Below are positions 1 to 64,000 of a DNA stretch of 64,000 bases, piece after piece; position 1 is the stretch's first letter, and each line of letters opens with the position of its first letter. The translations under genes and the position numbers were made by a program. Below the pieces are notes generated by a model. The model saw nothing but the letters and a program-made list of their open reading frames with translations, was not told the DNA's origin and searched no databases. Source of the stretch: a virus (lineage: Duplodnaviria; Caudoviricetes); IMG/VR virus record IMGVR_UViG_2061766007_000330; one strand, given 5' to 3'.

Positions 1-149
1 GAGTGCATCGCACCCCAATATCCTATTTTACAATCTTTTACTACCTTGACACGTATAAAATGATACTTAATGACATACGCGTTCATCTTATAACAAAACC
101 AATGTTTATTTAGTATAATTGGATTTATAAACTCCTGGGGAGATTATCC

Positions 150-326
150 ATGCGTGAACCTAAAATTCTTTCTAAGGACCAGATTTATACGCTGGTTACC
201 TTGACAGACATGATTACGACTGCGGTCAGACAGGTTGTTCCGAGCAACAACAGCCGTATCGAAACCATCGTCTTCGACAACTTGATGAAGGCGGCACGTG
301 AACGCTTAGCCGCAAAAGGAGAATAA
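150..326 (+). CDS. small hypothetical protein (58 aa, MREPKILSKDQ...AAKGE), not in the ORF track
   Basis: ATG at 150 after a GGGGAG RBS; open to TAA 324-326; its 3' end holds the AGGAG RBS of the next gene. Confidence 0.75.
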   Translation: MREPKILSKDQIYTLVTLTDMITTAVRQVVPSNNSRIETIVFDNLMKAARERLAAKGE

Positions 327-329
327 GCT

Positions 330-1874
330 ATGAATAACGATGCTGTCGAACTGCTGCTTATCAACAATCTCGGTACTGACGAAACGCCGAATATTGCGTT
401 TACAGATTCAACGGGTCTGGATGCAGATGTCCACACATTGACGATGGCTGATCCTCTGCCAAAAAATGCAGAGCTTAACGCCGAGTCTATCCATTCCATC
501 ATGAACAACTACGATTCTCTGAAAGAGGGGACTCATGTATTGTCTCGTTCTGTCAGTACAGAATCGTTCCAAAATGTCTCGAACGCTCTCGGTACGAAGA
601 TCTCGAACATCACGAAGACGATGCGCAATGTCAAGTCCTGTGTTGATTCGATTGTCAATGAAACCAAGCGTAATGTGGATCTCACAATGTCGCTGGATCC
701 TGTACTGATTCAGTTTGTTGACAAACCGTTTACAGATGTGACGCTTCCGCAGAGCCGTTGGGGTTATCTCGACAAGGTCAATGAGCGTGTTCTGGTGGAC
801 CAGATTAACGCCAAGCATCACCTTAATGAAGAGCATATCTCAAAGATCGGTATTGACTATATGCTGAACGATCTTCCACAGTCCAATCGCTACAACCATG
901 TGGACTTGTACGAAGTTGGTATTCCTGAGGAAAAGGCTGAGAAGATTGCTAACAAAGTTTTTCTGGCACTGAACAAGAAAGTCTCTCAGAAGCGTATTCG
1001 TCGCGTGTTGGCGACGACATTTGCTCTGAACGACTACCAGTGTTCTTCGTTCATTTCAAAACTGCGTTCCATGGAAAAGGACTTCCATAAGGCGATTACA
1101 ATCAACGCCGCCATGGAAGACATTTCCGATTATCTTGCGGTGCTGCCACTCCTGACAGAGGAGTTTACGGGGCTGGCAGCATCGTCTTATGCTGAACTGG
1201 ACAAGCACATTCAGATTCTTGCTGAGTACACGAAGGCTTATGCGTACATGTGCTCGTATTATCGGAATGATGTTTGGAAAGACGCTATTCTGCTGCCTGG
1301 TCGTATTGTGAATTCCGACAACTGGAAAGACTTTACGGAGAAAGGCGGAGACATGCTGACGATTCTGCGTCACTATGTGGCGTACTATCACAAGAACGAC
1401 AAAGTGTTGCCTCGCAATGGCGTGACCATGGATGAGGTGCTGCGCCAGAAAGACGTGTTGCAGAAGGAATTCGCACAGAAGTCCGTGGAAGCTCATGAGA
1501 ATATCGCCAAGCGTCGTGCTGCGATTCTTCGTGACCAGTTTGCCAATGCTGCTACGAATTGGATGGAGCGCAACCGTAAACACTTCTCCAAGGAGTTCCC
1601 TGCTCATGTGAACCTGAAGGATTATGCGCTGAACATCTATGACTATCAGCCGAACCAGCCTTTGGAGACCGCTGCGTACAACATTATTCTGAATACGTGT
1701 TATATGAACAATCCTGTGAACCGTCTGTACAAGACGATGACGAACATGTACGTTAAGCATGCGGCATCGACAGAAGGTTTCTCTACTGAGGACATGCACA
1801 TGATTGACGCAAATGTGATGTCCCGTATGATTATCGACATGCTCTTTGATTACGACATCATTAAAGTCGACTAA
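330..1874 (+). CDS. putative virion/head structural protein
   Basis: 514 aa ORF with RBS, candidate S-X-E processing sites (VSTES, ASTEG) and a following terminator. Confidence 0.55.
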   Translation: MNNDAVELLLINNLGTDETPNIAFTDSTGLDADVHTLTMADPLPKNAELNAESIHSIMNNYDSLKEGTHVLSRSVSTESFQNVSNALGTKISNITKTMRNVKSCVDSIVNETKRNVDLTMSLDPVLIQFVDKPFTDVTLPQSRWGYLDKVNERVLVDQINAKHHLNEEHISKIGIDYMLNDLPQSNRYNHVDLYEVGIPEEKAEKIANKVFLALNKKVSQKRIRRVLATTFALNDYQCSSFISKLRSMEKDFHKAITINAAMEDISDYLAVLPLLTEEFTGLAASSYAELDKHIQILAEYTKAYAYMCSYYRNDVWKDAILLPGRIVNSDNWKDFTEKGGDMLTILRHYVAYYHKNDKVLPRNGVTMDEVLRQKDVLQKEFAQKSVEAHENIAKRRAAILRDQFANAATNWMERNRKHFSKEFPAHVNLKDYALNIYDYQPNQPLETAAYNIILNTCYMNNPVNRLYKTMTNMYVKHAASTEGFSTEDMHMIDANVMSRMIIDMLFDYDIIKVD

Positions 1875-1900
1875 AGAAAAAAAATAAATAGATTGGTTGC

Positions 1901-1931
1901 GGCACTACTACGCTGGCTGCGTAGTAGTGCC
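1901..1931. terminator. intrinsic terminator hairpin between convergent genes
   Basis: 13-bp perfect stem GGCACTACTACGC/GCGTAGTAGTGCC. Confidence 0.8.
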
Positions 1932-1941
1932 TAAGTTTAGG

Positions 1942-2184
1942 TTACTTGGTTTCTTTTTCTTCGAGCAAATCTGCTGCGAGGTTGAACAGCCGTGTCATCG
2001 CGAGCAAGTCGCGATTATCACGATTACCGTTGGCCGCCTGTGAATTTGCTATGTCCATCGCTAATCTCAGTGCCGCTTTGGACGCGGCATTGAGGTAACA
2101 ATCGTGGACTTCTTCTTCCGTCATTGGCGTAGGAAGATCGCATTCTTTGACGTTTGCGGTGGTGGTGTTGAGGTTCTTCTTCAT
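1942..2184 (-). CDS. hypothetical protein (80 aa), probably early
   Basis: AGGAG RBS; TATATTCT motif upstream. Confidence 0.7.
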   Translation of the reverse strand: MKKNLNTTTANVKECDLPTPMTEEEVHDCYLNAASKAALRLAMDIANSQAANGNRDNRDLLAMTRLFNLAADLLEEKETK

Positions 2185-2235
2185 AATTGTTCTCCTTTAA
2201 AAGTTAAGGGTTAATAAATTTATTCACTCAAACAC

Positions 2236-2292
2236 TACCTTAGAATATATATTCAAAAAAAACACATCGACACCCCACCAGGAGTGTCGATG
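2236..2292 (-). promoter_or_regulatory. terminator plus early-promoter-like cassette (copy 1)
   Basis: hairpin CATCGACAC...GTGTCGATG with a T8 tract on the minus strand, followed by TATATTCT; near-identical copy at 60069-60128. Confidence 0.6.
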
Positions 2293-2303
2293 TACATGTG
2301 TGT

Positions 2304-3764
2304 TTATTTGAATTCTTTTCCGTCTAACAGGTTGATCAGTGGTCGGTCAGAATAGATGGTAACGCTGTTTTTACCTTCGACAAACGTACAGGTTACTTTA
2401 TTCTGAATGATGATTCGCAAATACTCATTCAGCAAAGGAGACAACGTCCGTTCGGAACCAGATTCCAGTATCGTCTCTTCGTACGGTACCGACAAGTCGA
2501 ACAGAGTTGTCCTAATAGAACCGTCGTTCAGGAAATACCAAAACGCCACAAGATTGTATTTATAGAAGAATCCTGTGTTATACATCATCGCAGGATCGTC
2601 TGTGTCGTCATTGACATAGTCGATTCGTATGATTCTAGCGTTCTCGTTTTCGCCAAGTGTAAACGATTCTTGTTTTGATTTCGATTCCAGAATAATCAGT
2701 TCCGACTGATGCCGATTGGCGTTTTTGACGTAATTGTACGTTGGGTCATCAGCATAGATTCTGTCGATGCAATCCATTGCCAATCCAACAGAAACCGCGC
2801 TTTCTTTGATTTCTGGTTTTGGAAATTCAAACGGAAACATTGAGCACATGAATCCAGATGCTTCCGGATGACCACCGCCACCATAACGCATCGCCAGTTC
2901 ATTGACATTGACAGACGGTTTGTCTTTCTTAGGAACAGAATAGATTGAGAATCGATATTGATTGTGCTTTGATGTCCACGAGAACGTAATCAACACATCA
3001 GTATTTGGATGCAAGTCTAACCAACTGTCAAACAAGGTAGAATTGAAACTATGAACATTAGCCACTGCTGCAATATAGCCTTCGAACGTCGTCTCGAAGA
3101 TTCGAGTCGTCGTGCATTTGTTGGCATAAAACTTCTTGTACAGAAGTACATATCGACCAACTGTAATAATCCGTTCAAGAATATCGTTCGACGAACTGTT
3201 TAACAGCTGAGTCCAGAAGAAGTCTGTCTTCTTTGACGGCATGATGTCCACCAGATTCAATCCGCTGGAAATGGCCATTGTCTCAGGATATTTAAACTGC
3301 CAATTATCATAGTCTGAAACGTATTTGACTATACTCGGAGCTTCTGCATCAATGCCTTGTTTATTGAACGCTCGCCATGTCAACATTGCCGCAGATGCGT
3401 CTTTGTCGCAGGCCGTATAGCACATCCGTTTTCCTGGAATAAACCATTCGTCTCCAAAGAGTTTATCCATGAGCGTAATGGAATTTGGATGATGATCAAT
3501 CCATATCAGCTTGAAGTGATTTGCCAACCATTCCATATCTGCAAAATCAAATTGGAAATCCGTGACGACGACAGCGGTTGTCGGTTCCTTGAACCATTCG
3601 CGTTTGTCGACTTTACGGCCATAATTGACAATCATCACTCTTGCGTTTGGATATGCCCACCGAACAATGGCCCCGCAGCATTTACCATCGTTGTCCACAT
3701 GTGTCAAAACAAGGATTTTGTCATCGTCGTTCAACACGCCATTTGCTTGAATTAATTTTTTCAT
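2304..3764 (-). CDS. DHH/DHHA1 family phosphoesterase
   Basis: motifs THVDNDG, VTDF, WIDHH and GGGGHPEASGF. Confidence 0.9.
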   Translation of the reverse strand: MKKLIQANGVLNDDDKILVLTHVDNDGKCCGAIVRWAYPNARVMIVNYGRKVDKREWFKEPTTAVVVTDFQFDFADMEWLANHFKLIWIDHHPNSITLMDKLFGDEWFIPGKRMCYTACDKDASAAMLTWRAFNKQGIDAEAPSIVKYVSDYDNWQFKYPETMAISSGLNLVDIMPSKKTDFFWTQLLNSSSNDILERIITVGRYVLLYKKFYANKCTTTRIFETTFEGYIAAVANVHSFNSTLFDSWLDLHPNTDVLITFSWTSKHNQYRFSIYSVPKKDKPSVNVNELAMRYGGGGHPEASGFMCSMFPFEFPKPEIKESAVSVGLAMDCIDRIYADDPTYNYVKNANRHQSELIILESKSKQESFTLGENENARIIRIDYVNDDTDDPAMMYNTGFFYKYNLVAFWYFLNDGSIRTTLFDLSVPYEETILESGSERTLSPLLNEYLRIIIQNKVTCTFVEGKNSVTIYSDRPLINLLDGKEFK

Positions 3765-3805
3765 AATAGATGTCTCCTTTTTGGGTTAAAGATTCATTAC
3801 ATGGA

Positions 3806-3813
3806 GTAATATA
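3806..3813 (-). promoter_or_regulatory. phiKZ-type early promoter motif TATATTAC
   Basis: exact TATATTAC on the minus strand about 40 nt upstream of the DHH gene. Confidence 0.6.
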
Positions 3814-3831
3814 TTTATCTTTTTTGACTGA

Positions 3832-3841
3832 CAATTTTATA
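3832..3841 (+). promoter_or_regulatory. recurrent CAATTTTATR motif (candidate middle/late promoter)
   Basis: same motif upstream of the genes at 28022, 32430 and 49182(-); variants at 56483 and 27865(-). Confidence 0.5.
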
Positions 3842-3926
3842 GCCTAAACTAGGCGTTCACTACGGATTTAGTGCAACGCCTTCCCTACGGGACGCCATTT
3901 CATTTTAAAAAAGGACATTAACCATT

Positions 3927-6900
3927 ATGGCAACTCATCAACAATCGAACCAGAGGGTGCGTCATGTCGTATGCACGCAGACAGAGTACGACGCACTGGT
4001 TTCGTCGAACGCAATAAATTCGGCGTATTTGTATTACATTACCGATAAAGCCTGTCTGTACAGAGGTTCCACCAAACTGTCGTTTAACAAAGAAATAGTC
4101 TCTGCTTCTGATTTGACAACCATCTCAAGTCCAAAGACAGAGACTCTTTATGTTTCTTCGGCGTCCAAGGCAGTTGGAATCTACCACGACAGTGCATGGG
4201 TTATCCTTTCCCCAGGGTATATTTCAACGATAGCCGACAATCAGGCAACGGCTAATAATGGCAAGCTCGTAACATCCAAGGCGGTTATTGATTACATTGC
4301 AACAAAGGTCCGTAAATTGACAGTGGTGAATGTGGATGATCCAACAACGTCCATTCAGTCACCAGTGGCCAACACGATTTATTTTTCTTCGACGACAAAT
4401 AAATCTGCGTTTTGGGACGGAACTTCATGGCTTGTTCTTCACGGAAAACATAGAGGGTTTGTCATTGTTGGTGCCAATGTAACATTCACTGAGAGTGGAT
4501 TATCCACAGCGGGACTGCTTTCTCCGGATACAGTGTATGCGCAACCGTCCACAAAGAAACTTGGGTATTACGACGCTTCCAGCAATTGGTATTTGCTGTC
4601 TGACGGTGGATCGAATTTAACGATTGTCTCGACAATCGGCAACGACACTGCCGATAGTGCCATTCCAAATGTCGGTGCAGTAAAAGACTACATTTTGAGT
4701 CTGCTGTACGATATTGGCGGACAGTATCAGGACGATTCACGTACGTTTATGGTCTATGATGGCGACACATCGGTTGAAGCCGATGAGTTAAAAAAAAAAC
4801 TAAACTGGACGTTTTATGAATCGGCGCAGAATCTCGATGATTATAACTACACGGATAACGGTGTAGTTGAAGTTGTTAAAACAGACGGTTATCGAGATGC
4901 TGGTTTAGCGAATCCGGTGGATACAGAACCAGCCAGAATATTTTACAATAATGAATTTGATAAACCGTTTTCACATCCGTTGGTCGATTCCGTTGCACGT
5001 CCGGCGGATGAATACGCACAGCTGACTCCGTTGTATGGAATTGATGACAACATCGCCGTAGCAACGGGAACACTTGATTATTCACAGACCGATTCGAGCA
5101 GTACCTATGCCGTCGAACGACGAAGCGCTCCATATGTACCAACTGACGTGTTGTATGCGTTTTATCGTGCCGGCTATCCGCTCACTTTTACGTTTTTGAC
5201 GACCTTTCTTTCGACGATTGACCACACCTTCGGCAACATCGACAATCTAGACAACAACGACTTGTATCATTCAAATAGTGCCGCAGCGTTGTCTGGAAAC
5301 ACCAACGAAATTTATGGTATTCATTTTCTGAATTTACCATTATTGCAGTCGGAATTTGTAGCTTTGTCTACAATGAATAATGACTTTTTACTACATAGGG
5401 GTCTTTTAGAGAATCAACACCATTTCATTCGGCATCCTGTCCCAAAATTCGCATTAAATAAGGAATCTGGTACACTATGCATTTATACAGAACGATTTAG
5501 CAACTCTGTTGGGTATAAAGAGGTTTCTTATGCAACTTCTGGTCGTATTCTGAATGAATCTCTATCTGACAGACAAGAGGCAATTGACGGTAGTCGAATA
5601 TATTTGAATCCTGGAAGTTACCCTGCCGAGAGTTCTATAAGTCAGTTATCTTCTATTGTGCCAGAATTAAATCGTCTTGGATTTAGTCTTGTAAATCACA
5701 CCGGTCTCGCATCGTCGTCACAATCGGTTTCAGATGGCGTTGTCAAGAACGCCATCATGATTTCTGTCGGCGAGCTTTATACGAATGATTGTTTTTGTGG
5801 AGCCGTTGGTTTGAATGTCGCTTACAAATCAGGAATCGTTGATGAGTTATTGGTGTTTCCAGGAGTCGACACTCGGTCGTCTGTGTCATGTATTGTTTTT
5901 TATCGGCGCCGCAAGATCAACCTTGACGTCGATGAATATATCACGTCACTGACCGGCGGCCCTGGTATTTGTGATGCGTCACCCAATACGGCGTCGACCA
6001 ACATAAACAATACAAATTCCAATATCTATTCCAACTCGAACTACGCATCGGGTGCACATCACAGTGGCTATTTGCTGACTAGCAAAAAGAAGCTCTATGG
6101 AAATTATACAAACTACTATGGAGGAGCCACCAAATCGTGGGATTTAATTGCATCAAACGTATCGCATTTAAGCGGATTTTCTGTAAGTAAATCTACTTAT
6201 GGTCCGAATTTGATGTTCACGCCGCGACGTGCGTTGATTATTACATCTACACCTGGAGAACATCCTGGTGAAGATCCAACGTTAGCCCTTGGGACAGTTG
6301 GTTATAATCGATATGTGACGACATCAGATTACACAGATATCAATAGCCAGACATATACTCGGTATGGTCGATTTGAAGTTGAAATGATGAATTTCAAAAA
6401 TGTCATCACTCGATTCAAATACTCAACGGTTGAACCGGTTGCGATTGCTGGATCGTCTGGTATTGGTTATCACGATTATCAATGTACGGTGACACAGGAT
6501 AGACGTGAGTGGAATCAGTGGATGTATGAGAACAATGGCGCCGGTTATCATCACGATTATCGTTGCAATTATAATACACGTTTTGGATATGGTGTTCGTA
6601 AAGTTGGTAGTTTGAATACGGAATTTTCTGCAGATAATGGTGATGATCCAGATCTCGAACCATATCAAACGGGAATTGGTGATGAATTTCGTGATTCCAG
6701 AACATTCCAAATGGTCGGATCCATCGCTCCTTCTATTTGTGGTGGGGTTCTGTTCAAAGTGACGTCTGGTAGCAACGTTGAATATTATCCAATTGCCATA
6801 GGACCCATTATTCGTGTAAAGGATTCTCCAAACGGAACACTGATGTTTCTTACAGGAAACGCACTGTTGGGTCGTTCATTATGTTGCCCAAATTACAACG

Positions 6901-7508
6901 ATATGAATGGGAGTTCTACAGGTAATTGCATTTACAAGAAACCTGTAACAATGACATCTCCAGACAACGGCGAATACTGGGAACCAGGACAACCGCTTTA
7001 TGTCTGCAACAGATTCATAGGTGCAAATGTGTCGTTCTATCGGCATCAGTATCATTCCGCTGCTGAATCTGGTAGTATCTATGCGTATCAAGCGACCGAC
7101 GAATCGTCGTTTATGTCTCGTATTTTCTTTAACGTTATCAACGGATCTGGTGAGAACATCCATCCGCAGTATCGGTCACAAGTCAGACACGACTTCTATA
7201 CAGACGACGAATTGACGCTGTATGATTATTTGACGTTGGACATCAGTGAATCTCATCCAGAAGACAACGCCCCGTATTACACTCGGACATACGGAACCAC
7301 GTTCTATTCGACAGAAGGTGCTTCGGATCCGTGTGTCTACGCACCATTTCAGATTATGAGACAAGCGATAGAATATGTCAACGAATTAAGTGTAAACAGT
7401 AATCTTGGACCTATTTCATTTAACGAAAGCAGTTACAACGAACTCCGCGTTGAGCGTTTCGAACTCGTGGCGCACAACAACTTTGCAATTATCTTTTCAT
7501 CTAAGTAA
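3927..7508 (+). CDS. long fibre / receptor-binding-like virion protein (1193 aa)
   Basis: N-terminal module TQTEYDAL...LYYITD...LYRG typical of phage fibres; three short internal repeats (TLYV/TIYF/TVYA...W); beta-rich S/T/N/G/Y body. Confidence 0.6.
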   Translation: MATHQQSNQRVRHVVCTQTEYDALVSSNAINSAYLYYITDKACLYRGSTKLSFNKEIVSASDLTTISSPKTETLYVSSASKAVGIYHDSAWVILSPGYISTIADNQATANNGKLVTSKAVIDYIATKVRKLTVVNVDDPTTSIQSPVANTIYFSSTTNKSAFWDGTSWLVLHGKHRGFVIVGANVTFTESGLSTAGLLSPDTVYAQPSTKKLGYYDASSNWYLLSDGGSNLTIVSTIGNDTADSAIPNVGAVKDYILSLLYDIGGQYQDDSRTFMVYDGDTSVEADELKKKLNWTFYESAQNLDDYNYTDNGVVEVVKTDGYRDAGLANPVDTEPARIFYNNEFDKPFSHPLVDSVARPADEYAQLTPLYGIDDNIAVATGTLDYSQTDSSSTYAVERRSAPYVPTDVLYAFYRAGYPLTFTFLTTFLSTIDHTFGNIDNLDNNDLYHSNSAAALSGNTNEIYGIHFLNLPLLQSEFVALSTMNNDFLLHRGLLENQHHFIRHPVPKFALNKESGTLCIYTERFSNSVGYKEVSYATSGRILNESLSDRQEAIDGSRIYLNPGSYPAESSISQLSSIVPELNRLGFSLVNHTGLASSSQSVSDGVVKNAIMISVGELYTNDCFCGAVGLNVAYKSGIVDELLVFPGVDTRSSVSCIVFYRRRKINLDVDEYITSLTGGPGICDASPNTASTNINNTNSNIYSNSNYASGAHHSGYLLTSKKKLYGNYTNYYGGATKSWDLIASNVSHLSGFSVSKSTYGPNLMFTPRRALIITSTPGEHPGEDPTLALGTVGYNRYVTTSDYTDINSQTYTRYGRFEVEMMNFKNVITRFKYSTVEPVAIAGSSGIGYHDYQCTVTQDRREWNQWMYENNGAGYHHDYRCNYNTRFGYGVRKVGSLNTEFSADNGDDPDLEPYQTGIGDEFRDSRTFQMVGSIAPSICGGVLFKVTSGSNVEYYPIAIGPIIRVKDSPNGTLMFLTGNALLGRSLCCPNYNDMNGSSTGNCIYKKPVTMTSPDNGEYWEPGQPLYVCNRFIGANVSFYRHQYHSAAESGSIYAYQATDESSFMSRIFFNVINGSGENIHPQYRSQVRHDFYTDDELTLYDYLTLDISESHPEDNAPYYTRTYGTTFYSTEGASDPCVYAPFQIMRQAIEYVNELSVNSNLGPISFNESSYNELRVERFELVAHNNFAIIFSSK

Positions 7509-7516
7509 CCACACCC

Positions 7517-9619
7517 ATGTTTAACAAGAAAACCAGAGACTTTTTGAGAGAATGGCATCAAAAACACGAAGCGGGCAGGTCAGAGACGACGGAAACTGTC
7601 GAAGAACCGAAGACACCGGAACAGTCGGTTCAGACGCCACCGTCAGCGTCGGTTCCTACACCTCCTCCACCAGAGCCTGTGGTTGAGCCGACACACTCTG
7701 ATCCAAAACCAGTGATTAAAGACGTGGCTCCCAAGCCGAAGAAGCCTGAGATTCCACCGTCTCCGTTTTATTACATGCCGAAGCCGAAGGCGTCGCAACT
7801 AGCCGTCATAAAACGTATGGATGAAATGAAAGACAATTCGCCAGAACATTTTTTTTGTCCGTCGTACGAATTCAAGAATGACATGGTAGCAGACTTAGCT
7901 GTCATTATGGTTGTCTGGGGTAACAACGACCTCCAAATCAAGGCAACTGAAAAGGCGTTAAGTTATTTGTCGTTGATGACACCAGGTCCTGGCGTCTTTG
8001 TGTTTCTTGAAGCACAAGTCGATGGAAAACCACGTTACAAGTCGCTAGTTAATTCAATAAACTCGTCGTCGGTTGAGTACCTGTTCGACAAGATTTCTGA
8101 AGAAAATTCGTTGTATTTTCTAAAGGAATCTATGATGAATAAGGCTGTTTCTTTTGTTCAAAAAAATTATCCGAATATAACAAAACTTCTGTTTATGGAT
8201 TCGGATGTCTATTATCCGAACGCGTCGGCGTTCCAGCATATTTCTTACGACTTGGAACATGCGGAAGTTCTGTCTCCGTATTACAAAGCTGTGTATGTTG
8301 GAAACAATGACCAGTCTGCTAATTTCAAATCGCCCCTGGCAGTTGAATATGTGACGTCTTACTACAGAAATAAGAAAGTTACTATTGGGCATGATAGTTA
8401 TTTCGCAGGGTTGGCGACAGCGATGACCATGTCATTCTATAACCGTATGAACGGGATTGATGTTGTGGCTTGTGTGTCTGGAGACAAATGGCTTTGGACA
8501 CGGATATTTGGCAATGATCTGTTTGGTCAGAAACCATATCAGCAGCCAAATCAAATATGTTTACCGGTGAAGAAAGGCTTAGATCCAAAACCGAAGATTG
8601 GATATTCACACGAGGCAATAATTCATTGTTACCATGGAGACATGTCCAATCGGAACTATCGTCTGAAGCTTTATTTGGATAAATTGTCGAAATCGTATCC
8701 AAACGAATCGTTGGTTTTAGACGACAACGGTTATCCTGTCACAAGAGACACGGACGCAGGAAAGGTAATCAAAGCCGCATTCACTCGACTTAAAACTTCA
8801 AATATTTATGAAAATCGTCATCAACAGGAGTATAATCTCCAGACCGTGAGGTCTTTGTACAACCGTTGTGCAGATGAAGTTTATGGTCCTATAAACGACG
8901 AGAATCCTTTAGTGGTTTGCACGGTGCTTCGAAAAGGAGGTCCGTATGACGAGCGTCATATCAAAGCGCTCTATGACGGAATGAAGGAGTATTGTCTTAC
9001 GCCGTTTAGGTTCGTGTGCATTACAGATTTGGACATCAATGTTGACGGTATTGAAGTTGTGCCGTTTATGACAACGACTCGACAGATGCCGTACTATTAC
9101 AGTCAGCTGGAATGCTATCGTCCTGACTTATGGGATCCGAAGACAACATCTGTGTTTTGCATCGATATTGACGTGGTGCCTGTTCGTCCATTCACATTAC
9201 ATCAGTGCCCTAGAGGTACGGTGTTTATGCTTCCAGAGATGGATAGCATGTGGCAGTACAGTGGCTCGACTGTCCTTTGGAATGGTGGAACCGTCTATTA
9301 TCGAGGAGATTATTCGTTCATAATCGACGCCTTCATGATGCAGTCTTCTGATGGTAACGTGAGGAGTCCGTACATCACACATGTGTCATCTCAAGAAGTT
9401 GCTGCTGGTTATTTGTATGCTAGCGGTATTCCAATTGGTGACATTCGGTGTCATGTTCCTTTGGAGCTCTATAATCCAAAGGAAAAGCCTGAAGACATCG
9501 CATTGGTTCATTTTCCTGGGAATCCAAAACCTTGGAATTTGTCAGAAAAGGACATGCCGGTGTGGATGCCAGAACGTATAAAGGAATTAGGCTCCTTTAA
9601 AAAAGCCTATGAAGCCTGA
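7517..9619 (+). CDS. two-domain glycosyltransferase (GT-A N-domain plus GT8-like C-domain) with Pro-rich N-terminus
   Basis: KES..N, FMDSD, HCYHG..NRNY; C-domain GGPY, FVCITD, DIDVV, WNGG, VHFPGNPKPW. Confidence 0.8.
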   Translation: MFNKKTRDFLREWHQKHEAGRSETTETVEEPKTPEQSVQTPPSASVPTPPPPEPVVEPTHSDPKPVIKDVAPKPKKPEIPPSPFYYMPKPKASQLAVIKRMDEMKDNSPEHFFCPSYEFKNDMVADLAVIMVVWGNNDLQIKATEKALSYLSLMTPGPGVFVFLEAQVDGKPRYKSLVNSINSSSVEYLFDKISEENSLYFLKESMMNKAVSFVQKNYPNITKLLFMDSDVYYPNASAFQHISYDLEHAEVLSPYYKAVYVGNNDQSANFKSPLAVEYVTSYYRNKKVTIGHDSYFAGLATAMTMSFYNRMNGIDVVACVSGDKWLWTRIFGNDLFGQKPYQQPNQICLPVKKGLDPKPKIGYSHEAIIHCYHGDMSNRNYRLKLYLDKLSKSYPNESLVLDDNGYPVTRDTDAGKVIKAAFTRLKTSNIYENRHQQEYNLQTVRSLYNRCADEVYGPINDENPLVVCTVLRKGGPYDERHIKALYDGMKEYCLTPFRFVCITDLDINVDGIEVVPFMTTTRQMPYYYSQLECYRPDLWDPKTTSVFCIDIDVVPVRPFTLHQCPRGTVFMLPEMDSMWQYSGSTVLWNGGTVYYRGDYSFIIDAFMMQSSDGNVRSPYITHVSSQEVAAGYLYASGIPIGDIRCHVPLELYNPKEKPEDIALVHFPGNPKPWNLSEKDMPVWMPERIKELGSFKKAYEA

Positions 9620-9694
9620 ATCGGTTATGCCATTATATACCGACACACGGTTGTTTTGTACAAAATTAACTAAGACAAAAAGGAAATTAAAACT

Positions 9695-10900
9695 ATGGCT
9701 ATTAATACTACTGCCGACAGATTTCGTTTTGTGAAGCTGACCCAGGCACAGTATGCTGCTCTTGGAGATGATCTTGGCACCACGTATGCCGATTATCTGT
9801 TCTTCACCACTGATACGAAGAAGATCTACAAGGGCGCGGACTGCTTGACCGACGCCATTGCAGCTGTTACGAACCATTCGACGCTCACGTCCATGACGAA
9901 GGTTACGGGTCGTTTCTACGTCGAAGCCGACACGAAGGATGTTTATTACTACGACGGCACGAACCTGGTGTTCATCACTGGTATCTACAGCGATGGTGCT
10001 GCGGATGCACTCAGTGCTGCTGTGATCGCCCAGACGACTCCTGGTACGTACGACGATACCGCCGCTGGCGTTGAGACCACGAGTGCGCGTCAGGTTGTGA
10101 CGTACGTTGAGGGCGTCAAAGAAGCTCTTACTCAGCTGATCAACAGCGTCAGCGCAGGCGTGAACTCGGCTGTTCATGCTCCTGTTCAGGACGAGACCGC
10201 TCTTGCCGCCATCAACCTGACCTCAGACGGCGTTCTCGACAAGACCATCTGCCTTGTTGAAGATTCGAGTGCCCTCTATCGTTACGACGCACAGAGCAGT
10301 GCTGCCGCAGCAGCTGGCAAGGTTGTTGCTCCTGGAAACAGCCAGACTGGTCGCTGGATTAAGATCCTGACGGCGGCGGATGTCGTTCTGACCGATATCC
10401 TTGCTACGACTGAGGCTCCTGCTAGCCTCGGTACGGCGCCTGCTGTTGGTACCTCGACCAAGGCTGCTCGCGCGGATCACGTCCATGACTATACCAGCAT
10501 TCTGGCTGTTGCCAACACGAACAACCCTGCTACGCTTGGTGGTTCCGGCACGGTTGCCAGTGGCAAGATTGGTTCGAACGCCGTTGGTTCTTCTAACAAG
10601 GTTGCGCGCGCTGATCACACGCACGAATTGGATCTGTCCGCCTACTACGCGACGGGCACTCCTGAAGCTGTTGGTGCGGCAACTGGTACGGTCACCAATG
10701 GTACGCTTGGTACGGCTGCAGCTGGTACTTCCCAGCAGTTCGCCAAGGCAGACCACGTCCACCAGCTCAATCTCACGCCGTACTACGCGACGACTGCACC
10801 TGTTGTGGCAGATGAGGCCGCTGTTGGTACTTCTCAGCAGTTTGCTAAGGCGGATCACGTCCATCCGTCGGAGAATGTCTGGTACACGGTTGCTGCTTAA
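9695..10900 (+). CDS. fibre protein with four A(R/K)ADHxH repeats
   Basis: shared fibre N-module; ARADHVH, ARADHTH and AKADHVH x2; Ala/Thr/Gly-rich; strongly biased codons. Confidence 0.75.
   Translation: MAINTTADRFRFVKLTQAQYAALGDDLGTTYADYLFFTTDTKKIYKGADCLTDAIAAVTNHSTLTSMTKVTGRFYVEADTKDVYYYDGTNLVFITGIYSDGAADALSAAVIAQTTPGTYDDTAAGVETTSARQVVTYVEGVKEALTQLINSVSAGVNSAVHAPVQDETALAAINLTSDGVLDKTICLVEDSSALYRYDAQSSAAAAAGKVVAPGNSQTGRWIKILTAADVVLTDILATTEAPASLGTAPAVGTSTKAARADHVHDYTSILAVANTNNPATLGGSGTVASGKIGSNAVGSSNKVARADHTHELDLSAYYATGTPEAVGAATGTVTNGTLGTAAAGTSQQFAKADHVHQLNLTPYYATTAPVVADEAAVGTSQQFAKADHVHPSENVWYTVAA
10440..10866 (+). repeat. four coding repeats A(V/A)G(T/S)S..(F/A/V)A(R/K)ADHxH
   Basis: visible in protein and DNA (GGTACTTC[C/T]CAGCAGTT[C/T]GC[C/T]AAGGC). 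Confidence 0.85.
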
Positions 10901-10932
10901 TTTCTAAAAACGATTTAAAATGATATAGACGC

Positions 10933-10965
10933 AGACCTAGGCGAGCGTCCAGCTCGCCTAGGTCT
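10933..10965 (+). terminator. intrinsic terminator after fibre gene
   Basis: 14-bp perfect stem AGACCTAGGCGAGC followed by a T-rich tail. Confidence 0.8.
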
Positions 10966-11000
10966 TATCTCTTATTTGTTAACTCAGAGGAGTATTTTAA

Positions 11001-12713
11001 ATGTTGGACACGTTTTTAAAACACCAAAAATATTGTGAAGACGTTCTTAGTAAAATAAACATTAAAGACCTTTCACACATGACATTTTCCGCTGCTGGAG
11101 AAGAGGTCAACAATTACTTTGATGATACCGACATAGCTGTAATTGTCGCATTTAGTGGAGAAGATTCAGAAGACATCAACAGAACAAAGCAAATGATGAA
11201 AAGACTCACCGAAATGCGACCAGAACCACATTGTATTGTGTTTTATGAAGCGCAGTTGCAAGGAGTTGAATTTCATTTTTCGTATTTAAAATCTGTAGAC
11301 AATGTCGTCTATCGTCAAGTAACTTTAAAGGAAGAAGAAACGTTTATTGACCAGAAGATCTGTCTCTGGAATTTAGGTGCACAATATGTAATGCGATCCA
11401 AATACGGACGTGGTGTTGCTAATTTTTTGTTTTTAGATAATTCCGTATACTTTGTAAATCAATCCATATTACCAATCATTTCAGAAAAATTAAAAACATG
11501 CGATTTGATTCAGCCGTTTGCAAATGCAGTATGCCCAGACGATCCAGATTACGAATACAACGGATTTATGTCCGTCGCAAAAGCGTATGTGACAACAAAA
11601 AAAGCAAGTCTTTTGAATTGGTGTGGCCTGGCTTTGGCCATGACGCGTATTTTTTACAATAGTTTAGGGTCGATTCCGTTTGCTCCTATTGATAACATGG
11701 AAGCTGAATTTTGGACACAGATATTCTCCATCAAGGAAATGCCTGTGACGAAATTCACGCCTTATGTGTATACTCAACTTCAACGTTACAACATGTTTCC
11801 AATGCCTAAAATAGGATATATCGAAGGTGCTGTAATTCATATCGGAAAAGCCAAGGCTTGGAGAAATCCATATCAGCCGTCTGTTTTGAGAAAATACACG
11901 ATTATCAATCATGAGGAATACAAAATAAACGCAAACGGCTTGGCGGTTTATCGAGACACGCCGACTGGCGCAGTTTGTAGTGAGCTGATGCCTGTCATGC
12001 TTGATTCGTCGGTCACTGGTAACGATGTGTTCAAGAAATACACAGACGAAGTGGCTCATGTAATTTACGGGTCATATACGGAAAGCAATCCTCTGATTAT
12101 TCTCTATTTGGAACGCGAAACCAACGATGTTGCAGTAAAACGTGTTCAGAAGATGAAAGAGCTGTGGGACAGACATTGCCTGACTCCACATAAATTCATT
12201 TGCATTTGCAACGTGGAAATCGACGGTGTGGAAACGATTAAACGCAATTATACGTCCAACGAATTGCCGTGGAATTTCTCGACACTGGAATTTTTTCGTA
12301 AGGAATATTCGGATGAATCAACGGGCGTGTTGTGCGTGACGAGTCACATCAAACCCGTTAAAGATTTTAATATTCCAAAGTGTTTGCCGAACACCGTCTG
12401 TATGTTACCACTTGGCAAACTGGCGCAGACACGGGAACAAAAATCATCAAATCTGATGTATTACTCTGGTGATTTCACGTTTATTGTTGACGAATTCATC
12501 AGCCGTCTCTACGGTGAGCCGAATCAAAATCCGTTCTTTATTGCGGCGGACGCTGCCGAATGCATTGCCAATATCCTTTACAAATATGGTTATTATGTGG
12601 ATTCAACTGACCGTTATTTAGACGTCGATATTGAAGGAAACGAAAAATCTCTTATGGTTTTGGTCGAGGAGGCATCTTATAACTCCGAATCCTACCCGAT
12701 ATCATCACTGTAA
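11001..12713 (+). CDS. two-domain glycosyltransferase paralog, catalytic motifs degenerate
   Basis: aligns with its neighbours (K..LWN, LIQPF, GLALAMTR, PKIGY, NPL.I, HKFICI) but has FLDNS and VTSHI at the DxD positions and lacks HF..PKPW. Confidence 0.7.
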   Translation: MLDTFLKHQKYCEDVLSKINIKDLSHMTFSAAGEEVNNYFDDTDIAVIVAFSGEDSEDINRTKQMMKRLTEMRPEPHCIVFYEAQLQGVEFHFSYLKSVDNVVYRQVTLKEEETFIDQKICLWNLGAQYVMRSKYGRGVANFLFLDNSVYFVNQSILPIISEKLKTCDLIQPFANAVCPDDPDYEYNGFMSVAKAYVTTKKASLLNWCGLALAMTRIFYNSLGSIPFAPIDNMEAEFWTQIFSIKEMPVTKFTPYVYTQLQRYNMFPMPKIGYIEGAVIHIGKAKAWRNPYQPSVLRKYTIINHEEYKINANGLAVYRDTPTGAVCSELMPVMLDSSVTGNDVFKKYTDEVAHVIYGSYTESNPLIILYLERETNDVAVKRVQKMKELWDRHCLTPHKFICICNVEIDGVETIKRNYTSNELPWNFSTLEFFRKEYSDESTGVLCVTSHIKPVKDFNIPKCLPNTVCMLPLGKLAQTREQKSSNLMYYSGDFTFIVDEFISRLYGEPNQNPFFIAADAAECIANILYKYGYYVDSTDRYLDVDIEGNEKSLMVLVEEASYNSESYPISSL

Positions 12714-12733
12714 ATAAAAGGGTTTTATTAACA

Positions 12734-15700
12734 ATGCCACAACCAGACAACTTATTACCAGTCACTAATCCAACAGGTAAGACAGTATCTGTCAAACCTG
12801 GTCATCACAAGATTATCTTTAAAGACGTTGACGGGTTTAAGACTCCACAAACCGTATATGTTTTTGTTCAGCCAGGTACAAAACAGGTTATTAACGCAAC
12901 TTATATTCCTGCTGATATGGGACAATACGCTGTTCAGTTCGTGATGGAAGATCAGATGTCACTTCATGGCTCCATTGAAGTTCCTGGTTTTACTGTCAAT
13001 GATAAACACGACGTCTACAAGTCAGCGAACACGAACGGAAATCTGTGGGTTTCCGAATATGCGCCTCTTAAGGTGTCTGTCGAAAACACACTTCATTTCA
13101 CGGATGTGTACGGCTTTGCGACTCCTGCCGACCTGACGAACATCACTATCAGTGACGGTGCCAAAGTTCTTCGTGAAGATCCGATTATCTATGAACGGCT
13201 TCAGGGCAGCATTACGGTTCGGATGATTGATGAAAATGACAATCCGGTTCCGAATGCCCAGTGGAAGATTGCAGATTCACGTATCACGGAATGGAATTCC
13301 GGAAATACGACGATTGAAATGCCTGTAGATAAATTCAATCTACAATATCGTGAGTACAACGCATCTTTGAATACCGTTGTCAGCAGTGACGACAGCGATT
13401 ATATTCCTCCGTCTGTGACCCGTATTCCGGTTGTTATGAGTCAGACCGGTGAGACAGTCGTGACAGTTCGTTATGAATCGAAATCGTCGTACAACGCAAC
13501 TGTTACCGTGTCTGTCAACGGACCAGATGGCGCAGGATGGACACTTAACATCAATAACAGATCAATTGGTCCGAAAGTGTCCGGTGAATCGGTTGCCGTT
13601 TATCTCGGAAAAGACACAACCCAGAGTTCTGTTGGTACGGTTGTCTTTTCTGATGTCGCAAATTATGACAAACCGTCGAATATCGAAAACATCATCATTC
13701 ATCCAAAAGACGTCAAGGAACTTGCTTCACTTGTTGATTACAAGCCTTATATTGGAAAACTTGTTCTTGATGCTCCTCCTGTGAAATACAACGACGGAAC
13801 GTCTCTTAAGGTCTGTATCGCTAAGGTTACCGGAACGACTGTTGAAATTACAGATGCGTCTGGAAACAGGTCGAATGTAACACTCGGTTTCGATACCTAT
13901 CTTCCATTTGGCGATTACACGATTACCGGATACAACGTCGGTAACAAAGTGTACGAAACCCCGAATCCTACAAATCCGACGATTACTATTAACGTTCAGC
14001 CGATTGGATCGGAGACGACACCGAGTAATGTTAGAGTTGGATGGACGGCACAACATGTTCAAATCGCCGACTATATTTATCCATCGGAAGCAATCGATGT
14101 TGAAATCAAAGAAAGTGAAAACGTTTCGGTTGGATCTGCATTGGACAATGTCACTGTTGGTTTCAATCATTCAGACACCAATATGAACATGACGTTTGGA
14201 AAGAACTTTGATGAAAAAGTTCTCGTTGGTACCTGGAATTATGCCAATACGATTTCGAATATTCCTGAAGGTTACAAGCTGTACAGTGTTACCGAATCGG
14301 TGAATGTTCTACCTAATCAAACAAGCAAGATAACGGTCAATATCGACAGTCCAGAAACGCTGAAAGATGTTGTCACTATTCATGTCACAGATAATGTCGG
14401 CGAAACCGTTCCTGGAGCATATGTCACCATCGACAACGATTCGACGCATTATACAAACGGAGCAGTAGTCAAACTGGCACCTGGTCAGCATACATTCCAC
14501 GCTGTTGAAATTTCGAATTATCTGAGTCCTTCGGATTACACGTATACAGCGGTTGAACGTGGTCGTAATCATTCGGTCAATTGTATTTACGTTGAAAACG
14601 TTGCGCATGTGTATGTGACATCTTCGGATAGACCAAACGCCAAATTCCTTGTTGACAATGACCCGACGGAACATCCTGTTGGCGATACCCCTGTTAAACT
14701 TGGAATCGGTGCACACACGATTACCTATTTGGCTGATGGAAACTACCGTCCAGATAAGGTGTCCGATACCGTCAATCTCGAACGAGGTGATGTGCGTACA
14801 TTGTCGATAACATACACTGGATATGGTAAGGCTAAAGCGACACTGAAAGACAGTGTTACAAACGCCGATGTTACAGGCACTATTGTTTTAAAGAATCAGA
14901 CAACCAATGTCGTTGTTGCTACAATAACAGCCAATAATAATACGGTCGTTGATATTCCTGAAGGAACTTATAATGTCGACGTTATCAACATCGATTCGAA
15001 CTATAATGCTCCCAGTGTTTCGTCAATAACAATCAATGCTGAATCGACGACGTTGATAATTTCACGTGTTGCTACTTACAAATACGGTAGTGTTAAAGTT
15101 CGTCTGTTAGGGGATGCAACCACGGAAGGCGTCTACAACGATGTTCTCTCCGGAAGTGCTTCACTGTGGCAGAATAATGCTAAGGTGATGGATATCACAC
15201 CGAATAACAATTCGTTTACGAATGTTCCTACGGGCACCTACATTGTAAAGGCAACTGTGTCGACGTCTGGATATTCTGAAGTCCAGAATGGTCAGGTTAC
15301 GGTTACACCGCATTCGGAAGATGTTGTCAACATGCATGCCACGTATGTGTGCGCCACAGTAAAAGCAACGCTAAAGGGTAACTATCAAGAAAATCAGGAA
15401 AATTACTCACGAGATCTGGAAGGCACTGTTTCGATCTACAACAGCAACGACGAACTCGTTGGGACGATTACTCCGAACAACAACAGTTCTACAATTGTTT
15501 TAACACCTGGAACCTATCGTGCGACTGCGTCTGTCACGACTGCGGATTACAATCTGACGGAAGCATCACAGACCTTTACGGTTAGTTCGCGTGAGACAAA
15601 GACGCTTGCGTTTACTGCGCGTTTCTATAGTGAAACTCCTGAAGTTTCAGCAGGTGTGTTGAACGTTCAGATTCGTTCAAACTACGGAAGTGAATTAGCT

Positions 15701-16804
15701 CCATTTACGACTACTGCCGGAACTGTCTACTATGACGGATTCTATGTCTTAACAGATCCGATGGCTCATGGCACAAACCGCATTTGGAAACATACCGATT
15801 CGGACGCCACTATTAGAGCACGAACTGTTAATGGAAGTGTCCGATGGATTTGGACGTCGTTGACATCCGAAGAAGACATTACCAATTCGTTGAATAATTC
15901 CGATATGAGTACGTTATATGCGTCAGCAACCAATCAGAATGGAGCGTATGCGACCAATCCGTTTGACGATGGTATTGTCTGGCAAGAAAAAATGGCTGGT
16001 GAGTATCGCGTAACGAGGTGCGAAGCCGTTGAATGGCTTGAAGACCTGACAATCACCTTTACATCCAACAACGAAGTTGCAAGACAACAGCTGGTAACAT
16101 TATTTGATACGACAAACGACCGTGAAATGGATCTTCCGAATGTCACACTGACGTCGTATCCAGATTCCAATAAACGCTGGGAAGGTGGAGAAGGCGGAGT
16201 GAGTGCTCGTAGAAATTATATCATCGATTACGATGAATCAAATAATTGCTGGTCGATGCATATCGAGTATGACATGGAAACTGTTGCCGAGTATGTGTCG
16301 GCAGAGTCCTATAACGAAGCGCATACGCCGATAGATGTGATGACGTGGAACTTTGTCTCCGGAACGAACATTGGTACGCCGAGTGTTACGTGGACACCGA
16401 AGGTCTTTGGTGCAATTACCAGAAACAACAACGCTGTTTCTAAGGGTGACAAATACAGACTATTCCATCTTTCTGACTATCTCAAAGAAGCGAATACTGC
16501 AATCACGCACCGCGAGAAGTGGAACGCGTTCTACGAAGGTCCTGATCAGGTTCCTCTTATTTGGTCTGAAGCCAAATGGAATGAATCCGAGTCCAAGTGG
16601 ACGATTGGTATTGTTCAGGGCATGATTCCAGATTACAGAGAAGCCGATGGTGGCGATCCAGAATTCCAGATTACCTCTGGAGCAAAATTCGTTTCGGACA
16701 ATGCTCCTGAATCGATCTTTGATGTTACCGGTTGGACACTGTCGCCTGCAAATGCGACGGCAGGCAATCTGACCTTTACATTCAAACCGATTGTTCGTAA
16801 CTAA
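12734..16804 (+). CDS. large PEGA/Ig-like repeat virion or adhesin protein (1356 aa)
   Basis: repeated beta-sandwich units of about 75-90 aa (F.DV.GF.TP, PG.H...., G.Y.V); V/T/N-rich; Trp-rich C-terminal repeats. Confidence 0.65.
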   Translation: MPQPDNLLPVTNPTGKTVSVKPGHHKIIFKDVDGFKTPQTVYVFVQPGTKQVINATYIPADMGQYAVQFVMEDQMSLHGSIEVPGFTVNDKHDVYKSANTNGNLWVSEYAPLKVSVENTLHFTDVYGFATPADLTNITISDGAKVLREDPIIYERLQGSITVRMIDENDNPVPNAQWKIADSRITEWNSGNTTIEMPVDKFNLQYREYNASLNTVVSSDDSDYIPPSVTRIPVVMSQTGETVVTVRYESKSSYNATVTVSVNGPDGAGWTLNINNRSIGPKVSGESVAVYLGKDTTQSSVGTVVFSDVANYDKPSNIENIIIHPKDVKELASLVDYKPYIGKLVLDAPPVKYNDGTSLKVCIAKVTGTTVEITDASGNRSNVTLGFDTYLPFGDYTITGYNVGNKVYETPNPTNPTITINVQPIGSETTPSNVRVGWTAQHVQIADYIYPSEAIDVEIKESENVSVGSALDNVTVGFNHSDTNMNMTFGKNFDEKVLVGTWNYANTISNIPEGYKLYSVTESVNVLPNQTSKITVNIDSPETLKDVVTIHVTDNVGETVPGAYVTIDNDSTHYTNGAVVKLAPGQHTFHAVEISNYLSPSDYTYTAVERGRNHSVNCIYVENVAHVYVTSSDRPNAKFLVDNDPTEHPVGDTPVKLGIGAHTITYLADGNYRPDKVSDTVNLERGDVRTLSITYTGYGKAKATLKDSVTNADVTGTIVLKNQTTNVVVATITANNNTVVDIPEGTYNVDVINIDSNYNAPSVSSITINAESTTLIISRVATYKYGSVKVRLLGDATTEGVYNDVLSGSASLWQNNAKVMDITPNNNSFTNVPTGTYIVKATVSTSGYSEVQNGQVTVTPHSEDVVNMHATYVCATVKATLKGNYQENQENYSRDLEGTVSIYNSNDELVGTITPNNNSSTIVLTPGTYRATASVTTADYNLTEASQTFTVSSRETKTLAFTARFYSETPEVSAGVLNVQIRSNYGSELAPFTTTAGTVYYDGFYVLTDPMAHGTNRIWKHTDSDATIRARTVNGSVRWIWTSLTSEEDITNSLNNSDMSTLYASATNQNGAYATNPFDDGIVWQEKMAGEYRVTRCEAVEWLEDLTITFTSNNEVARQQLVTLFDTTNDREMDLPNVTLTSYPDSNKRWEGGEGGVSARRNYIIDYDESNNCWSMHIEYDMETVAEYVSAESYNEAHTPIDVMTWNFVSGTNIGTPSVTWTPKVFGAITRNNNAVSKGDKYRLFHLSDYLKEANTAITHREKWNAFYEGPDQVPLIWSEAKWNESESKWTIGIVQGMIPDYREADGGDPEFQITSGAKFVSDNAPESIFDVTGWTLSPANATAGNLTFTFKPIVRN

Positions 16805-16821
16805 AAACGATTAATCACAAT

Positions 16822-16853
16822 ACCTATGGGTGTGCTTTGACACACCCATAGGT
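16822..16853 (+). terminator. intrinsic terminator
   Basis: 13-bp stem ACCTATGGGTGTG followed by TTATTTT. Confidence 0.8.
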
Positions 16854-16879
16854 TTATTTTATTCTAAGAGAAACTGATT

Positions 16880-17869
16880 ATGGAAAAGAAATACCCACCC
16901 AGAACACAGCAGATTGTAGATACTTTGCGAATCACACCGATGGCAAGATCTGTTTATTCGTTGCCTTGGAGAGACAACGACTTACCTGCTTATGATCTAT
17001 CTCAAGTCGTTGTCATGTGTCATTATGGTGACGACAAAGCAAGGCTTTTGTCTACGAACAAAGCGCTCGTGTCAATGCTTACATACAGACCCATGCCAAT
17101 GATCTATTTTGTTGAAGGAAGTTTTACCAAGAACTTTCATTATCAAAGCATGATTCTGGAAACGTTTAAACAGAATTCTGTTTATTTTAAGATACCACTG
17201 ACGAACAAGTGCAAAGGAATGTTCATCAAGGAGGCACTTTGGAATTATGCAATCATCAATAGACGACATGAGTTTGAAAATTATACGTTTCTTGATTCTG
17301 ATTGTGATTTCATGGACCGTCACTGGGTTAATGAAACTAAAATAAAGCTCCAGAAATATCGTGTCGTGTCACCGATGTCTCATGTGATTTATTCAACGCT
17401 TGACAAATATGGGTTTGTACCAACATGTGGTTATTTATCAGAAACAAATCCAAATTCAACATATCCTGGATTTCCAGGCATGGCTGTCTCCATGCAAGCG
17501 TCGTTCTATCATGACATTTTGAAGTGTATGCCAAATGTTGTTGTAGGATTCGGAGACATTGTTCTATGGGGAATGTTGTTAGGATCTGATCGATTCAGAA
17601 ACTATAAATGCAGAGTATACCCAGTTACAGAATTATCTAAGTATAATTTGCCCAAGATAAAAATATCATATGTCGATGGGGTTCTGAGGCATCATGACCA
17701 CGGACCTATCAACGACCGTCATTATGTGGCAAAAGCAAAGGCGTTGAATGAGTTTTCAAAGATGCCATTTTCCGAATATGACTGTGACGAATCAACAAAT
17801 TGGTTACCGCAATGGAAAGACACAGACGAAGTCAGGGCATTGCGATGCCGACTTAATGAAATAGTGTAG
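16880..17869 (+). CDS. single-domain GT-A glycosyltransferase paralog
   Basis: KEALWN, FLDSDCD, PGMAVSM, GFGD, HHDHG..NDRHY. Confidence 0.8.
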   Translation: MEKKYPPRTQQIVDTLRITPMARSVYSLPWRDNDLPAYDLSQVVVMCHYGDDKARLLSTNKALVSMLTYRPMPMIYFVEGSFTKNFHYQSMILETFKQNSVYFKIPLTNKCKGMFIKEALWNYAIINRRHEFENYTFLDSDCDFMDRHWVNETKIKLQKYRVVSPMSHVIYSTLDKYGFVPTCGYLSETNPNSTYPGFPGMAVSMQASFYHDILKCMPNVVVGFGDIVLWGMLLGSDRFRNYKCRVYPVTELSKYNLPKIKISYVDGVLRHHDHGPINDRHYVAKAKALNEFSKMPFSEYDCDESTNWLPQWKDTDEVRALRCRLNEIV

Positions 17870-17881
17870 AGGATTAATTCA

Positions 17882-19843
17882 ATGAAACAACCGATGATTA
17901 TCAACCTGTATGGTGGCTATCGTGGAAACTTTCATGTCAAACTGGCAGAAGCTCCGATAAATCCAAGACCTCCTGTGATTCCGAGACCTGTTCATAAGAA
18001 CGCTGTGATCGGACGACCTGTTCCACCGCCAAATCCACCGACTAAAGGATTTCCTGTCCCACAGGAAGTTCGTGATATGCTGACAAAGGCATCACGTGAT
18101 CGTGTTTGCAAGATTGTTTACCAGGAACCACCAGCCATTCCGTTGATGTATGCAGATGATACTGCGATTATTATTTCCACGTATGGGAATGATGAAAAGC
18201 GACTGGGAAATCTTAAGCAGATGTTGAACAGAATTGCTCTGTTTAATCCTGCTCCGTTTGTGTTTGTTGTTGAAGGGTCTTACGACGACACGTATCATGC
18301 GGATAAACTATGCGAAGGAAAATCAAGAATGACGCATGCCACAATCAAACTGGATCCTGTGTCACAGAAAGGTATTTGGTTGAAAGAAGGCATGTGGTCT
18401 GTGATGGCCAATGCTATTTGTGATTCTGAAGAATACAACGGAATCAAATATTTTGTCTTCTTGGATGCGGATATCATTCCGTATGAAAGCGATTACATCA
18501 CTCGTGTTCGTGAGACTTTACAGAAAAACGAAGTGGCTTCACCGTTTGCGTACGCATATTTTGCGGATCACAACGACGAAGTTTCCTTACGTCCGAGTAT
18601 TGCGTTTTCCATTTTGGAACGTGAAAAACGTGGTTATCCTGGGTTTGGATTTGCCATGACCCGAGAGTTCTTCAAGAATCGTTTGCATGGACAATTTGAG
18701 GCGATGCCGCCTGCGGATACAATGCTGTATCACAAATTGTTCCCGTGGGAACACGAATGTCCTCGTAAGAGTCGTCCGTTCCCGACACACAAGTATGCAG
18801 AATGTCCGATGAATCCAAGGCCGTTGGTTGGTTATGTTCCTGCTGTTATCGGTCACATGGAGCACGACAGCAATCATGATGACAACTGGTATTCCGCATT
18901 GGCAGCCATTCATCGTTTATCGGCGTCATCGTTGAATGAATTGGTTATTTACAACGATAAAGGCCTGCCATACTGGATTGATGGTGGTGAGGATACAGAC
19001 GAAAAGGCAACGATTTTCCGTGAACTCAAGGACAAAATCTATGAACTACATGCAAACGGAGATCCTCTGGATCCCATGACGGTTAAGGATTGTTATGAAG
19101 ATGTTGCTGCTAGTGTCTACGGACACATTGATGCTGATCATCCGTTGGTTATCGCTTGTCTTCTGAGGATGGGTGGTCGGTACATGCCGAATCAAGTCGA
19201 GTTCTTGGCTGCTGAGTTCAAGAAATATTGTCTGGTTCCTCATGAATTCGTCTGTTTCACAGACTATGAAGGAACTATTGATGGTGTTCGTACGATTCCA
19301 TTGGAAACAACTCCAGAAGAAGCTCCTGGTACATTGGCACAGTTGGAGTTCTTCAGGAACCTGTGGACTCCGAACACAAGCATTATGACGATTGATCTTG
19401 ATACGGTTGTCATGAATGCCTTTACACCTCATGTCTGTCCTGATGACGGGATTTACATGTTGCGCGAAGCGTTTAATCGTAAAGATTCCAATAAGGATTG
19501 GGTTCTGTGGAATTGCGGTCAGATGTATTTCAGGGCAGGCAAGTTCTCGTTCTTGTATGACAAGTTCAAGGAAGAAGCACAACAGAAATGGACTCATCGG
19601 CATCCGGCGTTCCAGTACATTGGTACTCAGGAATACATTGCTGCAAATATCAAAGCCGGAGGTTATTACATTGATGATCTGATTCATCATTTCATCTACA
19701 GCTTCTATCATGCGACAGAGCAGTGGATGTGGGTTTTGGATGGCTCGACATTCATTCATTTCCCTGATAAACCAAAGGCGTGGGAAGTCACAGCTCCGTG
19801 GAATAAGGAAATATTTCATAGATATCCAAGAGGGCTTCGTTAG
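17882..19843 (+). CDS. two-domain glycosyltransferase with Pro-rich N-terminus
   Basis: WLKEGMW, FLDAD, PGFGFAMTR; C-domain FVCFTD, DLDTV, WNCG, HFPDKPKAW. Confidence 0.8.
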   Translation: MKQPMIINLYGGYRGNFHVKLAEAPINPRPPVIPRPVHKNAVIGRPVPPPNPPTKGFPVPQEVRDMLTKASRDRVCKIVYQEPPAIPLMYADDTAIIISTYGNDEKRLGNLKQMLNRIALFNPAPFVFVVEGSYDDTYHADKLCEGKSRMTHATIKLDPVSQKGIWLKEGMWSVMANAICDSEEYNGIKYFVFLDADIIPYESDYITRVRETLQKNEVASPFAYAYFADHNDEVSLRPSIAFSILEREKRGYPGFGFAMTREFFKNRLHGQFEAMPPADTMLYHKLFPWEHECPRKSRPFPTHKYAECPMNPRPLVGYVPAVIGHMEHDSNHDDNWYSALAAIHRLSASSLNELVIYNDKGLPYWIDGGEDTDEKATIFRELKDKIYELHANGDPLDPMTVKDCYEDVAASVYGHIDADHPLVIACLLRMGGRYMPNQVEFLAAEFKKYCLVPHEFVCFTDYEGTIDGVRTIPLETTPEEAPGTLAQLEFFRNLWTPNTSIMTIDLDTVVMNAFTPHVCPDDGIYMLREAFNRKDSNKDWVLWNCGQMYFRAGKFSFLYDKFKEEAQQKWTHRHPAFQYIGTQEYIAANIKAGGYYIDDLIHHFIYSFYHATEQWMWVLDGSTFIHFPDKPKAWEVTAPWNKEIFHRYPRGLR

Positions 19844-19845
19844 TC

Positions 19846-21774
19846 ATGAACATACGTAAACCATATTCAAGTGTAATAAAGATGGCGCGATCCACACGAG
19901 AGACCATGTATAATCGACAACTCTCTCCTGTGTTTGTGCCAAAAGTCAAACCTAAGCCTGTCTCTCAGATACAACGCCAGGTTCAGGAAGTGCGGGAACG
20001 AAAATATCCATTCTTTCCTGAGCCTGTCGAAAAAGTCTATGACAGATGCTATTTAAACGATACGGCTATGCCAGTCTTGTATGAGTCTGCACAAGACGGA
20101 ACTCTTTTGACCAATATAGCCATAATCTATTCGGTGTACGGACACTCGGATATTCGAAAGGAAGTATTTGACAGTGTCATGTCTCGAATGACCAACTTAT
20201 TGAATCCTAAAGCACTTATATTCATTTGCGAAGGGCAGTATGACAACGTCTGGGATTTTGAGAAATATAAAGACATTCCAGGTGTTGTCTACTATCCTTA
20301 TCAGTTGAATCCAGAAACACAAGACGGAATCTGGCTGAAAGAAGGTCTATGGAACTACGCGGCTCACATGCTAATGGAAGATGCTACGTATGACGACGTT
20401 CAGTATTTTCTGTTTTTAGACTCCGACATTATTCCATATGAGAGTAACTACATAGCCAGAGTCTTGAACACACTGAAGACTTATTCCATTGCCGCTCCCT
20501 TTGCAGTTGGGTATTACTCGAATCAAGAAGACCGAAAGCATGAAATATTCACAAGCGTCGAATACGGATATAGAAAAAAGACACAGTACTATAAGCATCC
20601 TGGATTCGGGTTTGCAATGACTCGTGACTTTTATAAAAACCGTGTAAAATACTTTGAGAGTGCTCATGCAGGAGATACGATTTTTTGGAGACGAGTTTAT
20701 GGAAAGCGCTATGTGATTCCGCGTCGACATGAGATTGTTTCTGTAGATCGCATCACCGAGCAAGGTATGGTTCCAAAACCGTCTGTTGGTTATGTGGATG
20801 CGTTATTTGTCCATATTCACCACTCAGCTCGGTTGGTTGATTATTATCTTGGCAGCGCCACAGCGTATCGTCTGTGTTGTACAACACTAGATGACCTATG
20901 GAAATTCGACGCATACGGAGTTCCGTTTGATTCAGGTACGATAAAGTCGAAGATATTTAAACAGTTGTGGTCGATTCTCATGAAAGCTAATAGCAAAGAC
21001 AAACCATTGACCATTAGAGAAACTGCTGCTGTTTATGAGAAATTGGCATGTGATGCTTATGGTGAAATCAACGATGAATACCCTTTGGTCGTTGCCTGTG
21101 TATATCGTCCGTATGGACATTACACGGAAGATCACGTCCGTCATCTAAAAGCACAATTTGAAAAATATTGTCAAGTACCTTTTAGGTTTGTCTGTTTTGC
21201 CGACAATGATGTAGACGGAGTGGAAACGATAAAGTTGAACACATCACCCGAACAATCGCCTGGAACATTACCGCAAGTGGAATTTTTTAGAGACATCTGG
21301 TCACCAAACGCAAGTATCTTGACATGTGACTTGGATACTGTGATAATGCGTCCGTTTGTTCCTCATCGGTGTCCTATCGATACGGTTTATATGCTTAAGG
21401 AGTATGGAAACAAACAAGGTGCAAATGTTGACAGGATTCTGTGGAACTGTGGAATGATGTACTTCCGTGGTAGACAATTTGTTCAGGTATATCGTCAATT
21501 TGAACGGGATGTTCTAGATGCCGTTAAATGGCATCATCCTGCGTTCCAGTATATCGGAACACAAGAATATATCGCCTCTATTCTTAGAGGTCAGGGTATT
21601 TCACTTGACGATATCGGACATCATTTTTCATACTCGTTTTTCTCGAAAGATCTCGATCGGTGGGCGTTGCCAGATTCTGCGTTTATGCATTTCTGCTGGT
21701 ATCCAAAACCTTGGGAAGCTGCTGTCAAAGATGTGATTCCGCAAGCAAAGGATTTCCCACCGTCGGCAATTTAA
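19846..21774 (+). CDS. two-domain glycosyltransferase, closest paralog of 17882-19843
   Basis: WLKEGLWN, FLDSD, PGFGFAMTR; DLDTV, WNCG, HPAFQYIGTQEYIA, HFCWYPKPW. Confidence 0.8.
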   Translation: MNIRKPYSSVIKMARSTRETMYNRQLSPVFVPKVKPKPVSQIQRQVQEVRERKYPFFPEPVEKVYDRCYLNDTAMPVLYESAQDGTLLTNIAIIYSVYGHSDIRKEVFDSVMSRMTNLLNPKALIFICEGQYDNVWDFEKYKDIPGVVYYPYQLNPETQDGIWLKEGLWNYAAHMLMEDATYDDVQYFLFLDSDIIPYESNYIARVLNTLKTYSIAAPFAVGYYSNQEDRKHEIFTSVEYGYRKKTQYYKHPGFGFAMTRDFYKNRVKYFESAHAGDTIFWRRVYGKRYVIPRRHEIVSVDRITEQGMVPKPSVGYVDALFVHIHHSARLVDYYLGSATAYRLCCTTLDDLWKFDAYGVPFDSGTIKSKIFKQLWSILMKANSKDKPLTIRETAAVYEKLACDAYGEINDEYPLVVACVYRPYGHYTEDHVRHLKAQFEKYCQVPFRFVCFADNDVDGVETIKLNTSPEQSPGTLPQVEFFRDIWSPNASILTCDLDTVIMRPFVPHRCPIDTVYMLKEYGNKQGANVDRILWNCGMMYFRGRQFVQVYRQFERDVLDAVKWHHPAFQYIGTQEYIASILRGQGISLDDIGHHFSYSFFSKDLDRWALPDSAFMHFCWYPKPWEAAVKDVIPQAKDFPPSAI

Positions 21775-21873
21775 TGAAAGCAACCCTCCCTCTTGATCTT
21801 CAGGACATGATATAAGGGGACTTGTTAATTGAGGAAGATTAACATTAATTACAAAAGAGGGAGGGTATGCACA

Positions 21874-22236
21874 ATGAAGACATATCTGTATATAGTCTTT
21901 GTTTCGTTATTGACTGCATTACTCCTGTACACTACGGGGTGTCAGTCATCTGAGCAACTCACGTACATTCAGAGCAAGAGAATCAAATATGCTACTGCTG
22001 CACTGAATCGTCCGATTGTTGAAGGAACCAATGTCAAAGCCGACAATCTTAAGGTGTATGGACAGGCTCCGGAACTGGATCCAATGGTTGATCCTCTTAA
22101 GGAATGGCTAGATGCGGGTGTTGACGTTCTTAAAACTGCCGGTATGTTCTGGCTTGGTGGAAAGATCGTCAAGAAACTTAGCAAGGATCCAAAAGCACCG
22201 CCTAGAGCGGTATCGACGAAAGCAGGAGGTGAGTAA
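21874..22236 (+). CDS. putative lipoprotein
   Basis: start moved to the ATG at 21874 (GAGGGAG RBS); signal peptide ending in a lipobox-like TTGC. Confidence 0.6.
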   Translation: MKTYLYIVFVSLLTALLLYTTGCQSSEQLTYIQSKRIKYATAALNRPIVEGTNVKADNLKVYGQAPELDPMVDPLKEWLDAGVDVLKTAGMFWLGGKIVKKLSKDPKAPPRAVSTKAGGE

Positions 22237-22238
22237 CT

Positions 22239-22463
22239 ATGAAGAAACTACTTACTTTGATGTTTATTAACACTTGGCTGTTTGTTGGCTGTGTTGGACC
22301 GTCGGTCGTGGCTCTCGGATCGAATATCAACTACTCAACTAACGAAGCTTCAACCGAAGGTCAGGTCAACATAGGCGCAAAAAAGCCCGCGACAAACGAT
22401 GTTAACTATAACGGGGGAAAGCTAAACGTGACCAACAATGCTTCAGTTGAAAAAACGAAATAA
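22239..22463 (+). CDS. small putative lipoprotein
   Basis: MKKLLTLMFINTWLFVGC lipobox; GGAGGT RBS. Confidence 0.65.
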   Translation: MKKLLTLMFINTWLFVGCVGPSVVALGSNINYSTNEASTEGQVNIGAKKPATNDVNYNGGKLNVTNNASVEKTK

Positions 22464-22475
22464 AGAGAGGGATGT

Positions 22476-22934
22476 ATGAAAGAAGAACTTATTGATGTGA
22501 CCTCGTGTGGAAAGGCTTATCGCCTTGATGATGAGGGTCTGTGGTATCTCGAAGGGTACTACGAACTTACGGACGAACAAAGAAAGTCCATTTGTAACGG
22601 AATTGGCGCCGCTAGTGGCGTGTCCAAGAAATTCCCCAACACGGTGTGGGGATTGAATTGTAAGACTGCTGGTGATCGTCATGATTATTCTTACTACGTT
22701 GGAGGTACTGCTAACGACCGCTATCTTGCGGATAAGTATTTTTATCTGAACCTGTCGATCCTTGTTCACAGGGGTTGCTGGCTTCTGTTGCCTTTCCGCA
22801 TGGATCGTATTCGCAAGTACTATATCGCATTGCGTGTCTTTGGTGGATTCCATTTCGGAACAAAAGACGATGGTGACATCGTTTCAGATTCCGAAGCTAA
22901 ACAGGAAATCAAAGAACTGGATAACGCAGAATAA
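22476..22934 (+). CDS. phospholipase A2-like fold protein
   Basis: CNGIG...C...DRHDYSY..GG...R..AD..F...YY.ALR.FG pattern with an HD dyad. Confidence 0.55.
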   Translation: MKEELIDVTSCGKAYRLDDEGLWYLEGYYELTDEQRKSICNGIGAASGVSKKFPNTVWGLNCKTAGDRHDYSYYVGGTANDRYLADKYFYLNLSILVHRGCWLLLPFRMDRIRKYYIALRVFGGFHFGTKDDGDIVSDSEAKQEIKELDNAE

Positions 22935-22966
22935 ATTTGTTTGATCAAGTCCCCTTTACGTACACG

Positions 22967-22991
22967 GGATGGACGGTTTTTCCGTCCATCC
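22967..22991 (+). terminator. intrinsic terminator
   Basis: stem GGATGGACGG/CCGTCCATCC with a T-tract shortly downstream. Confidence 0.7.
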
Positions 22992-23034
22992 TATGTACCA
23001 TGCTTTTTTGTTCACAAACAAAGGAATTTGTTCT

Positions 23035-23805
23035 ATGAGAAAATTACTTGTAAACATACCTCCACAACCGCTGCGTAAGCCTATTCGTGTTGCTCCTGCA
23101 AGACCGTTACGTTATGTGACAGGGACGTTGGCTGAATATAAACGTGCTATTGTTGACGGATTGATTACAGAAACAGACGAGACTCTGTATTTCATTTTAG
23201 ATACGTGTGAGATTTATCGTGGACTTCGTCGCTTCAGTATGGGTGACCCACGAATGATTTATAACTACATTGATAGAAAAATTGCGGATAGAGTCAATGC
23301 ATTGATTCGTTTGAACAGCCCTAAGGAGGCCGCCGAGATTCTCTCTCAGCAGCCTGGATTTAATGGAGCTATTTTCAGATCGTTTGATGACATTGCGAAG
23401 GAAGCGGCTGTTGGTTACAGACCCCCGTGCCCTCCACCAGTTGCATATCCGCCACCGCCTCCATGTGCTCCCCCACCACCTCCTCCACCAAGACCTGGAT
23501 ATGTTCCACCGAGTTATCAGCCTCCTGTTCCAGTGCCACCACCTCCAAGACCGTATCCACAACCTCCGTATCCGCCATATCCTCCGTTCCCTCCGCCTCC
23601 ACCACCGCATGGAAAACCAGATCCGTATCAAGAACCTGAACCAGAGCCTGAACCCGATGTACCAACCCCTACTCCTCCGGATGATGATAACGATGGTTGC
23701 CACTGCAATTGCAATTGTGATGGTTATGGAGGTGGTGACGGCGGTTATGTGGCCTTAGAGGGAGAAGTGTGGCTGACGTTTGATGAACTTATGAACAGAA
23801 TTTAA
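23035..23805 (+). CDS. fibre-N-module protein with poly-proline (extensin-like) stalk
   Basis: likely start at ATG 23035 (AAGGA RBS); LYFILDTCEIYRG module; P/Y-rich tract; EP repeats; CHCNCNC. Confidence 0.7.
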   Translation: MRKLLVNIPPQPLRKPIRVAPARPLRYVTGTLAEYKRAIVDGLITETDETLYFILDTCEIYRGLRRFSMGDPRMIYNYIDRKIADRVNALIRLNSPKEAAEILSQQPGFNGAIFRSFDDIAKEAAVGYRPPCPPPVAYPPPPPCAPPPPPPPRPGYVPPSYQPPVPVPPPPRPYPQPPYPPYPPFPPPPPPHGKPDPYQEPEPEPEPDVPTPTPPDDDNDGCHCNCNCDGYGGGDGGYVALEGEVWLTFDELMNRI

Positions 23806-24686
23806 CGAAGATAATCTGGTTTTAGATACCAATGGTTGGCTTTGAACTCTGTGTCTCCATTAAAGTCTTTGTTTTGATAAAACACAATAAGACCTAAATG
23901 ATCGTTCGTGTGATACACAATGGTTGAGGCATGGAGTTCATCGTCTTCCAATTCTTCTTTTGTTCTGTGTAAGTTCTTTTTGTTTACCTGGTCATCAGAA
24001 CATTCAACCCATTGATTGCCGAATTTGTCTTGAACAACTCCAGTATATCCATGAGCGATAATCAGATTGTCTGCTGTGGTGATGTCATGATCAGGGTCTC
24101 CGTTTTCTGACCAACTGGTGTTGGTTTTCTCAAACGTACGCTTTTCTTTTTTGTTTTGTTTTTTTGTTTCACAATAATCAAAGTATTCTGGATGTTTGTT
24201 TTTTATCCATGAGTACACGACAGCTGCATCAGACTCGGTGTCAGTAAATGTTAGTTGACCATCTTTTGCTTGCTTAAGAAACTCTTGATTGTTTTTCAAG
24301 CGTTCAAAGAACCTAGTTCCATATTGATCGTCGTTTACATGACCATAATGAAAAGTAAGAATATCCTCTTCGTTTACCTTCGACGGCAATATCTTACATT
24401 TTAAAACTTTTCTAAGATATTTTAAATGCGGATTTGACGACTCGGTGTTGTAGTCGAATACAATTGCATTTCTTAGATAAGTCAATCCAAGCATCTTTAT
24501 GTCGCTTTCAAACAGATAACATTCAATGTTGTTGTTGTAACAATAGTTGAGAATGATGTCATGGAAAGGTGAATTAATATTTAAAACTGTCACAGCACAT
24601 CGTTTGTCAAGACAGTATTCAAGACGTTGATGAATGAACGGGTAATTGTTGTAGTTCTTCGGACCGGCAATGAATATCATGCTCAT
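23802..24686 (-). CDS. hypothetical protein with degenerate SLOG/DUF2493-like N-terminus
   Basis: MIFIAGPKNYNNYPFI resembles the IIAGSR.F.DY start of SLOG domains; start uncertain (ORF track gives 24761). Confidence 0.45.
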   Translation of the reverse strand: MSMIFIAGPKNYNNYPFIHQRLEYCLDKRCAVTVLNINSPFHDIILNYCYNNNIECYLFESDIKMLGLTYLRNAIVFDYNTESSNPHLKYLRKVLKCKILPSKVNEEDILTFHYGHVNDDQYGTRFFERLKNNQEFLKQAKDGQLTFTDTESDAAVVYSWIKNKHPEYFDYCETKKQNKKEKRTFEKTNTSWSENGDPDHDITTADNLIIAHGYTGVVQDKFGNQWVECSDDQVNKKNLHRTKEELEDDELHASTIVYHTNDHLGLIVFYQNKDFNGDTEFKANHWYLKPDYLR

Positions 24687-24753
24687 GATACGTTTCCCTT
24701 CTAGTTGTTGTTTAATCATGTCATAGGAATATGACACAGACGTAAAAAGGAAA

Positions 24754-25194
24754 ATGCTCATGAAATGCTTTAATTGTGGAAAACAGATGAAAAAGGTACG
24801 GGACGGTCATGGTGTTATCCTTGACATGTGCCCCTCTTGCCACAGCATGTGGTTCGACCGTGGAGAATTCTCTATTTACTTTGATTTGGTCAAGGCAAAG
24901 GCGCGTCAGGTTTCCAACAATCTTGACGGTCTTTTGGCTTTTGAGAAGAAGATAGAGGCTGCCACTGTTTCCGAAATACCTGATGATCCTGGTGTCTGTA
25001 AGGCATGCGGGCTTGGAAAGCTCATTCAAATATCTCATACGGATACACACGCTGCTCTGCTGAAATGCACGAACTGTCGTGGCATTGGAATGAAGAAAGA
25101 GAGTGAAGCGGTTATCAGAAAATATACAGAACGTTCGAAATTCCAGATTTTCTGTGATCGATTAAGAAAATTGTTTGGGTTAAAAAACAAATAA
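24754..25194 (+). CDS. double zinc-ribbon (zf-TFIIB-like) protein
   Basis: CFNC...LDMCPSCHSMWFDRGE and a second CKAC...CTNC. Confidence 0.8.
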   Translation: MLMKCFNCGKQMKKVRDGHGVILDMCPSCHSMWFDRGEFSIYFDLVKAKARQVSNNLDGLLAFEKKIEAATVSEIPDDPGVCKACGLGKLIQISHTDTHAALLKCTNCRGIGMKKESEAVIRKYTERSKFQIFCDRLRKLFGLKNK

Positions 25195-25201
25195 CACAAA
25201 G

Positions 25202-25230
25202 CACACGCTAGGTTATTAGCCTAGCGTGTG
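25202..25230. terminator. terminator between convergent genes
   Basis: 11-bp stem CACACGCTAGG. Confidence 0.75.
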
Positions 25231-25896
25231 TCAGTGAATTGCTCCTTTGTTTGCCGTAATGAGCATCTGTTCAAACGCGTTTGTTATTTCTTCTTCGGTT
25301 ACATTTGCTTCGTAGAGCGCATGAGAAACCTTGGCGATTTGACCAACGATCATCGTTAATTGTGTAACGATTGGCATCTTTGGTTTCTTGATATTGTTTA
25401 CGATTCCGGAAAGAAGACACGCTGTATCATACGCCGATGTCATTAAGAACGAACTGTATTCGTCTTCCTGAAACTCTGAAATACACGAGCGTTCAACCCA
25501 GCAGGCATCCAACCCTCCCCGTCTGTGGAGATTGGAAAAACACGGAATTCTCAGAAATTCGACGTAAGGATACCACACAGATTCGTTTTGTGGCAATATT
25601 CTGCTGCCTTTTGAATACTCGGCAGAAATATCAGCAAACTGATTTCTTTCCAGAAGAGTGTAGACTGTGTAATCAAGTACAGGAATGACGAATTTTGTAG
25701 ATTCGTCTTTTGTGTTTTTCAACGACTCCGCTGTCAATGTCAATGTCGTGTATTTGTGGTTGACGTTCATTGACATGTAGACAGCGTTAGTGAGTTTGTT
25801 GACAAACAGAGGTTGACTGGCGGAGGAGTTCTGAATAAACCACTCCGCACCGAGTTTTTCAAAATTTTTATGTTTGTTTAACGACATGACGTGCAA
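25231..25896 (-). CDS. hypothetical protein
   Basis: 221 aa ORF overlapping the end of the upstream gene. Confidence 0.6.
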   Translation of the reverse strand: MHVMSLNKHKNFEKLGAEWFIQNSSASQPLFVNKLTNAVYMSMNVNHKYTTLTLTAESLKNTKDESTKFVIPVLDYTVYTLLERNQFADISAEYSKGSRILPQNESVWYPYVEFLRIPCFSNLHRRGGLDACWVERSCISEFQEDEYSSFLMTSAYDTACLLSGIVNNIKKPKMPIVTQLTMIVGQIAKVSHALYEANVTEEEITNAFEQMLITANKGAIH

Positions 25897-26921
25897 TAAA
25901 CGTTTTTGTCAAATTTTGAAAGCCAATCTGCCAAGAATAAGACATCGGATTCCGAAAGTGGACGATACTGATTCGTGTCGATACCTACATTGACACCATT
26001 GCGTTTAACCACACCTAGACGATGAATGTGGCCAAACATCCAGCAATCAGGCTCTTGATTTTTACTAAGGGCAATGCCAGCAGTCTCATAAGCCAATGGT
26101 TCATGAACCATGATAAATGTTTTATCTCTAAGTTTTACCGTCGTAGGTTCGAGATACAGTGAAGGACTGAAAACTCGAACACGTTTGTCTTTGTAGAATA
26201 CTTTAGAGAAATTATCGCCACCTTCTATATCGTGATTACCAGGAGTGAATTCGATGCTTGATCCGTTTAGAACTTTAAGTATCGTTGGATCACCAAAATC
26301 TCCTAAATGGTAAACGGTATCTTGGTTCAGAATACGTTTGTTCCAATTGGAGATAAGTCCCAGTGTCATCGCGTATGTTGAATGCCATGGGCGTTTCGAC
26401 AACTTCAACGTTCTGTCTTCGTTGAAATGAGTGTCCGCAGTAAAGAACTTTTGACTAGGTCTGGTCATCAGTTCTGCAATATACTCAGAGCCATCATTGA
26501 TAAATTCAAACGTCGGTACTTCATTTGCCATGACCAAGTCTGCGAACGCCGTGTCTTTGTACATGCCTGGACAGATAAACACGATACGTTCGCATTTCAG
26601 CCATTGACTAAGAGTAAGAAACCATGATGAATTTGTCGATTTGTAGTTAAAATCATTATAGAAGCACATGCATGACGCATAGTGACGTGCTTTGTTATTC
26701 CAATTGACACGGGCAATGGAATCCAAATCCGTCGGATCAACAATGGCTTCTTGGATAATGACTTGATTCTCATAGACGTCTTCAGACAGACACTCTTTGA
26801 GAGCAGATTGAATTGTCTTCAGAACACAGTTCGCAATCGCCGTATCCGTGTTTATACTCAGATAGATGGCGTTGCGAACGAGAGGTGTATCTAAAGACGT
26901 TGGGTATCGTAGTACTTTCAT
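25878..26921 (-). CDS. calcineurin-like metallophosphoesterase with extra N-terminal domain
   Basis: ADTHF, LGDFG, GNHD, VHEP, GHIH, NVGID. Confidence 0.9.
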   Translation of the reverse strand: MKVLRYPTSLDTPLVRNAIYLSINTDTAIANCVLKTIQSALKECLSEDVYENQVIIQEAIVDPTDLDSIARVNWNNKARHYASCMCFYNDFNYKSTNSSWFLTLSQWLKCERIVFICPGMYKDTAFADLVMANEVPTFEFINDGSEYIAELMTRPSQKFFTADTHFNEDRTLKLSKRPWHSTYAMTLGLISNWNKRILNQDTVYHLGDFGDPTILKVLNGSSIEFTPGNHDIEGGDNFSKVFYKDKRVRVFSPSLYLEPTTVKLRDKTFIMVHEPLAYETAGIALSKNQEPDCWMFGHIHRLGVVKRNGVNVGIDTNQYRPLSESDVLFLADWLSKFDKNVYCTSCR

Positions 26922-27865
26922 TTTCCGTCAAATAGATAACCGATGTTTCCAAGATTGTTCTTTACCGTTGTCTTCTGAAGTTTCGCTTGAACACGTTTGG
27001 CGTGCTGATTATGAACACTGGCGACGACCATTGCAGGAGTTAGTGAAGTTGTAGCCATGTAGTAGTTAGCCAGACCCTTGATCACGTGAGTAAACACAAC
27101 CTGCTTTTTGCAGATGGCATGAATCTCACGGAAGATTCGACGAATGTTTCTCGTCGTTGCAACGAGATTATCGTCATTGCCGGCAAACCAGCGTTCACAC
27201 GCCTTGGAAGAAATGTACTGGTTGCCATATGGATCTGGAGTTTTGGAGATATTTTCAAACAGCGTTGCGACCATTCGGTACATCTGATGCACATGGACTT
27301 TATCCACAACATCATTGATACGACCGCTGATGTCGGCATGGAACTGCATAAGAACTTCCATGAACACATTATCATAAATAATGCTGTTCGGCTTAGTGAT
27401 ATTTTCACACATCCAATCCAACAAAATCTTCTGCTCCTGCTCGCTGAAACTGAGCCGAGACAGTTTTTCTTTTCGAGCAAGCATCGTCTGCGAAATATCT
27501 TCGACTCTGGCTTGGAAACGACGGTTCTGTTCACGCTTTTCGTGTTCGTCACCATCTTTCAACGCTGCCAGAATCTGCGTCATATACTTCGCATTCTGAT
27601 ACGGTCCGTTTGGTTTCTTGGGTGGAATAAACTTGCATGTTTCGACGACATAGAACTTGTTTGCATAAGTCAATTTGGACGGATCATTGATGTCGCAGTT
27701 GTCGTCGAGTTTTCTTGACCAATCAATGGTACGGCCACGGTACGTGAACCTACGAAGAGATGCAGTCTCGACGAGTGTTCCTGATGCGTTTGGAACATTC
27801 GTAGAAGAAATCGTTTCAGCATTCTTCATCTGTTCATTCCAATCATTGTAGAGTTCTTTCAACAT
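26918..27865 (-). CDS. hypothetical protein
   Basis: 315 aa ORF with ATGA coupling to the next gene. Confidence 0.7.
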   Translation of the reverse strand: MLKELYNDWNEQMKNAETISSTNVPNASGTLVETASLRRFTYRGRTIDWSRKLDDNCDINDPSKLTYANKFYVVETCKFIPPKKPNGPYQNAKYMTQILAALKDGDEHEKREQNRRFQARVEDISQTMLARKEKLSRLSFSEQEQKILLDWMCENITKPNSIIYDNVFMEVLMQFHADISGRINDVVDKVHVHQMYRMVATLFENISKTPDPYGNQYISSKACERWFAGNDDNLVATTRNIRRIFREIHAICKKQVVFTHVIKGLANYYMATTSLTPAMVVASVHNQHAKRVQAKLQKTTVKNNLGNIGYLFDGK

Positions 27866-28021
27866 TGGTACGGTTTCCTACAGGTTTAAAATTTGACGGT
27901 TTTTGTAAGTTAAGAGCGAGACTCCCAACATGGTCATAAAATTTCTAGGTGTAATTAAATAATTATATTTATTTTTTTAGCAATTTTATGAACCTTGGAT
28001 ACCTAACTTATACATAAGGAA

Positions 28022-28984
28022 ATGTTGTTTATGGGAACCTTTATTTCAGTTCCAGAGTCAACACAAGATCCTCTGGATATATTGAATTCTACGTTCTTTG
28101 ACGAAACATTGGACCGTGACATTGAGCGTGCAATTACAATTGCGAAGAAGAAACAGTTGATTCATGAATATATTCAGTCGCTTGAAGGCGGCGAAGTTCA
28201 GTATGTTGTTGATGACCAGAATCTTTGGGAGAAAATCTTCGGTGTTCGTCTGACGGACGATGACTGGAAAGCTCTCGGAAAAGCGGGTTCGCGTATTTTG
28301 GATGGCATGGGAAAACTCTGTGTCGGTGTCAAAAACTTCGCAGTGAGCATCAAAAACTTTGCACAGAATAAGCGAATTTCTGAAGAGTACATCATCGAGA
28401 AGTTCGGAAAACTTTATAATAAACTGGCTTCAATTCCATATCGTAAAGCACAGGTGGAAGATGTTCCAACGTATGAACTGATGCATCTTCGTTGTGCTGG
28501 ATTGTTGTCAGTGTGTGGGTCAATCAAGGAAATGTCCGAGAAAGACCCTGGTGATTTGGATTTGTCAGATTCCATTCTTGACCGTGTTGCCAATCTATCA
28601 AAGAACGTGCTTCAAGTAACAGCGGCTGAGAAAGGATCGTCTGTTCGAAATCTGGCATGGCATGAACCACAGTTGACGACATATGACGTCAAAGCCTCGA
28701 AGTGGTGTAATGAACAAAATCTGAATAAGCTAAAGAACGTTTACTTGGATGTGAAATTTAACGCATCCGAAGACTTAGATAAAGCTTCTGAGAAGTTGAT
28801 TGCAAACTGCAAATCAATGGTTCAAGAAGAGCATGATGACAAGGATGAGTTGGTTGATACGTATTCGACCGCTTACATCATAGGGAAGATGATCAAGCAA
28901 GTGCACCAGTTTGGTATCCAGAGGGAGATTAATACGTGTTGCACAACGTATCTTGACCGTCTAATGGACTACAAATCTATGTAA
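28022..28984 (+). CDS. putative internal head protein
   Basis: acidic propeptide ending in SLE-G, then amphipathic helices; weak similarity to 33262-34050. Confidence 0.55.
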   Translation: MLFMGTFISVPESTQDPLDILNSTFFDETLDRDIERAITIAKKKQLIHEYIQSLEGGEVQYVVDDQNLWEKIFGVRLTDDDWKALGKAGSRILDGMGKLCVGVKNFAVSIKNFAQNKRISEEYIIEKFGKLYNKLASIPYRKAQVEDVPTYELMHLRCAGLLSVCGSIKEMSEKDPGDLDLSDSILDRVANLSKNVLQVTAAEKGSSVRNLAWHEPQLTTYDVKASKWCNEQNLNKLKNVYLDVKFNASEDLDKASEKLIANCKSMVQEEHDDKDELVDTYSTAYIIGKMIKQVHQFGIQREINTCCTTYLDRLMDYKSM

Positions 28985-28996
28985 AGGAGACGTTTA

Positions 28997-29341
28997 ATGA
29001 AAAGCTTATTCGAAGTGATGTATGGCAAACCCTTAACTTTCAGGGAACCTATCATTGATGGCTCGCACCCGTCGTTGTTTGACGACAAGGACCTGATGAC
29101 TGCCTCGGCAATGCTATCGGACGAAATCGACACGGCTACAAGTATCAGTAGGGGGACTCCGTTGGTTGTGTTCTTTGGAAACAAGGACAACGGATTAAAC
29201 AAGATGCTTGCTAAGCATGGATATAAGTCAACCGATAAGCCGATGCTGATTGTCGACGATCTCATCATCTACATCACAAACCCAGAAAATCGACTGCAGC
29301 GCAAAGAAACATCACCTATGTTAGGACTTCAAAACGTATGA
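28997..29341 (+). CDS. hypothetical protein
   Basis: 114 aa; AGGAG RBS. Confidence 0.65.
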   Translation: MKSLFEVMYGKPLTFREPIIDGSHPSLFDDKDLMTASAMLSDEIDTATSISRGTPLVVFFGNKDNGLNKMLAKHGYKSTDKPMLIVDDLIIYITNPENRLQRKETSPMLGLQNV

Positions 29342-30348
29342 AATCACGGTGTAACCACATAGCCATTGCTCAATCACATGCTAGAATTGGACTTTTAGGA
29401 AACCCATCGGATCTCTATAACGGAAAATGCCTCTCTGCATCCATTCTGAATTATACGACATTTGTCATCATCTATCCAAATGTTGACAAGTCTTCGACAA
29501 TATGGTTCCCAAGAAGCCAAAACGACGACAGCGTCTGGTCGTCTCGAAAACGTCTTGTGGACATGGTAGATTTGAACGGATACTACGGAAGTACCCGACT
29601 ATTCAAATCCGCTTATGTTCAGTTCATTAACTATCTGAAGAAAAAGAAACGCAGAATTCCAGCAGTTGGATTTAGTGTTCAGATGAAAACCAGTATTCCG
29701 ACAATGGTTGGATTGGCTGGGTCTTCTGCGATCGTCACAGCGTTCTTAAAGGCGTTGGCGAGTTTTTATGAGGAGAGGATTTCAGAATACGATTTAGTGT
29801 TATTGTCTGCTGAAGCAGAACGGGCATTGGGTATCCGTTGTGGATATCAAGACAGAATTGCGCAAATTTACAATAGTCTTGTTTTTATGGATTTTTCAAG
29901 AAATAACCCCAGTGAAACACGGGAATTTTCTTGTGAAAAACTCGATAAAAAGCTATTACCGATGATGTACATTGCCTATGCAAATAACACGAAAAAACAG
30001 TGTTCTGGACAGAAATTGACAGCGTCAAAAACACTAACGGCAGACGATCCAACAATACAGAATATTGCGTATCTGGCTACCGCAGGAAGAGAAGCGTTGT
30101 TAGCTGGAGACAAGAAATCGTTTTCAGAATACATTGATTTAAATTACAATCTTCGGGAATCGATTCTTCCTGTATCTGAAACGGATTCTGAAATTGTTCG
30201 ATTGGCACGAGCGTGCGGAATGTCAGCAAAACTGACAGGTTCTGGAGGTTGTATCACAGGTGTGTATACCTCTGAAGAACAGTATGACCGGTTCGTCGTC
30301 ACTATGAAGACAATGAATGTTTCTGTTGAAAAAGTCATATTTGCATAA
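29338..30348 (+). CDS. GHMP kinase, glucuronokinase-like
   Basis: ARIGLLGNPSD, GYYG..RL, IP..VGLAGSSAIV, G.QDR.AQ.Y..LVFMDFS and KLTGSGG, matching the glucuronokinase subfamily as I recall it. Confidence 0.85.
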   Translation: MKSRCNHIAIAQSHARIGLLGNPSDLYNGKCLSASILNYTTFVIIYPNVDKSSTIWFPRSQNDDSVWSSRKRLVDMVDLNGYYGSTRLFKSAYVQFINYLKKKKRRIPAVGFSVQMKTSIPTMVGLAGSSAIVTAFLKALASFYEERISEYDLVLLSAEAERALGIRCGYQDRIAQIYNSLVFMDFSRNNPSETREFSCEKLDKKLLPMMYIAYANNTKKQCSGQKLTASKTLTADDPTIQNIAYLATAGREALLAGDKKSFSEYIDLNYNLRESILPVSETDSEIVRLARACGMSAKLTGSGGCITGVYTSEEQYDRFVVTMKTMNVSVEKVIFA

Positions 30349-30357
30349 TACGTTCCT

Positions 30358-30390
30358 AGGATACAGGAGGGCTGTCCCCTCCTGTATCCT
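30358..30390. terminator. terminator between convergent genes
   Basis: 14-bp stem AGGATACAGGAGGG plus T tail. Confidence 0.8.
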
Positions 30391-30398
30391 TTTATCTG

Positions 30399-30920
30399 TT
30401 ATACTCTTGAACAGTTGAGTCGTTCAATGATTCCTGTAATCAATGTTCCGTCATAACCGTATTCACAGCGTTGATACATGGTGAATGTACGATGCCGTGT
30501 GACTTCTTTGTGAAGAAATTCGTATTCTGTCAGTTTGAAGTCCGTGTCGTATTTCATGAACGTGTTGTATTTCTTTACACCGATAATCAGTACGTGCTGT
30601 GAACCATGAATGGTTGGAGTCAATTCGAAATACTCCGTGTCTGGGACATACGTACCGAACAGTCGAAAGAACGTCTTGTCGCATCCGATAGTGTCGTGTA
30701 AATATTTTTCAAACTGCTCAATAAACAAATGCGTCGCTTTGCAATGATGACTGTTGTGAGTGAGTTCTTTATCTAAATCTGAATGACTGTAAAGACATGG
30801 ACAATTCTCGAACAAATAGGACCCTTTCAGTCCTGGAATCTTTGATTCGTCATACACGATTGTTAGCGGATTTCTATGGTCTGTGTCGTCTAGTGATTTG
30901 GATATGAGCATCGTTTTCAT
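30399..30920 (-). CDS. hypothetical protein
   Basis: 173 aa; GAGGA RBS. Confidence 0.65.
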   Translation of the reverse strand: MKTMLISKSLDDTDHRNPLTIVYDESKIPGLKGSYLFENCPCLYSHSDLDKELTHNSHHCKATHLFIEQFEKYLHDTIGCDKTFFRLFGTYVPDTEYFELTPTIHGSQHVLIIGVKKYNTFMKYDTDFKLTEYEFLHKEVTRHRTFTMYQRCEYGYDGTLITGIIERLNCSRV

Positions 30921-30945
30921 TTGAGTTTCCTCTGATAATAAATTG

Positions 30946-30976
30946 GTAGCATCCCCTTATAGAAAAGGGATGCTAC
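30946..30976 (-). terminator. terminator after the ClpP pair
   Basis: stem GTAGCATCCC/GGGATGCTAC. Confidence 0.7.
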
Positions 30977-30988
30977 TTAAAATAATAT

Positions 30989-31741
30989 TTAATCCTCGCC
31001 GTTGAATTTGTTGATAACTTCTTCAAGTTTCTTTCCGAACAGCGCAACTTTACCCTGATGTTCGGCGATATGAGTTAGTTGCTCGTCTGTCAAGAATCCA
31101 AAGGCACGAAGTCGATTCAACATAATGCCACGACGATATAACTCGGAATCCAGACCAGACTGCGCATCTTTAAATGCACCCGCTGCGCCAATTGTCGGTG
31201 CATCAAACTGAATAATGCCGTATGGACTATTGACGATGTAAGATGCAAACGTAAGAATGTAAGCGGCAGGCGTGTTAAGGATATAAGGAGACGAAATAGC
31301 GATGTCCTTTGACTTGCAATCACAAATAGCTCCGGCAATCACCTCACCCCATTCAATCGGAATCTTCGCCGGACCAAGAATCAGCACACGATCCGTCGGA
31401 CGAACAGCTTGCATCAGTGCGACAAAGTCGTTCATGACCAGACGTTTCAGCGTCATCACATTCAGGAAAACAGTCCAAATAGCCTGAGTATCCGAAAGCT
31501 CTCGACGAACATACCACAGTTTCATGCACCGAACCGTGTCGTTGTCGGGTGGCTGGTTTTCATCAACATTAAACAGCTTCGGCACTGGACCACCGTCAAA
31601 TGCCTCCTTAGAATAGGTCATCTGATCGGCTTTCTCGACAATATCAGCAACAGATGTTTCGGGTTCAGGAACATGAATGGACTCGGATGCGAACGTTAAT
31701 TTCGCAGGCTTGTTGAAGTAAAAATCACCATCGTTAATCAT
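30989..31741 (-). CDS. ClpP-like protein lacking catalytic Ser/His (ClpR-like)
   Basis: aligns with its neighbour: LNTPAAYI vs CASIAAVM; QFDAP vs MFHMP; FLTDEQL vs ILTDEQL. Confidence 0.65.
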   Translation of the reverse strand: MINDGDFYFNKPAKLTFASESIHVPEPETSVADIVEKADQMTYSKEAFDGGPVPKLFNVDENQPPDNDTVRCMKLWYVRRELSDTQAIWTVFLNVMTLKRLVMNDFVALMQAVRPTDRVLILGPAKIPIEWGEVIAGAICDCKSKDIAISSPYILNTPAAYILTFASYIVNSPYGIIQFDAPTIGAAGAFKDAQSGLDSELYRRGIMLNRLRAFGFLTDEQLTHIAEHQGKVALFGKKLEEVINKFNGED

Positions 31742-32355
31742 TTGTCACGTTCCTCCTCTTCCAGACGACCGCAGCATTCCTTGCTCAATTTGGCTTCAGG
31801 AATGTACGTGTCTTTTCGATTCATTACGATATCTTTAAGTTGCTCATCGGTCAAAATACCGTCTGTGATTTCTTTCAGCAAATCATAGAAATACTCTTGC
31901 ACCTGATGAGATTCCTCCTCAAGGTCTGCCGTTTTTCCGAAGTTTCCGCCGGATGGCATGTGAAACATGATGGTGGCATTTGGACCAGCATAGCGCTTGA
32001 CACCCTTGCAACCACACCACATGACAGCGGCAATACTGGCACAGAGACCATAGGTCACCGTGTAGATTTCAGCTTGACAATTGTGCATAGCATGCAGCAC
32101 CATGATTCCCGTATCGACGAATCCGCCACAGGAATAGAACAAAAGCTTGATGGTGTCTTCTTTTTTTGCGGAATACAAAACGTCGAACAATTCGACGTAG
32201 TTGTCGGGAGCGTCGACAAATTCATCAAAGATGCAAACGTATGTTTTACCACCGTTTGGCTTTGGATAGCAGGATACGATGCCTCTGGCTCCAGCAGGAC
32301 GCTGCGGCATGGAGGCAATTACTTTTGGTTTTTCAGTTTTATTTTCTTCAGCCAT
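31738..32355 (-). CDS. clpP: ClpP-family serine protease
   Basis: SCGG.V..G, GLCASIAA (Ser), IMFHMP (His), KDTYI (Asp). Confidence 0.85.
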   Translation of the reverse strand: MAEENKTEKPKVIASMPQRPAGARGIVSCYPKPNGGKTYVCIFDEFVDAPDNYVELFDVLYSAKKEDTIKLLFYSCGGFVDTGIMVLHAMHNCQAEIYTVTYGLCASIAAVMWCGCKGVKRYAGPNATIMFHMPSGGNFGKTADLEEESHQVQEYFYDLLKEITDGILTDEQLKDIVMNRKDTYIPEAKLSKECCGRLEEEERDK

Positions 32356-32429
32356 AGTTTTTACTCAATTTTATAGGCTATGTGTTAAAGTTAAATTGGT
32401 ATAAAATGATTAATAGAGGAGATTTTAAC

Positions 32430-33257
32430 ATGAAAAAACTGCTGTTTTTGTGCTTGTGTCTGACCCTTTCCGTTCTTGCTGAATATCAGGTGTTCAATTT
32501 CTCGACAACGATTAAACACGTTGAACCGGTCTATACAACCGGTGGAACAAAAATTGTATCGTCGACGCTTAAAGGCTATCTCGTCAGTGTCTGTTGTTAT
32601 CCGTGCGGTGCCAGTTTTGGAAAAGGCTATCCGACGTGGTTGTATGTAATCAGGAGAAACGACCCTGAGAAAATCCTGTGGAAGATTCCTGTCAAGGTTG
32701 ACGGCGGATTATTTGGTTATTACCTCAATCCTCTTAGATTGGAAGATATTTGGTATGATTATCACTACAGCAATGAACTGAAGAAATACACAAAGAAAGG
32801 GAACAAATCTTGGGTCAGGTTGGAATATACGTCGACAAACGCCGTAGAGGTGACGTTGACGAGCAAGAAAATAACCAAGACCTCGAGGACTGTTCAATAC
32901 GGACCACTCGGCAACGGATGTGGGACATTAATTGTACAGTGTTCCGGTTTCGGTTCTGGCAATGTCAAAACCAACACAAGAATTTATGAATGGGTGAATC
33001 CATATCTGGCAAGTGTCTCTGGAAGCGTCACGGGGACGTCGGTTTATCCTGAGTTCTCATTCGATCCGTCGAATTTGAGAGCGTATGACATTGCTCCAAT
33101 TACAGGCTCGTTTACAATACGATTCAACAATTCGATGACCGAGGAAATTCGAGGCACTGCTGACTGGTCGGTTATCGACAGAAGAATCTACAGACATTTA
33201 AAATACAAATCAATTGTTGAACAAGAAGGCGATGATTCGCTTTGGCTCGAGGATTAA
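32430..33257 (+). CDS. secreted/envelope protein with Sec signal peptide
   Basis: start moved to ATG 32430 (GAGGAG RBS); MKKLLFLCLCLTLSVLA signal; beta-rich with a Cys cluster CCYPC. Confidence 0.65.
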   Translation: MKKLLFLCLCLTLSVLAEYQVFNFSTTIKHVEPVYTTGGTKIVSSTLKGYLVSVCCYPCGASFGKGYPTWLYVIRRNDPEKILWKIPVKVDGGLFGYYLNPLRLEDIWYDYHYSNELKKYTKKGNKSWVRLEYTSTNAVEVTLTSKKITKTSRTVQYGPLGNGCGTLIVQCSGFGSGNVKTNTRIYEWVNPYLASVSGSVTGTSVYPEFSFDPSNLRAYDIAPITGSFTIRFNNSMTEEIRGTADWSVIDRRIYRHLKYKSIVEQEGDDSLWLED

Positions 33258-33261
33258 GAAC

Positions 33262-34050
33262 ATGGAATCTGATATACAGCAAGGGTTGAACCTGATTTCT
33301 CAATATCAAGAAAAACAGCAAGCATCGACAGAGACAATGCTTCAAGATTTCCTGAGGTGGGGTCCGTTTGGCGTTCTTGCGAACGTCTATCTGACGAGCA
33401 TTTCCAGAATTAAACGAGTGACGTTTCCTATACAGAAAGCAAAAGAGGCTGACTTTTCTTCTTCGCAGTTGGCAACAAACTGGTCTATCTATCTTCCAAA
33501 GCCAGACGAATTCGATAGACTGGTAAAAGCGTTGGAATCGTTGCGACAATCGATTATAAAAGTTACAAAAGACAAGTCGATGAAACCAGATGATGTTGTT
33601 GATAAGTTAAACAGATTAGGAATCGACTGCAAATATAACGGAAGCGTTAAATCGATGATAACCACCGATTGGGGGTGTGTGGCAGGCAGTTGGGCACTTA
33701 GTATGATCTGGTCGTTGTGTTTATTGTTCTGCCCCGCTGGGAGTATAATTGGGTCAATATTCGGTACTTATTACGGAGGTGCCATTGGATCTAAAAATGT
33801 TCAAGGTAAAGGTCTACTTCAAAACGGATGGACAGCTAAAAAGATAATCGAAGCTAGTAAAGTTGTTTATCAGACGATGTTGAACATTGAGGCACTTGAA
33901 AACGTTAAACCCTTGGATGAATCTAGAAAACTTAACGACTACGAATTCCGTGTTAAATTCATAAAGAAAGCGACAGAGGTTTACACGGAAACAGCGTGCT
34001 CTCTTGGCAGAGGTCTTTGCGCAGCAATCAATTTAGCCTACACAAAATAA
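33262..34050 (+). CDS. putative head protein with hydrophobic Gly-rich hairpin
   Basis: start at ATG 33262; propeptide ending in STE; hydrophobic segment WGCVAGSWALSMIWSLCLLFCPAGSIIGSIFG. Confidence 0.55.
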   Translation: MESDIQQGLNLISQYQEKQQASTETMLQDFLRWGPFGVLANVYLTSISRIKRVTFPIQKAKEADFSSSQLATNWSIYLPKPDEFDRLVKALESLRQSIIKVTKDKSMKPDDVVDKLNRLGIDCKYNGSVKSMITTDWGCVAGSWALSMIWSLCLLFCPAGSIIGSIFGTYYGGAIGSKNVQGKGLLQNGWTAKKIIEASKVVYQTMLNIEALENVKPLDESRKLNDYEFRVKFIKKATEVYTETACSLGRGLCAAINLAYTK

Positions 34051-34059
34051 AAAATAATA

Positions 34060-34091
34060 ATCACTGGAGCAGACGTATCTGCTCCAGTGAT
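34060..34091. terminator. terminator between convergent genes
   Basis: 14-bp stem ATCACTGGAGCAGA. Confidence 0.8.
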
Positions 34092-34109
34092 AATAAGTTA
34101 TAAATTGTA

Positions 34110-34715
34110 TTAATCTCTATTTCGGTCTTTTAATTTGTTATATATGGCGTTTGATAGTCTCCACGCGGACATACCTCTAAGGTTCGGTATACCGTGTGCG
34201 ATAAATGTGTTCATAACGTTGACATTTACAAAATACGACTTTAGTGTCCCAACCTGCATTTGTGTCGTATTCTTGATGGTTGTGAGAGTGTCACTAGTCA
34301 ACAGCGAAAATGGAGAATTGCTATCGTCCAGTTCTCGTTTTAATTTTTCACCATGTTCTATTGCGGTATGTAACGATTTTGCAGTCTTTGATTTAATTGT
34401 AGTCAAGTGCTCTTCGTAATTTTCACCTTCTTTGTACGGAAGACTGTAAATATTAGCACTGAGAATATCATCCCAATCAAATCTTGAATTGTTTGAATTG
34501 CCGCGTCTTGCGTAGTCCGACACACCCTTTTTGATCATTTTTATAATAGATTCCGTTGCTAAAGACGAGGATGGCAGGTTTAAAGAAATGTTAAATCCAT
34601 TAGTGTTATAGTTCTTTTTTATAGCGTTTAAATATTGTTTTGTATTTTGGATGATGTTGTTACAGTTGACAGTTACTTTGTTTTCAATAGCATTGATTTT
34701 TCCTGTCTCTTGTTT
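34110..34715 (-). CDS. probable C-terminal part of the 34673-35647 gene in the -1 frame
   Basis: the frame of ORF 34110-34538 stays open upstream to 34715 and overlaps the end of the upstream ORF. Confidence 0.55.
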   Translation of the reverse strand, partial: KQETGKINAIENKVTVNCNNIIQNTKQYLNAIKKNYNTNGFNISLNLPSSSLATESIIKMIKKGVSDYARRGNSNNSRFDWDDILSANIYSLPYKEGENYEEHLTTIKSKTAKSLHTAIEHGEKLKRELDDSNSPFSLLTSDTLTTIKNTTQMQVGTLKSYFVNVNVMNTFIAHGIPNLRGMSAWRLSNAIYNKLKDRNRD

Positions 34716-35647
34716 CTATCCGTTTCATTAAATAAATCGAAATATGTAGCAAACAGTGCATCACATGCTGAGATATATGTAGATGCGGCTTGTTGTATTT
34801 CTGAAAATCTCTTTATGTGGTTGCTAATTTGATTTTTCAATGCAGTTTGACCATTTTGCGTTAATGGGTTTTTCACATATTGTGCAAATTCCCATTGAAG
34901 CATTCCTTTTACAAATGTTGCCAAGACGCTTGTTGGATGTGTTTCGTAGTTTGTAGATTCATCACGCAATATGGCTAACACATCAGAAACATCATTCGAC
35001 GATAACTTAGTTTCTAATGTTCCAAAGTCGTTAAAATATTGTTTAATAGTATCGTATTTATTACTAGCGACTACAGTTCTAAAGTTTGTTGATAATTGCT
35101 CCCAAGATCCGCTTCCCGTATTAAGACTGGATGTGTCGAAATCTAAAGCGAACGTTATGAACCATATTAACTTATCTGCTAAATTATCCAAAAAATCAGA
35201 AATACAAGTTTGACATTCATTTCTTAAAAACGTTTCTGCTTTTGACTCGTCGAACGATGGATCTGGTTTTATCACGTTATACAGTATTTTAAAACTTGAG
35301 GATATGATTCCCCCACCACCGCCTCCGCCACCAGAAGAAGACAAAGCTGCAAAAATCGACACCAATATCATCAAAACAGCTCCGATGATCCATATGACAA
35401 CAGCGGCGGCAACTTCGCACGAATATGAGACATTTGGTGTTTTTAAGTTTAATTTATAACAGAGGTCTTCGAACTCTGGCATAATGTATTTGGCATAAGT
35501 TCTCGTTGTAAACTGTCTTCTGTTGAATGATTCAACAGAAGAACAAATACCAGGTCGTCCAAATCCCTCGACGTCTGAAATCGCCATCAGTTTGTCGAAC
35601 AACCCAAAGGCTCGTTGTGCTAAAATAAAACTTTCTTGACTATTCAT
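34673..35647 (-). CDS. putative head/ejection protein: propeptide, TM helix, poly-Gly linker
   Basis: SQE, SVE and SCE sites, then VAAAVVIWIIGAVLMILVSIFAAL-SSSGGGGGGGG; N-terminus paralogous to 37507-39252. Confidence 0.65.
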   Translation of the reverse strand: MNSQESFILAQRAFGLFDKLMAISDVEGFGRPGICSSVESFNRRQFTTRTYAKYIMPEFEDLCYKLNLKTPNVSYSCEVAAAVVIWIIGAVLMILVSIFAALSSSGGGGGGGGIISSSFKILYNVIKPDPSFDESKAETFLRNECQTCISDFLDNLADKLIWFITFALDFDTSSLNTGSGSWEQLSTNFRTVVASNKYDTIKQYFNDFGTLETKLSSNDVSDVLAILRDESTNYETHPTSVLATFVKGMLQWEFAQYVKNPLTQNGQTALKNQISNHIKRFSEIQQAASTYISACDALFATYFDLFNETDRNKRQEKSMLLKTK

Positions 35648-35676
35648 GATCTTGATTAAACTTGTTAATTGGTTTA

Positions 35677-36648
35677 TTACAAAGTGTTGACAACAACGTT
35701 GTATCCGTTATCCACCAATTTTTTACGCAATTGCTTGAATATCGTTTTAGACAACGCTGTGGAATCTGGGTCTGTTGTTTGTTTGTGATAGGTCAAAGAC
35801 GGGTAGTCTTTATAGGGTATCAATTCAATTGATCCAGAATTTATACCATATTCTTTTAGTCTTTCAGGAACTTCGAGAGACGACGATTCGTTTTGTGGCA
35901 TAAGCACGTAATTGATCGTACCTAACAAACCCAAGTCATAGGCGTGCTTTATGTTTTGTATCGTCGTTTCAAAATGTCCGCCGCGCCTAATAGATTCATA
36001 GGTGTTTTTGTCAAATCCGTCGATTGATGCACCGATTTTGATAGATTTGTCACAAAGAGTCAGATGCGTAAAAATGTCGTCTTGAATTTCAGGTAATAAC
36101 CGTGTGTAGTTTGATAACGCATAGATGTTTTTGACATAATCGGATTCAGTCAACTCCATCAACCATTTATAGGAATACCCGTTTTTGAAGTCCATAAACG
36201 GTTCTCCTTTCGTGGTCAGCCGAATGCTCCTAACAATGTTCTTAAAATAGTTCATGCATTCTAACTGCACTCGTTTTCGAAGATCTTTAAGTTCGTTATG
36301 TTCATTCGATGGAATGTAACAATGAACGCATCGCAAATTACAGTCGCCATCAACAGAAATATTTACATTGTTTATTTTTGTGAACGGTTCTTCTGTATAT
36401 CGCATAGATGTGCAACGACACGTTTTTGCTAATTCAATTAACGACATATTTTCAAATAAGGCGTTAAGATAACCAGAAACGTCTCTTGAAAATTCATTAA
36501 TATCCTCTGGGATATATGAACTGATTGTGTTCCTGATCCTTTCCGCATTCTCTGGTAGTTTTGCTAGACAGCAGTCGAACCACAGTTTCAGTTTCTCATG
36601 TTCGTAGATGATCGACAGCCTTCGTGTTTTTGAACAATAAATTTGCAT
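35677..36648 (-). CDS. radical SAM domain protein
   Basis: CNLRCVHC, KGEPF, SIDG...TYESIRRGG. Confidence 0.85.
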   Translation of the reverse strand: MQIYCSKTRRLSIIYEHEKLKLWFDCCLAKLPENAERIRNTISSYIPEDINEFSRDVSGYLNALFENMSLIELAKTCRCTSMRYTEEPFTKINNVNISVDGDCNLRCVHCYIPSNEHNELKDLRKRVQLECMNYFKNIVRSIRLTTKGEPFMDFKNGYSYKWLMELTESDYVKNIYALSNYTRLLPEIQDDIFTHLTLCDKSIKIGASIDGFDKNTYESIRRGGHFETTIQNIKHAYDLGLLGTINYVLMPQNESSSLEVPERLKEYGINSGSIELIPYKDYPSLTYHKQTTDPDSTALSKTIFKQLRKKLVDNGYNVVVNTL

Positions 36649-36666
36649 GTGTGTTTGTTGAATAAA

Positions 36667-36697
36667 CTCTCTGCAGGTCGCTTAAACCTGCAGAGAG
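36667..36697 (-). terminator. terminator after the protease gene
   Basis: 12-bp stem CTCTCTGCAGGT. Confidence 0.75.
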
Positions 36698-36709
36698 GCA
36701 GTTTAATTG

Positions 36710-37501
36710 TTATTTGAACAGACTATGGAAAATGTCATGAGCATGACCACGGGCGTCTCTCAGAACTTTACCACCCTCGTCAACATACCCATGAATTTTA
36801 CCGCAGATTTCGACATTGTCAACGCCGAGAATATCCAACAGTTCGTTGTCGTTTAGTGATTCTTGACCAATGATTTCTGTAATCTCAGAGACATGCTGTT
36901 CTGGATGTTCGATTGGAACAGAATAACCTTCACATGCTGGATCATAAACCTTGGAAGCTTCTGCATATCCTGGGCAGTCGACGGCATCAATGGTGATTAG
37001 TGCTGTGACCTTCTGTTTGATAACGAATCCATCTTCACCTGTCTTTGCGACCAGTGAACGTAATGAGAATGCAGGATTCAGAACAGGAGATTCGAGCGCT
37101 TCTTTGAGATACGTACCACATGGTCCAAACGGTTTGACATCCCCGTAGACAATCGTGTGACCTTTTTCGGTCGTTTTACCAGTGTAAACACGAAGAATCG
37201 TGTGACTAACTCGGGTACGGTCGATGGTCATGATGCGTGCCATTTCCTCGTCTTTGAAAATCAGAGGATGACACCATTCGCCTTCCAATTGACCAGCTTT
37301 GAGCTTCTTGCAAAACGTAGACGATGGAGAAGACAATGCTTCAACCATTGATTCAACTTCGTAGTCTTTCCCATTGCGGGAAACTTTTCCGATGACAAGT
37401 AGCGGAAGATCTTTGAAGATTCCGTTGCTGTCGGCTTTAAGTGCCTTCCCCTTTCCTTTCGTGGTGGTGATGGCACTGATATCAAAAGAAATATTTGACA
37501 T
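36710..37501 (-). CDS. prohead (head maturation) protease, phiKZ gp175-like
   Basis: L.GEWCHP, RVSHTI (His), VKPFGP, AFSLRS (Ser), TIDAV..PG. Confidence 0.85.
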   Translation of the reverse strand: MSNISFDISAITTTKGKGKALKADSNGIFKDLPLLVIGKVSRNGKDYEVESMVEALSSPSSTFCKKLKAGQLEGEWCHPLIFKDEEMARIMTIDRTRVSHTILRVYTGKTTEKGHTIVYGDVKPFGPCGTYLKEALESPVLNPAFSLRSLVAKTGEDGFVIKQKVTALITIDAVDCPGYAEASKVYDPACEGYSVPIEHPEQHVSEITEIIGQESLNDNELLDILGVDNVEICGKIHGYVDEGGKVLRDARGHAHDIFHSLFK

Positions 37502-37506
37502 AATAA

Positions 37507-39252
37507 TCAGCTCTCCAAGTAAATTCTTGTTGCTTCCATTAGATTTTGAATATAGGTTTTTCTTGTTTGGTTTATTTTAACAAGTACCTTTATGCATTCA
37601 ATCTGTTTTAGCTCATGTAACGTTTGCTTGATACTAGATTTGATAGCCTTTTGCTCATCTGGATTTAGCTTGTTTATTTTATCGATGATTGATCTGTCTT
37701 CTGAAAACGCTTTAAGCTTATCATGCTGTGCCTGTCCAAACGTTCCAAACGCTTTAATCTCACCGTCTATAAATTCGGTTAACCTGTTCAGTTTGCTCAA
37801 TCCTAAACAGACAGGTTCAATGTTAACTTCGGTTCCACTGTGGCTTGATTTATACTCTGAAAGTTTTTTGATGATTTTGTCGTATTGGATTTGAACGGGT
37901 GTTATTCTCAAACCACTAATACAATCGATAATGGATTGGTAAAAAACCAAATCCCTACTGTTATCAATATCAAGTCTATACAAAGTTTGTGGTCCATCTG
38001 GAGTGTTTATTACTGGATTATCATATCTTACCTTTTCGCGTATGGAGATTGCGTTTTTGACCAATTTTTCATATCTTTCGAAAATGATAGTATCTAAGAG
38101 TTTATTCTGTACTCCATATAGAAGAGCAGAACCTGCGTCGACACCGAAATAAAATTCTGTTGTTATTGCATTGTTCTTAAATTTTAATATCTTTGCTAAA
38201 TGTTCACCATAGTTATCAAACTGATGGTGTTCTTTTCCATCGATATTGTGGCTCTCATTAAACACTTGCTTAACATCGCTTAATTCACGTCTTTGGCTGT
38301 TATGCACATCAGTTGGCATCGAGAAGATGTCGTCTTTGTCGTATTCTAGATATCTTCTGTCTATATCAAAAAATTTGTTATAAAGCAGTATGAGATTGAT
38401 TTGTGTTTCCTTTCGATATTGTAGATATATTTCCACAGTCTTCAAAACTGGAAATATATCTCTTAGCATACGTTGTTTCACATCACCACGAGCTCGACAT
38501 ATTTGGTCGACCTTCGATGTTAATGCACGCATAACATCACTTGTTTCATGCTGGAAACCCTTTTTCGAACTGTTAGCCAATTCGTTTAACTTTTCAAGTT
38601 TGTTTCTTACTTTTTCTTCATAGTCATATGTTGAATCTAGTGTTTTAAATTTATCAGGAGGAATATTTTCATCTAAAGACCGTAAATAGTTTAATATTAC
38701 TTGGTCTATTTCTTGGTCGTTCGGTAAATCTTCGAATTCATTAACTAGTCCTATACGTGCAAATTCCTGAGCGGTAGTTAACTCCCATTCCGCATCGTCA
38801 TCGAGTTTCTGCTTCAAGTCATTAATGAGATTTTTAGTATCGTCGGAACATTCATTGATGTTGCCAACAGTATCATCTATTCTTTTGCTTGGAGACTTTT
38901 TTATAGTAGCAGTACTACTACCACCACCTCCTCCACCTCCAGAGCTCTTCATGCATAGTAAAATAATAGCAACAATAATAGCAACAATAGCACCGATTGC
39001 CCACAAAACAATGGCGCCAAATGCCTCGGACGAATATCTTAGCTGTTTAGGGATTATTTTTTCCCCAAGCAAACCTTCTATTGTTTCGAATTCTGGGATA
39101 ATATAATTGGCGATAACTTTTGTATCGTAACAATACGTTTCAAACGATGTTTTGTTCTGCTTATCTTTTAAGTCCAAGAAAAACAAACAAGTTTCAGAGA
39201 GTTTTATAGCTCTATTCAGAGCTTGATAGTAATTTAATTGATTCTCGTCCAT
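37507..39252 (-). CDS. putative head/ejection protein: propeptide, TM helix, poly-Gly linker
   Basis: SFE and SSE sites, then AFGAIVLWAIGAIVAIIVAIILLCM-KSSGGGGGGGSS. Confidence 0.65.
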   Translation of the reverse strand: MDENQLNYYQALNRAIKLSETCLFFLDLKDKQNKTSFETYCYDTKVIANYIIPEFETIEGLLGEKIIPKQLRYSSEAFGAIVLWAIGAIVAIIVAIILLCMKSSGGGGGGGSSTATIKKSPSKRIDDTVGNINECSDDTKNLINDLKQKLDDDAEWELTTAQEFARIGLVNEFEDLPNDQEIDQVILNYLRSLDENIPPDKFKTLDSTYDYEEKVRNKLEKLNELANSSKKGFQHETSDVMRALTSKVDQICRARGDVKQRMLRDIFPVLKTVEIYLQYRKETQINLILLYNKFFDIDRRYLEYDKDDIFSMPTDVHNSQRRELSDVKQVFNESHNIDGKEHHQFDNYGEHLAKILKFKNNAITTEFYFGVDAGSALLYGVQNKLLDTIIFERYEKLVKNAISIREKVRYDNPVINTPDGPQTLYRLDIDNSRDLVFYQSIIDCISGLRITPVQIQYDKIIKKLSEYKSSHSGTEVNIEPVCLGLSKLNRLTEFIDGEIKAFGTFGQAQHDKLKAFSEDRSIIDKINKLNPDEQKAIKSSIKQTLHELKQIECIKVLVKINQTRKTYIQNLMEATRIYLES

Positions 39253-39355
39253 ATTACTTACGTGTTTTAACAGGTATATTTAGGTATAAGATTTCTTTTA
39301 TAGGTTTAAAGTATCCTATGTTAAATTGAATCAATACATTAACGGAGATTTATAA

Positions 39356-40687
39356 ATGGCATGGAATTATACGAAGTGGTATCGCGCTACAAAACGCGAG
39401 CAAATAAACAACGCTAAACGCGAGGCTCGTGATAAACAGCGTCCGTTGTTAATAGCGTGGTCTAAGTTATCAGGTTGTATCAATTGCACGATGTTTCGAC
39501 GCTATGTTTCGTGTGACGGGCATTTAGGACACGTACCAGAACAGTGTAAAGTACAGGCATTAGGTCACCCGATTTGCAGCTATGCTGATTCAAACAAAAT
39601 TGTCATGCTTGAAGTAGAGATTTCATCTTGTGTGACATATGGCGGATCGTTTAAAAAATATTACAACGGATATGGCAGTGGCAGACAAGGCATTCTTTGG
39701 AACGCTTTTCCTACAATATTCATGGTACATGTAAAAGAAGACGCAGATTGCGATACAAAAGACAACTATACTCTTGTCAGAGACACCGAAATGATTTTTT
39801 GCACACAAGGTATTGGAGGAAATCCGGTATACGGAAGTCTCGGACAAGTGTCTAGCTTGAAATGTCCTAGATTGGACATGGATGCATTTACTGGTTTCAC
39901 GAATATGGTATCTGCTGTTTTTTCTGGAGAGTATCCTGAGTTTAATACGTATGGAATGAAGATAGGCCAAGCAACGCCAGACATTTCTACGTTAATAGGA
40001 TCTGAACGCAGGTTAACTTTCAAAGAAAAACGAATCCAATGTTTGTTGAGTGACGAGACAGTTAGCATCCCGATTAGTCAGATTCATCAATCGTCGAACT
40101 ACGAAGGGGGCAAAGCGGTTCAATTTACATTTGACGTGTCGATTGAACATTCGGAAATTCCAAATGTGCATTTTGGCGAATCCGTATCACAGAAGTCAAT
40201 TACAGTATCGGCTTCAACCGATGAAACCACACATTCTGTCGTTTTGAAACTGCCACTGGAATCGTCTATTCCCGACGATTGGGACACATCAAAAGAAGTT
40301 ATCCTGAAGCTCAAAAACACATCGTTGAATTTTGTCGAAACAGATAAAACAACGTTAAGCTTGAATGTCTACAAACATCCTTTAAAACCGATATTTACTA
40401 CAGACACGAGCGAATCTGTTAGTATCTCGAATGAGACGACATTGTTTGATGTTATCATGCCAAACAATAGCGTGGAATTGTTGTGGGGTTGTGTCACAGG
40501 TAGTGTTCCAAGTCACATAACCATAGACACCAGCTATACTGATACAACCGGCAAATTAATAATAACATCATCAAACACGACTAAAGACTTTAATATATTT
40601 GGCATAAAGATTTACGCTAGGCTTGGAGACACAAATAACATTGTAGAAGGTGACACTATCAAATTAAGAGCACCAACAGGATTATAA
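39356..40687 (+). CDS. thioredoxin-like (CxxC) domain fused to beta-sandwich domains
   Basis: AKREARDKQRPLLIAWS...GCINC and a cis-Pro-like AFPTIF; Ig-like C-terminus. Confidence 0.55.
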   Translation: MAWNYTKWYRATKREQINNAKREARDKQRPLLIAWSKLSGCINCTMFRRYVSCDGHLGHVPEQCKVQALGHPICSYADSNKIVMLEVEISSCVTYGGSFKKYYNGYGSGRQGILWNAFPTIFMVHVKEDADCDTKDNYTLVRDTEMIFCTQGIGGNPVYGSLGQVSSLKCPRLDMDAFTGFTNMVSAVFSGEYPEFNTYGMKIGQATPDISTLIGSERRLTFKEKRIQCLLSDETVSIPISQIHQSSNYEGGKAVQFTFDVSIEHSEIPNVHFGESVSQKSITVSASTDETTHSVVLKLPLESSIPDDWDTSKEVILKLKNTSLNFVETDKTTLSLNVYKHPLKPIFTTDTSESVSISNETTLFDVIMPNNSVELLWGCVTGSVPSHITIDTSYTDTTGKLIITSSNTTKDFNIFGIKIYARLGDTNNIVEGDTIKLRAPTGL

Positions 40688-40696
40688 AGTCATACG

Positions 40697-40725
40697 GACT
40701 GGAGTAGGCATGACCTACTCCAGTC
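40697..40725. terminator. terminator between convergent genes
   Basis: 12-bp stem GACTGGAGTAGG. Confidence 0.8.
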
Positions 40726-40734
40726 GTTTAAATA

Positions 40735-40932
40735 TTATTTCGGCAACTGACGAACAATAGACATCAACCAGCGGTATTCTCCAATGATCATTGAATGAGA
40801 TGCTTCTTTACCATACTCCTTTTCAAGAGTATGCCGTAGCGTTATCAGATTCTTGAGCTTTAATTGAACGTTTAATTCTTTCAGTTCTTTTGCGATATCT
40901 TCGAGATGTTTTTTGTCTTCCGGCATAATCAA
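40735..40932 (-). CDS. small hypothetical protein
   Basis: 65 aa, coupled to the upstream gene. Confidence 0.55.
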   Translation of the reverse strand: MIMPEDKKHLEDIAKELKELNVQLKLKNLITLRHTLEKEYGKEASHSMIIGEYRWLMSIVRQLPK

Positions 40933-41618
40933 CCTCTCAAGATATCTTCAACATACGAGTTTTGATCATTCTCATTAACCAGTGATGTGTTGATGGAATC
41001 TTGAAAATATCCACCAATGGCTTTGGCTGTAAACGATTGAGCCGTGTGTGGAATGTCTGTAAGCTTCAGCCACAACGGACGGTGTTTCATATCGGAGAGA
41101 CGATAAGGAACTCGGTAGTCTCCAGGTTTTTTCGCCATATGAGAAAAGATGGCTTCGTAGACAACATGTTTTGCAGGAATTTTGGATCCAGTGACTTCTT
41201 TAATGGTATCAAAGATAAACGCACAGTTGTCATAGGAAAGAAACTCAGGAATGAAACCAGATTCCAAATATTCCGTAAAGATGATGTAAGCAATGTATTC
41301 GTTTCTGACGACTTGCTTGTTTTTGATAAACGTGTCACCTTTATTGAAGATACACCGCAGATAATCTGCGCCATTGACCGTCACATAATCAGAACGGGTA
41401 GGGCATAGATCTAGTACGGCTGGTATGAACAGTCCGTGGTCCTGTGTCTCGTTGACGTTGATTTCAAAGATTCCTAATGCACGAACAGTATCGCCAACAG
41501 AAATCATGGCGTATTTTTCATACCGTCGTGGAATGTGTACAACTAATGTATTTCCTGTAAACGTGACACTGTCGTCGTCGTTATATTTAAGATAATCGTT
41601 AAAGTTAAAACCTGCCAT
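40929..41618 (-). CDS. probable virion RNA polymerase beta-prime C-terminal subunit (phiKZ gp176 / SPN3US gp244-like)
   Basis: KHVVYEAIFSHM and SFTAKAIGGYFQDSINTSL...VEDILRG resemble the beta-prime C-terminus (KHIEVIVRQM; SFISAASFQET...KENVIVG); lies near the prohead protease as in phiKZ. Confidence 0.6.
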   Translation of the reverse strand: MAGFNFNDYLKYNDDDSVTFTGNTLVVHIPRRYEKYAMISVGDTVRALGIFEINVNETQDHGLFIPAVLDLCPTRSDYVTVNGADYLRCIFNKGDTFIKNKQVVRNEYIAYIIFTEYLESGFIPEFLSYDNCAFIFDTIKEVTGSKIPAKHVVYEAIFSHMAKKPGDYRVPYRLSDMKHRPLWLKLTDIPHTAQSFTAKAIGGYFQDSINTSLVNENDQNSYVEDILRG

Positions 41619-41622
41619 TTAA

Positions 41623-43251
41623 TTACTCCTCGTGTGTGTTTTCTTCGGTCAGAGGAATACCAAGATCCAAGAAATTCATCTTCGGATGCGGCGTTGGCTC
41701 TGGTGTTTCCGGTTCTTCTATAGTATCACCGAGTATGGAGTCTTTTTCAATGAGGTACCAGTCCATCAATGAATAGTTCTTTAATTTTGTGACTTGAATG
41801 TCTTCCTCGGGATACTTGCGGTATTTGTCGACGAGGTTGTAATTGTGCCGTTCTGTCACAACCATTTCAGAACTTACATTAAACGGATCGGAGTTGTTTG
41901 GAATACTCAGATTGGATTTTCTGTTGAAACTGACTAGCAGTGATTGGTCGTATGATTCTTGTACAGATGAGAACAACTCACCAGTCAAATCGTTTCTAAG
42001 AATTCCACGAGCCGCATTGCTAAATATCAGTCGGTTCGGAGACAACTGTTTAAATGATTTGTGGTTTAAATAGCGTAACGTTGGATTTGGCTGATCAATG
42101 TAAATGATAAATGGCTTTAAACGCAATTGATATGGAGTCTTCCAATTGACATCGTCTTCGTAGTCAAACAAATACGACAACCAAGTTGACAGCGATATTC
42201 TGAACATATCTACATTTGGTTCCGTCACGCAGATTCCAAGTGCTCTCGCCAAAGCGCCAACCATATATTCCAGCATCTGAATCGGAATGGTTATCCTGAC
42301 AAGAGTTTCATTCGACGTGTCGTTGTAATAGCGAACTGTTGAACAGTAATCAGGCCAGAAAATGATGCCGTTGATGCAAGGATACATTAATCCACGAAGC
42401 TGTCCTTTCAGTCGGAAGTCAATCACAATGTTTGTCTGTGTATAGACTCTGAAGAAATTGTAAATTGTGGAGTAGAATGTTTTGTTGCGTCTGTTTGGAT
42501 TGTTTATGAAAACAGTGTTGCCACCAGATATTTCGATAGTGTCTTTTGGAAATTCCAGTAACTCAAATCCAGTTCCCATTTTGGAGAAATCCAAAAACAT
42601 CAGATCGTCTGACGGACTGTCTGCTCGTGTTGCAATGCTGTTGGCGCCGTAAGCTGTAATAGACGTTTCGTCGGTCTTTGGATAACAAGCAAATCCGTTG
42701 ACGATTGGGATCTGTCCAGTAACCAGCGTGACATTCTTCGGTTTTGTATAGACCTTGTCTGGAAGCATTGACTTGAAGAAATAGTTCTCACGGGCAGGTC
42801 GCAAATGATCTGTTATCTTAACTGTCCACCCGTCAACAAATGGCAAATACCCTCTTAATGCGTCCGTACTGTTTGTTCTATACCGTTGAAGCACTGTTCG
42901 GTTATTTCCGACGTACCATGTATCAGGGAATTTGACGGTGGATCTCAAGCGATCAGGGCTGCTACAGGTAATGCAACAAGTATCGAGTTCTTCTATGTGT
43001 GTAGACAACCACGTATAAAGGTCGTTCCATGTTAGCGATTTTGTTATCTCTGGACATTTTTCCAAAGCAGCAATTTTCTTAAAATCGAAGCATTTGATGT
43101 CGGTTCTGTAGTCCATACATAGACAAATCAAGTCGTTTTGCTTGGACGACAGAAACAACGCTTCGTACGGAGTCACTGAGTGACAGTCGTATCCGACAGC
43201 ATTGTCGTACGACATACAGAATACCGCAAGATGATTCATTGGTGTAAACAT
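41623..43251 (-). CDS. putative virion structural protein
   Basis: 542 aa ORF in the structural gene run. Confidence 0.5.
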   Translation of the reverse strand: MFTPMNHLAVFCMSYDNAVGYDCHSVTPYEALFLSSKQNDLICLCMDYRTDIKCFDFKKIAALEKCPEITKSLTWNDLYTWLSTHIEELDTCCITCSSPDRLRSTVKFPDTWYVGNNRTVLQRYRTNSTDALRGYLPFVDGWTVKITDHLRPARENYFFKSMLPDKVYTKPKNVTLVTGQIPIVNGFACYPKTDETSITAYGANSIATRADSPSDDLMFLDFSKMGTGFELLEFPKDTIEISGGNTVFINNPNRRNKTFYSTIYNFFRVYTQTNIVIDFRLKGQLRGLMYPCINGIIFWPDYCSTVRYYNDTSNETLVRITIPIQMLEYMVGALARALGICVTEPNVDMFRISLSTWLSYLFDYEDDVNWKTPYQLRLKPFIIYIDQPNPTLRYLNHKSFKQLSPNRLIFSNAARGILRNDLTGELFSSVQESYDQSLLVSFNRKSNLSIPNNSDPFNVSSEMVVTERHNYNLVDKYRKYPEEDIQVTKLKNYSLMDWYLIEKDSILGDTIEEPETPEPTPHPKMNFLDLGIPLTEENTHEE

Positions 43252-43264
43252 ACCTTATAAATTA

Positions 43265-43294
43265 GGAGAGTGGGATGCGACTGTCCCACTCTCC
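43265..43294 (-). terminator. terminator hairpin
   Basis: 11-bp stem GGAGAGTGGGA. Confidence 0.7.
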
Positions 43295-43301
43295 GAGACA
43301 A

Positions 43302-45416
43302 CTAGACTTGACTAAATGAAGCACAGTTTTTTGTGTCCATTTCAGTTAATTCGGATTTCGTATGAACCGTTACGGGATTTCCATACAGTGTTTCGTATGA
43401 TTCCGTTGCAGTACCTTCATTGGCAACACGGTAGAACTCAATAACCCACGTGCTTTCAATGTTTGAAGGATCCACCGTCAACGTCAATGGTTTGTAATAC
43501 AATTCGACAGGTATGTACTCGTATGCCGTTCCGTCATTTTCGACAGTGGCAACTGGTTCATACTGTCCATTCTTCCATCCCATTACACGGAAATGTGTAG
43601 GTTTCGGTGGATTGGCTTCAGAAATCAGCATTGGAGGATTCGAGTCGTAGTAATACGTTGTGAGGAATATCTGTATCCGTTTGTATGTCAGATAATCTGA
43701 TTCGTTGTCAAAGTCTGTGATGCTAGTGTCACCGACAAAAGCGCCATTGTTGTAGACTGGTATTTTGTATTCTGTGACACCCTCGACTACATCTGCAAAG
43801 ATAAATGGACGATGGTGATAGCCGTCGTTTTGTCCGTAGACGTAGTTGTTCTTGGATACAGCGTCACGAATGGTGAACAACATGTCGGGTCTTGATGCTG
43901 GGTTTTTCAGTTTTATGTAACCCAACTGCTGAATCTCAACAACACCATTGCTTGTGTCGTCTATCTTGATGATGAATTTCTGTTCGGTATCATTAGGCAA
44001 CATTGTGTTGAAACTGACACCAACGTTTTCAGCATCTTCAATTGAGACATCATCGGAAGCAAATGTCATTACACCGGTTCGGTCAAACCGATAGCCCAGA
44101 ACTTTAAACAGCCATTTTGACTCAGACCAAATAGGAATCAACGATACTTTGTTGACAACATCATCAACTGTATTCGTCACATAGATGTATTTCATACAGC
44201 TGATGTAACGGCTGCTTCCGATTTTAACGTCTTTTGTCGATTCGTAGAAGTCTTGGACTGCTTGTTCACCTTCAGATGAGTTTTCTCCCAGCGCTTCTGT
44301 GATCTGGTTGTATGCATCCGTTACAGAAACATTTTCTCTCAGATAAACAGGTTGTGCAAACGGCAGATAATACTTGAACAGAATTGGAATGTGAATGTTC
44401 GGTATTTCAGAGCTTACCTCCTCTAAACCATAAACAAATCCAGAGTCTCCGTCCAGTGGAACTTCTGTCTGCGACCCGTCTGAATACGTAATGATTCCTG
44501 TAAACTGAAGTTGATACGGATCTTGTCCTCTTCGAAGGATGATGACATTACCTTCCATCTGGTTGCAGACGACATCAAAGTCGATCACAGTCGGACGGGA
44601 TTTGATGTCCAGATCTTCGTTTGGATCTACAGATGGTATTTCACTCTCACATGCTACAAGAGTCAGTTCAGCAATAATGATATTTGTTTTGTCAAATATC
44701 TTTAGCAAATACAGGTCACCTGTTTTTAATGGTGCATCGTGAATGTAAGTGATGCACGATGGCACACATTTTTTCGCATAAGGCTCTGTTGTATCGAATC
44801 CATCTTCTCCAACTGACATTTGGTATAGTGGAGCGAGAGGAATAACATGATCAGATTCTGGCACATACTGATTGTATTCTGGATACGAGCCAGCCCAGTG
44901 AGGATCCAACGGAATCGGACCGTGCTGTCCAGGCCAGTCTTCCCAGTCGCCTAAATACCGTGTAATTGGAACATCTTCAATCGTCCAAATCTGATAGGAA
45001 TAAGCATCTTCTCCGAAAATCGTAATACGTTCATCGGGAGACACAACATAGATTTCCTCAAGATGCCCGTTTTCGTTTTTTATGGTTTCTTTCTTGAAAT
45101 AGAGCATGAATAAATCGTTGGTGTAACCGCTGATTTTTCTGCTTTTTATTTTCTCGTCAAGAAACACAGTCGGTGTCAGTGTCGACGCATATGTCGTAGG
45201 ATCAACAGCAATCACCGTGTACAAACGGTTATGATTGCCTTTGATGTCATCAATGACCTGTGACCCAACAGCGGGAATGATTGTCCCCTTGCCATTGTTT
45301 GTCACAGGATCGTAGATTCGCGACAGAGGATAGAGTCCCAAGTCGCGTTTTCTGAACACCGTGACATGGTTGTCCGTCGTCTGTGTATTTCTTGTTTGCT
45401 GATAAATACTGCTCAT
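43302..45416 (-). CDS. virion structural protein, phiKZ gp26-like (baseplate-associated)
   Basis: position; motifs IPAVGS.V.D, G.ITYSDG and P.PTHF. Confidence 0.6.
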   Translation of the reverse strand: MSSIYQQTRNTQTTDNHVTVFRKRDLGLYPLSRIYDPVTNNGKGTIIPAVGSQVIDDIKGNHNRLYTVIAVDPTTYASTLTPTVFLDEKIKSRKISGYTNDLFMLYFKKETIKNENGHLEEIYVVSPDERITIFGEDAYSYQIWTIEDVPITRYLGDWEDWPGQHGPIPLDPHWAGSYPEYNQYVPESDHVIPLAPLYQMSVGEDGFDTTEPYAKKCVPSCITYIHDAPLKTGDLYLLKIFDKTNIIIAELTLVACESEIPSVDPNEDLDIKSRPTVIDFDVVCNQMEGNVIILRRGQDPYQLQFTGIITYSDGSQTEVPLDGDSGFVYGLEEVSSEIPNIHIPILFKYYLPFAQPVYLRENVSVTDAYNQITEALGENSSEGEQAVQDFYESTKDVKIGSSRYISCMKYIYVTNTVDDVVNKVSLIPIWSESKWLFKVLGYRFDRTGVMTFASDDVSIEDAENVGVSFNTMLPNDTEQKFIIKIDDTSNGVVEIQQLGYIKLKNPASRPDMLFTIRDAVSKNNYVYGQNDGYHHRPFIFADVVEGVTEYKIPVYNNGAFVGDTSITDFDNESDYLTYKRIQIFLTTYYYDSNPPMLISEANPPKPTHFRVMGWKNGQYEPVATVENDGTAYEYIPVELYYKPLTLTVDPSNIESTWVIEFYRVANEGTATESYETLYGNPVTVHTKSELTEMDTKNCASFSQV

Positions 45417-48148
45417 GTGGGTAATTCTCCATCTCGTATGTCATCATCATCAATCAGGAGCGTGTAGATTCGTTCCAGTTTTTGCATGGTTGACGTATCC
45501 ATGACGTTATAGATACGATAGCTAATCAGAACGTCTACAAAGTTCCTATCAACGTTTGACCGGAAGACAGGATCCCAAGCTCGATAAGTTGTAATATAAG
45601 GCTTTACTGCGTCAAGCAGTTCTTCATCCGTGAACACATTGGAGAGGTTCAATGTTCCATTCACAACATCCGAAACGATTAATTGCATTACGACAGAATA
45701 AATGCAATGAGACGCTTCGATAAGAGACAGTTTCTCCTCCGATTCAGGATTGTCAAATGTCGATACGATGTATGAAATTCTCGCATCATCTATTTGCTTG
45801 TTGGTTTCAAACGGAGCCATTACGACATCCAGTTCTTTAGGAGCCAATGCTCTTAGACGATAGGGAGCGCCATTTTTGACACCGTTTAACTCCATGATTT
45901 TCGTGTAACTTTCAATGGGAACAGAGTCACATGGAGCACCATCGGCGATTAACCCGCCAAGATGTGTAAATGCGTTCAAAACACACAAATGAACGTTTAT
46001 CTCGTTTTCAATCATAAACCCTCTGACGTCACCAATCTGTGTTTCGTTGTACAAAAGCACATCGAGTTGATTCGTGTCGTTTAAGTAACTCACATTTGTT
46101 ATAACCAAAGATGTTCCAATAAACCATCCGTCATCTGTGAATTGCTGATGAACGACGTAATCCAGATTAGGAATCAGTTCTTTGTGGTTTAAGAACACAA
46201 GAATGTTGTCGTTGTCAAATAAAGGAATGTCTTCGTCTGTCAGAATGGGTGATTGCAATGGAGCAAACGAGTCTTCTTGTAAGTCCAATGTAAATGACTT
46301 TCTGAAATAATGTCCCTTTGTAATGGCAACAACTGTACTGCCAATCATGTTTGTGTTAAATTCGTAGACGTATTGTCCGTTACTGTTTTTTGACTCAAGG
46401 ACGTTGAGACCCATTGTCAATTTGCGGTAACAATTGGTGCCTCTCGGAAGATTGCCAACAGACAACTTGGTCTTTGTTGCACTGCATGAATGAGACTCAA
46501 CGGTTTCTATTGCATAGAACTCACACGGTTCGTTGAATACGATCTCACCATATTCAGGTATGATCTGATCACGAAAAAGCACGTGTCTTGGCGTTCCATC
46601 AAAGAGTTCTGTATCGACAATTTCAGCTTGGAATGTGTCGTTGTTGTATGGATCGTTGTACCACTCTTCTGTTTCTTCAGCATGATCTCTTGGATCGGGA
46701 TAGCTGATGCCAGGCAAATCAACTGTTTCTGAATCACTGGGTTTCAACGTCCAACGTGTCAGTTTCTCATAGACACCAGGATTCAAAGCAATCGTTAAAT
46801 ACATTCCATTGCGTCTGACAGTGTAATCAGTTTCGTCAATGAGATATTTGTTTATCCACACCAACGGTTTTAACCGGTTATTGGTTGCCAGAACAACAGG
46901 GACTGGAATATCCCACGGCTTGTCAACTCTCCATGTGGTCATATCCGCCGAATGATACCGATGACAAATCAGATCGATGGTGTGATAATATCCATAGAGA
47001 TTCACAAGATTTTTTAGTGTTGACATGTTGTTCACATTACGTGAAATCAACGCCTGTTGTGACTTAGACAACGTCTGACCAGACCACGGCATATCGTAGT
47101 TTCCAGTGCTCGCTATTTGAGAGGCAATTTCGTCGTCAGACAACATGTACAGATAGTTGGTATACTCAGCGTTTCTCATCAACGGGTCTTGGTTTGAGAA
47201 ACGTATTTGAACCATGACCATCCAGTCGTCATAAAAATCCTTTGGAACATTCGGACGATTTAAGGCACTTTCGCTAATGGCGAAATCGTTGTGCGTCAGT
47301 TGTTTCACATCGTTCATCGTATCCCAGCGGTTAATGACATATCCAGGAAACGATGGATTGATTGCATACAAGTCACAATGGTCGTGAAGAATCATTCGGT
47401 TCTGCGGATTTAGTTCCTTTGGAACATGGAACGTGTAATACAGTTTGTTTGTCACGTTGTCCATGTACGCAGTCCTGAAGTTCTTAAACGGAAAATATGT
47501 CACGGCTTTGATGGACTTATCTGTAACGATTTCGATGTACCGATACAATCCCAATGTTTCCTGAGTCAAATCCAATGGTGCGACACGTCCGTCTAGATAG
47601 ACGGTGGAAACTGTCGGATCCATATTCCTAAGACGATTCCATAAGGAATACGTGTTGGAACTGGTGATCTCACCACAATAAACATTCCACGATGTGATGT
47701 CTTCATGATACATCTGACTCATGAACAGTTCGTTCTTTGCGCCAGGAGTTGACACTGGAACACAAAGCACTAGCGTTCGTTCATCGACTCGTGTAATATA
47801 CACGTCTCCACGATAGACGCTCAGACCGTCCAATGTTCCAAGTCGAATGTCAAAGCGCGATTTGTTCATCACATCCGTCAGCTTTTGCCATTTTCCAATA
47901 TCCAGATGGAATTCAAACGGGTCTGTCCAAGTAATCGGAAGATTGTACACATAACACGCTGTATTCAACGGAAGACGCAGTATCTTCGTCAAAAGTCTGG
48001 CTGTTCCACAATGTACAGTTTTCCCTATATTTGTAAGACGGATGTTCTTGCGGAAATGTTTATCAGGTTCGTGCCAGTAATGATCAAAAGCGTAACGCCT
48101 AAGATAGGCGGTAATGTAAGATAATAGGGTGTCTGTTGTCATGATCAA
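45413..48148 (-). CDS. virion structural protein, phiKZ gp27-like (baseplate)
   Basis: 911 aa; W.EP, QLTHNDFAI, VFLN..ELIP.LDY; synteny with the sheath gene. Confidence 0.65.
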   Translation of the reverse strand: MIMTTDTLLSYITAYLRRYAFDHYWHEPDKHFRKNIRLTNIGKTVHCGTARLLTKILRLPLNTACYVYNLPITWTDPFEFHLDIGKWQKLTDVMNKSRFDIRLGTLDGLSVYRGDVYITRVDERTLVLCVPVSTPGAKNELFMSQMYHEDITSWNVYCGEITSSNTYSLWNRLRNMDPTVSTVYLDGRVAPLDLTQETLGLYRYIEIVTDKSIKAVTYFPFKNFRTAYMDNVTNKLYYTFHVPKELNPQNRMILHDHCDLYAINPSFPGYVINRWDTMNDVKQLTHNDFAISESALNRPNVPKDFYDDWMVMVQIRFSNQDPLMRNAEYTNYLYMLSDDEIASQIASTGNYDMPWSGQTLSKSQQALISRNVNNMSTLKNLVNLYGYYHTIDLICHRYHSADMTTWRVDKPWDIPVPVVLATNNRLKPLVWINKYLIDETDYTVRRNGMYLTIALNPGVYEKLTRWTLKPSDSETVDLPGISYPDPRDHAEETEEWYNDPYNNDTFQAEIVDTELFDGTPRHVLFRDQIIPEYGEIVFNEPCEFYAIETVESHSCSATKTKLSVGNLPRGTNCYRKLTMGLNVLESKNSNGQYVYEFNTNMIGSTVVAITKGHYFRKSFTLDLQEDSFAPLQSPILTDEDIPLFDNDNILVFLNHKELIPNLDYVVHQQFTDDGWFIGTSLVITNVSYLNDTNQLDVLLYNETQIGDVRGFMIENEINVHLCVLNAFTHLGGLIADGAPCDSVPIESYTKIMELNGVKNGAPYRLRALAPKELDVVMAPFETNKQIDDARISYIVSTFDNPESEEKLSLIEASHCIYSVVMQLIVSDVVNGTLNLSNVFTDEELLDAVKPYITTYRAWDPVFRSNVDRNFVDVLISYRIYNVMDTSTMQKLERIYTLLIDDDDIRDGELPT

Positions 48149-49182
48149 ACAGGAAGTTTATTAAGTAAGACTTGTTGATTTGCAACTTCATCGGCAAAAT
48201 TGTTTAAACGTGATTTCATATTACCGAGCTTAACGATATTGTTCAACAGCGGGTTCTTGTGACCGCTGCAGAGTCGAAGCATCTGCCAGAGCCAGTATGG
48301 AGGATAATCCAATCCAATGGTCATTTCAGCAGAGTCAATCGTGGACGCCGACATGATTCTGTACAGTCTTCGAGCATCGAAGTCCTTCATTCTGGACGGC
48401 CCGTGTTTCTGAATGCACGTACAAGCGATGGTTGGTGTCATCATGGAATCGCCGTTATTCGGACGACAATCTCTGACCATTTCCAGTCGACCAACAATGT
48501 CAGCAGCCGAACCAAGGAATGAGCATCGCAGAATCAGAGGAGGAATGTCCAGTTTACCATTATCGTCACCAAGACATTGTGCATAGTACGTGGCGAACAT
48601 TGTCTGGACAAAGATTTTCTCTTCCATTGTCAGATTGTAAAGCTGACCAAATGTGTCTGCGATGGACTTTGAATAGAATTCAATCATAAATGTCGAGTAC
48701 TGAGGATGTAACCACATGCCTGGCATGTCATATCCTGTGCAGCATGCGGCACGAACCAGAAGCTCGGCGACTGCCGTTTGGTCGGTGATCATCAGACCAT
48801 TGTATGTACTACTACCTTTACCCAAATATGGCGTTAGGTTAACCCAACACTTTTGAAGAAGTGCCGGAATCGGTGTTGAGGACACAGAGCGACCATTGAT
48901 CGTGACACCATCGATAGTCAGGATAGACGGTGTATCGGTAGCGGTTCTAAAATCAAAGTAAACCGCAATTGATTTGTACTTTTCGCTCGACATTAAAGCT
49001 TGTTGTATCTTCACGATGGGTGAAGATGCATAAATCTTAACGCCTGCAAGATCTTCAGTTTTCTGTTGATCTAGGATAACGGTCGGGGCGTACTTGATGA
49101 GATATTGCGATGCCTGTGGCAACGCTGTCTGAAGACCATGGACTGTGGCATATAACGTGTCCAGTAAAGTTGGTTTAATCAT
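48145..49182 (-). CDS. virion structural protein, phiKZ gp28-like
   Basis: divergent from the sheath gene as in phiKZ-like phages; GLDYPPYW motif. Confidence 0.55.
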   Translation of the reverse strand: MIKPTLLDTLYATVHGLQTALPQASQYLIKYAPTVILDQQKTEDLAGVKIYASSPIVKIQQALMSSEKYKSIAVYFDFRTATDTPSILTIDGVTINGRSVSSTPIPALLQKCWVNLTPYLGKGSSTYNGLMITDQTAVAELLVRAACCTGYDMPGMWLHPQYSTFMIEFYSKSIADTFGQLYNLTMEEKIFVQTMFATYYAQCLGDDNGKLDIPPLILRCSFLGSAADIVGRLEMVRDCRPNNGDSMMTPTIACTCIQKHGPSRMKDFDARRLYRIMSASTIDSAEMTIGLDYPPYWLWQMLRLCSGHKNPLLNNIVKLGNMKSRLNNFADEVANQQVLLNKLPV

Positions 49183-49272
49183 TGAAAACGCTCCAAATTG
49201 TTAATATAATGGACTTTTAAGTGGTTCATAAAATTGCCCAATTTGTATCCAAATGCTGGAGGAAAAACACAT

Positions 49273-51921
49273 ATGTCTAATTCGACACCCCTGTCGTTTC
49301 CGCATTATGAGATAAACGTCAAAGACAACTCTATCTATAATGCGCAGAAAACGGAGATTCTCCCCGTTTGGCGTCCTCTTGTTGTGCTGCGTACCAAGAA
49401 GGGTGTTCCCAACACCCCAACATGGTGTGCAAGCATTAAAGAGTTCAACCGCCTGTTCGGTGCCGAGTCTCTGAATGTCTATTCTGAATACTTTACCCGT
49501 GAATCGTTTGCATTGACCAAGTCTCTGCCGGAAACGGGTGCGTTCATCGTTCGTGCTCTTCCTGAAGATGCAACGTATGGTAACATCGTGCTTGAAGCCG
49601 TTGTGACGCCTGCGGATATTCCTCAGTATGAGCGTGACGCTGAAACTGGTAACTATGTCTACTTCCGTGACAACAACTACAACTACGCCCGTAAGCCGAT
49701 GATGCCTTACGAGGACATTGCTGATTTGTTTGACGGAGCAAGCGATGTCAACACCACGACGGGTGTTGTTAATGCTTTCACAGGTGACTTCGAGAACCTT
49801 GGACTTTCCATCGACTCTTACACCAAAGAACCCATTGACTACAACATTTACGATGGTGACAACTTCTATTTCGAAGGTCTCAAGACGGTCGATCCGAACA
49901 CGGGTCTTGAAGTCTATATCACTCTGTTCAAGCCTGCTGGTGCTACCAACTGGATGTATGTTGAACAGGTGAAGGAAGCTGGTCTTCTGATTACCTATCG
50001 TCGTCGTATTGCGAATCCTGGCGAAGACCTCACCAAGCTGAATATCATCAAGCCGAGTGGTCAGGCAACGTCATGGATTTTCCCGATTCTGTCGGCGACG
50101 GCTCTGTATCCTGGTCAGTATGGCAACGAACTCGCGTTCTGCTTGAGCTATCCTGCGAACGATATTCGTAACAGCGCTAGCAACATCGAGTACTTCGAAT
50201 CCGCGTTCTACAACATTTCGTTTGTTGAGCACGATTCGACGACGGATTCGCTTGACTATGTTTACAACAAGCAGGGTCGTACGGGCAATCTGTTCTCCGC
50301 TAATCCATACGCTATCGACAAGAACCTTGCCAAGCGCCTGAATGGTGTGACGGTTGGTCAGATGACGCTCGGATTTGAGAACACCCTGAACGCCGCATAC
50401 GATTCCGACGAGAACGTTCTTCCCATGGATGTGACGTTCTATCATGAGTCTGTTTGTGCTCTCGGTAACCTCATTGCCTCGTTTGAATACGACAGCGAAA
50501 ACGCCGATGCCAACGACTATGCTTCGATGGTTCTTGGTTTCCAGTATGATGACGACTTCAATCCTGCTGACATCAAGGCAGCGTTTGAATCCGCGTCGCT
50601 TGCAGATCTCCTTGCGTCGAAGTTCGGTTACAAGATCAATGTTCTGTCTTGCGAGAATCCTCTCCAGCAGAAATATGCGCACACGGCGATTCTGACGGCG
50701 GATACAACGTCTTCGACTCCTGGCCTTGTCAATGTCAATCTGTTTGGTACGTCTGAAGGTCGTTGGCAGCTGTCCGATGGCACTCAGTTTGTTGATGTTG
50801 CCGATCCCAAGGGTGGCGTTCTGAACGTCGGTGACCTTTTCATCGAACCCGTTACGCCAGTGGCTGATTACTGGGTGTTCCTTGTTAACGGTCACGATTC
50901 TCTCAATGGCATCGCAACGCCTCAGGGCAAAGACATGCGTGTTAACGCGGAAGGCTGGGACTATGTCATTCAGCAGACGTGGAACGACCTGCTTGGCGCT
51001 CGCCTTAAGGGGTTGACCAACACGGTCTATGACAAGTTCCGCTATCCGTTCACTCATATCTACGACTTCGGCTACAGCATCAATACGAAGTTGAACATGG
51101 TTGATTTCATCAACAACGTTCGTGACGATGTTGGTGTGTCACTGTCGACTCAGGAATTCCTGAACGAAAAGGCGTCGCAGAAGCGTGATCTTGTTGCCAA
51201 CGCACAGGAAATGGATGAAGCCAACGGCGAAATGATGCGTGCCTATGCGCTGCTCTTCAAGGAGAGCATTCTGTATGGTACGGACGCTTGCCGTGTGACG
51301 ATTTTCCCGCATGTCGCTTACCCGATTGAGGCTGGATTCCGTCACTACATGCCTGTGACTTATTGGGATTTCGTAACACATGCGAAGCTTGGTCGTATGT
51401 CCTATATGGACGCGCTGACTCCGTTTGGTACGGATCATACGAACATGGACGACTTCTTCGAGACGAAGTCCTTTAACTGGACGAACTACATGTATGGCGA
51501 TCGTCAGCGTGTTTGGGAAGCCGGCTTGAACTATGTGATGTACGGCTCACAGAAGTCCGTATTTATTCCTGGTCTTCGTACCGTGTATCAGGCTGAAACG
51601 TCTGTTCTTATCGGACAGTACCTCGTTGACGCCGTTATCTACACGAAGCACGAGATTCGCAAGGTCTGGGCACACTGGACTGGTACGGACATGCCTGCAG
51701 CGTCGGTTGACGATAACGTCAAGAACGAACTCGAAACCCGCCTGCGTGGTCTCTACAACGGCAAGTACGTTGTCAGCGTTGATGTCTATCGTACCGAAGA
51801 AGACACCAAGCTTGGCTATGTCAATCACGTTCGCGTGAACCTGACGGCTCCTGGTATGTGGCGTGTGATGCTTTGCGATGTCGAGTGCAATCGCGAAGGC
51901 TTTACTCCAGAAGAAAACTAA
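49273..51921 (+). CDS. tail sheath protein (phiKZ gp29-like)
   Basis: start moved to ATG 49273 (GGAGG RBS); RYPFTHIYDFGYS..TK, ESILYGT..CR, PGLRTVY..ETSVL; followed by the tube gene. Confidence 0.85.
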   Translation: MSNSTPLSFPHYEINVKDNSIYNAQKTEILPVWRPLVVLRTKKGVPNTPTWCASIKEFNRLFGAESLNVYSEYFTRESFALTKSLPETGAFIVRALPEDATYGNIVLEAVVTPADIPQYERDAETGNYVYFRDNNYNYARKPMMPYEDIADLFDGASDVNTTTGVVNAFTGDFENLGLSIDSYTKEPIDYNIYDGDNFYFEGLKTVDPNTGLEVYITLFKPAGATNWMYVEQVKEAGLLITYRRRIANPGEDLTKLNIIKPSGQATSWIFPILSATALYPGQYGNELAFCLSYPANDIRNSASNIEYFESAFYNISFVEHDSTTDSLDYVYNKQGRTGNLFSANPYAIDKNLAKRLNGVTVGQMTLGFENTLNAAYDSDENVLPMDVTFYHESVCALGNLIASFEYDSENADANDYASMVLGFQYDDDFNPADIKAAFESASLADLLASKFGYKINVLSCENPLQQKYAHTAILTADTTSSTPGLVNVNLFGTSEGRWQLSDGTQFVDVADPKGGVLNVGDLFIEPVTPVADYWVFLVNGHDSLNGIATPQGKDMRVNAEGWDYVIQQTWNDLLGARLKGLTNTVYDKFRYPFTHIYDFGYSINTKLNMVDFINNVRDDVGVSLSTQEFLNEKASQKRDLVANAQEMDEANGEMMRAYALLFKESILYGTDACRVTIFPHVAYPIEAGFRHYMPVTYWDFVTHAKLGRMSYMDALTPFGTDHTNMDDFFETKSFNWTNYMYGDRQRVWEAGLNYVMYGSQKSVFIPGLRTVYQAETSVLIGQYLVDAVIYTKHEIRKVWAHWTGTDMPAASVDDNVKNELETRLRGLYNGKYVVSVDVYRTEEDTKLGYVNHVRVNLTAPGMWRVMLCDVECNREGFTPEEN

Positions 51922-51934
51922 GGAGGGCTAACTA

Positions 51935-52957
51935 ATGGCTGATAATTTTCTTAACAACTTTTTCAAAGTCACTAACGACGATAAAATCGCGCAATTAAAT
52001 CTTGGCATCACCCAGAAAGGTGTTATTCCAGTAGTTCATGACGACAAATTCAATCCGAACTTCCAGCTTGGCGTTGGTGTTAACGCTCCTGTTCTGGATG
52101 TCAGCACTCCTTTGGTTCTTCCGCCGACTGTCTGTGTGATTCTCACGATTCCTCAGATGTATATGAACGGAAGCGAGCCAACCGAGTTCGGTATTTTCCT
52201 GAAGGAACTCATGGAGTCCCATGCGAAATCTGTGTCGGGTCTTGATTTCAATTACTCACTGGATAGCGCAGGTGAAACTCCTGTTGGTCACGACAGCCAG
52301 AACATGTCCGTTCCTGGTAAGACGAAGCGCTCGTCTGCTCAGCCGAGCTTTACGTTCCAGGAACTCCAGGGCAATCTGATTCACAATGCGTTCTTGAAGT
52401 GGATCACGGACATCAGTCCCGCAGACCACTATGCGTCCATGGCTTCTGTTAACTTCCCTGGTGCCTGGTGTATGTCCGCATACTCCATGTCCATGGTCGC
52501 GATTCAGTTTGACCCGACGATGCTTCCGGATCGTATCGTGGATGCTGCGTTCTATTCGAACATGTGGCCCCAGGGCACTGGTGGTGATGTTGGTTTTGAG
52601 CGCCAGATTGGTTCGATGAGGTTCCCCGAGCGTTCCATTACGTTCAGCTCGATCGTTCATCACAATCCGTATACGAAGCTTCTGGGCATGGAAATTGCTC
52701 GTCAGCTGAAGCTCCATACGGTCGACTATAACGTCGCTCCTCCGTTTACTTCCGGTGTGCATACTGGGTTTGGTGATAAGGGTATTATGGCCGAAAGTAA
52801 TCTCCGCTCCTTTATGGGTAGTGGAAATTGGCGCGAACTTGCTACTAAAGCATGTGGTGACGAGGAGACCGTGGGTCTTGCAGAAGGTCCTGCGGGTAAT
52901 ATGGCAAGTAAATACGCCGAACAAGTCGAAAAGAATACAGCCGAGTCTAAGTTTTAA
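51935..52957 (+). CDS. tail tube protein (phiKZ gp30-like)
   Basis: LKELMESHAKSV.GL, P.FTF.EL.GN, DPT......A....NMWP...G; directly follows the sheath gene. Confidence 0.85.
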   Translation: MADNFLNNFFKVTNDDKIAQLNLGITQKGVIPVVHDDKFNPNFQLGVGVNAPVLDVSTPLVLPPTVCVILTIPQMYMNGSEPTEFGIFLKELMESHAKSVSGLDFNYSLDSAGETPVGHDSQNMSVPGKTKRSSAQPSFTFQELQGNLIHNAFLKWITDISPADHYASMASVNFPGAWCMSAYSMSMVAIQFDPTMLPDRIVDAAFYSNMWPQGTGGDVGFERQIGSMRFPERSITFSSIVHHNPYTKLLGMEIARQLKLHTVDYNVAPPFTSGVHTGFGDKGIMAESNLRSFMGSGNWRELATKACGDEETVGLAEGPAGNMASKYAEQVEKNTAESKF

Positions 52958-52976
52958 CGATAATTGAAATATCAAT

Positions 52977-53006
52977 AGAGGGGGAGGACATCAGTCCTCC
53001 CCCTCT
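52977..53006. terminator. terminator between tube and portal genes
   Basis: 13-bp stem AGAGGGGGAGGAC. Confidence 0.8.
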
Positions 53007-53018
53007 GTATACGTTATG

Positions 53019-56000
53019 TTACATCTGGAAATCCGGAGGTGTTTCTTCGCCGTTGGCATCCATGCTTCCGCCATTGTCGGAACTCAAGGACATGCCACCG
53101 CCTAAGTCACCACCCATTCCTCCGCCCATGTCACTACCAAATCCTCCACCAAATCCGCCCCCGCTACCGAAAGCGTCATTCTGATTACCATTAGCAACCT
53201 TGTCACCAATGTGTTGCTTAATGTCATCCATGCCTTTCTTGTGGTTGATAAGCGAGATCAGCAAGCTCTTGATTTCGCTGGTGCTAATATCTTCAATCTT
53301 TGGTAGTTCATAGTTGGACTGGAATCCAATTCGTTTAATGAAGTCTTCTGCGATTTTGTGTTTGATTTCAGCACGTATCATTGAAAGAACCTGCTGATAA
53401 TCCGACTGGCCGCCTAACAAATCATCAGAATACAACGTTTGAGTAATTTGATCAATCGTGTTCAAATACTCATTGATGTGTTCATAATGGACTTTGTCGA
53501 CGATGATTCGTGGTGGTGGTAATTTCAGATGTGCGTTATTGATAATCTTACGAAGTTTTACACGGCGACTGTCTTTGTTGCGCTTAATTTCTTCTTTAGA
53601 TTCAGGCGCTTTTGTGCGGTCTTTGTTATACTCTTTGTACTTTTCTTTCTTGTCGTTTTTGTCTTTCTCATCTTTGTCTTCGGTCAGTGATTCCGCTTTG
53701 TCATCTGAAGAATCCTTCAGCGATGATGGATCGGGTGCTTCGGTGTCATCTCCGCCTTCGTCTGCTGGAGCGTCTCCTTCGTTGAAGTCTGGTGGATCGT
53801 CGTCATCGCCTCCCTTATCATCAGACTTAGGAGTATCATCAAAATCAGGAGGATTATCATTTTCGTTTTCGTCCTCTTCGTTGTTCTCCGTGTCCGGAGA
53901 ATCGTCGTCTGTCTTTGACTCTGCCTCGAAATCCGGTGGATCATCGGCATCATCTTTCTTTTTCTTTTTTGGGCGATCTTCATCGTCATCATCCATGTTA
54001 AAATTCGGAGGTTCGTCGTCAGCTTCCATAGAAGGATACAGAATATCCTTGAAATCCTTTCGCTGAGACAATCCTTCAGAAGACTTGATTTTTGCGTCTT
54101 CTTTTTTGATTTGCTTTTCTGTTTCGTCCGATTCGTCCAGAATTTGACTGAGACGTTCAATCAACATCGGCGAGTAGCGAATGTATAATTGAATGAACTT
54201 ATCCGAAACACGTTGAACAACACGTTGTTTTCCTTTGATGTTGTTGTTGAAGTAAAGGTTCGTTGATGCAACTGTTGTCGCATACTCTTCTTCACTTGTT
54301 TTGTTTAACGCAGATGCAGGAACTTCAGTGTATTGAATTCCCATTTGGGTGAGTTTCTCTAACAGCTCGCTGTTGGGATCAATAGTTCCATTGGAACGAT
54401 TGTCTGTTTCAATGGAAAAACTATCCTCAGTACCAGGCAATCCTTTTGGAATAATCGTCAATGAACGACTAAGCAAGTCCTTCTGTATGGTGTGTGGATT
54501 ATTGTCCCACCGCATCATTCGCTTTTCAATAAATGCGTTTCGAATTTGATCCAAGAACTGCAACGCATTGGCGTTCTTAGGATCGACGTTTACAGAAATC
54601 GTACGCTGGTTAATGGAGTTTTCTGCACCCGCCATCACCTGTGCAACCATCAGTGTGTTTCGAAGAGCAAAGATTTCACGAGCATCTTCCAGTAATGATT
54701 TGCCAGTACCGTCATCATGATAGTCGAATGCATAATAGACCATCATGGCTGCAGGGACAAATACGATACCACAGCGTTTTTTCATCAAAAGATGCCTAAA
54801 AATAGCTGAAGAAAATGCTTCGTGTTGTTCGATTTTTGAGCCACCCAGTCCATACTCTTCCAGTTTGTGTTCCATTAGGTTTCTAAGCATAACAGAGAAC
54901 ACCTGCATGGTCATTTCAAACCGCTGTGTGTCGTTCGCTGATGAGTGGTTGAACAGCGCCGCTGCGTTGTACCCAAAGGTTGCCTGCATCGTCGCTTCCG
55001 TCAGTTTACGAGGACCGTTTGTTGGACTGTAATCCTGAGTATTGTCAGTTAACGGAGCACCCCATTTATCAACCAAAATAAAATACCCGATGTGATGTTG
55101 AGAATCACCAGGAATGGCGATAGGAACAACACAATGCGATGGAATGGTGACCACCGTCGCCGTGGTGTTCTCTTCTTCAGAATCTGGGTCTGAGTTTACC
55201 ATGTAAACAGGATTCAGTCTATCCTTAAACAGGAAATTGTTTTCAATCTGTTTCCAGATATTCTCGGATTTATCGGAGATTCTGTCTTTTGATTTTTTGA
55301 TGATGCTTGGATCTGCCGTAAAATACACATGATGTGTGTTATCCGACAGTAGCTTGTGAATGCTCTCGGTCAAATCTTTTGTGAAATTATTCACCTTGCT
55401 ACGGTCTCTCATAGACTCAGATTTTGTAATATCACCGTCGACTAATCCGTTGAACTTATTGAATATTTCTTCGGATAATTGAGAGAATTCGTATGACTCG
55501 GTAAATGCTTCATTGGAATAACCGGAAGATTTTAACAGCGGTTCAACATTTGACACACCTTCCAGATTTTCACCGGCATAGATTTTATCAATGCCTGGTT
55601 TGACGTCTCTGGTCCGTTCGGTTGGCTTGATAATTTCTTTCTTCGGGTCTCTACCGTTCATGTACATGTCGGCATCAACGGCTTTGTTAAGAATGTTGAT
55701 GTTTGACTGTGGTAGAATCAAGAGGCAGGTTGCACCCGTACCATAGAGAGAATTCTTCAACCAATCATACAGTTTTGAACCAAGATTGTAGTCGTTATTA
55801 AAGAAATCGGTGAGCTCGTTGGATAGCTTCTGCTCAAGGTCATCACCCAATCCGGTATTTTCTACTGTGATGCTTACAGCTTCTGTCTGTAAGTCGTTCG
55901 GCGACATAATGGATGAGATCATGATTTGTTCGGCTTGCTGAACTTCAGGAGCCAGTAGTCGAAGACACTTTGCTTCTCTAGCCCACGATTCGCTGGCTTG

Positions 56001-56399
56001 TGCGACATTCTGAGAGTAACCAAGAATATCGACATTCAATCCTGACATGGCACGTTCTGCTTCAGACCGTGTAAACGCAGGAAGATGCCGTAACTCCCGA
56101 TAGGTATATTGGGACAGATTAACGTCTTTCTGTTCTTTGAGTTGCGGAATGTCTCCAGGGAATGACACACCAATAAGACGCAAAATACGTTTCAGTGTCC
56201 GAACGTAAAACGGACCAGAATCTTGTATTTTTGCTTTATCCTCGGGTGTTCCTGTACCACCTCCCATTCCTGCGGACATATCCATTCCACCACCCATATC
56301 TGATTGTCCAGATGCTTGGGCGCTGAAATCTGGAGGTGGTGTGTCGGCACCACTGTCTGTTCCCGACGACAGCATAGGATCATTGTTTTCTTCTGACAT
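53019..56399 (-). CDS. portal protein (phiKZ gp129-like) with acidic low-complexity insert
   Basis: PEV.QA..I.ISSI.SPND, HIGYFIL.D..G.P, YYAFDY...GTGKSLL. Confidence 0.8.
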   Translation of the reverse strand: MSEENNDPMLSSGTDSGADTPPPDFSAQASGQSDMGGGMDMSAGMGGGTGTPEDKAKIQDSGPFYVRTLKRILRLIGVSFPGDIPQLKEQKDVNLSQYTYRELRHLPAFTRSEAERAMSGLNVDILGYSQNVAQASESWAREAKCLRLLAPEVQQAEQIMISSIMSPNDLQTEAVSITVENTGLGDDLEQKLSNELTDFFNNDYNLGSKLYDWLKNSLYGTGATCLLILPQSNINILNKAVDADMYMNGRDPKKEIIKPTERTRDVKPGIDKIYAGENLEGVSNVEPLLKSSGYSNEAFTESYEFSQLSEEIFNKFNGLVDGDITKSESMRDRSKVNNFTKDLTESIHKLLSDNTHHVYFTADPSIIKKSKDRISDKSENIWKQIENNFLFKDRLNPVYMVNSDPDSEEENTTATVVTIPSHCVVPIAIPGDSQHHIGYFILVDKWGAPLTDNTQDYSPTNGPRKLTEATMQATFGYNAAALFNHSSANDTQRFEMTMQVFSVMLRNLMEHKLEEYGLGGSKIEQHEAFSSAIFRHLLMKKRCGIVFVPAAMMVYYAFDYHDDGTGKSLLEDAREIFALRNTLMVAQVMAGAENSINQRTISVNVDPKNANALQFLDQIRNAFIEKRMMRWDNNPHTIQKDLLSRSLTIIPKGLPGTEDSFSIETDNRSNGTIDPNSELLEKLTQMGIQYTEVPASALNKTSEEEYATTVASTNLYFNNNIKGKQRVVQRVSDKFIQLYIRYSPMLIERLSQILDESDETEKQIKKEDAKIKSSEGLSQRKDFKDILYPSMEADDEPPNFNMDDDDEDRPKKKKKDDADDPPDFEAESKTDDDSPDTENNEEDENENDNPPDFDDTPKSDDKGGDDDDPPDFNEGDAPADEGGDDTEAPDPSSLKDSSDDKAESLTEDKDEKDKNDKKEKYKEYNKDRTKAPESKEEIKRNKDSRRVKLRKIINNAHLKLPPPRIIVDKVHYEHINEYLNTIDQITQTLYSDDLLGGQSDYQQVLSMIRAEIKHKIAEDFIKRIGFQSNYELPKIEDISTSEIKSLLISLINHKKGMDDIKQHIGDKVANGNQNDAFGSGGGFGGGFGSDMGGGMGGDLGGGMSLSSDNGGSMDANGEETPPDFQM

Positions 56400-56482
56400 A
56401 GAAATTTTCCTTACTAAATAAGTTAGTCTGGCATTTTATAACAACTTTCAGGTATATCTCTGACAAGGAGACTTATATCACC

Positions 56483-58777
56483 ATGCTTGATGACAAACAC
56501 TATGTGAAAGAGATAATTGATTTCCTAAGAACGTGTACAATATTTAACACGTTCTTGGCTCGGCAGATGCTGGTTAACTGGCTTCGCACAGAATATATCA
56601 GCACTCTAAAACCGTATATGCATCCGTATTATCGAAATCTTAAAGGAGACTATATCCTTAAGGATCTGTCTGTTCTTGAGAAAGAATACGGCATTTATAA
56701 AAACGAATTGAACCAAGCCAAATACGAAGAGCTACTTAGAAAGTATCGTATCAACGAATTGGCTAAAGAATATGGTTTAACAACAACAACGCGTTTTGGA
56801 TCCTACGAGATGCCAAACGCGAAGATTTATATGCGTTTCAATACGCCTATAATGGTGAGGTCTTACGACAAAAACACAGACCATAAGATTCCACTGACAC
56901 GAGCAGTGGTTGAAAGCGGAAAGTACCCAAGAACTATTGCGGCTTATAGGATACCAAACGAGGGTTATTATCAACTGTGTGCGGAATACCCAAACAACGT
57001 TGACATGATCAAAGCAGTTCTGTATCCGATTAAAGAAGACTATGACGATCTTGAAAACTGTAAGAATCTTCAGTTTCTAAATTGTGACATGAATCTGCTG
57101 GAAGAACAGGAACGTAATTCTTTCCAACAGACAATCTCAGAAACACTGGAATACATTCTAGACAGGTGGACAATTAAAGAATTCACGTTCGAAGATTTGT
57201 ACAGCTGTGCTCATCAGAATCTCGTTTGGCTACACTTGTTCATGGCGTTGTTCTATTGCAGAATCAACAACATTCGAACACACTCGGCACATTCTTATCA
57301 TGTTTCTGCGTATTTGAAGTCTCATGGTCTGGACGATTATTCAAGTGTATTAACGACAAAGCAAATGATGTTTCTCTACAGGAACATTGATTATATCAAC
57401 AAAATTAAAGGTACCGCACGAGCATTTGACATTCTTAACTGGGGGTTGTTCCATGAGAACGGCATGAGAATGACAAACAAAATGCTGGTACAGGATATTG
57501 TCAATGTTGTCTCCGACTGCAAAACTTCTCCTTATGTCGTTGCATCCGATGTCGGAAAAGAAATGTTTGAAGCATTGCAACAACATCCTGACGCGTCTTA
57601 CATGGAGAAAATTGAAATCGTAGATCGCACAGCTGGTGTCGAAAGTGACAATACTGTTTCTGAGGTCGACAACGGTTCTATCGAATCGTTAGCAAATTTG
57701 TATGAAAAGGAACGGACAGCGAAACTTGAATACCAGGAAGAAGGAATGTTTAGAAAATCCACTGGTATTCAGACAAAGAAGTTCGAGTATATGCCACGGA
57801 CATGGGTTCGTACAAAACTTATTGAAATTGCTACACGACACGGATTGTCACCAGAAGAATATTGGGGATTGATCTATCTGACGAACGCTACGTTCTACAG
57901 GGCATCGCTGGACGGATTGAAATTCAATGTGACAATTTCACCTCCTGATACATCGTATTCCGAAACGATTACAGCTAATGAAGCAATTGCGTTGGCGTTG
58001 TATTGTGTTCAGAGAATCTACGGAATGACACCCAGTGAGAAGCCAATAGACAGGGCGCGTCTTGCGTTTGCTTATTGTGCAGAAGATCGTAAAATACCAA
58101 AGACATTTACATGTGCGACAAATCGATGGCTGTCTGAGTTTTTCCTAACAGAATACGGAAAGACATCGTGGCCGCATCATTCCGAAGAGTTCTACACATC
58201 CGATAGTTGGTCATTGGCGGCAGACAACGAAGTCTGTCACTTTGTGAAAGTCTATCAGGAATGCAAAGATTCTGGAGCGGCGTATCAAACAGACTTAGCG
58301 AGTTACATTGATTCGACGCATTGCATCGATGGTGTGTATCCGTTGGATTTATTGGAAGGCAATACATACGAGCAATTCTTCAACAAAAATCAGTTTCTGC
58401 AATTGACAATTATCGCTTATGAATCATATCCTGAGAAAACTATTGCTCGGTATGAAAAGTTGTTATCGGAAATAGTTCATGCACTGTTCCCGAAGATGAC
58501 ATTCCTGGCGTCGATTCTAGACGGCAATTTGGATGAACGCAGGAAAAAAATAAAAGAGCTTCTAATTTCTCTTTGCAGTTACAATATCGCCTTTATCGAG
58601 TCTCCATTCTCCAGTGGATTCGTTGGAACATTATCCAATGGTACGGTGACGGTTTCGAAGCGTATTATCAAACGTCGAATGATTATCGACATCGACACAG
58701 TAGACATTCGTACAATACGGACGTATGGTCACGAAGTACTGGTTACGGAAGCGCCTTATCACATTAACACTTATTAA
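56483..58777 (+). CDS. virion structural protein, phiKZ gp128-like
   Basis: divergent from the portal gene; YY.NL.G.Y, AHSYH...YL.SHG, Q.MFLYRNI.Y, LCSYNI.F. Confidence 0.65.
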   Translation: MLDDKHYVKEIIDFLRTCTIFNTFLARQMLVNWLRTEYISTLKPYMHPYYRNLKGDYILKDLSVLEKEYGIYKNELNQAKYEELLRKYRINELAKEYGLTTTTRFGSYEMPNAKIYMRFNTPIMVRSYDKNTDHKIPLTRAVVESGKYPRTIAAYRIPNEGYYQLCAEYPNNVDMIKAVLYPIKEDYDDLENCKNLQFLNCDMNLLEEQERNSFQQTISETLEYILDRWTIKEFTFEDLYSCAHQNLVWLHLFMALFYCRINNIRTHSAHSYHVSAYLKSHGLDDYSSVLTTKQMMFLYRNIDYINKIKGTARAFDILNWGLFHENGMRMTNKMLVQDIVNVVSDCKTSPYVVASDVGKEMFEALQQHPDASYMEKIEIVDRTAGVESDNTVSEVDNGSIESLANLYEKERTAKLEYQEEGMFRKSTGIQTKKFEYMPRTWVRTKLIEIATRHGLSPEEYWGLIYLTNATFYRASLDGLKFNVTISPPDTSYSETITANEAIALALYCVQRIYGMTPSEKPIDRARLAFAYCAEDRKIPKTFTCATNRWLSEFFLTEYGKTSWPHHSEEFYTSDSWSLAADNEVCHFVKVYQECKDSGAAYQTDLASYIDSTHCIDGVYPLDLLEGNTYEQFFNKNQFLQLTIIAYESYPEKTIARYEKLLSEIVHALFPKMTFLASILDGNLDERRKKIKELLISLCSYNIAFIESPFSSGFVGTLSNGTVTVSKRIIKRRMIIDIDTVDIRTIRTYGHEVLVTEAPYHINTY

Positions 58778-58791
58778 ATAAAAGGACAATC

Positions 58792-59673
58792 ATGTCAGAC
58801 ACTATTTTTAGAACTACAGGAACTGTAACCACCTTATTGGGTATTTACAATCAGTTCCATACGGCTGTCGGTCTTCAGTATACGTTGTATCCACAGACGA
58901 CGTTGGATGCCAAATACGGATTACACGAAAACGCCATCAATAGCCCTGGATCATTACCGATGTTGCGTTATGCCGGTATTGGTGTTCGTGGTTATCAGAA
59001 CACAGACAACCAGCAAGGCGCACAGCCTTATATGCCTGCGGCAACTAATATGGATTTGTATACGCCGATTCCTTTCCGTGTTCGTCCGATTGACAACGAC
59101 CTGACCATGACTGAACGAGTAAATTATCGGTTCCGTGAAGTCCGTGAGATCGGCGGTCAAGAGTATGCGCTTTATTGGCTGAAGCTTATCGAATTCAATC
59201 CAAAAACCGTGAACTTTATTCGTAAAGACGCTGAAGATATCGAGTCTCCGTTTACGCTAGATCCGTCGTATCTGTCACCAGAGCCTCCAGATATGGATGT
59301 CGGTGGTACGGCAGAAACCAACCAGAACCGTGTGATTGTTCGTGCTACAGGTCACGTCATTGTGACCGGTGCTGAAATTGCAGAGGTCTCTACCTACTAC
59401 AGAGACAAGAACGGTAACTCTTACGGTACACGTATTTCCGAGTATGGTTTCTATACAGGATGTGAATATTGGGTGGATGAGACCGGTAAGCTGATTGGCG
59501 ATTGCTTGACTACGGACAAACCTGCCATTTACGAAGGACGTGAAGGCGTCAAGGAATCCGTGTATGTTCAACTGGCAAAGCATCAGTGCACGCTCGGCGA
59601 TGATTTGTCTGAAGAACACTCGTCCGTGAATGTCGAAGTGAATTTCGAAGCATCGAACTTCTTGGCCATTTAA
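58792..59673 (+). CDS. virion structural protein, phiKZ gp127-like
   Basis: TTL..KYG, Y.GIG..G, LY.PIPF.VR...NDL...ER..YR, ISE.G.YTG. Confidence 0.65.
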   Translation: MSDTIFRTTGTVTTLLGIYNQFHTAVGLQYTLYPQTTLDAKYGLHENAINSPGSLPMLRYAGIGVRGYQNTDNQQGAQPYMPAATNMDLYTPIPFRVRPIDNDLTMTERVNYRFREVREIGGQEYALYWLKLIEFNPKTVNFIRKDAEDIESPFTLDPSYLSPEPPDMDVGGTAETNQNRVIVRATGHVIVTGAEIAEVSTYYRDKNGNSYGTRISEYGFYTGCEYWVDETGKLIGDCLTTDKPAIYEGREGVKESVYVQLAKHQCTLGDDLSEEHSSVNVEVNFEASNFLAI

Positions 59674-59739
59674 AGAAAAAAAGAAGATCCGCGAGACAGG
59701 TAGCGAGCCTGCTTCTGGTCTTCTTTTTCGGGCTGGCCC

Positions 59740-60036
59740 TCATTCCAAGTTGTCACCTGGAAAGACGACCCCGAGTCCCCTCAGAAACGCCTGATCCATG
59801 ATCAGGTTTAAGAGGGCGACTCGGTGACGGTTCCAGTCTACCAAGTAGACTGACCCCGTACGGGTCGTGAGGAACAGACCCTCGGTGCCCAACGTCGCGG
59901 ATACAACGTCAGTCGAGTTACCGACGCTGTGCTCCGTGGGTTGGGAACCATCACCATAAAACTTAATTTGGTGGTGGTGCTCTGTTAAGAGCCACCATTG
60001 GGTCCTCATGTCCTTTATGGCCATGATTCCTCCCAT
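59740..60036 (-). CDS. small hypothetical protein (GC-richer than its surroundings)
   Basis: 98 aa; GGAGG precedes the second Met; downstream of the TATATTCC cassette. Confidence 0.55.
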   Translation of the reverse strand: MGGIMAIKDMRTQWWLLTEHHHQIKFYGDGSQPTEHSVGNSTDVVSATLGTEGLFLTTRTGSVYLVDWNRHRVALLNLIMDQAFLRGLGVVFPGDNLE

Positions 60037-60068
60037 TGGTTGTGGGTTGCGCGTACACTATACATACG

Positions 60069-60128
60069 CTACGTTGGAATATAGTCACAAAAAAAATGCA
60101 TCGACACTCCTGATGGAGTGTCGATGCA
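60069..60128 (-). promoter_or_regulatory. terminator plus early-promoter-like cassette (copy 2)
   Basis: 14-bp stem TGCATCGACACTCC, T8 tract, then TATATTCC on the minus strand. Confidence 0.6.
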
Positions 60129-60293
60129 ATTGATACATTTTGTTTATGTTTGCTAATTCGTCTAGCTAGAAAAAAATGAGGAGAATAGCGCTGTGGATTT
60201 TTACTAGAATATCTCACACCGCCTCTCCTCGCTCGTTTTTACACCCGTTGGTTCCTTACGGATGCAGCGCTCGCTTCTTTTGGGAGACTCGTT

Positions 60294-60518
60294 TTAGGCC
60301 AGTGCGCATAGGCCATTTTCTAGTATCAAACGAGCCGTCTGTTTCCCATCTCCTATAAAGGCCAGGTTGTCGCAATCCAGACACACTATCTGAATCGTAT
60401 CACTGTACGTATCGTCATACGTGCGACGTTTCGGTTCGAGGCAAAACAGACACCACCAAGAACCTACTTGTGCGTACCTAGCATTAATGGAATATATAGG
60501 TTTAAAATTATCATTCAC
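60294..60518 (-). CDS. small zinc-finger-like protein
   Basis: CLFC...CLDC; coupled to the upstream gene. Confidence 0.55.
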   Translation of the reverse strand: MNDNFKPIYSINARYAQVGSWWCLFCLEPKRRTYDDTYSDTIQIVCLDCDNLAFIGDGKQTARLILENGLCALA

Positions 60519-61303
60519 ACCGTTTCTTTCTTGATTGGTTTCGTGCCTTGAAAATTCGAATATTTCATTACGTCGTTGGACGTATCAAGAATTGCAATCT
60601 TTATATTGTTGTTTACATGATAATGTGCATAAATAGTGTAATTCTTTTCTGGGAAATAACGACTTGATCCTTTTAATGTAAGCACACCAATATAATCAGG
60701 ACCTGCTGAATTAAATACGGGTTTTTCACTAGATAACAAATAGTTCTTGTGGGATAAATAGTTAACTGTAGCTTTGTATAAAATTTGTTCGCAAAACCTG
60801 CGTCTATCCTCGTTTGAACTTTCTTCATATTTCTGACGAGCTTCGTTGTAATTATCCGTTAGAAATTCAGATATAGCTACGTGTATACACGTTTCCATAT
60901 ATTGACTTTTCGGAAGAGTTTCATAGGAGATAAGTTTAGCAGGTCCTAACTCTCCACGATCTATCATTTCGTGCATTTGTTTAGAATCACACATACACCG
61001 ATCTAAAAGATTAAGAACACTACCAGGTATTCGTCTGGATCCGTTATAACTTACAGATAATTTTTCGCACGTCAATTGACCACACGGAAGATACAAAATC
61101 ATCTGAGTTGTTTCACTTTTGTGCACGACACTCACGACGTCTGCCAAGTTGTTTATTTTCTGAATAACACCATTTACATCTACAGAAAAGAATCCATACT
61201 TATCCTCAAATTCACAATTGTTGTCCTCTAACATCTTAACGTATTCTGTCACGAATCTGTCTATGAGATCCTTATCCAACAGTTTACCTTTGATTTTAAT
61301 CAT
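60515..61303 (-). CDS. hypothetical protein, tandem paralog A
   Basis: shares MIKI.G, YGF, TQM.LYLPCGQLT and SN.QGT with its neighbour. Confidence 0.75.
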   Translation of the reverse strand: MIKIKGKLLDKDLIDRFVTEYVKMLEDNNCEFEDKYGFFSVDVNGVIQKINNLADVVSVVHKSETTQMILYLPCGQLTCEKLSVSYNGSRRIPGSVLNLLDRCMCDSKQMHEMIDRGELGPAKLISYETLPKSQYMETCIHVAISEFLTDNYNEARQKYEESSNEDRRRFCEQILYKATVNYLSHKNYLLSSEKPVFNSAGPDYIGVLTLKGSSRYFPEKNYTIYAHYHVNNNIKIAILDTSNDVMKYSNFQGTKPIKKETV

Positions 61304-62061
61304 TTTGTAACCTCCTTCATTTCAACGGTTCCTTGCGTATTTGAACGTATAACAATATCATCAGACGCATCATAGATAAATATTTTTACCATCGAACCAG
61401 TAGGAAACGTATGTGACTCAAATTCATGGTTTGGGTTGTCATCTGACACTAAGTTGCAATACAGTACCTTGATATACTCATTTTCAAATTCGAGCCTACA
61501 GTTTTTTATTGTGTAGTTTAATCGTGCTAGAACTCTCGCTGTTATTAGTTTCAACAGTCGTTCTGCTTGTTCACTTGCAACAGAAGTAATCGATTCTATG
61601 GTGTCTTGTTTCGTCACAGATTCGGACCATTTACGCAAGCATGCACGTGCAATATCCATATGGTTTATCACTGCTTCGGTCGTTTTAAGCAAAAATTTAC
61701 AAGTGCCAATTTCGTACATGAGGTCACGTTGCTTATTGTTTAGATTTTCGTATTTTAGATTATTCAAAATTTGAGGAACGACATACGGAACACGTTTGCT
61801 TCCTTCGTATACAACCTTTTGTTCGCGTTCATCATAGGTTAATTGACCGCACGGTAAATACAACATCATCTGAGTAAAAATTTTGTTATCGGTACATGTC
61901 AGGTTTACAAGCTTATGTACTGTTTTTTCTTCGTCTGTCATATAAAATCCATACTCGCCGTCAAACTTTCGATGACTATCTCTTAGCAAGCAATAATATT
62001 CGAAAAGCGGATCAAACACCTGCTTCTGAGGATTGTCTACGCGTCCTTCTATTTTAATCAT
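61300..62061 (-). CDS. hypothetical protein, tandem paralog B
   Basis: same shared motifs as paralog A; GAGGAG RBS. Confidence 0.75.
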   Translation of the reverse strand: MIKIEGRVDNPQKQVFDPLFEYYCLLRDSHRKFDGEYGFYMTDEEKTVHKLVNLTCTDNKIFTQMMLYLPCGQLTYDEREQKVVYEGSKRVPYVVPQILNNLKYENLNNKQRDLMYEIGTCKFLLKTTEAVINHMDIARACLRKWSESVTKQDTIESITSVASEQAERLLKLITARVLARLNYTIKNCRLEFENEYIKVLYCNLVSDDNPNHEFESHTFPTGSMVKIFIYDASDDIVIRSNTQGTVEMKEVTK

Positions 62062-62100
62062 AATCCATTGACTCCTCTTTAATTACGGGTTAAAAAAACA

Positions 62101-62135
62101 ATCACAGAGCAGGCTTATTAGACCTGCTCTGTGAT
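62101..62135 (-). terminator. intrinsic terminator
   Basis: 13-bp stem ATCACAGAGCAGG with a T7 tract on the minus strand. Confidence 0.8.
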
Positions 62136-62143
62136 GTAATATA
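62136..62143 (-). promoter_or_regulatory. TATATTAC early promoter motif abutting the terminator
   Basis: exact motif on the minus strand. Confidence 0.5.
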
Positions 62144-62146
62144 CAG

Positions 62147-63733
62147 TTAAACAAAGATTGAAATAGTCACGTCATCGTGTTTGACAACATGACCGGAAAT
62201 GGTCTTGTTTCCGAATTTCGCACAGAAGCGATTCACCTTGTTCAGTTTGTTCGCCAGTACTTTCAAGAACCACTCGATAGGTGTGTCGGCCTTATGACCT
62301 GTGGTGATGTTGTATACATGCCATCCTTTTGCAGATGTCAAGTCTTCCATCTGGAGTCCAAGAGCTTCTCCGTCCACATACAACATCTTTTCTTTCGAGA
62401 ACTTGATGACAGTTAAATCATTGTAGATTTTCTTCTTTTCCTCAGCGTCCTCAGGCTTTTTAGATTCAACGATGTCGTAATAATACGTCGTGTTGGATGC
62501 CTCGTGTTTGACCAGGGGTTCGATTTCGCGTTCCGATTTTTCAGGATCAAGAATCGTGAAGTCGATAGCACGATCAAGACACGCCCACCAATTCGCCATA
62601 TAGGACGGTTGTGAAATCAGAGGCTTTAGTGAATCGACGTGCTCTCCACCATACGGTGTTGCAGCTTGGACTTGCTCAAGCGTTGGGAACGGCAACGGCA
62701 TCGACCGATTCAACAATGCGGTTGTATACAACGCACGTTTGTCAAACCAATCTCTGACTCGTTCTGCAACGATATCTTTCCAGAGCACGACCGCATCAAA
62801 CGAACATACGCCAAACGACTCAAGAATATGCTTGATGAAGTCTGGATTCCTTGTCGAAATTTCAGTCTTCAATGGCTCAATACAATTCTGAATCGCCAAC
62901 ATAGATGCAGATGAAATCTTGTAAACACGGAACGGACAATATTCAACCAACGCCACGAAGTTCGTATCGCCAAGCATATCTTCAATGTTCGAGATAATTC
63001 TCGAATCATATTTCGGAAAACACTTGACTGCCGCTTCCATGACTTTGACTGGTGTCTTACCGATTAACCACCGTGACACCTGACCCTCTTTGAAATAGTC
63101 TGTCGGAACTTGTCTCGTCTGCCAATTCTCATCCTTGACGATCTCAGGACATATTTTCTGAACAGGAGTTTGTAATTCCACAGTTGATTCCGTTTTTGGA
63201 ATAGGTTTCTCCTTTGGCTGTTCGGGTTCTTTGATTTCCTGAGGCTTCGGTTGAGTCAGTGGCGCGGGATGCGAATACAGCGGCTGCTGTTGCTGAGGAG
63301 CGACTTGTTGTGTCATTCCTGTATTTGCATACGCTGTCATAGGTGCCGGTGGAGGCAACTGCTGTGGTACGGGCTGAGCATACATTGGTTGACCATACAT
63401 CGGCTGTCCATACACTGGCTGACCATACATTGGCTGGCCGTATGCCGGATATCCTTGTTGTGGTATTTGACCATTGCGCTGATAATAGAAATTGTTGTAC
63501 ATAGATAAGACCCTCTCTGAAACGATTTTGTCGATGTATTCTTTGTTCGGTTTGTTGTTGATGGAGTGTGTGATAGCGTCTGCAACAGTGTAGTCGCGAT
63601 GCCGACTTGCCCAAGAGTTAACCATCACACGATATGCTTCCCCGTATTCAGGCCCTCGATATGGTGCCATAAAACGGGAAAACGCTTCGTCAACAGCGTT
63701 GTTCACTTCGTTAGTTAAAGTGATTGACGGCAT
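62147..63733 (-). CDS. hypothetical protein with Q/P/Y/G low-complexity region (position like phiKZ gp122)
   Basis: 528 aa; YGQP(M/V) repeats; follows the RNAP beta-like gene. Confidence 0.6.
   Translation of the reverse strand: MPSITLTNEVNNAVDEAFSRFMAPYRGPEYGEAYRVMVNSWASRHRDYTVADAITHSINNKPNKEYIDKIVSERVLSMYNNFYYQRNGQIPQQGYPAYGQPMYGQPVYGQPMYGQPMYAQPVPQQLPPPAPMTAYANTGMTQQVAPQQQQPLYSHPAPLTQPKPQEIKEPEQPKEKPIPKTESTVELQTPVQKICPEIVKDENWQTRQVPTDYFKEGQVSRWLIGKTPVKVMEAAVKCFPKYDSRIISNIEDMLGDTNFVALVEYCPFRVYKISSASMLAIQNCIEPLKTEISTRNPDFIKHILESFGVCSFDAVVLWKDIVAERVRDWFDKRALYTTALLNRSMPLPFPTLEQVQAATPYGGEHVDSLKPLISQPSYMANWWACLDRAIDFTILDPEKSEREIEPLVKHEASNTTYYYDIVESKKPEDAEEKKKIYNDLTVIKFSKEKMLYVDGEALGLQMEDLTSAKGWHVYNITTGHKADTPIEWFLKVLANKLNKVNRFCAKFGNKTISGHVVKHDDVTISIFV
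63379..63443 (-). repeat. 15-bp coding tandem repeat (YGQPM/V x4)
   Basis: CATACA(T/C)(T/C)GG(T/C)TG units repeated in the DNA. Confidence 0.85.
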
Positions 63734-63761
63734 TGTGGGGATTCTCCTTTAACGGTGTGGC

Positions 63762-64000
63762 TTAATCAAAGACGTGAGCAATCTCTTCAAACCACGTTGG
63801 ACGAATGATGTTGCCATCCGAGTCAATCTCAAGATACGGGTTGATCTCACCACTGACAACCGGAGATGCCGACGGAACCGCATTAACGGATTCGACGACA
63901 AGCTGACTCGGATGAGCTTTGAGTTGGAATTTAGGTATTTTCTTCTTTGACGACTTCTTCTTGCCACCCTTGGACGATGAATCCAAATCGTCATACGATC
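63762..64000 (-). CDS. C-terminus of a probable split RNA polymerase beta subunit (phiKZ gp123-like), truncated by the window edge
   Basis: frame is open to the window end; AHPSQ...P...GEINPYLEIDSDGNI resembles beta VHPTH...TPEG..GLINSLSVYAQTNEYGFL. Confidence 0.5.
   Translation of the reverse strand, partial: SYDDLDSSSKGGKKKSSKKKIPKFQLKAHPSQLVVESVNAVPSASPVVSGEINPYLEIDSDGNIIRPTWFEEIAHVFD

Follow-up and report, generated by a model that had tools for sequence, protein, structure and literature searches.

Two-domain glycosyltransferases of a previously undescribed phage-borne family encoded among fibre-like genes of a phiKZ-like jumbo phage: a candidate fibre-glycosylation locus

Glycosylation of virions is described for the mycobacteriophages Che8, Corndog and Myrna, in which, according to a summary of that work, phage GT-A enzymes modify the phage's own structural proteins, namely capsid and tail-tube subunits, in the cytoplasm (Freeman et al., 2023, as cited in PMC12619734). 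The eukaryotic giant virus PBCV-1, a chlorovirus, encodes A111/114R, a multidomain glycosyltransferase for the glycan of its major capsid protein (PMC7826918). Glycosylation functions also lie directly beside receptor-binding protein genes, as in phage P22, where gene 9 (tailspike) adjoins gtrABC, a convergent module that has a promoter and a terminator of its own and whose products are membrane proteins (flippase, bactoprenol glycosyltransferase and translocase). Bacterial loci for serine-rich repeat adhesins (PsrP with GlyE; CgT in the Fap1 pathway) place the genes for cytoplasmic GT8 and GT2-type enzymes next to that of the fibre-like adhesin that they decorate.

Here we analyzed a stretch of 64,000 nucleotides (the window) from a distant, metagenomic phiKZ-like jumbo phage and identified, between positions 3927 and 23805, five same-strand glycosyltransferase (GT) paralogs starting at 7517, 11001, 16880, 17882 and 19846, interleaved with fibre-like genes. 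This arrangement, proposed in a first-pass annotation of the sequence, was borne out by an ORF check, in which every named ORF was present on the + strand at the coordinates given here, and by all-against-all BLASTP, in which all five GT candidates proved to be paralogs. The genes and intergenic hairpins of the locus are:

3927..7508, +, g3927, 1193-aa fibre-like protein with a shared N-terminal module (motif, alignment)
7517..9619, +, g7517, 700-aa two-domain glycosyltransferase, both domains intact (alignment, motif table)
9695..10900, +, g9695, 401-aa fibre protein with the N-terminal module and four HxH motifs (relatives with PF03406)
10933..10965, +, hairpin with a 14-bp stem, terminator or attenuator-like, between g9695 and g11001
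11001..12713, +, g11001, 570-aa two-domain GT paralog, motifs of both domains degenerate (alignment, residue table)
12734..16804, +, g12734, 1356-aa candidate adhesin or decoration protein, prealbumin/Ig-like repeats (Pfam)
16822..16853, +, hairpin with a 13-14-bp stem followed by a T-run, between g12734 and g16880
16880..17869, +, g16880, 329-aa single-domain paralog, N-domain only, motifs intact (BLASTP, motif table)
17882..19843, +, g17882, 653-aa two-domain glycosyltransferase, both domains intact (alignment, motif table)
19846..21774, +, g19846, 642-aa two-domain glycosyltransferase (BLASTP, tree, motif table)
22969..23805 (likely start 23035), +, poly-proline protein with the fibre N-terminal module (motif, alignment; 21.9% Pro)

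The reading that we favor, tentatively and with the acceptor presumed, is that these phage enzymes glycosylate the phage's own fibres and adhesins. Such a glycosylation locus was the interpretation of the first-pass annotation, and it stands as to the anatomy of the locus and the linkage of its genes; it is weakened by the catalytic degeneration of two of the nine GT domains, by relatives in which the linkage is missing, and by temperate relatives whose copies fit another role, as described below.

The five paralogs are diverged to different degrees. The closest are g17882 and g19846 (38-39% identity, E 1e-143), which form a sister pair in the tree (support 100), g19846 starting 2 nt past g17882; g7517 matches both at 28% identity (E 1e-60), g11001 matches the other paralogs at 23-27% (E 1e-28 to 1e-49), and g16880 matches them over their N-terminal half only (E 1e-9 to 1e-19). 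With four two-domain proteins and one that has the N-domain only, the locus encodes nine GT domains (4 x 2 + 1), the number previously proposed, and their GT-A fold is supported by structural models and fold searches. The N-domain DxD (D139-x-D141, g16880 numbering) is present in four of the five window paralogs and is nearly invariant among 40 family members. In the C-domain, D505-L-D507 and H626-F-x3-P-K-x-W (g17882 numbering) are kept by g7517, g17882 and g19846, whereas g11001 has lost them; the latter element corresponds to the H..G..KPW-type motif that holds the C-terminal His metal ligand of GT8 enzymes. Altogether, the DxD, the His and the other conserved positions are retained in seven of nine domains, both exceptions being in g11001. 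In the alignment, the N-domain of this protein has D-N-S in place of the DxD together with D->E and H->K changes, and its C-domain shows DxD->T-x-H and His->Tyr changes, loss of WNxG, and a missing C-terminal H..PKxW. Since its branch is also the longest in the GT tree (2.59), g11001 is probably a pseudo-glycosyltransferase.

The predicted structures place the two domains in different classes. The N-domain model (g16880, mf2346f05bdc5; pLDDT 91.7) had PmHS2 as its best VIA-align match (Z 15.8, rmsd 3.7, 220 aligned residues), followed by RmlT and SpsA (Z 15.4-15.7), with a Foldseek E of 4.5e-8; the C-domain model (g17882, m2767307f54cf; pLDDT 84.3) matched glycogenin-1 (Z 14.4, rmsd 3.9, 203 aligned), GlyE (Z 14.0) and LgtC (Z 13.6), with GT6 enzymes tied at 13.4-13.7 and WbbM and LARGE1 also among its neighbors. 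Judged from these neighbors, which are also the source of the stereochemistry, the N-domain is predicted to be an inverting GT2-type GT-A domain (Z 15-16) and the C-domain a retaining GT8/GT6-type GT-A domain (Z 13-14.4), so that one polypeptide would combine opposite stereochemical classes. Profile searches detected little of this: no Pfam GT2 family reached threshold on the window proteins or on 32 family members, PF01501 matched g7517 only (17.6 bits, under the 24.3 cut-off), PF03407 scored 17.7-18.9 bits (cut-off 22), and a PDB profile search gave glycogenin at E 0.68. Thus, the N-domain has a GT2-type fold yet no curated Pfam family, the two-domain family as a whole is absent from Pfam, and we consider this phage-borne two-domain glycosyltransferase family previously undescribed.

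Relatives of known function point in more than one direction. Enzymes that glycosylate proteins are found among the fold neighbors of the GT domains (glycogenin; GlyE and CgT, the latter at Z 13.3, from serine-rich adhesin pathways; ppGalNAc-transferases), and this favors fibre glycosylation, as does A111/114R, which likewise pairs a GT8-like (LgtC/GlyE/WbbM-like) domain with a GalNAc-transferase-like GT-A domain and modifies a virion protein with no need of host machinery. The latter comparison is by domain types, as A111/114R has three domains in another order and builds N-linked capsid glycans. The serine-rich adhesin loci resemble the present locus in fold and gene logic only, with dedicated enzymes beside a fibre-like protein; they serve bacterial surface adhesins and include accessory Sec export and a GT-B priming enzyme. 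What is shown for phage GT-A enzymes in the mycobacteriophages is proposed here, with candidate fibres and adhesins of a phiKZ-like jumbo phage as acceptors in place of capsid and tail-tube subunits, and with enzymes of another, two-domain family of five paralogs. Enzymes of lipid-linked polysaccharides (TarP, TarS, RmlT, PmHS2, K4CP, WbbM and LgtC) are equally represented among the fold neighbors, which weakens the fibre reading. The same layout, one inverting and one retaining GT-A domain per chain, is found in the co-polymerases PmHS2, K4CP, WbbM and LARGE1, although these processively extend lipid- or protein-linked polysaccharides and share 10-14% identity with the window enzymes. Among GenBank phages, tblastn with the C-domain of g7517 found a sole relative, PmgQ of P1/HdmD of P7 (phrog_1962; 27-29% identity over ~120 residues, E 4e-6 to 3e-5); it is annotated as a glycosyltransferase, as is the phrog_1962 match of g7517 itself (E 6.6e-17), but has a single domain and is not beside the P1 fibre operon.

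The candidate acceptors are less certain than the enzymes. An N-terminal module is common to the proteins starting at 3927, 9695 and 22969/23035, with sub-threshold PF24243 matches (18.6 bits in g3927), and no relatives of g3927 were found in GenBank phages. Distant relatives of g9695 carry PF03406 (Phage_fiber_2), and its GC content is 0.56 vs 0.39-0.45 in the adjoining genes. g12734 is without the module and has one SpaA/prealbumin-like domain (PF17802, 27.3 bits, over the 23.1 cut-off); atlas leads pointed to CarboxypepD_reg/SpaA/PEGA clusters, at 0.8 only. The fibre and adhesin identities first proposed are suggested by the shared module, by the HxH motifs and PF03406 relatives of g9695 and by the SpaA domain of g12734, the other matches being sub-threshold, and a fibre identity for g3927 and g12734 is suggested by weak matches. 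The Ser/Thr/Asn richness put forward for the structural proteins is real but modest, at 24-28% in three large ones (26% in g3927, 28% in g12734) vs about 20% in other virion proteins, and is without diagnostic value. Both the weak matches and the small enrichment weaken the fibre-glycosylation reading.

As described in the first-pass annotation, a GT gene comes directly after each of the three leading structural genes, with gaps of 8 nt (g3927-g7517), 100 nt (g9695-g11001) and 75 nt (g12734-g16880); strong hairpins lie inside both longer gaps. That annotation had made its case depend on GT-fibre linkage in relatives, and the outcome is mostly positive. In the unrelated phages L001, L053 and L052, a homolog starts 14, 10 and 7 nt past a same-strand tail-fibre-type gene, respectively; the neighbors were confirmed in L001 as genes for the baseplate wedge, a tail fibre and tail fibre assembly and in L053 as tape measure and tail proteins, and linkage is looser in L020, L023 and L029. 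This tight GT-after-fibre coupling, 8 nt in the window and 7-14 nt in relatives, favors glycosylation of fibres.

In other phiKZ-like jumbo phages (L056-L058), the homolog lies away from fibres, among DNA polymerase, RuvC-like and SbcC-like genes, which weakens the fibre reading and suits glycosylation of phage DNA, in which sugars would be added to hydroxymethylated or otherwise modified bases to evade restriction. DNA glycosylation is the commonest role of glycosyltransferases in lytic phages (PMC12619734), but we consider it very improbable here: all five window copies are among fibre rather than replication genes, the proteins scanned in the 64-kb window include neither a base-hydroxymethylase nor a TET-type protein, and the replication-linked homologs form a subtype of their own, in which the C-domain is degenerate.

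The two-domain family, with 72 representatives at E<=1e-30, is rare; it occurs in 2/401 and 1/401 sampled genomes of two host lineages, in all three cases on a prophage, phage contig or remnant; Oligosphaera (O. ethanolica DSM 24202) has one copy, on a prophage, and longer fused members add GT2-type domains only. The family is thus phage-borne and sporadic, which favors fibre glycosylation, and it was not found in host glycan loci among about 800 sampled genomes. The latter result bears on a serious rival, if on balance a rather unlikely one, namely conversion of host-surface glycans or receptor masking, as proposed for jumbo-phage GT clusters by Iyer et al. (2021; PMC7824862). Here, the substrates would be lipid-linked intermediates of O-antigen, capsule or teichoic acid at the cytoplasmic face, to which the enzymes would add an alpha/beta disaccharide or a polymer cap that the host exports and that hides the receptor of the adjacent fibre; superinfection exclusion, serotype conversion of lysogens, or progeny spared adsorption to debris would result. 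The co-polymerase-like architecture, the high rank of TarP, a teichoic-acid enzyme of prophages, in the fold searches, and the P22 precedent of conversion genes adjoining a receptor-binding gene all agree with it. So do the temperate relatives, in which an integrase-like ORF lies about 4.5 kb downstream of the homolog (L053) or about 1.4 kb past the fibre cluster (L001) and an exported lipoprotein adjoins the homolog. Conversion or exclusion genes usually sit at such sites, near an integrase and beside an exported lipoprotein, and these copies weaken the fibre reading. Lipoproteins also adjoin a GT in L020 and L027 and in the window itself, where two are part of a cassette beside the last GT gene:

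21814..22956, +, three-gene cassette between exact 11-bp inverted repeats (repeat verified, 0 expected by chance)
21874-22236, +, cassette lipoprotein 1 (signal peptide/lipobox from sequence)
22239-22463, +, cassette lipoprotein 2 (signal peptide/lipobox from sequence)
22476-22934, +, cassette 152-aa protein, 31% identical (E 2e-6) to the same-position gene of prophage L053
29338..30348, +, GHMP-superfamily kinase (PF00288 and PF08544)

The best solved relatives of the kinase are heptose-7-phosphate and sugar kinases, with mevalonate kinases scoring similarly; it may feed the sugar-nucleotide supply of the GT locus.

Against conversion, the window GTs are co-directional with late structural genes at 2-20 nt spacing (100 and 75 nt before g11001 and g16880) and are not separate units with their own promoters as in P22, a difference that favors fibre glycosylation. 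None of them has a transmembrane segment or a Gtr/Wzx/Wzy Pfam match, so they do not group with Gtr/moron genes; no flippase or Wzx/Wzy/GtrA-like gene was detected by Pfam among the locus proteins, and membrane, flippase or polymerase partners were not found in the locus. Soluble enzymes at a locus where export genes were not found again favor the fibre reading, as does the phiKZ-like nature of the phage, with no integrase or lysogeny genes seen among the window proteins scanned. A dead paralog such as g11001 would be useless for conversion, and its retention, full-length yet degenerate, beside a fibre gene favors glycosylation of fibres.

That same full-length ORF with lost catalytic motifs is, together with Pro-rich N-terminal extensions on three paralogs (~100 aa in g7517), consistent with a mainly non-enzymatic role, in which GT-A scaffold proteins would act as virion components, as adaptors or as chaperones for the assembly of particular fibres; the L001 gene sits directly after a fibre gene, in the slot of P2-type assembly chaperones. 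We judge this, or glycosylation of some other small molecule or lipid, to be unlikely. In L001, a distinct homolog of assembly proteins (phrog_188) is already present, and seven of nine domains keep every family-conserved catalytic position at 20-40% identity, which indicates selection for catalysis.

Under the fibre-glycosylation reading, the locus would be a late-expressed module coupled to receptor-binding-protein genes, from which soluble, cytoplasmic, bifunctional glycosyltransferases would glycosylate the phage's fibres and adhesins either before the tail is assembled or while it is. Each would be made together with the structural gene directly upstream, g7517 with g3927, and g16880, g17882 and g19846 with the Ig-like g12734, while g11001, beside the HxH fibre g9695, would probably have kept a non-catalytic role such as fibre or glycan binding. 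An inverting GT2-type and a retaining GT8/GT6-type domain in one enzyme would make one beta and one alpha linkage possible. The acceptor, the donor sugars and the size of the product (short glycan or polymer) are inferred, and the benefit to the phage may be shielding, stability or adhesion of its fibres.

Our all-against-all BLASTP analysis of the locus at 3927-23805 identified five paralogous glycosyltransferases (GTs; genes are named by start coordinate). The genes listed by the first-pass annotation, which had proposed a fibre glycosylation locus, are all present on the + strand:

3927, + strand: g3927, fibre-like gene
7517, + strand: g7517, two-domain GT
9695-10900, + strand: g9695, fibre-like gene
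11001, + strand: g11001, two-domain GT
12734, + strand: g12734, Ig/prealbumin-like candidate adhesin
16880, + strand: g16880, single-domain GT
17882, + strand: g17882, two-domain GT
19846, + strand: g19846, two-domain GT
22969/23035-23805, + strand: fibre-like poly-proline protein

Four of the five paralogs have an N-domain of ~300 aa followed by a C-domain of ~230 aa, and g16880 is an N-domain alone, so the nine GT domains originally counted are correct. Pfam returned only sub-threshold GT8 and Nucleotid_trans matches for these GTs, and NCBIfam returned no match for the locus proteins; in PHROGs, the C-domain matches phrog_1962 "glycosyltransferase" (E 7e-11 to 7e-17), the family of P1 PmgQ and P7 HdmD. 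Searched exhaustively with HMMER, a set of 1.84 billion representatives yielded 72 proteins at E<=1e-30, ~30 of them with the full two-domain architecture, and longer fused forms add further GT2 domains only. Since Pfam annotates almost none of 32 family members, the family is uncurated.

Confident AlphaFold models were obtained for both domains (pLDDT 91.7 for the N-domain and 84.3 for the C-domain). In these models, the N-domain is a GT2-type inverting GT-A fold, with Z scores of 15.8 to heparosan synthase PmHS2, 15-15.7 to RmlT, SpsA, K4CP, WrtF, TarS, and TarP, and ~13.5 to ppGalNAc-transferases. The C-domain is modeled as a retaining GT8/GT6-type GT-A fold (Z = 14.4 to glycogenin, 14.0 to GlyE, 13.6 to LgtC, and 13.3-13.7 to blood-group transferases and WbbM), and LARGE1 is among its Foldseek matches. 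Both domain types are also combined in A111/114R, the capsid-glycan enzyme of chloroviruses (PMC7826918). Two of these features also point to a role in converting host glycans: the two-domain architecture is that of polysaccharide co-polymerases, and TarP is a prophage teichoic-acid enzyme. Comparing the two domain alignments with hhalign gave an artefact, as some rows span both domains, and the result was discarded.

The family-conserved positions (E, K, DxD, D, and HxxH in the N-domain; DxD, WNxG, Q, H, and H..PKxW in the C-domain) are kept in seven of the nine domains and are gone from both domains of g11001. The g11001 branch is by far the longest in the GT tree, which was built by a quick method and does not separate one from several origins of the window paralogs. 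From its sequence, g11001 is best read as a pseudo-glycosyltransferase. It is improbable, in our estimate, that the locus GTs as a whole serve a chiefly non-catalytic or other role.

The genes are closely spaced, with 8 nt between g3927 and g7517, 20 nt between g11001 and g12734, and 12 and 2 nt between the three downstream GTs (g16880, g17882, and g19846). Unusually strong hairpins with 13-14-bp stems (10933-10965 and 16822-16853) lie in the two longer gaps, one following g9695 and the other following g12734, each ahead of a GT gene. This arrangement resembles attenuation acting between abundant structural genes and the corresponding enzymes, and the two hairpins may set the expression ratio of structural gene to enzyme. 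Sigma-70 promoter matches were at chance level (42 versus 42.8 expected) and were disregarded. None of the locus GTs has a transmembrane segment.

Among the structural proteins, an N-terminal module absent elsewhere in the window is common to g3927, g9695, and the poly-proline protein. In addition, g9695 carries four HxH motifs and has distant relatives that include Phage_fiber_2 proteins on 350-380-kb contigs, while g12734 harbors a prealbumin-like (SpaA) domain exceeding the Pfam threshold and showed no repeats by self-BLAST. The locus structural proteins are otherwise orphans, and the ESM Atlas leads for g3927 and g12734 are all below 0.9. The earlier labeling of these genes as fibres or adhesins is thus reasonable but only partly demonstrated. 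Their reported richness in Ser/Thr/Asn was recovered (24-28%), but it is only slightly above the ~20% of other virion proteins. The GC content of g9695 is 0.559 (GC3 0.572), every neighboring gene having 0.39-0.45; this suggests either recent acquisition or a strong bias from its richness in Ala, Gly, and Thr.

Judging by its virion genes, the window represents part of the genome of a distant phiKZ-like jumbo phage: the tail sheath (49234-51921) has its PHROG match in the phiKZ-like group, as do several virion proteins, and tblastn identity of window proteins to the Goslar, RSL2, Erwinia, and Vibrio jumbo phages is just 22-29%. Among GenBank phages, megablast detected no nucleotide-level relative of the 20-kb locus, and tblastn detected no matches to g17882, g3927, g12734, or g9695. 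P0002 and the flanking DHH gene had no relatives in viral contig scans.

Synteny, the check suggested by the first-pass annotation, was analyzed in loci carrying GT homologs elsewhere, where the integrase, beta-helix, Mtd-like, and PLA2-like labels on neighboring ORFs are by-eye calls. Linkage of GT and fibre genes, as proposed for the window, extends to three of these loci (L001, L053, and L052) but not to a third clade (L056-L058), in which the GT lies among DNA-metabolism genes. L001, a 57.8-kb contig from the bin of a gut Rikenellaceae MAG, has the gene order baseplate wedge, gpI-like protein, 1017-aa tail fibre, GT, lipoprotein, second tail fibre, and tail-fibre-assembly homolog; the GT starts 14 nt after the 1017-aa fibre and is 32% identical to g7517. 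L053 is a prophage in the chromosome of Oligosphaera ethanolica DSM 24202. Here the tape measure and tail proteins are followed by a 305-aa ORF and, 10 nt later, by the GT, after which come a lipoprotein and a homolog of the window gene g22476 (31% identity, E 2e-6), with an integrase-like ORF ~4.5 kb further downstream. In L052, a large beta-helix-like ORF ends 7 nt before the GT. Elsewhere, the GT is preceded by tail-protein genes and a homologous lipoprotein (L020), the GT has a lipoprotein on one side and, on the other, a 968-aa protein carrying an FGE-sulfatase/C-type-lectin-fold domain (L023 and L027), or the GT is duplicated in tandem (L024 and L030). In temperate relatives, the proximity of the GT to an integrase-like gene and its adjacency to an exported lipoprotein are also consistent with host-glycan conversion.

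The L001 tail fibre (L001:6771-9824) carries a Peptidase_S74 intramolecular-chaperone domain mid-protein (residues 558-618), followed by ~400 residues with phage-tail-repeat and HxH motifs; this is an unusual layout, as an S74 domain normally sits at the C-terminus and is cleaved off. The GTs of L052 ("Armatimonadota" MAG contig) and L053 (Lentisphaerota) are near-identical in the tree (branches 0.10 and 0.04), implying either misbinning of the 3.3-kb MAG contig or the presence of one phage in both bins.

Two further features of the window deserve description. A cassette at 21814-22956, encoding two lipoproteins and a 152-aa protein (g22476), is flanked by an exact inverted repeat of 11 bp (AAGGGGACTTG and its complement), for which the chance expectation is 0. 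By eye, the 152-aa protein has a CNGxG...HDxxY...D pattern resembling parvovirus-type phospholipase A2 motifs, and its homolog at L053:12578-12979 lies in the same order (GT, lipoprotein, homolog). The ORF at 29338-30348 encodes a GHMP-superfamily kinase whose best solved relatives are heptose-7-phosphate and sugar kinases, with mevalonate kinases scoring nearly equal; no sugar substrate can thus be assigned, and a "glucuronokinase" reading is unsupported. No nucleotidyltransferase partner was found near this kinase.

The third clade comprises mutually syntenic phiKZ-like jumbo phages, including L057 (IMGVR_UViG_2061766007_000586, 318.6 kb), in which the GT lies among part of a DNA polymerase, a RuvC-like resolvase, and an SbcC-like ATPase. 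In the conserved block L057:4556-14817, it is placed between the resolvase and the ATPase, near the polymerase fragment; a 511-aa neighbor is not GT-like. The GT of this clade has an intact N-domain and a degenerate C-domain, and this subtype may act on DNA. This gene context is the sole pointer to DNA glycosylation, a role that we consider very unlikely for the window locus.

The GT family is rare in the sampled host-lineage genomes, being present in two of 401 sampled genomes of the Oligosphaera phylum and in one of 401 of the order of the Rikenellaceae MAG. The Oligosphaera genome has the prophage copy only, and the only other copy among the 401 genomes of its phylum (L062, G275:C4:322000-341900) sits in degraded sequence alongside a group II intron reverse transcriptase and a transposase-like ORF; this region yielded no synteny information and is probably a decayed prophage. 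Every copy in the sampled genomes lies in a prophage, on a phage contig, or in a degraded remnant, which argues that the family behaves as a phage gene and not as a resident of host polysaccharide loci.

Taken together, we tentatively favor fibre or virion glycosylation as the role of the locus. Four independent phage lineages show a GT coupled tightly and co-directionally to fibre genes, membrane or export partners are lacking, the family is restricted to phages, and the pseudo-enzyme g11001 has been retained beside a fibre; the analogy with adhesin-linked GT8/GT2 enzymes and chlorovirus A111/114R points the same way. A fuller model, which we hold more tentatively, is that of a phage-specific bifunctional beta/alpha GT family that is co-transcribed with receptor-binding-protein genes, glycosylates tail fibres and adhesins, moves along with fibre cassettes among jumbo phages and small temperate phages of diderm bacteria, and has spun off a fibre-adaptor pseudo-enzyme. 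Host-glycan conversion, proposed for jumbo-phage GT clusters by Iyer et al. (PMC7824862), is a serious rival, which we judge somewhat less likely. Its textbook case, P22 gtrABC, adjoins the tailspike gene much as the locus GTs adjoin fibre genes, but it is convergent, has its own promoter and terminator, and encodes membrane proteins.

Archaeal viruses and giant viruses provide further known cases of virion glycosylation. In tailed phages, the literature covered here describes it only for the capsids and tail tubes of actinobacteriophages, the known case being mycobacteriophages (cited in PMC12619734). Our literature searches turned up no account of glycosylated fibres in bacterial tailed phages, nor of the present two-domain family. 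The enzymes are of a known kind (GT-A), and a fibre-coupled, paralog-expanded two-domain family with a pseudo-enzyme member appears to be new.

If the glycan-building reading is true, this would be the first fibre-glycosylation system described in tailed phages outside actinobacteriophages. Glycans added by enzymes encoded right behind the fibres would then act as a hidden variable for host range, for the stability of fibres and their recognition by antibodies, and for tail-fibre engineering, and fibres produced in the absence of the partner enzyme might not function properly. Should it be the host surface that the enzymes recode, a lytic jumbo phage would carry fibre-paired receptor-masking functions. 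The cultured lysogen O. ethanolica DSM 24202 identified here is suited to testing locus function, and under either reading our analysis defines an uncharacterised, phage-restricted two-domain GT family.

Follow-up and report, generated by a model that had tools for sequence, protein, structure and literature searches.

The open reading frame at 29338..30348 (+) of the stretch of viral DNA analysed here (the window, 64,000 nucleotides in length) encodes, judged by its sequence, a very divergent GHMP kinase of the glucuronokinase (GlcAK) lineage, and it is the first kinase of this lineage found in a phage among the collections that we searched (GenBank phages and IMG/VR). The explanation that we favour, with a probability of about 50%, is that the protein is an active glucuronate (GlcA) kinase carried as an auxiliary metabolic gene, and that UDP-GlcA is made from its product via a transferase encoded elsewhere. 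According to this explanation, the protein would be an ATP-dependent kinase acting on the anomeric (C1) position of a sugar, and it would serve a phiKZ-like jumbo phage of the rumen.

The gene has an ATG start and an intact frame of 336 aa. The earlier note on this DNA had placed a sugar kinase at exactly this position and had listed five motifs for it, all of which are present in the translation: ARIGLLGNPSD (residues 15-25), GYYGSTRL (81-88), QDRIAQIY (171-178), MDFS (184-187) and TGSGG (300-304). All five map to invariant or nearly invariant columns of the glucuronokinase clade. The assignment to the GHMP kinases likewise holds, with both Pfam domains scoring above their cut-offs, namely GHMP_kinases_N (PF00288; E=2.3e-14, 53.8 bits against a cut-off of 22.3) and GHMP_kinases_C (PF08544; E=6.4e-6, 26.9 bits against a cut-off of 21). 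The phosphate-binding motif II (P-x-x-x-G-L-x-S-S-A) is present as P121-T-M-V-G-L-A-G-S-S-A131. The AF2 model (pTM 0.82) has the two-domain GHMP fold, and the loops at residues 56-82, 189-194 and 219-230 are remodelled and of low confidence. Foldseek aligned this model to mevalonate kinase (MVK, 1vis), WcbL (4usk) and galactokinase (GalK, 1pie) with TM scores of 0.72-0.79; these were the nearest solved structures, and no glucuronokinase structure was among the matches. The best solved-structure relatives are the D-glycero-D-manno-heptose-7-phosphate kinases HddA and WcbL (4n3o, 4usk; E=1.6e-11, TM 0.79), which differ from the phage kinase in being only ~20% identical to it and in occupying a separate branch of the tree.

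Three other family assignments were considered and rejected. The HddA heptose-7-phosphate kinase model (NCBIfam NF049969) gave 60.6 of the 600 bits required, the mevalonate kinase equivalog (TIGR00549) gave 61.4 of 163 bits, and galactokinase scored ~30 bits, far under its NCBIfam cut-off. The NCBIfam scan returned no glucuronokinase model for any of the clade members scanned, and this is probably why NCBI labels clade members as "mevalonate kinase family".

Placement in the glucuronokinase lineage is supported by profile scores and by phylogeny. A profile HMM built from 43 cellular members of the clade, with the phage sequence left out, gave the phage kinase 301 bits and the HddA-like kinase of cyanophage Bellamy 56 bits, and it gave GalK, ThrB, IspE and the other GHMP kinases of the bacterial genomes concerned no more than 36 bits. 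In an IQ-TREE phylogeny (54 rows, LG+C20), the phage kinase groups with the GlcAKs of plants, fish and bacteria (UFBoot 99 / SH-aLRT 95) to the exclusion of GalK, HddA-like kinases, ThrB and IspE. Within this group, the ML tree places it on a long terminal branch as the sister of the 43 cellular members taken together (UFBoot 92 / SH-aLRT 93), and its orthology with the characterised enzymes is therefore not established. Nesting of the phage kinase among the bacterial GlcAKs was not rejected in an AU test of alternative placements (p=0.122), so the long branch may just mirror fast phage evolution. The match to plant-type glucuronokinase described in the earlier note is thus correct with respect to the lineage, with the qualification that the phage protein is its most divergent and basal member; the phylogeny against GHMP subfamilies that the same note had proposed confirms the GlcAK grouping and, in the ML tree, puts the phage protein outside the cellular crown, with nesting among the bacterial members still compatible with the AU test.

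The closest sequences are full-length bacterial proteins of ~331 aa, with identities of 38-43% and E values down to 2e-64, and many of these bacterial relatives are named glucuronokinase by JGI. Nothing among ~15 billion proteins is more than 43% identical to the phage kinase, which we regard as a singleton because an exhaustive phmmer search of 1.84 billion representatives gave nothing closer than 42% identity. Arabidopsis GlcAK1 (At3g01640, EC 2.7.1.43; PMC2823444) was represented in our comparison by its plant ortholog from Ziziphus jujuba (P0262), which resembles the phage kinase in fold and length and is 34% identical to it over 306 aa (E=9e-50). The two share ARxGLLGNPSD, GY.G..RL, GL(A/S)GSSAI, GLQDRxAQxY, MDFS and TGSGG, and they differ in that the phage-borne protein has shorter loops. 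A peptide from the purified Lilium glucuronokinase, VGFLGNPSDVYFGR (PMC2823444), aligns to residues 16-29 of the phage kinase. In zebrafish DrGKUP, the enzyme that was assayed, a glucuronokinase and a putative UDP-GlcA pyrophosphorylase are fused into one protein (PMC3938481). It was represented here by fish orthologs (P0175 and P0209), whose kinase domain is 32% identical to the phage protein over 311 aa (E=5e-43) and falls in the same clade of the trees; the fish protein has an N-terminal NTP_transferase domain, whereas the phage protein is limited to the kinase domain, and the window encodes no transferase of this kind. Some fungal and protist GlcAK-like domains (P0126, P0127, P0159 and P0161) are fused to choline-transporter-like, GARS/ATP-grasp or ABC transporter modules, and some of these fusions may be gene-model artefacts.

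The sequence indicates that the phage protein is intact and is probably an active sugar-1-kinase. At a threshold of 90% or more among 67 clade members, 67 columns are conserved; the phage protein keeps 51 of these, and the catalytic core is retained: R16, N22 and D25 of motif I, P121 with GLAGSSA, and E161, the QDR aspartate D172 and GSGG 301-304, which occupy clade-invariant columns. We take R16, N22 and D25 to be the motif-I positions that contact the sugar in structures of galactokinase-type GHMP kinases. The 16 altered columns include R122T, Y199C, G197F, S222C, T31C and G26L. The first of these lies in the phosphate-loop motif, which reads IPRQxG in the clade and IPTMVG in the phage kinase, so that T122-M123 replaces the R-Q of plant, fish and bacterial GlcAKs; position 199, a cysteine in the phage protein, is a tyrosine in 99% of the clade. 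Departures such as R122T, Y199C, G197F and S222C could alter the sugar pocket.

These changes bear directly on the question of the substrate. AtGlcAK and DrGKUP are strictly GlcA-specific (PMC2823444, PMC3938481), and glucuronokinase specificity has been established only for the enzymes of Arabidopsis, Lilium, zebrafish and Xenopus (PMC2823444, PMC3938481). For the phage kinase, D-glucuronate is the most likely substrate that its sequence suggests, at roughly even odds. A less likely but serious alternative is that the protein has kept the fold and the chemistry and acts on another sugar, either as a neofunctionalised enzyme or as a deep-branching sister of the GlcAKs; candidate substrates would be GalA, 4-O-methyl-GlcA or a neutral hexose or pentose, and the resulting sugar-1-phosphate would lead to an NDP-sugar used by the phage. 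The basal position and long terminal branch of the phage kinase are in line with such a shift, as are the non-conservative changes at columns that are 93-99% conserved (R122T, Y199C, G197F, S222C and T31C), the loops that appear remodelled in the predicted structure, and the absence of a linked GalU-type partner. Against it, the phage kinase shares R16, N22, D25 and the catalytic residue D172 with the GlcAKs, and the branch may owe its length to the fast evolution of phages, nesting among the bacterial GlcAKs being compatible with the AU test.

Homologs of the kinase are encoded in the genomes of at least 544 bacterial species, and the pair of kinase and transferase is found in Bacteroidota, Gemmatimonadota, PVC and other bacteria, with some members coming from ruminant-gut MAGs. 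In 80 bacterial loci analysed, a GalU-type nucleotidyltransferase (PF00483) of ~291 aa was the only strongly conserved neighbour of the kinase; the two genes are adjacent in 64 loci, separated by a median of 5.5 nt, and in 60 loci the transferase gene immediately follows the kinase gene in the same orientation (examples of this context are L062:5808-7223, L072:11318-12301 and L005:5991-7013). Genes for the glucuronate isomerase UxaC, the TRAP binding protein DctP and LacI regulators recur near the kinase in some of the loci. Of five genomes tested in which the bacterial kinase is not linked to the transferase, three encode an ortholog of the latter (55-59% identity) at another site. Fusions of NTP_transferase and GHMP domains are present among the longer eukaryotic relatives, including the fish protein annotated as "glucuronokinase with putative uridyl pyrophosphorylase". 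Taken together, the bacterial operons and the eukaryotic fusions imply that the kinase is functionally tied to a sugar-1-phosphate nucleotidyltransferase. The literature that we searched held no biochemical test of a bacterial member of the clade or of the kinase-GalU pair.

The phage gene departs from this arrangement. Although bacterial operon members are its closest sequences over the full length, it is followed by a terminator-like hairpin and preceded by two ORFans, whereas the bacterial transferase lies within a few bases after the kinase. A six-frame search of the 64-kb window with the partner HMM (hmmsearch --max) gave a best E value of 0.84, and Pfam scans of all window ORFs of at least 200 aa and of the four shorter non-shadow ORFs (135-152 aa) revealed no nucleotidyltransferase, UDP-Glc dehydrogenase or epimerase. 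The claim of the earlier note that no pyrophosphorylase is visible in the window is borne out by these searches. It should be noted that they covered the window, which is part of a contig of 131,894 bp. With the partner enzyme absent from the window, the sugar and the purpose of the phage kinase are what we infer; we likewise infer that it is active, where its nucleotidyltransferase comes from and that it is linked to glycosyltransferases.

The kinase is the last gene of a three-gene unit on the + strand (28022→30348), which is flanked on both sides by genes on the opposite strand. The unit starts with a gene for a 320-aa protein (28022..28984, +), which is co-oriented with the kinase as had been described. 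The earlier note regarded it as a putative head gene, an identification for which we found no basis: neither Pfam, PHROGs and the ESM Atlas nor a tblastn search of phages gave any match. The second gene (28997..29341, +) encodes a 114-aa ORFan that has no match in Pfam or PHROGs, and an AGGAG ribosome-binding site is located 8 nt upstream of it. Its TGA stop codon overlaps the ATG of the kinase gene (ATGA), and to judge by this arrangement the two genes are probably translationally coupled. Among the genes compared, the one for the 114-aa ORFan has the codon use furthest from typical (GC3 0.557; distance 0.55 versus a mean of 0.32), and its canonical AGGAG site may hint at Shine-Dalgarno initiation in the host. 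The AT-rich region between the divergent units (27866..28021) is likely to contain the promoter of the kinase unit; sigma-70-like promoter matches showed no excess over the shuffled expectation. Ten nucleotides past the kinase stop codon, between convergent genes, lies the terminator-like hairpin (30358..30390, +), which has a 14-bp stem with eight G-C pairs and a T-rich tail.

The earlier note had proposed that the kinase could supply donors to a cluster of glycosyltransferases (GTs) in the window, and the GT domains of this cluster are real. They form the C-terminal parts of three two-domain paralogs on the + strand that match the "glycosyltransferase" family phrog_1962 (E=7e-17 to 7e-11) and have an F-x-D-x-D motif in common: 7517..9619 (E=6.6e-17, with a weak match to GT8), 17882..19843 (E=7.6e-14; PF03407, E=1.6e-3) and 19846..21774 (E=6.9e-11; PF03407, E=3.7e-3). 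Profile searches of the paralogs against the PDB gave only a GT8 hint (E=0.36), and the AF2 model of the protein encoded at 17882-19843 has a pLDDT of 40.7. Their sole relative in 5.8 billion protein clusters is a protein of 585 aa (P0391, 30% identical) encoded on a 204,670-bp JGI contig that probably belongs to another jumbo phage; a JGI metagenome contains a 2.3-kb sequence (L107) with a fragment 61% identical to P0391. The GT protein encoded at 7517..9619 possibly consumes an NDP-sugar, and it is plausible that the kinase supplies donors to the paralogs. A distance of 7.5 kb, which contains opposite-strand genes, separates the end of the GT genes from the kinase gene downstream. Other genes are found near this block. 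A protein of 1356 aa with a SpaA prealbumin-like (adhesin-type) domain is encoded at 12734-16804 (+), and its neighbours at 3927-7508 and 9695-10900 have weak N-terminal matches to "Phage tail tip". The interval from the GT/fibre block to the kinase unit contains genes for a TFIIB-type zinc-ribbon protein (24754-25194, +) and a metallophosphoesterase (25878-26921, -; phrog_547, E=1.4e-28).

A precedent for nucleotide-sugar genes in phages is provided by Synechococcus phage Bellamy, whose gp215 "kinase" (MF351863.1) is also a phage-encoded GHMP sugar kinase. This protein is HddA-like and only 22% identical to the kinase described here, and its gene forms a contiguous cassette with genes for a nucleotidyl transferase, two epimerase/dehydratases and a glycosyltransferase. 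The kinase unit studied here, by contrast, has no contiguous nucleotidyltransferase, epimerase/dehydratase or GT gene.

If the phage protein is an active GlcA kinase, it would during infection most likely convert free D-glucuronate, which is plentiful where hosts break down plant glucuronoxylan, into glucuronate-1-phosphate. A nucleotidyltransferase encoded elsewhere would then make UDP-glucuronate from it; this enzyme may be the host's GalU-type partner from a kinase-nucleotidyltransferase operon, or it may be encoded in the other half of the genome of the phage. Glycan synthesis in the infected cell would draw on the UDP-sugar, plausibly through the phage's own GT paralogs. The most specific version of this proposal, a salvage route in which the phage glucuronokinase and a host GalU-type transferase provide UDP-GlcA to LARGE-like GT paralogs that build a GlcA-containing glycan on the fibres, is unlikely to hold in its entirety. 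We consider it quite unlikely that the kinase instead works independently of the phage GTs, by diverting imported hexuronate from UxaC catabolism into the UDP-GlcA pool of the host, as a means, for instance, of changing the glycans of capsule or envelope or of preventing superinfection. The location of the kinase apart from the GT genes, in a three-gene unit of its own with a terminator-like hairpin, fits such a takeover of host metabolism, and so does the proximity of some bacterial homologs to hexuronate genes (UxaC, DctP and LacI), but the phage's own GT domains would need donors.

The window derives from a distant, uncultured phiKZ-like jumbo phage of the bovine gut. The Peptidase_S80 prohead protease encoded at 36710-37501 matches those of 83 phiKZ-like jumbo phages with ~33% identity, and the window also carries DUF7193, DUF7208, a tail tube protein and a ClpP-like gene; its match to the PhiKZ vertex protein is weak and under the Pfam cut-off. 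No tRNA genes are present in the 64 kb. The ClpP-family protease gene (31738-32355, -; Pfam E=1e-18) overlaps by ATGA with the downstream ORF at 30989-31741 (-), whose 250-aa product has no family match. A gene for a radical SAM enzyme (35677-36648, -; Pfam E=2.9e-11) adjoins the prohead protease gene and sits in a stretch of structural genes with a lower GC content (0.36-0.40).

The kinase gene belongs to this phage. A Logan contig of 40,885 bp from a bovine-gut run covers positions 27000-33000 with zero differences, which means that the kinase gene is physically joined to phage genes. In its GC content (0.406 versus 0.425±0.041) and codon use (rank 18 of 41), the gene is in keeping with the phage. 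Two other studies yielded short contigs that match portions of the kinase gene with 95-99% identity and no indels, and hence the gene persists in variants of the phage. A glucuronokinase-like gene had been thought unusual for a phage, and our searches agree: the 50,697 GenBank phage records contained only three matching places in two phages (one of which is present under two accessions), at ~22% identity, and searches of IMG/VR with the kinase protein and with its alignment gave no match, nor did those with the tail-tube protein and P0391. That the kinase is an inactive or decaying passenger gene without a role in infection, as its being a singleton without close relatives, its many substitutions at conserved positions and the missing partner gene in the window might suggest, is very improbable: the frame is open over its full length and every catalytic motif is preserved, the codon use is adapted to the phage, translational coupling is predicted within a unit that ends in a terminator-like hairpin, and the variants seen in two other studies have kept the gene free of indels.

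To our knowledge, the nucleotide-sugar auxiliary genes of phages form de novo or heptose-type cassettes, and we know of no report so far of a salvage-type kinase of the glucuronokinase lineage in a phage. The kinase described here bears on the widespread bacterial kinase-GalU pair, for which we found no biochemical test in the literature. If the enzyme is active on glucuronate, glycan synthesis by a gut phage would be tied to the plant-fibre sugars that its host digests, and the compact, strongly diverged enzyme would be of use for establishing what determines uronic-acid specificity in a family that had no structure among the solved-structure matches. If, in addition, the route from salvage to a fibre glycan proves true, it would be the first demonstration in a virus of a sugar-1-kinase salvage pathway serving virion glycosylation.
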